Source of the DNA: a virus
Lineage: Duplodnaviria; Heunggongvirae; Uroviricota; Caudoviricetes
Virus record (IMG/VR): IMGVR_UViG_3300029288_003766
Span: 1 to 25,786 of that record
Reading direction: 5' to 3' (one strand)
DNA length: 25,786 bases
Under the pieces are notes generated by a model. The model worked only from the letters and a program-made list of their open reading frames with translations, searched no databases and had not been told where the DNA came from. Within the stretch, counting starts at the first letter, position 1; each line of letters opens with the position of its first letter. This document shows positions 1-25,786 of the stretch, piece by piece. Both the position numbers and the translations under genes were made by a program.

Positions 1-243
1 ATTGTAGAAATTTCTTTAGGAAATATTTTTATTCACCCTATAACTAAAAAAATAAAACTAGTAGATATAGAACCTTCAATACCTATACCTAAAAATATAA
101 AAGAAATGTGTGAGTTATGGAAAACTGATGAATATTTAACTCACCAATTATCTTTTTCTTATTTTTTGTTAACGAATTTTATTAAAGATTTTTTATCAAA
201 TACTTTTGATAGTGAGGAGGAATTATGGAGCACCAAAAGTTAG
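1..243 (+). CDS. 3' end of an upstream protein, possibly kinase-like (partial)
   Basis: Frame 1 is open from base 1 to TAG at 241-243; EISLGNIFIHP...IKLVDIE loosely resembles kinase catalytic and metal-binding loops. Confidence 0.35.
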   Translation: MVEISLGNIFIHPITKKIKLVDIEPSIPIPKNIKEMCELWKTDEYLTHQLSFSYFLLTNFIKDFLSNTFDSEEELWSTKS

Positions 244-1151
244 AATACCCCCAATTAGTATTGTTAGGTACTAATACTATTTGTAATTATAAATGTATTT
301 TTTGTAATAATCCAAAAATGGAAAAAAATGATCTTACTTTAATAGATTTTTTAACTCCTGATATTGAAAAACTTATAGAAAAATCTCAAACAGTGGATAT
401 TTCTGGTTATGGTGAAATTGTTTTAAGCCCCCACTTTAAAATAATGGTGGAGTTGCTAAATAAGTATAAAAGAAAATTTTCTATGTCTAGTAATGGGTTT
501 GCTTTAATTCCAGAAATACTAGATTACTTAAATAATAGTTCTTTATACTATATAACAGTTTCTTTAAATTCATTAAACCATAGTACTTATAAAAAACTTA
601 TGGGAGTTGATGGTTTAGATAGAGTTTTAGCTAATTTAGATTATTTATGCAATAAAATAAAAAGAAATTTTCATTTGAACATTTCAATGGTATTGAATGA
701 GTTGGTTATAGATGAAGTAGAGGATTTTGTTAGATATGTTTACCAAAATAAAGCAAACTCTTTACGTTTAACTCCTCTAACAAACAGTATAAAAGATTAT
801 CCTACTGAAATTGGGATAGTTGATCATCAAAAATATATATCTCTTCTATCTAAATCCAAAAAATTAGCTCAAGAATTGGGGGTGCAAATATCAATTCCCA
901 ACCTTAATTCTAATAGAAGCGATATTGAAGATAAAATTAGAAAATGTACTATTCCTTGGAAAGTAGTAGGAGTAGACGCTAATATGAATGTAACCCCTTG
1001 TTGTAATCTTGGTAGAATGTATATGGGCAATTTAAGGGGGGGTAAAGAAAAATTTGAAGATATTTGGAATGGAGAAAAATATTGGGAATTAAGAAATTCT
1101 ATAACTGACGGTAGTATTAAATATTGTAAACATTGCGTAGAGTTTGGATAA
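225..1151 (+). CDS. Radical SAM protein with C-terminal SPASM/twitch domain
   Basis: CNYKCIFC (CxxxCxxC), SGYGE, SSNG; C-terminal CTIPW...VTPCC...CKHC; GAGGAGG RBS. Confidence 0.9.
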   Translation: MEHQKLEYPQLVLLGTNTICNYKCIFCNNPKMEKNDLTLIDFLTPDIEKLIEKSQTVDISGYGEIVLSPHFKIMVELLNKYKRKFSMSSNGFALIPEILDYLNNSSLYYITVSLNSLNHSTYKKLMGVDGLDRVLANLDYLCNKIKRNFHLNISMVLNELVIDEVEDFVRYVYQNKANSLRLTPLTNSIKDYPTEIGIVDHQKYISLLSKSKKLAQELGVQISIPNLNSNRSDIEDKIRKCTIPWKVVGVDANMNVTPCCNLGRMYMGNLRGGKEKFEDIWNGEKYWELRNSITDGSIKYCKHCVEFG

Positions 1152-1815
1152 CTATAAAAAATTTAAAATGAATGATGAAGAGTTGTTACTTTTTAACAAG
1201 GGTGAGAGGCTAATACCTGGGGTATCTCATAATAACGAAGAATATATCAGGCATAGAAGTTCATACGATTTTTTTATAAAGATAATCAAAGAGGATAGTA
1301 AAAATTTGGACATTTCTATACTAGATTTAGGCTGTGGTGTAGGTTGGGGGTGCAAATTGTTGGCTGAATCATTGCCTAACGCACGAGTTACTGGATTAGA
1401 TAACTCGAGTGATGCTCTTTGTTACGCTAAAAGAAGATATGGGCACTTTCGAGTAGACTATGGATTTTCAGATATGGCTAACAAAGACAATCTTTTAATT
1501 TTAAATACATTTTCACACGATTACATAGTATGTCGAGGAGTTTTGGAACATATTGATAATGGGTTGGAGTTAATAAAATATGTTTCATACGATAGAATAC
1601 TAATTTTTGATGTTCCTTATAATGAATCCCCCGGGAACCTACACCATAAGTTGTATAATATTACAGAAGCTATGTTTAAAGATTGGAAAAACATCGAATT
1701 TTATTATGAGGCTTTCAACGATGGGTCTGTATCTAAAATAAAACAGCCAGATGTTAATATGTTAATGTGTGTTTGCAGAACAGGAGTGCCCCTAAAAAGT
1801 ATAAAATGTCCCTAA
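1144..1815 (+). CDS. Class I SAM-dependent methyltransferase
   Basis: ILDLGCGVGWG motif I, VTGLDNS, DYIVCRGVLEHI. Confidence 0.85.
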   Translation: MDNYKKFKMNDEELLLFNKGERLIPGVSHNNEEYIRHRSSYDFFIKIIKEDSKNLDISILDLGCGVGWGCKLLAESLPNARVTGLDNSSDALCYAKRRYGHFRVDYGFSDMANKDNLLILNTFSHDYIVCRGVLEHIDNGLELIKYVSYDRILIFDVPYNESPGNLHHKLYNITEAMFKDWKNIEFYYEAFNDGSVSKIKQPDVNMLMCVCRTGVPLKSIKCP

Positions 1816-1851
1816 AAATGTCTCCAAAAGGTAACCGTAAAAATCCTATCA

Positions 1852-2937
1852 ATGAAAATTGTTAGTATATTAGGAACTCGCCCAGAAATAATTCGGCTTA
1901 GTAGAATTATCCCCAAATTAGACCAGTTCTGTGAGCATATTGTTGTCCACACCGGGCAAAATCAACAGGCCTGCCTAAGTGATATTTTCTTTTCAGAATT
2001 GGAAATTAGGCAACCTAATTACTTTTTAGATTCTGCTGGGACGGTAGGGGAACAAATAGCAGTGATGTTTCCTAAGATAGAGAAAATATTTGAGGATGAG
2101 AAACCAGATAAAGTATTAATCCTCGGAGACACTAATTCAGCTCTATGTTCATTTATTGCAGAACGGAAGCAGATACCTGTTTATCATTTGGAGGCAGGTA
2201 ATAGATGCTTTGACAAGAGGGTTCCAGAAGAGATAAACAGAAGGATAATTGATTCTATTTCCTCCTTTAACCTACCTTATACATATCTAAGTAAAGAAAA
2301 CTTATTGAGAGAGGGTGTAAGCAAAAACAAGATATTTGTAGTAGGCAACCCTATCAATGAGGTGATTAAATACTATAGGAAGGATATTGATAAGAGTAAC
2401 ATTTTACAAAGGTTAAAAATAAAACCAAGGAATTACTTTCTTTCTACTTTCCACAGATCTGAGAATGTTGATGATGTTATGACACTTAAACAGATAGTTG
2501 GTGGATTGTCGTTGGTAGGCCAAACATATCAGCTACCTGTAATATGTGGCATTCACCCACGGACACTAGATAAAATAAAGAAATGGACAGTACATGCTGA
2601 TGACCCTAATGTTAGGTTCTGTGATCCTGTTGGTTTCTTTGATTTCAATATGCTGATCAAGAATGCTTTATGTGTTATTAGTGATAGTGGAACAGTTGCT
2701 GAAGAAACTTGTATTTTGCGTATACCTAATGTTATTATAAGGCAGTCTACTGAACGGCCAGAGACTATTGAATGCGGAAGTAGTATATTAGCTGGGGTAA
2801 ACTGCTCCAATATATCAAAATGTGTGAAAATTATGGTTGGTAAGGATAGTAATTGGAAGATTCCAGATGAATATTTATATGAGAATGTATCTGATAGGGT
2901 TACTCGGATACTGCTAGGAGAATTTAAAAATGTTTAA
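1852..2937 (+). CDS. wecB: UDP-N-acetylglucosamine 2-epimerase, non-hydrolysing (WecB/FnlC/CapG family)
   Basis: GTRPEIIRL, HTGQ, LGDTNS, HLEAGNR, PEEINR, SDSGTVAEE, RQSTERPE motifs. Confidence 0.92.
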   Translation: MKIVSILGTRPEIIRLSRIIPKLDQFCEHIVVHTGQNQQACLSDIFFSELEIRQPNYFLDSAGTVGEQIAVMFPKIEKIFEDEKPDKVLILGDTNSALCSFIAERKQIPVYHLEAGNRCFDKRVPEEINRRIIDSISSFNLPYTYLSKENLLREGVSKNKIFVVGNPINEVIKYYRKDIDKSNILQRLKIKPRNYFLSTFHRSENVDDVMTLKQIVGGLSLVGQTYQLPVICGIHPRTLDKIKKWTVHADDPNVRFCDPVGFFDFNMLIKNALCVISDSGTVAEETCILRIPNVIIRQSTERPETIECGSSILAGVNCSNISKCVKIMVGKDSNWKIPDEYLYENVSDRVTRILLGEFKNV

Positions 2938-3886
2938 AGGCCAAACAGGATTAATTTTAGGAGCCACAGGATCTTGGGGAAGGGAATTAACAAAACAGTT
3001 ACTAGAAAAGAAAGTTAAGGAGATTAGAGCCTATTCCCGTAACGAATTTTTACAGGTTAAAATGCAGCGAGAGTTTAATGACCATAGAATAAAGTTTATT
3101 TTAGGAGATGTGCGAGACTATGAGTCACTAAATAACGCTAGCAAGGGTGTTAATTTTATTATGGTATTGGCTGCTCTTAAACATGTTCCTTTAGGAGAAG
3201 AATTTTGTGAGGAGTTTTTAAAGACGAATGTTAATGGTGTTTTAAATGCTATTAAAGCAGCTGTTCAAAACAAAGTAAGCAAGGTTGTTTATTGTTCTAC
3301 CGATAAGGCGGCAAACCCAATTAATTTATATGGTTTAACTAAAGCTATAGGTGAAAAATTAATTGTAAACGCTAATAATTACCCAACTAAATTTATGTGT
3401 ATAAGAGGTGGGAATGTTTTAGGAACTAACGGATCAGTTGTTCCCTTGTTCATAGACCAGATTAAAAAGTCAAACAAAATTACAATAACAGATAGGGAGA
3501 TGACTAGGTATTTTCTAACTATTGGTGAAGCTATAAAACTTGTAATTCTAGCTTATGAGTCAAACATTTCAGGTGGGATAATTGTTATGCGTATGCCAAG
3601 CTGCAGAATTATTGATTTGGCTGAGGTCCTAATTGATTATTACGGAAATAAAGACACTAAGATAGAAGAGACAGGTATTAGGCCGGGAGAAAAGTTGCAT
3701 GAGACATTGGTTACTTCGTATGAGTCTCCGCATACATATGAATATAGCGGTAATTATTATGTAATTTGCCGCAAAGATTTAGATTTTAAGAAAGTTAATT
3801 TTAAAGAGTACACATCAAACTCGCAAAATTTAATGAGCAAAGAGGAGATAAAGAATATGTTAAAAGAAGGTGGATTTCTATTATGA
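2930..3886 (+). CDS. UDP-GlcNAc 4,6-dehydratase/epimerase (FnlA/CapE/PseB-like SDR)
   Basis: GATGSWG, GDVRD, AALKHVP, STDKAANPINLYGLTKA, RGGNVLGTNGSVVPLF, GIRPGEKLHE. Confidence 0.9.
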   Translation: MFKGQTGLILGATGSWGRELTKQLLEKKVKEIRAYSRNEFLQVKMQREFNDHRIKFILGDVRDYESLNNASKGVNFIMVLAALKHVPLGEEFCEEFLKTNVNGVLNAIKAAVQNKVSKVVYCSTDKAANPINLYGLTKAIGEKLIVNANNYPTKFMCIRGGNVLGTNGSVVPLFIDQIKKSNKITITDREMTRYFLTIGEAIKLVILAYESNISGGIIVMRMPSCRIIDLAEVLIDYYGNKDTKIEETGIRPGEKLHETLVTSYESPHTYEYSGNYYVICRKDLDFKKVNFKEYTSNSQNLMSKEEIKNMLKEGGFLL

Positions 3887-4686
3887 AAAAAATAACTGTT
3901 TTGGGTTCTGCGGGGATGGCAGGTCATGTAGTTTATGACTATTTGACATCATTAAATAAGTACGAAGTTGGAGGTATATCTAGGAAGGAATTTGATATAG
4001 AGGAGGATCTGTTAGGTCTAGTTGAGTTTTTGGAGAACAACAAGCCGGACATTGTAATTAACTGTATGGGGCTGCTGATCAAGGCATCTCAGAATAACCC
4101 TACTAAGGCAATTTTTATCAATAGTTTGTTTCCACATATATTATCGGACTTACCTAGCAGGATTATTCACCTCAGCACTGATTGTGTGTTTGATGGTAAA
4201 GAAGGAAACTACTCTGAAACTTCTTTACCAACAGATACTGGTTGGTATGGCCGATCAAAGGCGTTGGGTGAGATAAGAAATAACAAGGATTTGACTTTAC
4301 GAACATCAATTATTGGACCAGAGTTAAAGGAGAATGGGACAGGGTTGTTTGATTGGTTTATGCACCAGACAGGAGAGATACAAGGTTTTTCTAATGTTAT
4401 GTGGAACGGGATTACTACATTAGAACTAGCAAAACAATTAGATCATATAGTAGATACTAATCTTTCTGGTTTATACCATTTGGTTACTGATGTACCAATA
4501 TCCAAATATGGTCTATTGCTATTAATTCAAAGTGTGTGGAATAAAACAGATGTCAAAGTTAATCAAGAATCTAACACCTATCAAAATAAGGTTCTAATCA
4601 ATAATAGGCTGGGTGATTATAATCCAAACATTCCAAATTACCCTACTCAGTTAGAAGAACTAAAACGTTGGATGGATAAAAAATAA
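3883..4686 (+). CDS. RmlD-like NAD(P)-dependent 4-keto-6-deoxysugar reductase
   Basis: GSAGMAG, HLSTDCVFDG, YGRSKALGE, LRTSIIGPE; no C-terminal cupin domain of CapF/FnlB. Confidence 0.88.
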   Translation: MKKITVLGSAGMAGHVVYDYLTSLNKYEVGGISRKEFDIEEDLLGLVEFLENNKPDIVINCMGLLIKASQNNPTKAIFINSLFPHILSDLPSRIIHLSTDCVFDGKEGNYSETSLPTDTGWYGRSKALGEIRNNKDLTLRTSIIGPELKENGTGLFDWFMHQTGEIQGFSNVMWNGITTLELAKQLDHIVDTNLSGLYHLVTDVPISKYGLLLLIQSVWNKTDVKVNQESNTYQNKVLINNRLGDYNPNIPNYPTQLEELKRWMDKK

Positions 4687-4698
4687 TTAAAATAGTTC

Positions 4699-4726
4699 TT
4701 GACAACAATTGTTGTTTGTGTATAAT
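4699..4726 (+). promoter_or_regulatory. Sigma70-type promoter with a palindromic spacer
   Basis: TTGACA(4699-4704)-N16-TATAAT(4721-4726); perfect palindrome ACAACAATTGTTGT at 4702-4715. Confidence 0.8.
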
Positions 4727-4743
4727 AAAGACTCAAAGTGAAA

Positions 4744-4968
4744 GTACGGGGCGGTAGTGCAAACTATTAGGATCGGGCAAGCACAATACGTATAAAGGGA
4801 TAGTAAGAAGAGATAATTAGAATGAATTCGGATACGCCGATAAATTCTAAGCTGGACTGCTGAAGTATTCTGGACAAAAGTGGCGAAATACCATGCCCGG
4901 GAAAGGTAGGCAAATCCCAGTATTGAATCTGAACTCACATTCGTTCTAAGTTGTGCCCGCCCCGTACT
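4744..4968 (+). ncRNA. Unassigned structured ncRNA (~225 nt)
   Basis: Own promoter; perfect 12-bp terminal helix AGTACGGGGCGG/CCGCCCCGTACT; internal helices GCACAA/TTGTGC and TTAGAATGAAT/ATTCGTTCTAA; TAGT-GCAA-ACTA tetraloop; no credible + strand ORF. Confidence 0.7.
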
Positions 4969-4990
4969 GAAAAAATAATTAAAATAATAC

Positions 4991-5018
4991 TTGACAAAGA
5001 AAAACTTTTGTGTATAAT
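4991..5018 (+). promoter_or_regulatory. Sigma70-type promoter of the tRNA array
   Basis: TTGACA(4991-4996)-N16-TATAAT(5013-5018). Confidence 0.8.
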
Positions 5019-5040
5019 TAGATTTATAGATGAAATTACA

Positions 5041-5225
5041 GGGCTGTGGCGTAATGAATACGCTTTGATAAAGACTACTGCTTGTCGGGGCAGACCGACT
5101 AGTCAAAATCGAGATTAATAGGAGTTCACGGAACTCAAGCCGATGTGCCTTCGGTCAGGATAGGGAACCGCACTGGCGCTTACCAAAGCCTGAAAAACGT
5201 AGTAGGTAAAAATCCTACCAGCCCA
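5041..5225 (+). ncRNA. tRNA-like RNA with a ~115-nt structured insert in place of the anticodon loop
   Basis: Acceptor GGGCTG/CAGCCC, D-arm GCGT-AATGAAT-ACGC, T-arm GTAGG-TAAAAAT-CCTAC; insert has three hairpins. Confidence 0.65.
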
Positions 5226-5324
5226 TTATAAAAATATTTGTTTAGTTTTGTTTGACAAGACTTATATATATAGATAGGAATACAAAACTAATCTTTTAAA
5301 TATTTATGGAGTAAAACGATATAA

Positions 5325-5510
5325 ATGAATAAAAAATTTACCTCTTTTACTGGAGAAACTATAGAATCTGCACTTTTGATTGATGAAGGACCCGAAACTT
5401 GGTATGATTGCCTCCACGCGCATCAAAAGACTCCTGAGGGTAAAAGAGGACTTTGGAAAAATGGTATTGATTGGCGTTATGGGATAACTCCAGATGACTA
5501 TACAAATTAA
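5325..5510 (+). CDS. Hypothetical small protein
   Basis: 61-aa ORF filling the gap between two RNA genes; weak RBS. Confidence 0.5.
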   Translation: MNKKFTSFTGETIESALLIDEGPETWYDCLHAHQKTPEGKRGLWKNGIDWRYGITPDDYTN

Positions 5511-5546
5511 AATATTGCGGTATACTTTGTAGATACAGATTAGATT

Positions 5547-5634
5547 TGCGGGATAGGGTAAGAGCAACCCGTTTGGCTCATAACCAAAAGGTCCGAAAGG
5601 ATTACTGAATGTGCGACTCATTCTCCCGCTACCA
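5547..5634 (+). tRNA. tRNA-Met(CAT), initiator-like, with a long variable arm
   Basis: TGCGGGA/TCCCGCT (1-72 mismatch), G11-C24, TTTGG-CTCATAA-CCAAA, extra hairpin GGTCC-GAAA-GGATT, A73, CCA. Confidence 0.85.
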
Positions 5635-5710
5635 ACTATGAGTAAGATGTTTATAACTAAATAAGGTATAGCATGTTAGAACAGAACCCAGTTTAACAAG
5701 AAGTAACAAA

Positions 5711-5929
5711 GGAACGAACGATGATACTAAAAAGACATGAACATAAACAGGGGAGGCAATTAAGTCGCGCGACGGCGTTTTGGTCGCTGCCCTCTTATCG
5801 CCTCATGGCCATACGTCCATTGTCCGTTCCGAGCTGTACAGTCAATAAGACCGATTCAATTAGCTGAAACAACCCGGAATAGATAAGTAAGTAGGACGGG
5901 TTGTAAGGCTAAAAAGAAGTCGGTTTTTT
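5711..5929 (+). ncRNA. Candidate structured RNA: long bulged hairpin plus a second hairpin with a U-tract
   Basis: GGAACGAACGATG(5711-5723)/CATTGTCCGTTCC(5818-5830); GACCGATTC/GAAGTCGGTT, TTAGC/GCTAA, ACAACCCG/CGGGTTGT, then TTTTTT. Confidence 0.5.
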
Positions 5930-5938
5930 GTTTATATT

Positions 5939-6012
5939 GCCCTCGTAGAATAACGGTAGTTCGCTGGGTTTTCAGCCCAGAAGAGGCCGGTCAGCACGGC
6001 TCGGGGGCACCA
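5939..6012 (+). tRNA. tRNA-Glu(TTC)
   Basis: GCCCTCG/CGGGGGC, CTGGG-TTTTCAG-CCCAG, atypical T-loop GTCAGCA, CCA. Confidence 0.85.
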
Positions 6013-6131
6013 AAGTAGTAAGTAGTTGAGATGCTCATTGACAATTATACTGAAAAGACAAGTGTGCGAAGATGGAGAAAGGTGCACAGAAAAACTCCAA
6101 GTAATAGTAAATCCAAAGTCTTGTAGTGAAT

Positions 6132-6207
6132 GGCGATATCGTCTAACCGATCAGGACGGCGGTTTCTCAAGCCGCAAATCCGAGTTTGATTCTCGGCATC
6201 GCCACCA
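6132..6207 (+). tRNA. tRNA-Glu(CTC)
   Basis: GGCGATA/CATCGCC, GCGGT-TTCTCAA-GCCGC, CCA. Confidence 0.88.
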
Positions 6208-6212
6208 AATTT

Positions 6213-6291
6213 CCCCTGTTAGCATAGGCTGACTCAATGCGCTTGATTGTCAATCAAGAGATCAGGAGTTTAAATCTCCTACGGGGGGCCA
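6213..6291 (+). tRNA. tRNA-Asp(GTC)
   Basis: CCCCTGT/ACGGGGG, CTTGA-TTGTCAA-TCAAG, G73, CCA. Confidence 0.88.
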
Positions 6292-6299
6292 AATTTTTT

Positions 6300-6581
6300 G
6301 ATCGACGAACTGGCTAAGGTTGTATTGAAAGATATAACTTAGGAAAGTCCGGGCTACACAGAGCAACGCAGTAGGGCTAATAACCCTACCCAGTCGTAAG
6401 GCTGAGGATTTAGAGGACAGTGACGATGCCCATTGAATTAGCAATTCTTAATATGGGAGTGAGACGACCAATCTCTGCGTGTAGCAAGTACGAACAGAAC
6501 CTGACCTGCTCGGTCTATAGGTTCGGGTCACGTACGCTAAGACAGATGGCCAGATAAACAGAACCCGGCTTATCGAAGATC
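6300..6581 (+). ncRNA. rnpB: RNase P RNA, compact (~282 nt)
   Basis: P4 signatures GGAAAGTCCGGGC (6342-6354) and ACAGAACCCGGCTTA (6558-6572); P1, P2 (CTGGC/GCCAG), P3, P9 (CAGTC-GTAA-GGCTG) and P12 are foldable. Confidence 0.93.
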
Positions 6582-6593
6582 AAAATTATTAAT

Positions 6594-6681
6594 GGAAACA
6601 TGGCTGAGTCTGGTTTAAAGCGGCGCCGTGCTAAGGCGTTGATCGAAAGATCCGCAAGTTCGAATCTTGCTGTTTCCGCCA
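6594..6681 (+). tRNA. tRNA-Ser(GCT)
   Basis: GGAAACA/TGTTTCC, loop GTGCTAA, long V-arm, G73, CCA. Confidence 0.92.
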
Positions 6682-6686
6682 ATTAT

Positions 6687-6777
6687 GGAAGGTCTGAGCA
6701 TAGGCGCGCTCAACTGTCTTGAAAACAGTCAACGTTCGCAAGGGCGTTTGGGAGTCCAACTCTCCCACCTTCCGCCA
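6687..6777 (+). tRNA. tRNA-Ser(TGA)
   Basis: GGAAGGT/ACCTTCC, ACTGT-CTTGAAA-ACAGT, V-arm, C8, G73, CCA. Confidence 0.9.
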
Positions 6778-6898
6778 ATACTTAATAAAGACCTGGACGA
6801 AGATAACATCGCCTGATGAGCTTGGAGCAGAAATTCTACCAATAGTCGCCAGGATATTGCAAAAGTGAAAAGCTTTGCGGTCTTTGTTATAGTATAAT

Positions 6899-6987
6899 GG
6901 AAATGTGGCTGAGAATGGATTAAAGCGCTCGCTTGGAAAGCGGGTGGGTGATGAGCCCCGTAGGTCCGAATCCTACCGTTTCCGCCA
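6899..6987 (+). tRNA. tRNA-Ser(GGA)
   Basis: GGAAATG/CGTTTCC, CTCGC-TTGGAAA-GCGGG, V-arm, G73, CCA. Confidence 0.92.
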
Positions 6988-6989
6988 AT

Positions 6990-7075
6990 GGAAGAGCTGA
7001 GAACTGCTGATCTCACCCGTCTCGAAAACGGGAGCCGGAAACGGCTTACAGGTCGAACTCCTGTCTCTTCCGCCA
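6990..7075 (+). tRNA. tRNA-Ser(CGA)
   Basis: GGAAGAG/CTCTTCC, CCCGT-CTCGAAA-ACGGG, V-arm, C8, G73, CCA. Confidence 0.9.
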
Positions 7076-7167
7076 TAGATACGGGTGATATAAGATGAGC
7101 GCATTAGACGAAAAGTAAGACGACTCATTGTTCAGTTGCTGACGAGCGTAAATCTGGCTATCATCTT

Positions 7168-7247
7168 GGGTAGCTTGTGAGAGAGAAACTTACCTGAAAT
7201 TACCTCACGGGTAATATGGGCGGTTAGTGACCGTCAGCTATCCACCA
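7168..7247 (+). ncRNA. Atypical tRNA-like RNA with an 8-bp acceptor stem, possible CAC (Val) anticodon
   Basis: GGGTAGCT/AGCTATCC, A, CCA; D-arm GTGAG/CTTAC; ATTAC-CTCACGG-GTAAT; T-arm GGCGG-TTAGTGA-CCGTC; extra CTGAA linker. Confidence 0.55.
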
Positions 7248-7248
7248 T

Positions 7249-7322
7249 AAGGCACAAGTGTTACGACAGCATATCAATCTCCAAAATTGATGGACAAGGT
7301 TTAATTCCTTGGTGCCTTGCCA
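7249..7322 (+). tRNA. tRNA-Trp(CCA)
   Basis: AAGGCAC/GTGCCTT, TCAAT-CTCCAAA-ATTGA, G73, CCA; A8. Confidence 0.88.
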
Positions 7323-7382
7323 ATAAGATTGGCATTGAGATCGTGCCTATGAGGGTCTGAATAGCCCAGATCTCACCAATAT

Positions 7383-7457
7383 GACAGCGTGGCCGAGTGA
7401 TCAGGCAGACGCCTGCAAAGCGTCTTCACGGAGGTTTAAATCCTCTCGCTGTCTCCA
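7383..7457 (+). tRNA. tRNA-Cys(GCA)
   Basis: GACAGCG/CGCTGTC, GACGC-CTGCAAA-GCGTC, U73, CCA. Confidence 0.93.
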
Positions 7458-7473
7458 AAATTAAAGTATTAAA

Positions 7474-7547
7474 GGGTCCGATGCCGACTGGGTAGGCAAC
7501 TGGCTTTTAACCAGTACACAGAGCGAGTTCAATTCTCGCCGGACCCA
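7474..7547 (+). tRNA. tRNA-Lys(TTT)
   Basis: GGGTCCG/CGGACCC, ACTGG-CTTTTAA-CCAGT; A8; followed by CTA, not CCA. Confidence 0.88.
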
Positions 7548-7567
7548 CTAACTACAAGGGGTGTATA

Positions 7568-8236
7568 ATGTTTAGGAAATATGAGAAAACGTTTAGAATC
7601 GTTGTCCCAGAGATAGACGTTAGAGGGAAGTTCTTCCTTTCCAACAAAGAAGTCCAGCTATTACTAGCTGGTGATGTTATAGTAGAAGAGAAGATGGACG
7701 GGGCAAACACAGGGATCATCAGGCACAAGAGAGGATTCCATCTACAGAAACGTGGATCGCTGATGGAACAAGGAGAGCATGAGCAGTTTGGTTTCTTCTA
7801 TAACTGGGCCTATAGACAGAATTATGAGCTAGTTATGTCTATACCTATGAACCATATAGTATATGGTGAGCTACTTTACGCAACACATACCTTATATTAT
7901 GATAAACTGCCTAACTATTTCCTTGTCTTTGATGTATGGACTGGCCAGAAGTGGATGGACTATGATCAAAGAAACGAGTTCTGCACTAAATTTGGGTTTC
8001 ACCAGGTTCCTTTTATTACCAAAGGATCTTTTGGAGTATCTGATTTGTTCAGTCTGATTTCAGATAAGTCAGCTTATGGAGAAAAGTCAGAGGGGATAGT
8101 AATAAAGAGATACCGCAAAAATGAATATCTGCGTGGTAAGATTGTAAAAGCAGAGTTCATAAAGCACCTGGATGAAAATGATCATTGGATGAAATACAGT
8201 GTCAAGAGGAATAAGTTAGCAGAATTGGGTGTGTAG
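7568..8236 (+). CDS. ATP-dependent RNA ligase (nucleotidyltransferase superfamily)
   Basis: Motif I EEKMDGAN, YGELL, FLVFDV, EGIVIK, KIVKAEF; stop codon lies inside tRNA-Lys(CTT). Confidence 0.85.
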   Translation: MFRKYEKTFRIVVPEIDVRGKFFLSNKEVQLLLAGDVIVEEKMDGANTGIIRHKRGFHLQKRGSLMEQGEHEQFGFFYNWAYRQNYELVMSIPMNHIVYGELLYATHTLYYDKLPNYFLVFDVWTGQKWMDYDQRNEFCTKFGFHQVPFITKGSFGVSDLFSLISDKSAYGEKSEGIVIKRYRKNEYLRGKIVKAEFIKHLDENDHWMKYSVKRNKLAELGV

Positions 8237-8302
8237 CAAAACGGATAATGCAGCTGGCTCTTAACCAGCAGATTGGAGGTCCAAATCCTCTCACACCCAC
8301 CA
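8227..8302 (+). tRNA. tRNA-Lys(CTT)
   Basis: GGGTGTG/CACACCC, GCTGG-CTCTTAA-CCAGC, A73, CCA. Confidence 0.93.
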
Positions 8303-8303
8303 A

Positions 8304-8423
8304 GATAAGCTGGTAGACAAGGTTCAATTCCTTGCACTCATTTAAAAAAGCATTGAGCTCACAGAAGGCGCCAACCAGTGGGTGATAATGTAGTGGGGTG
8401 TAACGGTAGCACACCAGCAGTAA
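8304..8423 (+). ncRNA. Circularly permuted tRNA-like RNA (3' half precedes 5' half; YrlA-like topology)
   Basis: GCTGG(8309-8313)/CCAGC(8414-8418) closing stem; T-arm CAAGG-TTCAATT-CCTTG (8318-8334); CACTCAT/ATG(T)AGTG acceptor-like stem; D-arm GTGT-AACGGTA-GCAC (8398-8412). Confidence 0.7.
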
Positions 8424-8426
8424 TAT

Positions 8427-8501
8427 TGAGGAATCTGTCAACTGGTAGGCAACGGGCCTTTGAAGCCTGTAATGATGGATCGTACCCATCTTCCTCAACC
8501 A
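8427..8501 (+). tRNA. tRNA-Gln(TTG)
   Basis: TGAGGAA/TTCCTCA, CGGGC-CTTTGAA-GCCTG, T-loop ATCGTAC, CCA. Confidence 0.9.
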
Positions 8502-8513
8502 AATAACAAGTAT

Positions 8514-8584
8514 TGACGAGTGGTGTAGAGGACGCACGTTGCTCTCTGAAAGCAGAAGACAAGGATCGTTACCTTGCTCGTCAA
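8514..8584 (+). tRNA. tRNA-Gln(CTG)
   Basis: TGACGAG/CTCGTCA, TTGCT-CTCTGAA-AGCAG, T-loop ATCGTTA; followed by CTA. Confidence 0.9.
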
Positions 8585-8598
8585 CTAAAAGGAGTAAT

Positions 8599-9420
8599 AT
8601 GAAATATTATGGATATATCTATTTAGTAACTGACTTGTTAAACAAACATAACTTACCAAAACCTTTTTATGTAGGGCAAAGCAAAGGTAAATTTAAACCT
8701 AACTATTTTGGTAGTGGTAAATATATTAAACCTGTAGTTAGAAAGCACGACAGAAAAAACTTTAAAATTAAACTAATAAGTTGGGCTTATAGCAAGGAAG
8801 AACTAAATGAGTTAGAAATAGCTTGGATAGCTGATATAGATTGTATTTGGCCTAAAGGGTATAATTTATCAGAGGGTGGAGAAGGTGGAATTGGTATAAA
8901 ATCACATAAACTAAATTGTACTTGCCCATACTGCCAAATTGCAAGAGGAACATATCATCCTACAAGTGAGACAAAAGAGAAGCAACGTCAAGCTCATTTT
9001 AAGCATGCACTAAATTGCCAATGTATATCTTGTTTATGTGAAAGAGATGGAATCCATAAAGATAATTGTCAATGTGGTTCTTGCAAAAAGAAACGAGGAG
9101 AGCCGCGGAAATACATAATAAAAGGGGGATGTTCTGAGCATAAAGATAATTGTCAATGTGTTATTTGTTTAAATACTCGTAAGCAAAAACATGAAAGTAA
9201 TTGCAAATGTATACCCTGTAGGTATAAACGTAATGAATTGATAGTTCATAGAGATGATTGCCAATGTGCTAGTTGTGAAAGTAAACGAGGGATAGTACAT
9301 AAATCAATACATAAAAATAACTGCAATTGTTTTTGTTGTAGAAACAAACGTGGTGAACCATATAAAGGTAAGCCTAGGGGCAAGAAGAAAGAGGTGCACG
9401 ATGGAAAAGAAGCTTTTTGA
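8599..9420 (+). CDS. GIY-YIG (Seg-like) homing endonuclease with seven H-x3-C-x-C-x2-C repeats
   Basis: GYIYLVT...FYVGQS...YFGSG...LNELEIAWI...GYNLSEGGEG; start reassigned to ATG 8599 after AAGGAG. Confidence 0.8.
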   Translation: MKYYGYIYLVTDLLNKHNLPKPFYVGQSKGKFKPNYFGSGKYIKPVVRKHDRKNFKIKLISWAYSKEELNELEIAWIADIDCIWPKGYNLSEGGEGGIGIKSHKLNCTCPYCQIARGTYHPTSETKEKQRQAHFKHALNCQCISCLCERDGIHKDNCQCGSCKKKRGEPRKYIIKGGCSEHKDNCQCVICLNTRKQKHESNCKCIPCRYKRNELIVHRDDCQCASCESKRGIVHKSIHKNNCNCFCCRNKRGEPYKGKPRGKKKEVHDGKEAF

Positions 9421-10735
9421 TCTATTTACAAGTAAGGGCAAAGATCTTTATTTGGTAGGCGGTATAGTACGAGATAGAATTTTAGGAATAAGTAGCAATG
9501 ATTTAGATTTTGCTACAAATGCTTTGCCAAATGAATCACAAGAAATTCTAGAAGGAGCTGGTTATAAGGTTTATACTATCGGAGCTGCTTTTGGAACTGT
9601 AAGCATAATAGATAATGATTGTAAACTTGAGATAACTACCTATAGGAAGAATGAGAAGTATATTCGTGATAATCGTAGACCTGTGGTAGAATGGGGCAAG
9701 ACCATCGAAGATGATCTAATCCGTAGAGATTTCACTTTCAACGCTATGGCTATCGATAGGAATGATGCTTTAATTGATCCGTTCAACGGAAGATATTCTT
9801 TGGATAATAAAGTAATTGAAACTCCTATGGATGCTGAGGCAATCTTCAATGATGACCCTCTTCGCATTCTAAGGGCTGTTCGTTTCAGATCTCGTTTTGG
9901 ATTTAGTTATAGTGAGGGAGTGAAGAAGGCCTTGGCTTCTCAAGCTTACAGATTAATGTATCTTCCTAAGGAAAGGGTCTTGGATGAGTTAAATAAGATC
10001 CTTTTAGGTGATTATATTAAAGAAGCTTTAAATGATCTGCTTGAGTACAAGCTCCTAAATTATGTGATACCAGAGCTGACAGTTCTCAAGGATCTAAAGC
10101 AAGAAAGTAAGTTCCACCACAAGGATGCTTGGGAGCATACAGTCGGAGTTGTAGCTAATACACCGGCTGATTTAACTCTTCGCTGGGCAGCCTTGCTTCA
10201 TGATCTTGGCAAGCCATACACTTTTACATTTGAGAATAGTACAGTTCATTTCTACCGCCACGAGGATGTAAGTGCTATGCTCGCTCGATCAGTTGTTGAA
10301 AGACTGGGTTTACCAAGAAAGATGATTGAAGATGTTGTTTATCTTGTAAGAGAGCATATGAAGAGTAATCTTTATGGGGAGAACTGGAGTGATTCAGCAG
10401 TCCGAAGGTTTATCCGAGAAACAGATGGATATACTGACAGGCTGTTGACATTAAGCCATGCTGATATCACAAGTCACAATCCAATTACTGTGGCTAAGCA
10501 CCTTGATAGTCTCAGAGATCTAAGGAGACGAATTGAGGAGTTGAAGGCATACAAGGAAGTAAAGTGTCCTATTGGTGGAGATGTGATTATGAAATATTTT
10601 AATCTTACTACAGGTCCAGAGGTAGGCCGATTGAAGGATATCATAATGGAAGCTCTGACTAATGGGGAGCTTGAGTTAGGTCAAGAAGCAGAAGTGTATT
10701 TGAAGTATCTGGAAAACAAGATAAACGGAAAGTAG
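9401..10735 (+). CDS. cca: CCA tRNA nucleotidyltransferase with HD domain
   Basis: LVGGIVRD, DLDFAT, DLIRRDFTFNAMA, DDPLRILRAVRF, EHT...AALLHDLGKP; start ATG 9401 after GAGGTG; stop inside tRNA-Pro. Confidence 0.92.
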   Translation: MEKKLFDLFTSKGKDLYLVGGIVRDRILGISSNDLDFATNALPNESQEILEGAGYKVYTIGAAFGTVSIIDNDCKLEITTYRKNEKYIRDNRRPVVEWGKTIEDDLIRRDFTFNAMAIDRNDALIDPFNGRYSLDNKVIETPMDAEAIFNDDPLRILRAVRFRSRFGFSYSEGVKKALASQAYRLMYLPKERVLDELNKILLGDYIKEALNDLLEYKLLNYVIPELTVLKDLKQESKFHHKDAWEHTVGVVANTPADLTLRWAALLHDLGKPYTFTFENSTVHFYRHEDVSAMLARSVVERLGLPRKMIEDVVYLVREHMKSNLYGENWSDSAVRRFIRETDGYTDRLLTLSHADITSHNPITVAKHLDSLRDLRRRIEELKAYKEVKCPIGGDVIMKYFNLTTGPEVGRLKDIIMEALTNGELELGQEAEVYLKYLENKINGK

Positions 10736-10798
10736 CTCAGAAGGTAGAGCACTCGGTTTGGGGCCGAGGGGCCGAGATGGCAGAATTCTCCTTTCCGA
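10726..10798 (+). tRNA. tRNA-Pro(TGG) copy 1, degenerate T-loop
   Basis: CGGAAAG/CTTTCCG, CTCGG-TTTGGGG-CCGAG, T-loop GGCAGAA, no encoded CCA. Confidence 0.8.
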
Positions 10799-10802
10799 CA
10801 TT

Positions 10803-10887
10803 TGGGGTGTAGCTTAACGTTAGAGCAGTGCCCGTGAACTTCATAAGTTGCAGGGGCATTGACCACGGTTTAACTCCGTGCCCCCAA
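10803..10887 (+). ncRNA. tRNA-like RNA with an elongated anticodon arm tipped by a TTCATAA loop
   Basis: D-arm GCTT/GAGC, GTGCCC/GGGCAT stem extended by AAC-TTCATAA-GTT, T-arm CACGG-TTTAACT-CCGTG, acceptor with a bulge. Confidence 0.6.
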
Positions 10888-10901
10888 CTATTAATAATAA
10901 A

Positions 10902-10974
10902 CAGGGTGTAGCTCAATTGGCAGAGCGTATGGTTTGGGACCATAAGGTTGGTGGATCATTGCCACTCACCCTGA
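10902..10974 (+). tRNA. tRNA-Pro(TGG) copy 2
   Basis: CAGGGTG/CACCCTG, TATGG-TTTGGGA-CCATA, T-loop ATCATTG, no encoded CCA. Confidence 0.87.
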
Positions 10975-10978
10975 CATT

Positions 10979-11045
10979 TGGAATGTCGTCTATAAAGGAC
11001 ACAGTCGCGCGGACTGAGATGATAGTGCAAGCCTATCCATTCCAG
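10979..11045 (+). ncRNA. Compact tRNA-like RNA with a 5-nt anticodon loop
   Basis: TGGAATG/CATTCCA, GTC/GAC D-stem, CAGTC-GCGCG-GACTG, GATAG-TGCAAGC-CTATC. Confidence 0.6.
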
Positions 11046-11066
11046 CTAAATCAAAAGGAGTTTTAA

Positions 11067-11579
11067 ATGAGCCAACGAGTTTTAGTACTTAACATGGACT
11101 ATACTTTTCTTGGTATATGCGACTGGCAGAGCGCTGTTTGTGCCTGGTCCACCGGCAAGGCTGTTATAGAAGAGAGTTATGACAAAGAGATTCACTCTGC
11201 TTCTATAACAATGAAAGTACCGGCTGTTATCAGGCTTAAAAAGCTGATCCACATAGTCTACGAGCGTATTGCCTATGTCTCATATACTAAAAGGAATGTT
11301 CACCTTAGGGATAACTATACTTGTCAATACTGCGGTGTAAAGAAGCAGCCAAAGGAATTGACTATTGATCACGTTATTCCTGAGGCGCGTGGTGGACCTA
11401 CGAACTGGGAGAACTGTGTGTCTGCTTGCAGCGATTGTAACTACAAGAAAGATGATAAGACTCCTGCTGAGGTAGGTATGAAGTTAATCAGAGTTCCTCG
11501 TAAGCCACATGGATTCAAAGAAATTGTAAGAATAAAGCTAGGTGAAATTTGTAGCTTATGGGAAAAGTATCTGTATTAA
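11067..11579 (+). CDS. HNH endonuclease
   Basis: YTCQYCG...TIDHVIPEARGG...WENCVSACSDCNYKK; AAGGAG RBS. Confidence 0.9.
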   Translation: MSQRVLVLNMDYTFLGICDWQSAVCAWSTGKAVIEESYDKEIHSASITMKVPAVIRLKKLIHIVYERIAYVSYTKRNVHLRDNYTCQYCGVKKQPKELTIDHVIPEARGGPTNWENCVSACSDCNYKKDDKTPAEVGMKLIRVPRKPHGFKEIVRIKLGEICSLWEKYLY

Positions 11580-11735
11580 GTAGCATTAGGACGCGCAAGC
11601 GAAGGGTACCTAGGAATCCCTAAACTACTAGCGCCGTGCAGAGTCGCGTGAACCGCAATTTTATCTTTGGTCATTTCTGACGTATTCAGAAACTTGGAAA
11701 AAAGGTGATAGAAGCAGTCCTAGTTATATTATAAT

Positions 11736-11812
11736 GGTGCGCATACTCGAGTGATCTCAGAGAAACGGCCGTGACCCGTTTTACACCGGTTTAAATCCGG
11801 TTGCGCACCCCA
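11736..11812 (+). tRNA. tRNA-His(GTG)
   Basis: G-1:C73 8-bp acceptor GGTGCGCA/TGCGCACC, AACGG-CCGTGAC-CCGTT (C33), CCA. Confidence 0.9.
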
Positions 11813-11817
11813 AATAT

Positions 11818-11902
11818 GCGTCGTTGGTAGAGTGTTTATTACGCCAGCCTGTAGAGCTGGTGCCTTCGGGCTTCGGTGGTTAAAATCCATCACGACGCAC
11901 CA
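11818..11902 (+). tRNA. tRNA-Tyr(GTA)
   Basis: GCGTCGT/ACGACGC, CCAGC-CTGTAGA-GCTGG, V-arm, A73, CCA. Confidence 0.92.
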
Positions 11903-11911
11903 AACAATTAT

Positions 11912-11985
11912 GGGGCCATCGTCCAATGGGAGGACACCAGTCCTGCAAACTGGGAACGAGGATTCGACTTCCTCTGGCTCCACCA
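11912..11985 (+). tRNA. tRNA-Ala(TGC)
   Basis: GGGGCCA/TGGCTCC with G3-U70, CCAGT-CCTGCAA-ACTGG (C33), CCA. Confidence 0.9.
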
Positions 11986-11991
11986 AATTTA

Positions 11992-12121
11992 GGGGTGATC
12001 GTCTAACATCCATATAGTAGGTGCCGAGCGTCCGGCCGGAATTGGCTCAGGGCATTAGGGTATTGGATAAAGGACACTGCGGTTGACGCAGAGACGGTGC
12101 TTGAAGCACCTCACTCCACCA
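11992..12121 (+). ncRNA. Ala-identity tRNA-like RNA with a ~60-nt D-loop insertion and 5-nt anticodon and T loops
   Basis: GGGGTGA/TCACTCC (G3-U70), A73, CCA; GTCT/GGAC D-stem enclosing a long hairpin; CTGCG-GTTGA-CGCAG; GGTGC-TTGAA-GCACC. Confidence 0.72.
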
Positions 12122-12129
12122 AATAATAT

Positions 12130-12203
12130 GCGGGCATAGTTTAATGGTTGAACGTGGCTTTGCCAAGGCTAAGGTGAGGGTTCAATTCCCTCTGCTCGCT
12201 CCA
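12130..12203 (+). tRNA. tRNA-Gly(GCC)
   Basis: GCGGGCA/TGCTCGC, TGGCT-TTGCCAA-GGCTA, U73, CCA. Confidence 0.92.
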
Positions 12204-12219
12204 ATATTTAAGGAGATGT

Positions 12220-12555
12220 ATGAAAGATTTACAAAAGAAAGCATTGAAGGCCTTGAAAGAGGTAGCCAAGAAAGTACAATCTTCCGGTAGGCCATATTCA
12301 ATTATGAAAGATGGTAAAGTGGTAAGGGTTGTTTCACCAAAGAATAGTTATAAGTTTTTTCAGAATAAAAGTTGTCGGTTCTACCCCTGTCATAAAGGTA
12401 TAGCAAAGCGTGAATTTTCATGTAGTTTTTGTTTCTGCCCCATCTTCCCACAGAGGGAAGTTAACGCAGTTTGCTTGGTCTGTGGACCGTGCGAAAAATG
12501 CACATTCCCCCATAAGGCAAAGAACTATAAGAAGATAATAGAGATGTTGAAATGA
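12220..12555 (+). CDS. Cysteine-rich small domain (zf-like) protein
   Basis: YKFFQNKSCRFYPCHKG...FSCSFCFCPIF...CLVCGPCEKCTFPH; AAGGAG RBS. Confidence 0.7.
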   Translation: MKDLQKKALKALKEVAKKVQSSGRPYSIMKDGKVVRVVSPKNSYKFFQNKSCRFYPCHKGIAKREFSCSFCFCPIFPQREVNAVCLVCGPCEKCTFPHKAKNYKKIIEMLK

Positions 12556-12560
12556 TTATT

Positions 12561-12635
12561 GCCCGCGAAGCATAGATAGCGATGCGTCGGTTCTGTAAAC
12601 CGAGGAGTTCGGTGCATATCCGGACGTGGGCTCCA
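12561..12635 (+). tRNA. tRNA-Thr(TGT)
   Basis: GCCCGCG/CGTGGGC, TCGGT-TCTGTAA-ACCGA (C33), A8, CCA. Confidence 0.87.
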
Positions 12636-12641
12636 AATATT

Positions 12642-12715
12642 GCCCGTGTAGGCTATTGGCAGACCGCCTGTTCCGTAAACAGGAAGATAGAGTTCGACTC
12701 TCTGTGCGGGCTCCA
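12642..12715 (+). tRNA. tRNA-Thr(CGT)
   Basis: GCCCGTG/TGCGGGC, CCTGT-TCCGTAA-ACAGG (C33), CCA. Confidence 0.87.
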
Positions 12716-12733
12716 AAATTAAAAGGAGATAAA

Positions 12734-13030
12734 ATGGATCGTAAGAATCACGAAAAAGTAGATTTATTCTTTTGGGATAAAAAATATTCAGAAGTGCATC
12801 AATGGCTCGATGCCACTTTCCCTAAGTATGCCGGCAGGAATCCTTATAGGCATTGGCTTGAACGCCACCACATCAAGGCCATCAAAGAGAAGTTTGGTGA
12901 GTTTTATCTGGAGTATAACGTGGCCTATCTGCATATACTGGCCGATTATCTCAGCCATCATCAGATAGCCTTTGTCCCGGTGGATGAGAAAGAAGCTGAG
13001 GCTATGTTGAAAAGTTTGGGGGTGTTATAA
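12734..13030 (+). CDS. Hypothetical His-rich protein
   Basis: Start reassigned to ATG 12734 after AAGGAG; VHQWLD...RHWLERHH...HILAD suggests a metal-binding helical domain. Confidence 0.7.
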   Translation: MDRKNHEKVDLFFWDKKYSEVHQWLDATFPKYAGRNPYRHWLERHHIKAIKEKFGEFYLEYNVAYLHILADYLSHHQIAFVPVDEKEAEAMLKSLGVL

Positions 13031-13374
13031 TGGCTAACAAACTTTTATTTTCAGTAGGGAGAAAAGATTTCGATATTGAAACTTTTAGATCTGGTGGTAA
13101 GGGTGGTCAGAATCAGAACAAAGTTGAAAGTGGTGTTAGGATTAGACATTTAGAATCAGGTTGTGTTGCAGAATCAAGAGAAGAAAGAAGCCAAGGTCAA
13201 AATAAGCGTAAAGCATTCCTGAAACTTGTAAATAGTGATAAGTTCAGATCTTGGATCCGAATCAAGGCAGCCCAAGTAGCTCTAGTTATACCAACAAAGA
13301 AAGAGATGGAAAAGGCTGTTGAAGAAATGATGAAAGAAGAATACTTGAAGATCGAATACGCAGATAAGTTTTAA
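13030..13374 (+). CDS. Stand-alone class I release factor GGQ domain (ArfB/PrfH-like peptidyl-tRNA hydrolase)
   Basis: FRSGGKGGQNQNKVESGVRIRH...ESREERSQGQNKRKAF. Confidence 0.88.
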   Translation: MANKLLFSVGRKDFDIETFRSGGKGGQNQNKVESGVRIRHLESGCVAESREERSQGQNKRKAFLKLVNSDKFRSWIRIKAAQVALVIPTKKEMEKAVEEMMKEEYLKIEYADKF

Positions 13375-13379
13375 AATTT

Positions 13380-13455
13380 GCTGATGAAGCTCATTAGGAT
13401 GAGCGATGCCTTGGTAAGGCATAGGTAGCTGGTTCAATTCCAGTCATCAGCTCCA
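13380..13455 (+). tRNA. tRNA-Thr(GGT)
   Basis: GCTGATG/CATCAGC, ATGCC-TTGGTAA-GGCAT, A8, CCA. Confidence 0.92.
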
Positions 13456-13461
13456 AGATTT

Positions 13462-13536
13462 GCCCCTAAAGTGTTGATAGATACACGACTGCCTTCCAAG
13501 CAGTAGTAGAGACGGCGGTAGTCTCTAGGGGCTCCA
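13462..13536 (+). tRNA. tRNA-Gly(TCC), atypical T-loop
   Basis: GCCCCTA/TAGGGGC, ACTGC-CTTCCAA-GCAGT, GAGAC-GGCGGTA-GTCTC, A8, U73, CCA. Confidence 0.83.
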
Positions 13537-13542
13537 AGATAT

Positions 13543-13617
13543 GCCTCGTTAGCATAGACGGTAAGTGCGTCCGCCCGAAGAGCGGAAGAGAGGGCTCAAA
13601 AACCCTACGGGGCACCA
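13543..13617 (+). tRNA. tRNA-Phe(GAA)
   Basis: GCCTCGT/ACGGGGC, TCCGC-CCGAAGA-GCGGA (C33, G37), A73, CCA. Confidence 0.83.
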
Positions 13618-13622
13618 ACTAT

Positions 13623-13698
13623 TGGCAGATGGTATAATAGATATTACGCTCGCCTGTTAAGCGAGACGATGCTGGTTTGAGTCCAGCTCTGCCAGCCA
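13623..13698 (+). tRNA. tRNA-Asn(GTT)
   Basis: TGGCAGA/TCTGCCA, CTCGC-CTGTTAA-GCGAG, G73, CCA. Confidence 0.92.
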
Positions 13699-13716
13699 AT
13701 TTAAGGAGGTGACGGT

Positions 13717-14448
13717 ATGCCAAAAGGAGTTTATAAAAGAACAAAACCAACTTGGAATAAGGGAAAGAAGCTGCCTTATAAAGTTTGGAATAGTGGGAAG
13801 AAGTTGCCATTTACAATTTGGAATAAAGGACTTACAAAAGATACAGATAGTAGAATAAAAGAACAGGGAGAAAGATTATCAGTACGTTATAAAAACGGAG
13901 AGTTAAAACCATCATTTCTTGGTAAGCATCATACTAAGAAATCTAAAGAACGGATAGGACGATGTAAAAAAGGAAAAAAACTTACTAAAGAACAATGCGA
14001 AAATATATCGCGGTCTCAGATAGGCAAGGTTCTTTCTCAAGAACATAAAAATAGAATAGGGATATCCTGGAAACGAAATAAAAACAGAAATTTGGCGCAT
14101 GTTTTAGAATCTGTTTGCCGTCGTCCAAACAAATTTGAAACAAATGCTCTTAATTACTTGAATACTATTTACGAAAATAAATTTGTATATACTGGAGATG
14201 GTTCTTTAATAGTAGATGGAAGATCAGCAGATGCTTATTCAAAAGAGTTAAATACAGTTTGTTTATTTCAAGGAAACTATTTTCATTGCAACCCCCGAAT
14301 GTATAAATCGACTTATTACAACGGGTTAAGAAAGATGTTTGCAAAAGATATTTGGAAAAGAGATGCAGAATCTGTAAAGATGTTTAAAAGATCCAATTAT
14401 AGAGTTATTGTTATTTGGGAAGATACATTAAATAAATTAATAGATTAG
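13717..14448 (+). CDS. NUMOD-repeat protein with a C-terminal Vsr/DUF559-like PD-(D/E)XK nuclease (homing endonuclease-like)
   Basis: WNKGK/WNKGLTK repeats, GKHHTKKSKERI, GKVLSQEHKNRI; SADAY...FQGNYFHC...YRVIVIWE. Confidence 0.75.
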   Translation: MPKGVYKRTKPTWNKGKKLPYKVWNSGKKLPFTIWNKGLTKDTDSRIKEQGERLSVRYKNGELKPSFLGKHHTKKSKERIGRCKKGKKLTKEQCENISRSQIGKVLSQEHKNRIGISWKRNKNRNLAHVLESVCRRPNKFETNALNYLNTIYENKFVYTGDGSLIVDGRSADAYSKELNTVCLFQGNYFHCNPRMYKSTYYNGLRKMFAKDIWKRDAESVKMFKRSNYRVIVIWEDTLNKLID

Positions 14449-14459
14449 AGGTAAGAATT

Positions 14460-14850
14460 GGGGGTGAGAGGATTCGACTTATATGATCTAATGTTGAATG
14501 CATGCCGTGGACGTAATGATGGCCACGTTAAAATCATTGCAAAAATTAAACGCAGACGAAAATTCTCGTTTACTTAATTCAGCAAATGAAATTGTTTCAC
14601 CTATGTTTGCTGAATCTGTGTTAGCTACTATATAGCTAATCATCACTATCGTCAGGCACAGTGGCTTTAGTGATCTGGTATGTGCTCGTTCTATAGTTTT
14701 TCTCACCTATAGAATTAAATTAAGAGATTGTCAGTGTATATTATCTATTTCTGTTAAGATGATATATGCAAAGGTTTAGATAACAGAATAAGCATGTAGT
14801 ATTTTAACGTTTGTTTATATGAGGACCCGGTTTCGATACCGGCACCTCCA
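14460..14850 (+). ncRNA. ssrA: tmRNA; tag (A)DENSRLLNSANEIVSPMFAESVLATI* at 14552-14635
   Basis: 5' GGGGGTG-AGAGGATTCGAC; 3' CCGGTTTCGATACCGG-CACCTCC-A with G3-U70; TAAAC-GCA resume context; CCA not encoded. Confidence 0.93.
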
Positions 14851-14854
14851 CTAT

Positions 14855-14928
14855 GCAAGTGTCATCCAATCGGTCAGGATGCCAGTCCTACAAACTGAGA
14901 ATGAGGTTCGAGCCCTCCACTTGCACCA
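14855..14928 (+). tRNA. tRNA-Val(TAC)
   Basis: GCAAGTG/CACTTGC, loop CCTACAA (C33), A73, CCA. Confidence 0.85.
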
Positions 14929-14931
14929 TTT

Positions 14932-15007
14932 CCTAGCTTGGCTGAATAATTAGAGCGCTCCCCTTATAAGAGAGAATATGAAGGTGTGATTCCTTCAGCT
15001 AGGACCA
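14932..15007 (+). tRNA. tRNA-Ile(TAT)
   Basis: CCTAGCT/AGCTAGG, CTCCC-CTTATAA-GAGAG, A73, CCA. Confidence 0.83.
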
Positions 15008-15088
15008 AATTTACGAGGCTGTGGCGTGGTAGCCTGTGATGTGTTGATAAAATCAACCGCCATTATGCAGACCAACTGCTAGCCTTTT

Positions 15089-15164
15089 CTGCCTGTGGCT
15101 GAACGATAAGAGCGCCAAGCTGATAACTTGGAGTACGTAGGTCTAACTCCTACCGGGCAGACCA
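15089..15164 (+). tRNA. tRNA-Ile(GAT)
   Basis: CTGCCTG/CGGGCAG, CCAAG-CTGATAA-CTTGG, A73, CCA. Confidence 0.9.
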
Positions 15165-15169
15165 ATATT

Positions 15170-15244
15170 GGCTCGATGGCCGAATGGCATAGGCACCTGT
15201 TTCATAAGCAGGTTAAGAAGGTCCAATTCCTTCTCGAGCTACCA
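15170..15244 (+). tRNA. tRNA-Met(CAT), elongator (or Ile2)
   Basis: GGCTCGA/TCGAGCT, CCTGT-TTCATAA-GCAGG, A73, CCA. Confidence 0.88.
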
Positions 15245-15261
15245 AATTTATAGGAGGTTGT

Positions 15262-15450
15262 ATGAAAGAAAAAGATTTTAAGGATCTAAAGAAAAGTATT
15301 CAGCAAATGAAGGATATTCAAACAGGTAAATTAAGACCAAGGAGAACCTGGATTATAAATCCTAGTACTAAGATAAAAGAAAATAAAAAGTTCAGTGAAT
15401 CTCTAACTAAGAAAGAGATCAGGGATTTACTGAAGAAAGAGGACTACTAA
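15262..15450 (+). CDS. Hypothetical basic protein
   Basis: GGAGGT RBS; 62-aa ORF exactly filling an inter-tRNA gap. Confidence 0.7.
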   Translation: MKEKDFKDLKKSIQQMKDIQTGKLRPRRTWIINPSTKIKENKKFSESLTKKEIRDLLKKEDY

Positions 15451-15455
15451 ATAAC

Positions 15456-15532
15456 GCCCCCGTCGTTCAACTGAATAGGACCCTACCCCGCGAAGGTAGT
15501 GATTAGAGGTTTAAATCCTCTCGGGGGCACCA
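15456..15532 (+). tRNA. tRNA-Arg(GCG)
   Basis: GCCCCCG/CGGGGGC, CTACC-CCGCGAA-GGTAG (C33), CCA. Confidence 0.87.
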
Positions 15533-15546
15533 ATTAAGGAGAACTA

Positions 15547-16053
15547 ATGAACACTTATTTTACGAGTGACACTCACCTACAGCACGCTAATATAATCAAA
15601 TACTGTAATCGTCCGTTCAAAAATGTTGATGAAATGGATGAGACAATAATAACTAACTGGAACAGCATAGTTAAACACGATGATTTGGTCTATCATCTAG
15701 GTGACATTGGTTTTGGAGATATCAAAAATGTTTTACGTAGGTTAAACGGAAAGATAGTTTTAATACGCGGTAGTCATGACAAATCGGCATTAGCAGTTCC
15801 GGAAAGATTTGAAAGTACTTCCAGCTTATTAGAAATTAAGATTGACAGGCAGTATATTACGCTTTGTCATTACGCGATGAGGAGTTGGCCTCGTTCATTC
15901 CATGGAAGCTGGCATTTGTTTGGTCATAGCCATGGACGTTTACCACCTTTGGGCAAATCTTTCGACGTTGGCGTTGACAACCATAATTTTTACCCGTGGT
16001 CATTAGATGAAATTAAAGAAAAAATTAACTCTTTGGAAGAGAATGGAGATTAA
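15547..16053 (+). CDS. Calcineurin-like metallophosphoesterase
   Basis: SDTHLQH, HLGD, GSHD, LCHY, LFGHSH, DVGVD. Confidence 0.88.
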   Translation: MNTYFTSDTHLQHANIIKYCNRPFKNVDEMDETIITNWNSIVKHDDLVYHLGDIGFGDIKNVLRRLNGKIVLIRGSHDKSALAVPERFESTSSLLEIKIDRQYITLCHYAMRSWPRSFHGSWHLFGHSHGRLPPLGKSFDVGVDNHNFYPWSLDEIKEKINSLEENGD

Positions 16054-16059
16054 TTAGAA

Positions 16060-16608
16060 ATGCCTAAATTTATTGATTTAACAAATAAAACATTTGGTAG
16101 ATTATTAGTTATAAAAACAGCTAGAAATAATAGTGGAGTTTTGGGCTGGGTATGCAAATGTAGTTGCGGAAATAAATGTTGGACTAGAGGTGCCGAATTA
16201 ACTCGTGGATGTACAAAATCTTGTGGTTGTTTACGAGCAGAATTAATGAAAAATTTGGGGAAAAGAAGAACTGGCAAGGATAACAATAAATATAAGCACG
16301 GTTTATTTGGCACAAAAGAATATTATACTAAAATAATTTGGAAATATAGATTATTATCTAAATTTGGTATAACTGAACCAGAATATAATGCTAAATTAAT
16401 TAAACAAAAAAATAAATGTGCTATTTGTGGAACCTTACAAGAAAAAATTAAAATAAGACTTTGTGTAGATCATAACCATAAAACTGGACAAGTTAGAGGT
16501 TTACTTTGTAGAGAATGTAATTTTATGATTGGCAGAAGTAAAGAATCTATCGCCATACTAAATAAAGCAATAAAATATTTAACTAAATGGAATACTAAAT
16601 CTAAATAA
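16060..16608 (+). CDS. Endonuclease VII-domain protein (homing endonuclease-like)
   Basis: N-terminal DLTNKTFGRLLV...CKCSCG...SCGC; C-terminal KCAICG...LCVDHNHKTGQVRGLLCRECN. Confidence 0.85.
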   Translation: MPKFIDLTNKTFGRLLVIKTARNNSGVLGWVCKCSCGNKCWTRGAELTRGCTKSCGCLRAELMKNLGKRRTGKDNNKYKHGLFGTKEYYTKIIWKYRLLSKFGITEPEYNAKLIKQKNKCAICGTLQEKIKIRLCVDHNHKTGQVRGLLCRECNFMIGRSKESIAILNKAIKYLTKWNTKSK

Positions 16609-16612
16609 GTTT

Positions 16613-16687
16613 GCCCCAGTAGTGTAAAGGATAGCACGATAGTTTCCTAAACTGTAAGAGACAGTTCAAATCTGTCCCGGGGCACCA
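16613..16687 (+). tRNA. tRNA-Arg(CCT)
   Basis: GCCCCAG/CCGGGGC, ATAGT-TTCCTAA-ACTGT, CCA. Confidence 0.9.
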
Positions 16688-16779
16688 AATATTTACTACC
16701 TACTGAAAATCGTGTGTATGGCAGGGACCCTGTTGCCGAGATTCGATTGTATTAGTCAAAAGGGAAATAGGTAGATTAT

Positions 16780-16854
16780 CTGCCTGTAGTGTAAAGGACA
16801 GCACAATGGTCTTCGAAACCATTAGAGCTAGTTCGAATCTAGTCAGGCGGGCCA
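16780..16854 (+). tRNA. tRNA-Arg(TCG)
   Basis: CTGCCTG/CAGGCGG, ATGGT-CTTCGAA-ACCAT, G73, CCA. Confidence 0.9.
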
Positions 16855-16860
16855 ATAATT

Positions 16861-16936
16861 GCCTCTGTGGTATAATTGAATGTGCCTCGGTCTTCTAAAC
16901 CGATGTATGCGGGTTTGAATCCCGCCGGAGGCTCCA
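16861..16936 (+). tRNA. tRNA-Arg(TCT)
   Basis: GCCTCTG/CGGAGGC, TCGGT-CTTCTAA-ACCGA, CCA. Confidence 0.9.
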
Positions 16937-16955
16937 AACTTATAAAGGAGTAGAA

Positions 16956-17654
16956 ATGAAGACATTTGTAATTGGGGACATCCACGGATCCTACAAGGCC
17001 TTGATCCAGGTCCTTGAACGCTCAAAGTTTGATCGTGATAATGATAAACTGATCTGCCTTGGTGATGTATGCGATGGCTGGCCAGATGTTTATCGGGCTG
17101 TGGAAGAGCTGTTGAAGATCAAGAATCTGATCTATATTTTGGGGAATCATGATGATTGGAGTCTTGATTGGGCGTTGTTTGGCACTAGACCCGAGATCTG
17201 GACTAGCCAGGGTGGCAACAATACTATTGCCTCTTACGCACAGCATGGTGGATATATGCCTGAGAGCCATATCAAGCTCTTCAGGACCGCTCCAGTAAAG
17301 TATGTTGAAGATAACAAATTGTTTGTCCATGGGGGTATAGATCCTAATATTCCTTTAGAAAAACAACACCGAGATACACTTCTTTGGGATCGGAACCTTT
17401 TGATAAACTCAAAGATCAAGGGACATAATAGGCCTGATTACAAGTTTACTGACTTTGATGATATCTTTGTAGGCCATACTACAACCTGGATATTTAATAC
17501 AGATAAACCTGTCCACTACGCTGAGGTTTGGGGCCTGGATACGGGTGCCGGTTGGGAAGGAAAACTTACAATCATGGATATTGACACGAAAGAGTATTAC
17601 CAAAGTGATATCGTTTCAGATCTTTACCCAGGTGAACCTGGCAGGATGGGATAG
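16956..17654 (+). CDS. PPP-family metallophosphoesterase (lambda phosphatase/PrpA-like)
   Basis: GDIHG, LGDVCD, LGNHD, FVHGG, LWDR, VGHT, LDTGAG. Confidence 0.9.
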   Translation: MKTFVIGDIHGSYKALIQVLERSKFDRDNDKLICLGDVCDGWPDVYRAVEELLKIKNLIYILGNHDDWSLDWALFGTRPEIWTSQGGNNTIASYAQHGGYMPESHIKLFRTAPVKYVEDNKLFVHGGIDPNIPLEKQHRDTLLWDRNLLINSKIKGHNRPDYKFTDFDDIFVGHTTTWIFNTDKPVHYAEVWGLDTGAGWEGKLTIMDIDTKEYYQSDIVSDLYPGEPGRMG

Positions 17655-17669
17655 TTTACTGTAGATCAA

Positions 17670-17699
17670 AGTTTACAAATTTGTAAACTGTTGTAGAAT
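17670..17699 (+). promoter_or_regulatory. Sigma70-like promoter overlapped by a 20-bp palindrome, upstream of the tRNA-Leu cluster
   Basis: TTTACA(17672-17677)-N16-TAGAAT(17694-17699); perfect palindrome AGTTTACAAATTTGTAAACT at 17670-17689. Confidence 0.6.
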
Positions 17700-17704
17700 G
17701 AATT

Positions 17705-17778
17705 GCTCCCGTGTCCTAACTGGAAATGGAACTCTCCTCAAAAGTGAGTTACTGAAGGTTCGAATCCTTCCGGGAGTA
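17705..17778 (+). tRNA. tRNA-Leu(CAA), short variable loop
   Basis: GCTCCCG/CGGGAGT, loop CTCAAAA, variable TTACT, A73, then CTA. Confidence 0.83.
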
Positions 17779-17785
17779 CTAATAT

Positions 17786-17860
17786 GGCACAGTGAAGGCA
17801 ACTGGCAGACCTCTGATACTTAAAATATCAGGTATGAGAGTCCAAATCTCTCCTGTGCCA
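17786..17860 (+). tRNA. tRNA-Leu(TAA), short variable loop
   Basis: GGCACAG/CTGTGCC, TGATA-CTTAAAA-TATCA, A73, then CTA. Confidence 0.85.
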
Positions 17861-17869
17861 CTAAACTTT

Positions 17870-17943
17870 GTCCAAGTGGCGCAACTGGCAGACGCGGTTG
17901 GCTAAGAACCAGCTTTTTGGAAGTTCAAATCTTCTCTTGGACA
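17870..17943 (+). tRNA. tRNA-Leu(AAG), short variable loop
   Basis: GTCCAAG/CTTGGAC, GTTGG-CTAAGAA-CCAGC, variable TTTTT, A73, then CTA. Confidence 0.85.
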
Positions 17944-17947
17944 CTAT

Positions 17948-18024
17948 GGGCCGTTGATGCAACTGGCAGACATTTTACGCTTAGAACGTAAATTTTGGGG
18001 ATCCGAATTCCTCACGGCCTACCA
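17948..18024 (+). tRNA. tRNA-Leu(TAG), short variable loop
   Basis: GGGCCGT/ACGGCCT, TTACG-CTTAGAA-CGTAA, variable ATTTT, A73, CCA. Confidence 0.85.
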
Positions 18025-18028
18025 ATAA

Positions 18029-18068
18029 TAAAACCCTAGTAACCGAATGGCTACTAGGGTATTTTTTT
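18029..18068. terminator. Rho-independent terminator between convergent blocks, probably bidirectional
   Basis: ACCCTAGTA/TACTAGGGT stem followed by ATTTTTTT; A-rich 5' flank. Confidence 0.85.
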
Positions 18069-18077
18069 GTCTATTTA

Positions 18078-18353
18078 TTATTCTTTAATTATTCTAATTT
18101 TCTTAGGTAACTTTTGAAGTGCTGCTTTTTGGGCAAAATAACTTCTTTCATATTTCTTTCTTCCATCTACAATTACTTTTTCAACATCTTCTCGCTTGAT
18201 ACAACATTTACAAATATTTTGATCATAGGGGTTATATCCTATACCATTACACATAATACAATACTTCTTTCTGCATACAACACAAGTTGTCAAAAAACCT
18301 TCGCGCTGACAGAAATCACAAACCTCCACTTCCTTGTTTATTTTTATTTTCAT
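18078..18353 (-). CDS. Hypothetical zinc-finger-like protein
   Basis: CDFC, CVVC, CIMC, CKCC; AGGAGG RBS. Confidence 0.7.
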   Translation of the reverse strand: MKIKINKEVEVCDFCQREGFLTTCVVCRKKYCIMCNGIGYNPYDQNICKCCIKREDVEKVIVDGRKKYERSYFAQKAALQKLPKKIRIIKE

Positions 18354-18387
18354 ACATCCTCCTTTCCATACATCCCGTTTTATTTCC

Positions 18388-18867
18388 TCAATATAGTCGT
18401 ATTTTACTTATTGTTATTCTACACCCAGATTTTCCAACCCAAGTCTTTCTCATTCTTCGTATTCTGTCTTTTGCTTTCTGTTTCGTAGAATAAAATCTAT
18501 CATACCCCCAACCCCAACTGCCTTCTTCTTTTACAGCATAGACATAGTTACTCACCTCCGCTTTCTTGGCGATATGACCAGAGAGGGCGTTGACTATCAA
18601 CTCTCTTAATTTTCCTATTGAAATTCTTGCTTCCTGAAAGTCAAAAAACATTTGATGTCTTGCCAATAATTCACTTTTAATTTCTTTCTCCCCCATCACC
18701 TCCACAAGTTTGCCACTTTTAAACAGAATACCTAAATTTATCAAAACTTGAAAACTATCAATTAGGTCTTGGTTTTCCATCCCACCCGCAAAAGCTTTTA
18801 TGCAACCATATTCGTGAACTATTCTTACTGCATTATCTACTTTCTCCCTACTCGGTATATTAGGCAT
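18388..18867 (-). CDS. Hypothetical protein
   Basis: 159-aa ORF with GAGGAG RBS in a co-oriented run. Confidence 0.65.
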   Translation of the reverse strand: MPNIPSREKVDNAVRIVHEYGCIKAFAGGMENQDLIDSFQVLINLGILFKSGKLVEVMGEKEIKSELLARHQMFFDFQEARISIGKLRELIVNALSGHIAKKAEVSNYVYAVKEEGSWGWGYDRFYSTKQKAKDRIRRMRKTWVGKSGCRITISKIRLY

Positions 18868-18892
18868 TCTCTCCTCCTCACCGTTGGACGGG

Positions 18893-19339
18893 TTAGATCA
18901 ACTTTTCCTTTTTCAAATAGAGCCACATTAGAGCAAGAGCGTTGGGTAGGTATTGATTATTACAATCTTTAATAAGCTTACCAAAACCCACTTCCCTAAA
19001 CTGAACAAAATATGTATCGCAATCATTAAATATATAGATACCTTTCTCTTGCCAACTGTTAAACTCCTCCAATATCTCTGTGGCGATGGGGGCGGGAAGT
19101 CTTTGTTGCCATTTATTATAAGGACTCTTTTTTGATTTATCTATTTCCGACCTGCCCCTTCCTTCTACATCATCACTGTATTGAAAACTATTAGGCACAA
19201 TCTCGAAATCTTTTCTATTACGATTTTCAATATCAAAATCATAATAATAAACTGGTATCCACCAAAACTCCGTTTCCTTCTGCCACCCCGCCTCTTTCAA
19301 CTGCTTGGCTATTTCAAGTGATACGCAATGTTTTTCCAT
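18893..19339 (-). CDS. Phage hypothetical protein (paralog of 20768-21193)
   Basis: VSLEIAKQLKEAGW...EFWW...PAPIATEILE. Confidence 0.7.
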   Translation of the reverse strand: MEKHCVSLEIAKQLKEAGWQKETEFWWIPVYYYDFDIENRNRKDFEIVPNSFQYSDDVEGRGRSEIDKSKKSPYNKWQQRLPAPIATEILEEFNSWQEKGIYIFNDCDTYFVQFREVGFGKLIKDCNNQYLPNALALMWLYLKKEKLI

Positions 19340-19361
19340 ATTCTCCTTTTAGATCAGGTGG

Positions 19362-19571
19362 TTACTTAATCCAACAAACTTTAAGTGTTTCTTTTAGTTT
19401 TTCTGCAATGAATGTTTTAAAAATTATAATTCCTGTTCCGTTACAATCCTCACAATCAGTTTCTTCATTTTCCCAATTACAAGACTCACATTGTATACCA
19501 ACAGTCCTTAACCCTAATAACCAATTCATCCAAGCGGGTACATTGTATCCGTTCATCCTCCCCTCCTCCAA
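19362..19571 (-). CDS. Small zinc-finger protein
   Basis: CESC...CEDCNGTG; likely start at the second Met after GGAGGG. Confidence 0.6.
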   Translation of the reverse strand: MEEGRMNGYNVPAWMNWLLGLRTVGIQCESCNWENEETDCEDCNGTGIIIFKTFIAEKLKETLKVCWIK

Positions 19572-19574
19572 GTT

Positions 19575-19835
19575 TTAGGTGGCTACTTTTTTGGTTAGTT
19601 CTGTGATTATTGCTTGGGCTAAATCTGATGCTGTTTTGGTGCTTCCGTAAACCCCGTTGTCAATTAAAGTTTTACCTATACTCCCCACATCCAACCTCTC
19701 CAGCACCCTGATTGCGAAGGTGAGGGCTTCGATTAGTTCTTTGTTCTCGTGTTCTTTTGTAAGTCCATTGGCACGAGCATCTACTAAAACCTGTAAATCA
19801 TCTTTCAACACTTCCACGCACTCTATCTTATCCAT
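19575..19835 (-). CDS. Hypothetical protein
   Basis: 86-aa ORF, overlap-coupled with neighbours. Confidence 0.6.
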   Translation of the reverse strand: MDKIECVEVLKDDLQVLVDARANGLTKEHENKELIEALTFAIRVLERLDVGSIGKTLIDNGVYGSTKTASDLAQAIITELTKKVAT

Positions 19836-19968
19836 TCTTGGGACTCCTTATTTTGAGAAGATTGCGGATAAACTCATCAGCCATTTTCTTTCCCCAGTTC
19901 GTGATAGAACAAATAACCATACTTACACAAGACCCCACCACAAAGCCCAGGTAAAATCCTATAAGCAT
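19828..19968 (-). CDS. Small membrane peptide
   Basis: Hydrophobic MLIGFYLGFVVGSCVSMVIC; start uncertain. Confidence 0.45.
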   Translation of the reverse strand: MLIGFYLGFVVGSCVSMVICSITNWGKKMADEFIRNLLKIRSPKNG

Positions 19969-19982
19969 TGATAACAAATCTC

Positions 19983-20183
19983 TCACCTCTTCCTCCTTGT
20001 GGGTAGTGGTTGGATGGGTTTTCTTAAATTTGTTTTCCTCAATACGCAATCACAACTTCCTATATCACTACACTTAGTTGGCGTGTTTGGCTGAGGACTT
20101 AATCCGTATTCAAGCCATTCTTTTCCTGTCAAAGAGCATTTGCCAGTATTATGAATTCCACCACACAAACTTTTCTTCTTCAT
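19983..20183 (-). CDS. Hypothetical Cys-containing protein
   Basis: GGAGG RBS before Met at 20183. Confidence 0.5.
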   Translation of the reverse strand: MKKKSLCGGIHNTGKCSLTGKEWLEYGLSPQPNTPTKCSDIGSCDCVLRKTNLRKPIQPLPTRRKR

Positions 20184-20446
20184 CTCATCCTCCAATTTTA
20201 TCCAACCCAAGACCACTCGCTACCCACCTCGATTTACCGTATCTCCCACGAAAGGGCGTGTTTGGTTGCCCCTACGGATTATACGAGCCAAAGCCTTGTC
20301 CGTCTTGAGTTGGTGCAGTAAGGGTGGCAGTTGGTCTGCAAGTTGCATCAGGGTATTTCCGTTTTATATTATCCATTGATAAAAACCCTTTATTACACAG
20401 GTCGTCAATGTCTTTGGCTACCACTCCACACCCCTACTGCGAAGGG

Positions 20447-20632
20447 TCAACCTTCCATTATTTTTCTTAACTCTGCTCGTTCTTCTTCTATTCTTTGGTC
20501 TAATGTTTTAGGATTTAAAACATTCCCAGGATGATAACCATCAGAAGTTATCCTATCGCACAAATACTTAAGAGCCTTAATAATATTGACGGTGGTTATT
20601 TCTTTAAGCATCTCATCCTCCCTTCCCAACAC
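20447..20632 (-). CDS. Hypothetical protein
   Basis: GGGAGG RBS before the internal Met; co-oriented. Confidence 0.55.
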   Translation of the reverse strand: MLGREDEMLKEITTVNIIKALKYLCDRITSDGYHPGNVLNPKTLDQRIEEERAELRKIMEG

Positions 20633-20767
20633 CTTTTTGGTGTGGGGGTTATTTTATCTGCCACATCCACATTATCAGTCGTAATACTCCTATGGCAAAA
20701 GCGAACTCAATAATAAGTAGGACTAAAAGAGATAAAAGCGGGTATCTGTCCATAATTTTATTTTCGC

Positions 20768-21193
20768 TCATCTCACCAACCCTCCTTTTTCCTTGTCGTA
20801 GTGGTAGGCGTTCTCAAGCAGATATAAAACCATCTTACCGAGGGCTTCACAGAGGCTCTCTTCATTTTCTTCATTGGCAGTAAGTCTTGTCCAAGCACTA
20901 TTTATTTCAAGCATATCTGTGCTGTCGTACCAAACTGCATACCATTTATCGTTCTTGCCAATAGATAATCTACAAGTATGCCCTTGATATTCTATTTCTT
21001 CAGGCATCACCTCGAGCAGTTCATCGGTGGATGGGGCGGGATACTTCTCTGCTTCTTCAAATAAAGCCCATCCCAATCTATTATAGACACCCCAACCCTT
21101 GTCAATGGTTTTAAACCACCACTTCTCCGTATCCAACTTAAGTCCCAAATCCCAAAGCCGTTTTGATAATTCAAGTGAGGTTGTGTGGGTCAT
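20768..21193 (-). CDS. Phage hypothetical protein (paralog of 18893-19339)
   Basis: TSLELSKRLWDLGL...EKWW...YPAPSTDELLE. Confidence 0.7.
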   Translation of the reverse strand: MTHTTSLELSKRLWDLGLKLDTEKWWFKTIDKGWGVYNRLGWALFEEAEKYPAPSTDELLEVMPEEIEYQGHTCRLSIGKNDKWYAVWYDSTDMLEINSAWTRLTANEENEESLCEALGKMVLYLLENAYHYDKEKGGLVR

Positions 21194-21435
21194 TTGGCCT
21201 CCCCCATTATTTCTCTTGATCTTTCATTCCACAAATTTACGTTCGGAGGATTGTCAATACCAAAAGTCCAATTAGGTTTTATCTCCGCCCAGGACCAATC
21301 TTCCTTTCCATCAACCTTCAAAGTAAACATAGGTTTTTCAGTTGGCATTTCTGGGTGCTTTAAATCCAAGAGCAACTTTTCAATCTGTGAAGCTATAAAC
21401 TGTTTTTCTTTCACACTGAACATAGCCGCCTCCAT
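21190..21435 (-). CDS. Hypothetical protein
   Basis: 81-aa ORF; stop overlaps the next start (ATGA). Confidence 0.65.
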   Translation of the reverse strand: MEAAMFSVKEKQFIASQIEKLLLDLKHPEMPTEKPMFTLKVDGKEDWSWAEIKPNWTFGIDNPPNVNLWNERSREIMGEAK

Positions 21436-21437
21436 TT

Positions 21438-21737
21438 TTAGACATCTATTTCAAAATATTCTTTGAGTTCTTTTACTAATTCCTCTTGATTATTGCTTCT
21501 TTCAAGGATATCCACAACATCATCTTGAGTAGTCTCCCTGTCGAGCATACGCTCCTCAATGGCCGAAATGATGGTTGCAGCATAATAATTGGTTTTAGAT
21601 AACCCCGTAAAATGGCAATAAACCTTTGAAGCCTGTTCCATAAGAAAAGCATAGTCGGATAACTCACGGAATATTTGCGCTATATTAGGCTTTCCGTTTT
21701 TATAAATAATCTCCTTCCAGTCTTTTTTAGTCAACAC
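21438..21737 (-). CDS. Hypothetical protein
   Basis: GGAGGT RBS, 99 aa. Confidence 0.65.
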   Translation of the reverse strand: MLTKKDWKEIIYKNGKPNIAQIFRELSDYAFLMEQASKVYCHFTGLSKTNYYAATIISAIEERMLDRETTQDDVVDILERSNNQEELVKELKEYFEIDV

Positions 21738-21752
21738 AAGACACCTCCCTGA

Positions 21753-21992
21753 TTACTTATCATCCATCTTCTTACGGTATTCTTTATAATAATTAGGATG
21801 TTTTTTGTGCCATTCTTTTTGATACTCGGAGTGTTGTTTCCTCCATTTGTGGCTTCTTATTTTCGATTTATTCCTGTGTTTTTCACAAAATACCTTTGTA
21901 ACTGCGTGTTCTCCGCATATTTGGCACAGGCCTAAACTGATTTTCTTCCGTTGCCATTTAAGTTGCCTGCTGATCTTTTCCTGTTTTTTCAT
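21753..21992 (-). CDS. Basic protein with a CxxC-x8-CxxH zinc-finger-like motif
   Basis: GLCQICGEHAVTKVFCEKH. Confidence 0.6.
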   Translation of the reverse strand: MKKQEKISRQLKWQRKKISLGLCQICGEHAVTKVFCEKHRNKSKIRSHKWRKQHSEYQKEWHKKHPNYYKEYRKKMDDK

Positions 21993-21995
21993 TTC

Positions 21996-22589
21996 TTAAA
22001 TGTCCCCACTCTCTTGTTGTTTGGTATCCCGTCTTACCAGTCTCTGCTCCATCTCCCACTCAAAATCAAAATCTCCATAAGGCATAGACAAGTTTATAAC
22101 ATTATGTTCAAGCCTCCTAGCGTTATGGCTGTGCAATCCTTCTCCCAGATTGATCTGTTCCCAGGTCTTACACTTTTCTTCCCACTGCTCATCGGTTATA
22201 TTATCAGGCTGATCTGTGTTATTCCAATAACTAAAATCTTCTGCAAAATCTGGAACTTTAAAATCTTTGTATTCTCCAATTGGGATTATATAGGCATGGT
22301 TCTCATAAAGCCAGACGTTTAAAGCAAAATCAACATCTACTCCGGGTGCCCGCCCGCTTTGTTTTGATATAGATTTACATAACTCAATAGCAGAACTAAA
22401 ACGGATCATAGCTTCCGGCAGATATGGTTTTTCCAGCTTTACTTTTTCAATATGTTCTTTCGTAACATCAGGCATTAGTTTTGCGATAATATTCTGCGCG
22501 GTTTCATAAACTTGCGGCCTAACAAAATCTATGAAATCATTCAGCTTATCTATTGGTACTCGCCAAGCGTAATATATCTTTGTGCTCAT
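21996..22589 (-). CDS. Hypothetical protein
   Basis: 197-aa ORF, AAGGAG RBS. Confidence 0.7.
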   Translation of the reverse strand: MSTKIYYAWRVPIDKLNDFIDFVRPQVYETAQNIIAKLMPDVTKEHIEKVKLEKPYLPEAMIRFSSAIELCKSISKQSGRAPGVDVDFALNVWLYENHAYIIPIGEYKDFKVPDFAEDFSYWNNTDQPDNITDEQWEEKCKTWEQINLGEGLHSHNARRLEHNVINLSMPYGDFDFEWEMEQRLVRRDTKQQESGDI

Positions 22590-22677
22590 TCTTATTCTCC
22601 TTATTCTTAGCGGAATGTTTCTGATATAGCTATTAAAAAAATCTAATTCTTTTTAGCGTAATTGACTAGATATTTGA

Positions 22678-22794
22678 TTATAATATCTCTTGGCTATCTA
22701 ATATGTACCCGCATTGGCCACAATACCATTTATTATCTGTAATATGATACCAAATATTATGAGTTGATTTACACACCGGGCAATAATGAGTCAT
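22678..22794 (-). CDS. 38-aa zinc-ribbon peptide (not in the ORF track)
   Basis: MTHYCPVCKSTHNIWYHITDNKWYCGQCGYILDSQEIL*; ATG overlaps the stop of the DUF4326 gene. Confidence 0.6.
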   Translation of the reverse strand: MTHYCPVCKSTHNIWYHITDNKWYCGQCGYILDSQEIL

Positions 22795-23102
22795 TTTTCC
22801 TCCAATCTATTTGCAAGATTAGCTAATATATCTCCATGGCAGGCTTTGGGCTTGCACCAGCATCCTAGGATCTTTCCCCGCAATTCGTGCAAATCTTTCT
22901 GCAGCTCAACTCCCTGATCTGAATATAATATCCAGTCTCTGTAGGCCTCAATAGCATCTTCCCGAGTAAGCACCTTTCCCTGGTAGGTCATCCCGATTTT
23001 GAACGGGTTACCCCACTTCCCTAAAATACCAGTTTGGGGGTCCTTACCCCGCCCTATATACACATCATAATTATTTCTTTTACAGTGAACCACTCTGGTC
23101 AT
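22791..23102 (-). CDS. DUF4326 family protein
   Basis: VVHCK...DVYIGR...KWGNPF...REDAIEAY...LRGKILGCWCKPKACHGDIL. Confidence 0.85.
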   Translation of the reverse strand: MTRVVHCKRNNYDVYIGRGKDPQTGILGKWGNPFKIGMTYQGKVLTREDAIEAYRDWILYSDQGVELQKDLHELRGKILGCWCKPKACHGDILANLANRLEEK

Positions 23103-23371
23103 AATCTTCCTTTTATAAATTCCTCTTTATAAAACTTTTTTAGATCCTTACGCCAATCTTCATGCGAATCATAGCAGATAGAATCTGAGGCACAGTGGGA
23201 GAATTCATATATAAGTTCCAAGGCCTTATCTTTATTCATCCCATCCTCAACAGCTATGCACAGATAATCAATGCATTCCAAGGCCATGCTTTTAATATCC
23301 TGTTTCTTCCAGATAGATTGTTTAATCTTCTTATCTTGTTCTAGAAATTCTTGGGGTGATGATTTAGCCAT
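23099..23371 (-). CDS. Hypothetical protein
   Basis: AAGGAG RBS, 90 aa. Confidence 0.65.
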   Translation of the reverse strand: MAKSSPQEFLEQDKKIKQSIWKKQDIKSMALECIDYLCIAVEDGMNKDKALELIYEFSHCASDSICYDSHEDWRKDLKKFYKEEFIKGRL

Positions 23372-23485
23372 CTTTTTCTCCTTTTACATCCTTTTAGACC
23401 CCTTTGGTGTAGTTTTCCTCGTTTTACTCCAAATCGTTGAAATTAGGCTTGGTTCTGCTCCAAATAAGGGCATTCTATGGGTGAT

Positions 23486-23517
23486 TTGGGCAGTAGGCCA
23501 ACTAGCCTACTGCCCAA
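23486..23517. repeat. Perfect 13-bp inverted repeat (hairpin)
   Basis: TTGGGCAGTAGGC-CAACTA-GCCTACTGCCCAA directly after the ParB-like gene; no U-tract on the - strand. Confidence 0.7.
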
Positions 23518-23527
23518 CCCCTAAAAA

Positions 23528-24247
23528 TTATATTCTTGTAAACCTTACCCTTTCTTCTGCAGGAGCAGCAAAGTTGTAGAACTTCTCAAACTGCTCGATG
23601 TAGTAATCTGTGTTGGGGCATCTGCGAAGCTGGCGCATGGTACATTTGTGTAGCATCCTCTTGTGATTATACCCCTTAATATTGAGGATATACAAAAATG
23701 CGTTAATAAAGGCTCTTGACTTATACCATTGAGGAAACAAGTCTTTGAAATCTCCGATCTTATTAGCTGTTTTGTAGGCATATTCAACTGACTTGACTTT
23801 GAAGGTCCCATCCTTGATATTATGCCACTGCGCACCGCTGTGGCTGCCACCAAGCAGCCTCATAGCTGCGTCAATACCCAGGCCAGTATTCTCCATAAAC
23901 TCAACCAAAACCTTGTAATCTGGGTTTCCCATAACCGCGTATGATTTTGCAAAATTTGGAGTTGTCCAGTTCCTGCGGTTTATGTTTGCTTCTTGAGCGT
24001 CCTTTAAGGTTGCTCCTTTTCTGATTATGCATGGAACTTCTTTTAACCCTATACGTAAGGCTGCTTTGGTCCTGTGTTGTCCGTCAATGATCTCATGATG
24101 TTCATTGATCTCTATTGGAAATTTAGGCAACAGATTACCCATTTTTTTCATAGAGTTTGCAATCCTACTTACATGGTTAGAATTTGTCTCTCTGTTTCCT
24201 ATGATGAACTTAAGATGTTTCGGATCAAATATTTTAATTCCGTCCAT
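23528..24247 (-). CDS. ParB/sulfiredoxin-like N-terminal domain protein
   Basis: NRETNSNHV...PIEINEHHEIIDGQHRTKAA. Confidence 0.75.
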   Translation of the reverse strand: MDGIKIFDPKHLKFIIGNRETNSNHVSRIANSMKKMGNLLPKFPIEINEHHEIIDGQHRTKAALRIGLKEVPCIIRKGATLKDAQEANINRRNWTTPNFAKSYAVMGNPDYKVLVEFMENTGLGIDAAMRLLGGSHSGAQWHNIKDGTFKVKSVEYAYKTANKIGDFKDLFPQWYKSRAFINAFLYILNIKGYNHKRMLHKCTMRQLRRCPNTDYYIEQFEKFYNFAAPAEERVRFTRI

Positions 24248-24347
24248 TTCCCCTCCTGTAGTTATTTCTTTTAATATAATATACCCATCCGTTTACTACT
24301 AATCTATCTCATTCTCACCTCCCGCAGATGTTATATTGGGATAGACA

Positions 24348-24536
24348 TTAGTCTTCCGAATAGTTACTAAATAAAGGCTCTTCTGCTACATGAGTTTCTA
24401 CTTCTGCAATAACATCCTCATTAGACCTAACTTCATATCCTCTCATCCAAAATTGTTTGAACAATACAGTTTCTTCTTTGCCTCTTACTAATTTAAGAGT
24501 AACTGATTTAACACGTCTTACTTTTTTAGTAAACAT
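24348..24536 (-). CDS. Hypothetical protein
   Basis: AAGGAG RBS, 62 aa. Confidence 0.6.
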   Translation of the reverse strand: MFTKKVRRVKSVTLKLVRGKEETVLFKQFWMRGYEVRSNEDVIAEVETHVAEEPLFSNYSED

Positions 24537-24548
24537 ATCATCTCCTTA

Positions 24549-24848
24549 TCATACATGCCCAACAGGTGCTTCATAAGGTGCTTCCCAAATTTTCTTTCTG
24601 AGTAGTATCATTGAGCTAAGACCAATAATTTGGATAAATAAACCAAGTAGTTGGATTGTTAAACCAAGAGGCCTAAATAAAATTCCGAATGGAATAATGC
24701 CTATTAGTCCTGTCATACACCATAATTTCCAATCTGTTCTCCCTCTTCTGTTTCTTACCCCTTCCACAACAATTCTAATATCAGAACCCGCAGGCTTAGG
24801 TCTTTTAGCTATCTGTTCTGGAGTAGCGGCTTTAAATATAGGTTTCAT
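24549..24848 (-). CDS. Small membrane protein
   Basis: Two hydrophobic segments, LWCMTGLIGIIPFGILF and LTIQLLGLFIQIIGLSSMILL. Confidence 0.6.
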   Translation of the reverse strand: MKPIFKAATPEQIAKRPKPAGSDIRIVVEGVRNRRGRTDWKLWCMTGLIGIIPFGILFRPLGLTIQLLGLFIQIIGLSSMILLRKKIWEAPYEAPVGHV

Positions 24849-24849
24849 C

Positions 24850-25119
24850 TTATTTCTCCCTTGGAAATATAATATTAAACTCCTTATTAGTCAAATGTGT
24901 CCAGAACATATCATTGTCTTTTAAGAACATAACTGCCGTGCAGTCCTTTTTAGGCCTACAGATTACTTCTTCCGCCGGGCAGTATCCTATGGCGTACTTT
25001 CTTAAAATATCAGCATTGGCAATTATAATAGCTTCTCTTTGGACAACTCCTAGACGTATCACACCTTCTCCTCGCCAAGTTAACCAATCAAATGATGTTC
25101 CGTGCATTTTTTCTAACAT
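24850..25119 (-). CDS. Hypothetical protein
   Basis: 89-aa ORF overlapping the radical SAM stop. Confidence 0.55.
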   Translation of the reverse strand: MLEKMHGTSFDWLTWRGEGVIRLGVVQREAIIIANADILRKYAIGYCPAEEVICRPKKDCTAVMFLKDNDMFWTHLTNKEFNIIFPREK

Positions 25120-25786
25120 AATAATCTACCCTGTTATTGTAATCGCAGCAAACGTCTAGGCAATTAGTCTTACAGATATTATCATTGTGAGAATTGTGGT
25201 TCTTGAACCATTCAATCCTTCGTTCTCTGAAGTCTGCACCCATTTTGCTTATAGGATTACCTGCTTCTCGTAAATAAATAATGCAAGGATATTGATATGG
25301 TCCTGATATAGCAGTATCATCAAGGATCAACCAACATTTCTTACAGTCTGTTTTCTGTATTCCTCTGAAATTCCTACCCTTCTTTAGATTCTGTATGCGA
25401 TAGTTTAAGATAGGATATTTATTTACTAAATTATCAGGAAGATCAGATAACTTATTTAAGGCCTTATTGTATTGGGCAGAAGGGATTATCCTTATGTCTG
25501 ATACTCCTAAACTATCAATAAATTTAATAGTCTGAGAGGCTTCATTATAATTAATCTCGTTAAAAACGATGCCGATAGTTACATAACATTTTTTGGAAAT
25601 AAACTTTATATTATCAACAACAGTATTCCATGAGTTCTTTACCCCGCCGGTCATCTTATCACCTATGGAGCAACATCCACTATCAAGTGATATGCTGAAA
25701 TCATTTACTCCGGCGTTTAGCAGATCCAGGTAAAACTTTTTCTTGGCCGATCCGTTTGTTGAAATGGCAATTCTTTTAACACCTGA
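25088..25786 (-). CDS. Radical SAM protein (5' end outside the window)
   Basis: Frame is open to the window edge: RIAISTNGS...DFSISLDSGCC, then C-terminal CKKC...YPCIIY...CKTNCLDVC. Confidence 0.75.
   Translation of the reverse strand, partial: SGVKRIAISTNGSAKKKFYLDLLNAGVNDFSISLDSGCCSIGDKMTGGVKNSWNTVVDNIKFISKKCYVTIGIVFNEINYNEASQTIKFIDSLGVSDIRIIPSAQYNKALNKLSDLPDNLVNKYPILNYRIQNLKKGRNFRGIQKTDCKKCWLILDDTAISGPYQYPCIIYLREAGNPISKMGADFRERRIEWFKNHNSHNDNICKTNCLDVCCDYNNRVDYYVRKNARNII

Follow-up and report, generated by a model that had tools for sequence, protein, structure and literature searches.

A tRNA island with RNase P RNA and tmRNA genes in an uncultivated jumbo phage

An uncultivated jumbo phage carries 38 tRNA genes, covering all 20 amino acids, in a single transcription unit together with genes for an RNase P RNA, a tmRNA and proteins that would finish and repair RNA, and the gene order of this island is common to two metagenomic relatives. 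On balance, we favor the reading that the island is one jumbo-phage operon, a host-independent unit for tRNA biogenesis and upkeep that lets phage translation proceed without the host's tRNAs, whatever the cause of their depletion. With a full tRNA set, ribozyme, tmRNA and finishing and repair enzymes in hand, the phage can probably both produce and maintain decoding RNAs of its own.

Layout and tRNA content of the island

The window analysed here, a stretch of 25,786 nt, is the start of a 214,968-nt (~215 kb) IMG/VR virus record, IMGVR_UViG_3300029288_003766. Capsid, protease and DNA polymerase genes are carried by this record and no 16S rRNA was found in it, identifying a phage rather than a cell chromosome. 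The island (4699-18068, ~13 kb) is a single + strand unit bounded by two perfect sigma-70 promoters and a strong terminator; the ends first given for it from sequence alone are the start of promoter P1 and the end of the terminator. P1 and P2 are the sole 12/12 promoter matches in the 14 kb scanned; past the terminator, genes have the opposite orientation and the GC skew flips (at 18 kb).

4699-4726, +, promoter P1: TTGACA, 16 nt, TATAAT; 12/12 consensus
4743-4969, +, structured RNA directly 3' of P1, with a 12-bp GC-rich closing stem (z -2.7); no Rfam family matched
4991-5018, +, promoter P2: TTGACA, 16 nt, TATAAT; 12/12 consensus
18033-18068, +, intrinsic terminator: 12-bp stem, then a seven-T run

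All components that the sequence-only reading had listed, namely the tRNAs, RNase P RNA, tmRNA, CCA enzyme, ligase, metallophosphoesterases and GGQ protein, were recovered where it had placed them, co-oriented within this unit. Its 38 tRNAs, grouped by amino acid, were borne out by three approaches. ARAGORN returned 32 tRNAs and one tmRNA, at 14460-14851, in the island and no tRNA anywhere else in the 215-kb genome; relaxed settings added Ser(cga) at 6990-7075, Phe(gaa) and Val(tac), and Rfam contributed the Pro(tgg)-like 10726-10798 together with 10803-10887. Thr(tgt) (12561-12635) and Gly(tcc) (13462-13536) came from a scan for acceptor stems beside T-arms, with 36 matches on the + strand of the island and one on the - strand; the 59 matches in the remaining 394 kb imply that about two would be expected in the island by chance.

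5547-6291, +, 88-nt tRNA(CAT) with a long extra arm; Glu(ttc), Glu(ctc), Asp(gtc) (ARAGORN, Rfam)
6594-7075, +, four tRNA-Ser (gct, tga, gga, cga), each with a long variable arm (ARAGORN, relaxed ARAGORN)
7249-7548, +, tRNA-Trp, tRNA-Cys, tRNA-Lys(ttt) (ARAGORN)
8227-8585, +, tRNA-Lys(ctt), a permuted tRNA-like element, tRNA-Gln(ttg), tRNA-Gln(ctg)
10726-11045, +, Pro(tgg)-like tRNA (10726-10798), a tRNA-like RNA, tRNA-Pro(tgg) (10902-10975), a mimic
11737-12203, +, tRNA-His, Tyr, Ala(tgc), an Ala-like mimic, tRNA-Gly(gcc)
12561-12715, +, tRNA-Thr(tgt), with C33 and an odd T-loop, and tRNA-Thr(cgt)
13380-13698, +, tRNA-Thr(ggt), Gly(tcc), Phe(gaa), Asn(gtt)
14855-15532, +, tRNA-Val(tac), Ile(tat), Ile(gat), Met(cat), Arg(gcg)
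16613-16936, +, tRNA-Arg(cct), Arg(tcg), Arg(tct) (ARAGORN)
17705-18024, +, four tRNA-Leu (caa, taa, aag, tag), 75-77 nt each, with A73 and without a long variable arm

The presence of Ile(tat) allows AUA decoding without lysidine. CCA is encoded in 31 of the 38 tRNAs (Rfam coordinates being used for some) and absent from the other seven and from the tmRNA, which gives the CCA-adding enzyme a necessary job.

Ribozyme, tmRNA and conservation in relatives

Structural selection acts on both of the larger RNAs of the island.

6298-6587, +, RNase P RNA, bacterial class A, 290 nt (RF00010, 103.5 bits)
14460-14853, +, tmRNA, ending 1 nt before tRNA-Val (ARAGORN; Rfam, 128 bits)

The ribozyme scores barely over the RF00010 gathering score of 100, and that of a relative falls under it (93.4 bits). 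It is reduced, with P18 absent and the P12-P14 region truncated, and retains the conserved P4 flanks, the bulged U and the GGU of L15. Relative to the ribozyme of one metagenomic relative, L121 (67% identical), 78/78 pairs are kept, 18 of them by compensatory changes that include two in P4; when the partners were slid by 1-3 columns as a control, the compensatory count fell to 0-2. In the tmRNA the acceptor pair is G3-U, the resume codon is GCA, the 27-aa tag ends in ATI and the 3' end is ACUA. Its structure is kept in the other relative, L129, with 19 compensatory pairs, and the tag peptide (27-28 aa) is conserved there.

The ribozyme lies 6 nt 3' of tRNA-Asp and 6 nt 5' of tRNA-Ser, a tight flanking that recurs in five other contigs (L013, L020, L037, L040 and L121). 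Ten large viral contigs were confirmed to have RNase P RNA within tRNA arrays. Different phage lineages are involved: among the 18 RNase P-bearing or motif-bearing contigs, 16 have an unrelated capsid protein. We found no paper that describes a phage-borne RNase P ribozyme. Its pairing with tmRNA, part of the combination with mimics that had been called unusual, is not unique: of 13 further large viral contigs that bear RNase P RNA, no fewer than five also encode a full tmRNA, in most cases at a long distance from the ribozyme.

Comparison with L121 and L129 upheld the synteny of the island. Could the region nonetheless have built up by accretion and be no system at all? Homing endonucleases and other mobile cargo gather in phage tRNA arrays; on this reading the enzymes and odd RNAs would owe their place solely to the region's tolerance of insertions and its strong transcription, and the tRNA mimics would be decaying tRNA genes. 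Four of the 11 island ORFs are selfish, homing-endonuclease-type genes, missing from the sequence-only list, as follows, with one further small ORF.

8539-9420, +, homing-endonuclease-like ORF (phrog_314, 5.8e-20); given the overlap of the listed start with tRNA-Gln, translation probably begins further downstream
11067-11579, +, HNH homing endonuclease, with homologues in L121 and L129
13717-14448, +, 243-aa ORF, weakly homing-endonuclease-like
16060-16608, +, ORF with an endonuclease VII domain, probably mobile
12220-12555, +, small cysteine-rich protein (PF04071), syntenic in L121

Accretion would also fit L129, which lacks both metallophosphoesterase 1 and the endonuclease VII ORF and has its GGQ gene at a different place within the array, and the scatter of components in other RNase P-bearing phages, where tmRNA, CCA and GGQ genes lie far apart, so that clustering is not required. 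However, relatives retain both RNAs (ribozyme and tmRNA) with compensatory changes, and the CCA enzyme, ligase, GGQ protein and metallophosphoesterase 2 with 56-83% protein identity; these retained parts are predicted to act on tRNA or the ribosome, unlike random cargo, and the ribozyme and tmRNA are positioned so that tRNA processing would set their ends. We consider accretion alone improbable.

Putative repair proteins, tRNA-like RNAs and possible counter-defence

Five proteins encoded between the tRNAs are predicted to act on RNA or the ribosome.

7568-8236, +, ATP-dependent RNA ligase, 222 aa, nucleotidyltransferase domain only (PF09414, 114 bits)
9350-10735, +, class II CCA-adding enzyme with a C-terminal HD (HDIG) domain (TIGR02692, 357 bits)
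13030-13374, +, stand-alone GGQ-domain protein, 114 aa
15547-16053, +, metallophosphoesterase 1, 168 aa (phrog_547, 5e-52)
16956-17654, +, metallophosphoesterase 2, 232 aa, lambda-phosphatase/ApaH type (phrog_246)

The ligase motifs KxDG, EG and GK..K are invariant among 20 homologues, and the TAG stop of its gene forms positions 8-10 of tRNA-Lys(ctt). The CCA enzyme is 65% identical to its L121 homologue, and metallophosphoesterase 2 is 56% identical to that of L129. In other phages the ligase family adjoins Tpt1, Metallophos, Ro60, Rnl2 and RtcB; metallophosphoesterase 1 shares 53% identity with a protein of contig L122 that adjoins a P-loop kinase, and the ligase and one phosphoesterase recur beside known RNA-repair genes (Tpt1, P-loop kinase, Rnl2, Ro60, RtcB). 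These neighborhoods support the healing and sealing function proposed from sequence alone, although the phage genome yielded no polynucleotide kinase, which leaves a T4-like route incomplete. PrrC leaves 2',3'-cyclic phosphate and 5'-OH ends, and an ATP-dependent ligase cannot seal such breaks unless another enzyme adds the 5' phosphate.

The GGQ protein was considered as an ArfB-like factor and rejected, as it lacks the ArfB-defining basic tail. For the same reason, the second of the two rescue routes initially suggested, that by the GGQ protein, is conjectural. The tRNA-like RNAs, put at no fewer than six by the first reading, are present and were counted as five or six.

5041-5225, +, tRNA-like body with a ~115-nt inserted domain, directly 3' of P2 (z -3.5; 0/200 shuffles match its folding)
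7168-7245, +, tRNA-like RNA with a 7-bp acceptor stem, T-arm, encoded ACCA and 5-nt 'anticodon' loop (z -3.1)
8304-8423, +, permuted tRNA-like element
10803-10887, +, tRNA-like RNA with an over-long anticodon arm (Rfam)
10979-11045, +, mimic with a 5-nt loop
11992-12121, +, Ala-like mimic with G3-U70, A73, CCA and a ~60-nt D-loop insert

The second, fourth, fifth and sixth of these have unusable anticodon arms. None of the three mimics compared with L121 has a conserved counterpart there, including 7168-7245, and the site of 11992-12121 is occupied in L121 by a canonical tRNA-Ala(ggc). Decaying tRNA genes, as the accretion reading has it, therefore fit better than selected decoys.

These observations bear on a second alternative, the specific counter-defence module that the sequence-only reading had advanced, aimed at anticodon nucleases of the host and at related immunity that targets tRNAs. 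In this view nuclease-resistant tRNAs would stand in for host tRNAs lost to cleavage, the ligase together with the phosphoesterases would reseal cut ones, mimics would be decoys, and tmRNA and the GGQ protein would clear ribosomes stalled by tRNA loss. Earlier work shows PARIS and retron effectors neutralised by phage tRNAs (PMC11464382, PMC11555353) and proposes nuclease evasion via anticodon-loop changes (PMC10264068). In the island, seven tRNAs have C33 instead of the near-universal U33, shared with L121 in tRNA-His and tRNA-Ala(tgc). The phage context, co-oriented unit, synteny, RNA selection and repair-gene neighbors of the proposed module all hold, whereas its T4-like sealing route, GGQ route, decoys and unusual RNA pairing are unsupported or weakened. 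In addition, a small temperate phage that has no tRNA array also carries the GGQ family, and a scan of 10 island ORFs for defence and anti-defence families gave nothing more specific than generic nuclease and HD-domain matches. We regard dedicated counter-defence as possible and less likely than a general operon for tRNA supply.

Proposed route and known systems

Under the favored reading of a host-independent operon, a ~13-kb precursor would be transcribed from the two consensus promoters. The reduced RNase P RNA, with host RnpA, would cut the 5' ends of the 38 idiosyncratic tRNAs and the tmRNA, and the cut at tRNA-Ser, 6 nt downstream, would release the ribozyme's own 3' end. The CCA enzyme would finish the seven tRNAs and the tmRNA and mend frayed 3' ends, while the phosphoesterases and ligase may trim and reseal broken RNA ends, and the tmRNA (with host SmpB) and GGQ protein may free stalled ribosomes. 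As genes for RnpA, SmpB and polynucleotide kinase were not found in the phage genome, three steps would depend on host partners.

The island resembles the T4 cluster, in which tRNA genes accompany an end-healing phosphoesterase and an ATP-dependent RNA ligase (Pnkp and Rnl1, acting against PrrC). It differs from T4 in the kinase, which was not found in this phage, in its phosphoesterases, which are calcineurin-type metalloenzymes unlike the T4 phosphatase domain, and in its ligase, which is a lone nucleotidyltransferase domain with no PDB match by sequence.

With bacterial class-A RNase P RNA (RF00010; E. coli M1 RNA), the ribozyme has in common the P1-P5 core, the P4 pseudoknot with its bulged U and conserved flanks, and the L15 GGU that binds the tRNA 3' CCA, within 290 nt as against the 367 positions of the model. 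Unlike the bacterial RNA, it is virus-encoded, in a genome without rnpA, and embedded in its own substrate precursor.

Cluster C1 mycobacteriophage arrays hold ~36 tRNAs (PMC10264068), and, like the tRNAs that defeat PARIS and retrons, such large sets with altered anticodon loops are read as insurance against host tRNA loss; the cited passages (PMC10264068, PMC11464382, PMC11555353) report tRNAs only and no phage ribozyme for tRNA maturation. The island also resembles the translation gene sets that Al-Shayeb et al. 2020 (PMC7162821) described in huge uncultivated phages, where tens of tRNAs occur with tmRNA, a CCA-adding enzyme and release factors. RNase P occurs nowhere in that paper; relative to those sets, the island has a ribozyme gene inside the tRNA array and all parts in one 13-kb unit.

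A tRNA transcription unit in a jumbo phage genome

The island of tRNA genes on the + strand of the window (4699-18068) belongs to a 214,968-nt genome, an IMG/VR virus record whose positions 1-25,786 make up the window, rated complete by CheckV, with a G+C content of 37%. This genome encodes a major head protein, a prohead protease, a family-A DNA polymerase, an SbcCD-like nuclease and GroEL, with a large terminase recognised by a weak match only, and no 16S rRNA was found along its full length. The phage structural genes and the lack of 16S rRNA led us to reject a cellular origin; the contig is viral, not, as the sequence-only reading had considered, a chromosome segment bearing a cell's sole housekeeping set. 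A genome above 200 kb, phage structural genes and a negative ribosomal RNA (16S) search identify it as a jumbo phage. The best match of the head protein among 50,697 GenBank phage records is only 27% identical, and the island had no megablast match in the same records; the phage is a new lineage of jumbo phage. Directly upstream of the island (window 225-4686) lies a sugar-modification gene set comprising a radical SAM/SPASM protein, a methyltransferase, a UDP-GlcNAc 2-epimerase, a PseB-like dehydratase and an RmlD-like reductase. Host prediction was tried with the epimerase, whose genome matches are scattered, the nearest in a methanogen (an archaeon, 55%) and the next in several proteobacteria (43-44%).

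Two sigma-70 promoters with 12/12 consensus positions occur at 4699-4726 and 4991-5018, with no others in the region, and a 12-bp hairpin followed by seven T is found at 18033-18068, beyond which gene direction and GC skew reverse. Because these elements bound 4699-18068, the island corresponds to exactly one promoter-to-terminator unit, which together with the gene inventory confirms the original observation as a whole. Each promoter directly precedes a stable structured RNA of about 185-230 nt (window 4743-4969 and 5041-5225), neither with an Rfam family match. In the relative L121, a 10.6-kb metagenomic contig, the equivalent region also combines a promoter of this kind with a structured stretch free of genes, but its sequence is not similar.

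ARAGORN called 32 tRNAs and a tmRNA, all on the + strand at 5547-18024 and none elsewhere in the genome. Relaxed ARAGORN settings added Ser(cga), Phe(gaa) and Val(tac), Rfam added a Pro(tgg)-like gene at 10726 and a tRNA-like RNA at 10803, and a scan of our own for acceptor and T-arms added Thr(tgt) and Gly(tcc), both with odd T-loops. The scan, which required a perfect 7-bp acceptor stem immediately adjoining a T-arm, gave 36 matches on the + strand of the island and one on its - strand; with 59 matches in the other 394 kb (both strands), about two are expected in the island by chance. The three methods bear out 38 tRNAs for all 20 amino acids, arranged by amino acid. With Ile(tat), four Arg, four Leu, four Ser and three Thr, the set would read every sense codon if single U34 tRNAs suffice for the Pro, Ala and Val boxes. 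CCA is encoded in 31 of the 38, a count for which the ends of the Phe and Val tRNAs were shifted by 1 nt to fit Rfam coordinates; the seven without it are Lys(ttt), Gln(ctg), both Pro, Leu(caa), Leu(taa) and Leu(aag). A lone element 44 kb off the island (genome 61857-61935), uncalled by ARAGORN, has a perfect 7-bp acceptor-like stem and a canonical T-arm, GTAGG TTCGAGT CCTAC.

Two relatives, from samples ERR14149396 and ERR13950640, were found via ligase and GGQ homologues and share the gene order of the island. In L121, whose ligase is 83% identical, the order matches that of the window from Glu, Glu, Asp, ribozyme, three Ser, Trp, Cys, Lys and ligase through Lys, two Gln, CCA enzyme, two Pro, HNH, His, Tyr, two Ala, Gly and a zinc-finger-like protein. 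L129 covers the right half (GGQ protein 69%, metallophosphoesterase 2 56% and HNH 60% identical), running His, Tyr, Ala, Gly, then Asn, tmRNA, Val, Ile(tat), two Arg, GGQ, Arg, two Leu, HNH, Leu, Met and phosphoesterase before converging tail-like genes. A small cysteine-rich protein (PF04071; window 12220-12555, L121 9974-10396) occupies the same place after tRNA-Gly(gcc) in window and L121. Four island ORFs are of homing-endonuclease types, as a mere accretion of genes might include, and for the parts conserved in the relatives such an origin is very unlikely. The island is probably one co-transcribed operon that supplies, matures and maintains tRNAs and so releases phage translation from dependence on the tRNAs of the host.

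An RNase P RNA embedded in the array

The RNase P RNA at 6298-6587 is of class A and matches the whole length of the RF00010 model, scoring 103.5 bits against a threshold of 100. In the Rfam alignment, P18 is absent (0/24 positions) and the P12-P14 region is much shortened; the phage ribozyme thus lacks the full specificity domain (P13, P14) and P18, helices that are dispensable in some bacteria. As the score is marginal, independent support was sought in L121, whose ribozyme is 67% identical and, at 93.4 bits, falls under the RF00010 threshold. The structure compared included the P4 pseudoknot and draws on two sequences, window and L121, which do not amount to a phylogeny. All 78 of its 78 pairs form in both ribozymes, 18 of them by compensatory change, including two in P4. 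When the partners were slid by 1-3 columns, 0-2 compensatory pairs remained, and none of 500 shuffles matched the observed values. P4 has seven pairs common to both RNAs, with double changes from A-U to C-G and from G-C to U-G; its bulged U is unpaired in both and the flanking sequences are conserved. L15 retains its unpaired GGU in both RNAs, the contact site for the substrate's 3' CCA in bacterial RNase P. The covariation is strong evidence that the ribozyme fold is under selection.

The ribozyme lies 6 nt downstream of tRNA-Asp and 6 nt upstream of tRNA-Ser(gct). Its putative activity is cleavage of pre-tRNA 5' leaders, and from this layout a cut at the 5' end of tRNA-Ser(gct) would also make its own 3' end. 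A phage-encoded RnpA was rejected, as no rnpA was found in the phage genome; the ribozyme must therefore act alone or borrow the host protein.

A blastn search with the ribozyme against the 50,697 GenBank phage records gave no match, and the more canonical phage ribozyme of another viral contig, L052, retrieved only four unannotated metagenomic records. An exact 14-nt P4 motif occurs in more than 114 IMG/VR loci. Among 13 contigs examined (85-463 kb), 10 contain an RF00010 match above threshold, of 207-358 nt, most of them inside tRNA arrays and often within 10 nt of a tRNA. Five of the 13 have a full tmRNA, five a GGQ-domain gene and seven a CCA enzyme, usually tens of kilobases from the ribozyme. 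The capsid protein of our phage is unrelated to those of 16 of 18 ribozyme-bearing or motif-bearing contigs, so the RNase P RNA trait spans phage lineages. On the 191-kb viral contig L080, the RF00010 match (10596-10802; 118.5 bits) is just 207 nt long and may rank with the smallest RNase P RNAs of class A.

RNA-end repair and tRNA mimics

The CCA enzyme has class II head, body and HD domains, with matches to PF01743, PF12627 and PF01966, and scores 357 bits against TIGR02692, for which the cut-off is 439. CCA enzymes supply its best-scoring models and PcnB scores far lower, which is suggestive of CCA addition rather than addition of poly(A) or A only. The search of IMG/VR loci for the CCA enzyme found no close relative.

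The RNA ligase consists of a 222-aa nucleotidyltransferase domain (PF09414 superfamily) with motif I (KxDG) and motifs III-V; residues K42, D44, G45, E101, E175 and K191 are invariant in 20 homologues. Its family has at least 256 members, which in other viral contigs adjoin Tpt1 and a metallophosphoesterase (L126) or Ro60, an Rnl2-like ligase, a metallophosphoesterase and a P-loop kinase (L122), share a 20-kb neighbourhood with RtcB (L123) or, in one further contig, lie near RNase T and a GGQ gene. Metallophosphoesterase 1 of the island is 53% identical to the L122 protein that adjoins the P-loop kinase, and metallophosphoesterase 2 is of the lambda-phosphatase/ApaH type; these two and the HD domain are candidates for 2',3'-phosphate removal. 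By analogy with these contexts in other phages, which lend it support, the ligase and phosphoesterases may act in RNA-end repair. The phage has a second PF09414 ligase, Rnl2-like and 305 aa long (genome 58986-59903), with no kinase or phosphatase adjoining it.

The TAG stops of the ligase (8234-8236) and the CCA enzyme (10733-10735) coincide with U8-A9-G10 (positions 8-10) of the tRNA that follows. The CCA gene of L121 stops 1 nt short of its following tRNA; the L121 ligase stops 38 nt short of tRNA-Lys, within another tRNA-like element (L121 5496-5568). Deliberate placement of the stops was rejected, the exact register not being conserved in L121.

A 5'-OH polynucleotide kinase was not found in the genome, where PF13671 gave only two matches, of P-loop length, at 13.6 bits. 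A Pnk-type kinase was rejected, as the L122 kinase used as query retrieved a single weak ORF without a P-loop. The T4-style healing and sealing route that had been proposed thus lacks a step for 5'-OH breaks, unless the host or an unrecognised enzyme supplies the kinase activity or the breaks in question are already 5'-phosphorylated.

Five or six tRNA-like RNAs of the island have acceptor and T-arms and are unable to decode.

tRNA mimics of the island (window coordinates, strand, distinguishing feature)
7168-7245, +, 5-nt 'anticodon' loop
10979-11045, +, 5-nt 'anticodon' loop
10803-10887, +, over-long anticodon arm
11992-12121, +, alanine identity marks and a 60-nt D-loop insert
8304-8423, +, circularly permuted
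5041-5225, +, 115-nt insert

Three of the mimics were compared with L121: a normal tRNA-Ala(ggc) stands in the place of the 11992 mimic, and those at 10979 and 7168 have no counterpart there. The mimics are thus real sequence features, and the decoy role suggested for them found no comparative support among these three. L121 has a 117-nt tRNA-like element of its own (2725-2841), which lies between Glu(ctc) and Asp, carries a canonical T-arm and has no counterpart in the window; tRNA-like oddities therefore turn over fast in this lineage. The mimic pattern fits that expected of decaying or fast-turnover tRNA genes, and some mimics may have lineage-specific functions.

The sequence-only reading had joined these parts into a single counter-defence module against host anticodon nucleases. 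The repair enzymes and their contexts make a dedicated module of this kind plausible; with gaps at the kinase and at the decoys, we consider it rather unlikely. An operon for host-independent tRNA biogenesis and upkeep, the reading we prefer, would itself unite all the RNA-level steps open to attack by bacterial immunity that targets tRNA.

tmRNA, GGQ protein and deviant tRNAs

The tmRNA (RF00023, 128 bits) has tRNA-Ala-like ends with a G3-U70 acceptor pair, a GCA resume codon and a 27-aa tag frame; its 3' end is ACUA, with no encoded CCA. The window and L129 tmRNAs have 77 predicted pairs in common, 19 of them compensatory. The tag peptide is alike in the two (window 14552-14635; L129 3181-3580) despite many synonymous changes, and at 27-28 aa is unusually long. 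It ends in ATI in the window and AVI in L129, not in an ALAA-type ClpXP signal, and tagged proteins may therefore not reach ClpXP. A phage-encoded SmpB was rejected, as the search of the phage genome gave no such gene.

The family of the 114-aa GGQ protein (window 13030-13374) comprises at least 887 stand-alone proteins, about 110 aa long and resembling release-factor domain 3; most are from metagenomic contigs, often large and phage-like, and one is encoded by a 43-kb temperate phage that has no tRNA array. The motif SGGKGGQNQNK is invariant across the family, and the C-terminus is a conserved helical region of mixed charge, non-basic, ending in NLKIEY. ArfB (YaeJ) senses the empty mRNA channel with a basic C-terminal tail, which the GGQ protein lacks. 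The ArfB model scores 27 bits over 32 residues only, and the best fold for the structure model (pLDDT 83) is domain 3 of RF1/RF2, followed by PrfH and mtRF-R. On these three grounds, we rejected an identity as ArfB.

The tRNAs of the island deviate strongly from the canonical form. T-loop TTC (positions 54-56) is kept in about 11 of the 38 (about 30%). Counting ARAGORN-called genes only, its share is 31% in the window, 25% in L121, 36% in L129 and 53% in L015, a further viral contig, and 70-100% in eight other ribozyme-bearing phage arrays. Recurrent T-loop variants are TTTAAAT, TCCAAAT and ATCGTxx, and the Gln-type ATCG loop is common to window and L121. C33 replaces the near-universal U33 in seven tRNAs (window 11737-15532): His, Ala(tgc), Thr(cgt), Thr(tgt), Phe, Val and Arg(gcg). 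As L121 (4250-9489) also has C33 in His and Ala(tgc), along with Trp and Pro(cgg), the change is inherited and not an error. All four tRNA-Leu (window 17705-18024) are 75-77 nt long, with A73 and without the long variable arm. In L129 (6442-7405), Leu(caa) and Leu(taa) are short too, and Leu(tag) has 84 nt.

The drift in T-loops (about 30% TTC), in the seven C33 and in the four armless tRNA-Leu invites a bolder interpretation, namely that the lineage runs a partly orthogonal tRNA system in which its own trimmed RNase P co-evolved with drifted tRNAs that evade host nucleases. Host nucleases that target tRNA would then cut the decoding RNAs of the phage poorly, and these RNAs would still be matured and used. 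The two most deviant tRNA arrays do accompany the two lowest-scoring ribozymes, yet L080, with its 207-nt ribozyme, has 100% canonical T-loops. With this counterexample the evidence for tying T-loop decay directly to ribozyme shrinkage is mixed, and ribozyme-substrate co-evolution is therefore an idea, not a result; we regard an orthogonal system as improbable. The trimmed ribozyme is a candidate explanation for how strongly deviant phage tRNAs are processed.

We found no description of a phage-encoded RNase P RNA in a full-text literature search that took in a 2024 RNase P review, an RNase P finder paper, a huge-phage paper and jumbo-phage reviews and few subscription journals. With this island one can ask concretely whether phages take charge of tRNA maturation besides tRNA supply, and the compact natural ribozymes, of 290 nt here and 207 nt in L080, bear on the minimal requirements of RNase P. 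To our knowledge, RNase P RNA is regarded as a strictly cellular, universal housekeeping ribozyme; here it appears to be under structural selection in a phage lineage, embedded in the very precursor that it should process.

What the first reader, a model, noticed from the sequence alone, without database searches (positions are those of the whole stretch)
11992..12121. Alanylatable-looking tRNA mimic with a 60-nt hairpin in the D-loop and no usable anticodon
Seen: perfect acceptor GGGGTGA/TCACTCC with G3-U70, A73 and encoded CCA, directly after tRNA-Ala(TGC). The D-stem GTCT/GGAC encloses a long hairpin (ATCCA/TGGAT, TGCC/GGCA, GAGC/GCTC). The anticodon loop (GTTGA) and T-loop (TTGAA) are both only 5 nt. 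Established: G3-U70 plus A73 suffices for AlaRS charging, as in tmRNA. Inference: an Ala-charged non-decoding RNA, such as an Ala donor for peptidoglycan or lipid aminoacyl transferases, a nuclease decoy, or a rescue RNA. The intact ends argue against simple decay.
Basis: partly seen in the sequence, partly recalled or inferred. Interest (0 to 1): 0.82.

Follow-up and report, generated by a model that had tools for sequence, protein, structure and literature searches.

The report
tRNA-shaped phage RNA displaying conserved hairpin
This is a real, previously uncatalogued small RNA gene found in four phage contigs: a tRNA-shaped frame whose stems change freely while the 60-base hairpin in its D-loop stays almost identical, so the hairpin is probably the working part rather than alanine charging, and what it binds is unknown.

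Summary
Window 11992-12121 folds as a four-arm cloverleaf with a 61-nt hairpin in the D-loop, a perfect acceptor stem, G3-U70, A73 and an encoded CCA.

It matches no Rfam family, and ARAGORN does not call it.

I found three homologues. Two sit after tRNA-Ala(TGC) in related large phages (L016, L116). One sits in an unrelated 60-kb phage that has no tRNA genes (L095).

Across the four copies, 18 of 38 base pairs show changes on both sides. All scaffold helices covary. The two strands of the hairpin's inner loop and helix are 93-97% identical. The scaffold is 39-67% identical, and the neighbouring tRNA-Ala is only 61% identical between the window and L016.

G3-U70 occurs in two of four copies; the other two have A3-U70. 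An encoded CCA follows each genome's tRNA habit. The "anticodon" loop is 3-6 nt and not conserved.

Most likely the tRNA-like frame serves processing and stability, and it displays a conserved binding hairpin. Alanylation is possible for this copy but is not the conserved function. The ligand is unknown; resemblances to 5S rRNA loop E and RNase P L15 are untested leads.

The closest known analogue is phage T4 RNA C. This scan has noted tRNA-scaffold RNAs in other phages.

The parts
11992..12121 (+). Whole RNA gene (130 nt): a tRNA-shaped four-arm scaffold with a hairpin in the D-loop
   Evidence: Fold. CM hits. Covariation.
11992..11998 (+). Acceptor stem, 5' strand (pairs with 12111-12117). 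G3-U70 is at 11994/12115.
   Evidence: 7 of 7 pairs. 4 pairs change on both sides among homologues. Position 3:70 is G-U in 2 copies and A-U in 2.
12001..12004 (+). D stem, 5' strand (pairs with 12072-12075)
   Evidence: 100% paired; 2 of 4 pairs covary.
12008..12068 (+). 61-nt hairpin inserted in the D-loop. The basal stem is 12008-12012 with 12064-12068.
   Evidence: Present at the same place in all four copies. The basal stem covaries.
12016..12027 (+). Conserved core, 5' strand: AGUAGG, UGCC, GA
   Evidence: Identical in all four copies.
12030..12044 (+). Variable apical loop of the hairpin
   Evidence: Differs in length and sequence in every copy. This argues against recent transfer of the hairpin as a block.
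12047..12062 (+). Conserved core, 3' strand: UC, a 2-nt A-R bulge, GGCA, UUAGGGUA
   Evidence: 15 of 16 bases invariant in four copies; only the second bulge base varies, A or G.
12077..12091 (+). Anticodon-position stem-loop: 5 bp with the 5-nt loop GUUGA
   Evidence: All 5 pairs change on both sides. The loop is 3-6 nt and not conserved.
12096..12110 (+). T-position arm: 4-5 bp with a loop read as 5 or 7 nt
   Evidence: 3 of 5 pairs covary. The closing pair is C-G in 2 copies and U-U in 2. R57 and A58 are kept.
12111..12121 (+). Acceptor stem 3' strand, discriminator A (12118) and encoded CCA (12119-12121)
   Evidence: A73 is invariant. CCA is encoded only in this copy, matching this genome's tRNAs.

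Best explanation
This is a gene for a stable, non-decoding small RNA.

It has a tRNA-like frame, probably descended from a duplicate of the neighbouring tRNA-Ala. The frame is likely cut out of the polycistronic tRNA/mRNA transcript by the ordinary tRNA enzymes: RNase P at the 5' end, and 3' trimming plus CCA addition where CCA is not encoded. That would give the RNA defined ends and stability.

The frame carries, in place of the D-loop, a rod-like hairpin. The internal loop, the 6-bp helix, the 2-nt bulge and the first two pairs of the upper helix are almost invariant. That hairpin is the functional part. It most likely binds a conserved partner, probably a host factor, because no convincing phage-encoded partner is shared. 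The RNA would then act as a decoy, sponge or adaptor.

Shown here: the structure, the homologues, and the pattern of covariation against conservation. Inferred: the processing route, the stability role of the frame, and binding as the mode of action. Unknown: the ligand.
For: Homologues:
- L016:11158-11286, in the same slot between tRNA-Ala(TGC) and tRNA-Gly(GCC).
- L116:13419-13545, directly after tRNA-Ala(TGC).
- L095:2743-2864(-), in a 60.5-kb phage with no tRNA and no Rfam hit, lying between two small Zn-ribbon ORFs in a ParB/RNase H/SNF2 module.

There is one copy per genome.

Covariation: 97.3% of cells are paired and 18 of 38 pairs change on both sides; 0 of 500 shuffles reach this.

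Conservation: the core is 93-97% identical and the scaffold 39-67%. tRNA-Ala is only 46/75 identical between the window and L016. The apical loop in the middle of the conserved block varies, so the conservation reflects selection on the two strands, not recent transfer.

In L116 the upper helix changes from GAGC/GCUC to GAAU/AUUC, a compensatory change.

The 3' end follows each genome's tRNA style.

With filters off, the model aligns ordinary tRNAs at 16-30 bits with the hairpin deleted. The frame is therefore tRNA-like.

The region shows no promoter or terminator signal above background. This fits co-transcription with the tRNA array.
Against:
- Only four copies are known. Two come from one sample, and two (L016, L116) are close relatives.
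- The alignment was fitted to the model, which favours the structure, although the slid controls are far lower.
- No partner was identified. The only protein shared by all three phages with whole records is a coiled-coil protein with no Pfam family in the one copy scanned (the G002 copy).
- The frame lacks G18/G19 and a canonical T-loop. Efficient handling by RNase P, RNase Z and the CCA enzyme is assumed from what is known for minihelices and was not shown here.
Confidence: 0.55

Rival explanations
1. One reading: the RNA is charged with alanine by AlaRS through G3-U70/A73 and acts as a non-decoding Ala donor or a tmRNA-like rescue RNA.
For: The window copy has G1-C72, G2-C71, G3-U70, G4-C69, A73 and CCA. 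L116 also has G3-U70. U70, G2-C71, G4-C69 and A73 are invariant. AlaRS charges minihelices and tmRNA (established knowledge).
Against: L016 and L095 have A3-U70, which E. coli-type AlaRS does not accept (established knowledge). There is no AlaRS, FemAB or MprF-type gene in any of the three phages with whole records. The element has no ORF, resume codon or pseudoknots, and Rfam tmRNA models do not match it. The strongest constraint lies on the hairpin, not on the acceptor end.
Confidence: 0.1
2. The conserved internal loop is a bacterial loop-E-type motif that copies the 5S rRNA loop E, and the RNA titrates or recruits ribosomal protein L25/Ctc or another loop-E reader.
For: The L095 copy has GAGAGUAGG opposite AGGGUAG. 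E. coli 5S rRNA has GAGAGUAGG opposite AUGGUAG in the same antiparallel register. Loop E is the L25 site (PMC4408793). The motif AGUAGG / AGGGUA is invariant in all four copies.
Against: This is a post-hoc match of short motifs. The element has no counterpart of G72, so A104's partner is missing. The window and L116 copies are 1 nt shorter on the 5' strand and read UAUAGUAGG, which breaks the register at that end. No L25 gene is in the phages. The Rfam 5S model gives no hit at E <= 10.
Confidence: 0.15
3. The loop is an analogue of the P15-L15-P16 internal loop of type A RNase P RNA. Its invariant GGGUA pairs with an A-C-C 3' end, either its own or that of tRNAs.
For: The Rfam RNase P consensus reads ggcc-AAAUAGG-[P16]-CGGGUa-ggcc. 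G292 and G293 in L15 pair with C75 and C74 (PMC1874595). The element has UAGG on the 5' strand and AGGGUA on the 3' strand of an internal loop between two helices. The discriminator A is invariant.
Against: Only 4-6 nt match. No covariation is possible because both sides are invariant. AUAG on the 5' strand is not conserved; L016 and L095 read AGAG. In a tRNA-like fold the geometry for a contact in cis is doubtful.
Confidence: 0.1
4. It is a decaying tRNA-Ala duplicate disrupted by a mobile insertion, or an intron-bearing tRNA, or a DNA-level site such as a nuclease or recombination target.
For: It lies next to tRNA-Ala and shares that tRNA's acceptor and D-arm sequence in the window. HNH, GIY-YIG and Endo VII genes are in the array. 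L016 and L116 differ strongly here although their tRNA-Ala genes are 74/75 identical.
Against: Compensatory changes keep every helix in four copies. The insert is more conserved than the body, the reverse of what an intron or junk would show. Removing the insert leaves no usable anticodon loop in any copy. The element also occurs in a phage without tRNAs. The apical loop in the middle of the hairpin varies, which a recent DNA cassette or a contiguous protein-binding DNA site would not explain.
Confidence: 0.05

Closest known systems
Phage T4 RNA C (species 1 RNA, rnaC; NC_000866.4 70908-71046) and RNA D
   Same: Both are small stable RNAs encoded inside a phage tRNA cluster. RNAfold gives RNA C the same four-arm plan: a closing stem, a ~60-nt hairpin at the D-arm position, an anticodon-position hairpin and a T arm. 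The function is still unknown (PMC3014915, PMC9697503).
   Different: No sequence or CM homology: R2 gives 5.9 bits, E 2.4, on rnaC. T4 RNA C has a canonical UUCGAAU T-loop. Its long hairpin does not contain the conserved core found here.
tmRNA tRNA-like domain (Rfam RF00023)
   Same: Both have an acceptor stem with G3-U70, A73 and CCA in this copy, an altered D region and no anticodon. A true tmRNA lies 2.3 kb downstream in the same array.
   Different: The element has no tag ORF and no pseudoknots. It gives no RF00023 hit. G3-U70 is not conserved. An anticodon-position stem is present.
Bacterial/phage Y RNA YrlA (Rfam RF02553)
   Same: A tRNA-like module is joined to a conserved protein-binding helix (PMC4201824).
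   Different: The topology is reversed. In YrlA the 5' and 3' ends form the Ro60-binding stem. Here the ends form a free acceptor stem and the conserved helix is internal. There is no Rfam hit.
Engineered tRNA scaffolds for RNA expression, and herpesvirus tRNA-miRNA (TMER) genes (own knowledge)
   Same: A tRNA body is used to obtain processing and stability for an unrelated structured RNA.
   Different: Those carry the cargo in the anticodon arm or downstream of the tRNA. Here the cargo sits in the D-loop of a natural phage gene, and the tRNA elbow is lost.
Canonical tRNA-Ala (Rfam RF00005)
   Same: In the window copy the acceptor and D-stem sequences are close to the adjacent tRNA-Ala(TGC). 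With the hairpin deleted, the model cross-hits tRNAs.
   Different: Neither ARAGORN nor RF00005 calls it. It lacks a 7-nt anticodon loop, G18/G19 and a TΨC loop.

Membership tests
Canonical tRNA (RF00005) | Scores at or above the Rfam gathering threshold, or is called by ARAGORN | tested here: not met
   No RF00005 hit even at E <= 10 over 11900-12220. ARAGORN does not call it.
Canonical tRNA (RF00005) | 7-nt anticodon loop with U33 and a conserved anticodon | tested here: not met
   The loops are GUUGA, CGUAGU, GGUUC (or GUU with a sixth stem pair) and GUUGU in the four copies.
Canonical tRNA (RF00005) | D-loop G18/G19 and a T54-Ψ55-C56 loop that form the elbow | tested here: not met
   The D-loop is replaced by AAC + hairpin + AAA. 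The T-loop is Y-K-Y-R-A-N-N at best.
tmRNA (RF00023) | tRNA-Ala-like acceptor with a conserved G3-U70 | tested here: not met
   G-U in 2 copies, A-U in 2 copies.
tmRNA (RF00023) | Tag reading frame, pseudoknots and a match to the covariance model | tested here: not met
   No RF00023 or permuted-tmRNA match of note; the best is 13 bits at E 1.1, and it overlaps tRNA-Ala. The element is only 130 nt.
Intron-containing tRNA | Removing the insert restores a functional tRNA, and the insert is less conserved than the exons | tested here: not met
   No anticodon loop remains after removal. The insert core is 93-97% identical and the body 39-67%.
YrlA / Y RNA (RF02553) | The 5' and 3' ends form the Ro60-binding stem, and an rsr gene is nearby | tested here: not met
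   The ends form an acceptor stem with a free 3' tail. There is no Rfam hit. No Ro60 family was found among the neighbouring ORFs scanned.
T4 RNA C-type stable RNA of phage tRNA clusters | Four-arm tRNA-like plan with a long hairpin in the D position, encoded in a tRNA cluster | tested here: met
   Folds compared. The location is in the array. This is likeness of plan only; no homology was detected.
Bacterial loop E motif (5S rRNA type) | Two antiparallel strands that give the series of non-Watson-Crick pairs G-A, A-U, G-G, A-G, G-U, U-A, A-G | tested here: inconclusive
   The L095 strands match E. coli 5S at 15 of 16 letters. However, the last pair has no partner, and the window and L116 copies are 1 nt shorter. 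No 3D or probing data exist.
RNase P type A L15 CCA-binding loop | An internal loop between two helices with a GG(U) that pairs with C75, C74 (and N73) | tested here: inconclusive
   An invariant AGGGUA lies in an internal loop, against the consensus CGGGUa. Pairing with a 3' end cannot be tested with these tools.

The most novel reading that the evidence does not exclude
The invariant loop is a portable copy of a cellular RNA recognition surface, either 5S rRNA loop E or the CCA-binding L15 loop of RNase P. Phages mount it on a tRNA frame to capture a host translation factor or the 3' ends of tRNAs during infection. This would be an RNA-based way to manipulate the host's translation or tRNA-maturation machinery, shared by unrelated phages.
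Probability: 0.15. Interest if true: 0.85.

Novelty: new variant of a known kind. Interest (0 to 1): 0.58.

Why it matters
Phage tRNA clusters have been known since the 1970s to encode tRNA-like stable RNAs, such as T4 RNA C and D, and their roles are still unknown.

This element gives that class a member with an unusually clear signal. Every scaffold helix drifts and compensates, while a ~30-nt two-stranded core stays fixed, even in an unrelated phage that has no tRNAs. That points an experiment directly at the functional surface, for example a pull-down with the hairpin as bait.

It also shows that a tRNA look-alike with G3-U70 and CCA need not be about alanine.

If the ligand proves to be a ribosomal protein, RNase P or tRNA 3' ends, this would be a new kind of RNA-based host takeover. 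It would also be a natural counterpart of the engineered tRNA scaffold.

Tried and rejected
- Rfam at gathering score and at E <= 10: no family for the element.
- blastn against 50,697 phage records: only the ordinary tRNAs matched.
- blastn-short and nhmmer of the element against the first relatives: nothing.
- Neighbour-protein routes: the zf-like protein gave unrelated loci without tRNAs. The CCA enzyme as a single query found nothing in IMG/VR.
- A first structural DNA pattern that assumed a conserved scaffold found nothing.
- Patterns on the conserved core found only the same two contigs in IMG/VR and JGI metagenomes, and nothing in the GTDB genome contigs (one genome per species).
- Model R2 over 91 sources (the window and 90 loci, 1.29 Mb), and with filters off over the nearest relatives: no further hairpin-bearing copy.
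- The closest relatives by CCA enzyme lack the element. L005/L006 have an ORF in the slot, L007 has nothing, L011 has tRNA-Ala(GGC), and L017 and L115 have a different 75-nt mimic.
- Search for a shared partner protein among the three phages: one coiled-coil protein with no Pfam family in the G002 copy, the only copy scanned.
- L25, AlaRS, FemAB and MprF-C: absent from the three phages.
- Idea that the hairpin supplies L15 to a phage RNase P RNA in trans: dropped. The tRNA-less phage has no RNase P RNA, and relatives without the element do have one.
- MAFFT alignments of the element were structurally wrong, so model-based alignments were used instead.
- Two papers on loop E structure were not held.

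Full report
**What is there**

- a 7-bp acceptor stem with G3-U70, then A73 and CCA;
- a 4-bp D stem enclosing a 61-nt hairpin (12008-12068);
- a 5-bp stem with a 5-nt loop at the anticodon position;
- a 4-nt variable region;
- a 5-bp stem with a 5-nt loop at the T position.

RNAfold returns this cloverleaf as both the minimum-energy and the centroid structure: -50.6 kcal/mol, z = -2.95. ARAGORN finds 32 tRNAs and a tmRNA in the window but not this element. Rfam finds no family for it, even at E <= 10.

**Context**

The window is the first 25.8 kb of a 214,968-bp IMG/VR phage record rated complete by CheckV. The element lies in a co-oriented array that holds:
- tRNAs, an RNase P RNA (6298-6587) and a tmRNA (14460-14851);
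- an RNA ligase, a CCA-adding enzyme, HNH and Endo VII nucleases, two metallophosphoesterases and an RF-1-domain hydrolase.

It starts 6 nt after tRNA-Ala(TGC) and ends 8 nt before tRNA-Gly(GCC). The region shows no promoter or terminator signal above background.

**Homologues**

Sequence searches failed. I collected related tRNA arrays through the CCA-adding enzyme. I then searched them with a covariance model built from the single sequence.

Three homologues came out:
- L016:11158-11286, in a 135.5-kb phage (G001), again between tRNA-Ala(TGC) and tRNA-Gly(GCC). Its CCA enzyme is 56% identical to the window's.
- L116:13419-13545, on a 23-kb contig closely related to G001, directly after tRNA-Ala(TGC).
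- L095:2743-2864(-), found with a DNA pattern on the conserved hairpin.

The L095 copy lies in a 60.5-kb phage (G002, 95% complete). That phage shares almost no proteins with the others and has no tRNA gene and no Rfam family. There the element sits between two small Zn-ribbon ORFs in a ParB/RNase H/SNF2 module.

Each genome has one copy. Core patterns found no further copy in IMG/VR, the JGI metagenomes or the GTDB genome contigs (one genome per species). The improved model found none in 1.29 Mb of related loci, with or without filters.

Several of the closest relatives lack the element at this slot:
- L005/L006 have a ~145-aa ORF there.
- L007 has nothing.
- L011 has tRNA-Ala(GGC).
- L017 and L115 have a different 75-nt tRNA-like RNA.

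**Pattern of change**

On the four-sequence alignment (A5), 97.3% of cells are paired and 18 of 38 pairs change on both sides. No shuffle out of 500 reaches this. Sliding the partners by 1-3 columns gives 31-44% paired.

The acceptor, D, anticodon-position and T-position stems and the basal stem of the hairpin all covary. The inner part of the hairpin does not change:
- the 5' strand AGUAGG-UGCC-GA is identical in all four copies;
- the 3' strand UC-(A-R bulge)-GGCA-UUAGGGUA differs only at the R.

In L116 the upper helix changes from GAGC/GCUC to GAAU/AUUC, which is compensatory. The apical loop differs in every copy.

Core identity is 93-97% and scaffold identity 39-67%. The adjacent tRNA-Ala is only 46/75 identical between the window and L016. 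The core is therefore under stronger constraint than a working tRNA. Because the loop in the middle of the core varies, the conservation cannot be a recently transferred block.

The RNA is clearly maintained and clearly non-decoding. The features that suggested alanine charging are not conserved:
- Position 3:70 is G-U in the window and L116, but A-U in L016 and L095.
- CCA is encoded only in the window copy. That tracks genome habit: 26/32 window tRNAs encode CCA, against 2/18 in L016 and 2/17 in L116.
- No AlaRS, FemAB or MprF-type gene is present in the three phages with whole records.

U70, G2-C71, G4-C69 and A73 are invariant. In the large phages the acceptor resembles the neighbouring tRNA-Ala. 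This fits descent from a tRNA-Ala duplicate, with A3/G3 drifting. The window copy may well be chargeable, given what is known about AlaRS and minihelices, but that is not what selection is holding on to.

The T-loop may be 7 nt rather than 5. The closing pair is U-U in two copies, and R57 and A58 are kept.

**Most likely mechanism**

Shown:
- a conserved structured RNA;
- tRNA-like enough that the model aligns ordinary tRNAs at 16-30 bits once the hairpin is deleted;
- a 3' end that follows each genome's tRNA style.

Inferred:
- RNase P and the 3'-end/CCA machinery release it from the polycistronic transcript.
- The frame gives it stable, defined ends.
- The D-stem plus hairpin forms a long rod that presents the invariant internal loop, the tandem G-U pairs, the 4-bp helix and the 2-nt bulge to a partner.

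The element works in a phage that shares almost nothing else with the window's phage. The one protein common to all three whole records is a coiled-coil protein with no Pfam family in the G002 copy, the only copy scanned. The partner is therefore probably a host component.

**Two leads for the ligand**

Both started from memory and were checked only at the level of letters.

(a) Bacterial loop E. L095 has GAGAGUAGG opposite AGGGUAG. E. coli 5S rRNA has GAGAGUAGG opposite AUGGUAG, and that site binds L25 (PMC4408793). However, one pair has no partner, the window and L116 copies are a base shorter, and the phages encode no L25.

(b) The L15 loop of type A RNase P. The consensus is AAAUAGG / CGGGUa between two helices. 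Its GG pairs with C75 and C74 of the tRNA 3' end (PMC1874595). The element has UAGG / AGGGUA in an internal loop and an invariant discriminator A.

Neither lead can be tested with the tools at hand.

**Comparison with known systems**

The closest known thing is phage T4 RNA C (species 1 RNA). It is encoded in the T4 tRNA cluster and folds into the same plan, with a long hairpin at the D position. Its function is still unknown (PMC3014915, PMC9697503). No homology is detectable.

The element fails the defining features of a canonical tRNA, tmRNA, YrlA and an intron-bearing tRNA (see the membership table).

Earlier notes of this scan describe tRNA-scaffold RNAs with foreign inserts in other phages (e1-1845031, e1-194351, e1-1689172). 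They concern other DNA and other insert positions, and I did not test them.

**Limits**

- There are only four sequences, two of them closely related and two from one sample.
- The alignments were fitted to the model.
- E-values come from a shortened calibration.
- The host is unknown.

Noticed in passing
window 10978-11045; L005:11412-11480; L006 (same sequence): A 67-nt tRNA-like RNA lies right after tRNA-Pro(TGG). It shares the UC-GUCU...GGAC-AC D arm with the element and with tRNA-Ala. It is conserved in the 68%-identity relatives, with compensatory changes in the acceptor, anticodon-position and T stems, and it keeps a GCGCR 5-nt loop.
   Followed up: partly
L017:10208-10283; L115:8998-9073: A different ~75-nt tRNA-like RNA occupies the same slot between tRNA-Ala(TGC) and tRNA-Gly(GCC). 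Both copies encode A-CCA, although only 1 of 29 and 2 of 29 tRNAs in those loci do.
   Followed up: partly
window 6298-6587; L017:4803-5065; L115:3389-3660: Phage-encoded RNase P RNAs of only 260-290 nt score just above the Rfam threshold. Large parts of the specificity domain are missing. In the window copy the L15 strand shows no GG, although alignment confidence is low there.
   Followed up: partly
L095:2855-2864 (- strand): In the 60-kb phage, the last sense codon and the TAG stop of the upstream Zn-ribbon ORF lie inside the element's acceptor 5' strand. RNase P cutting would therefore remove the stop codon from that mRNA.
   Followed up: no
L016:11075-11286 versus L116:13334-13545: tRNA-Ala is 74/75 identical between these two contigs, yet the adjacent element's scaffold is only 67% identical and the downstream neighbour differs. 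This suggests a recombination breakpoint or unusually fast change at the element.
   Followed up: no
window 12561-12636: A tRNA-shaped gene that ARAGORN does not call has the anticodon loop UCUGUAA (Thr UGU with C33) and an encoded CCA. Rfam also calls tRNAs at 10726-10798 and 13543-13614 that ARAGORN misses.
   Followed up: no
L111:1909-2047 (- strand; T4 rnaC): T4 RNA C folds with z = -4.6 into a four-arm tRNA-like plan with a ~60-nt hairpin in the D position and a canonical UUCGAAU T-loop. T4 RNA D shows no significant fold (z = -0.8).
   Followed up: partly
window 13030-13374 and 14460-14851: An RF-1-domain (ArfB-like) protein gene and a tmRNA with a 27-residue tag lie in the same array. 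The relatives L016, L017, L115 and L116 also carry tmRNAs.
   Followed up: no
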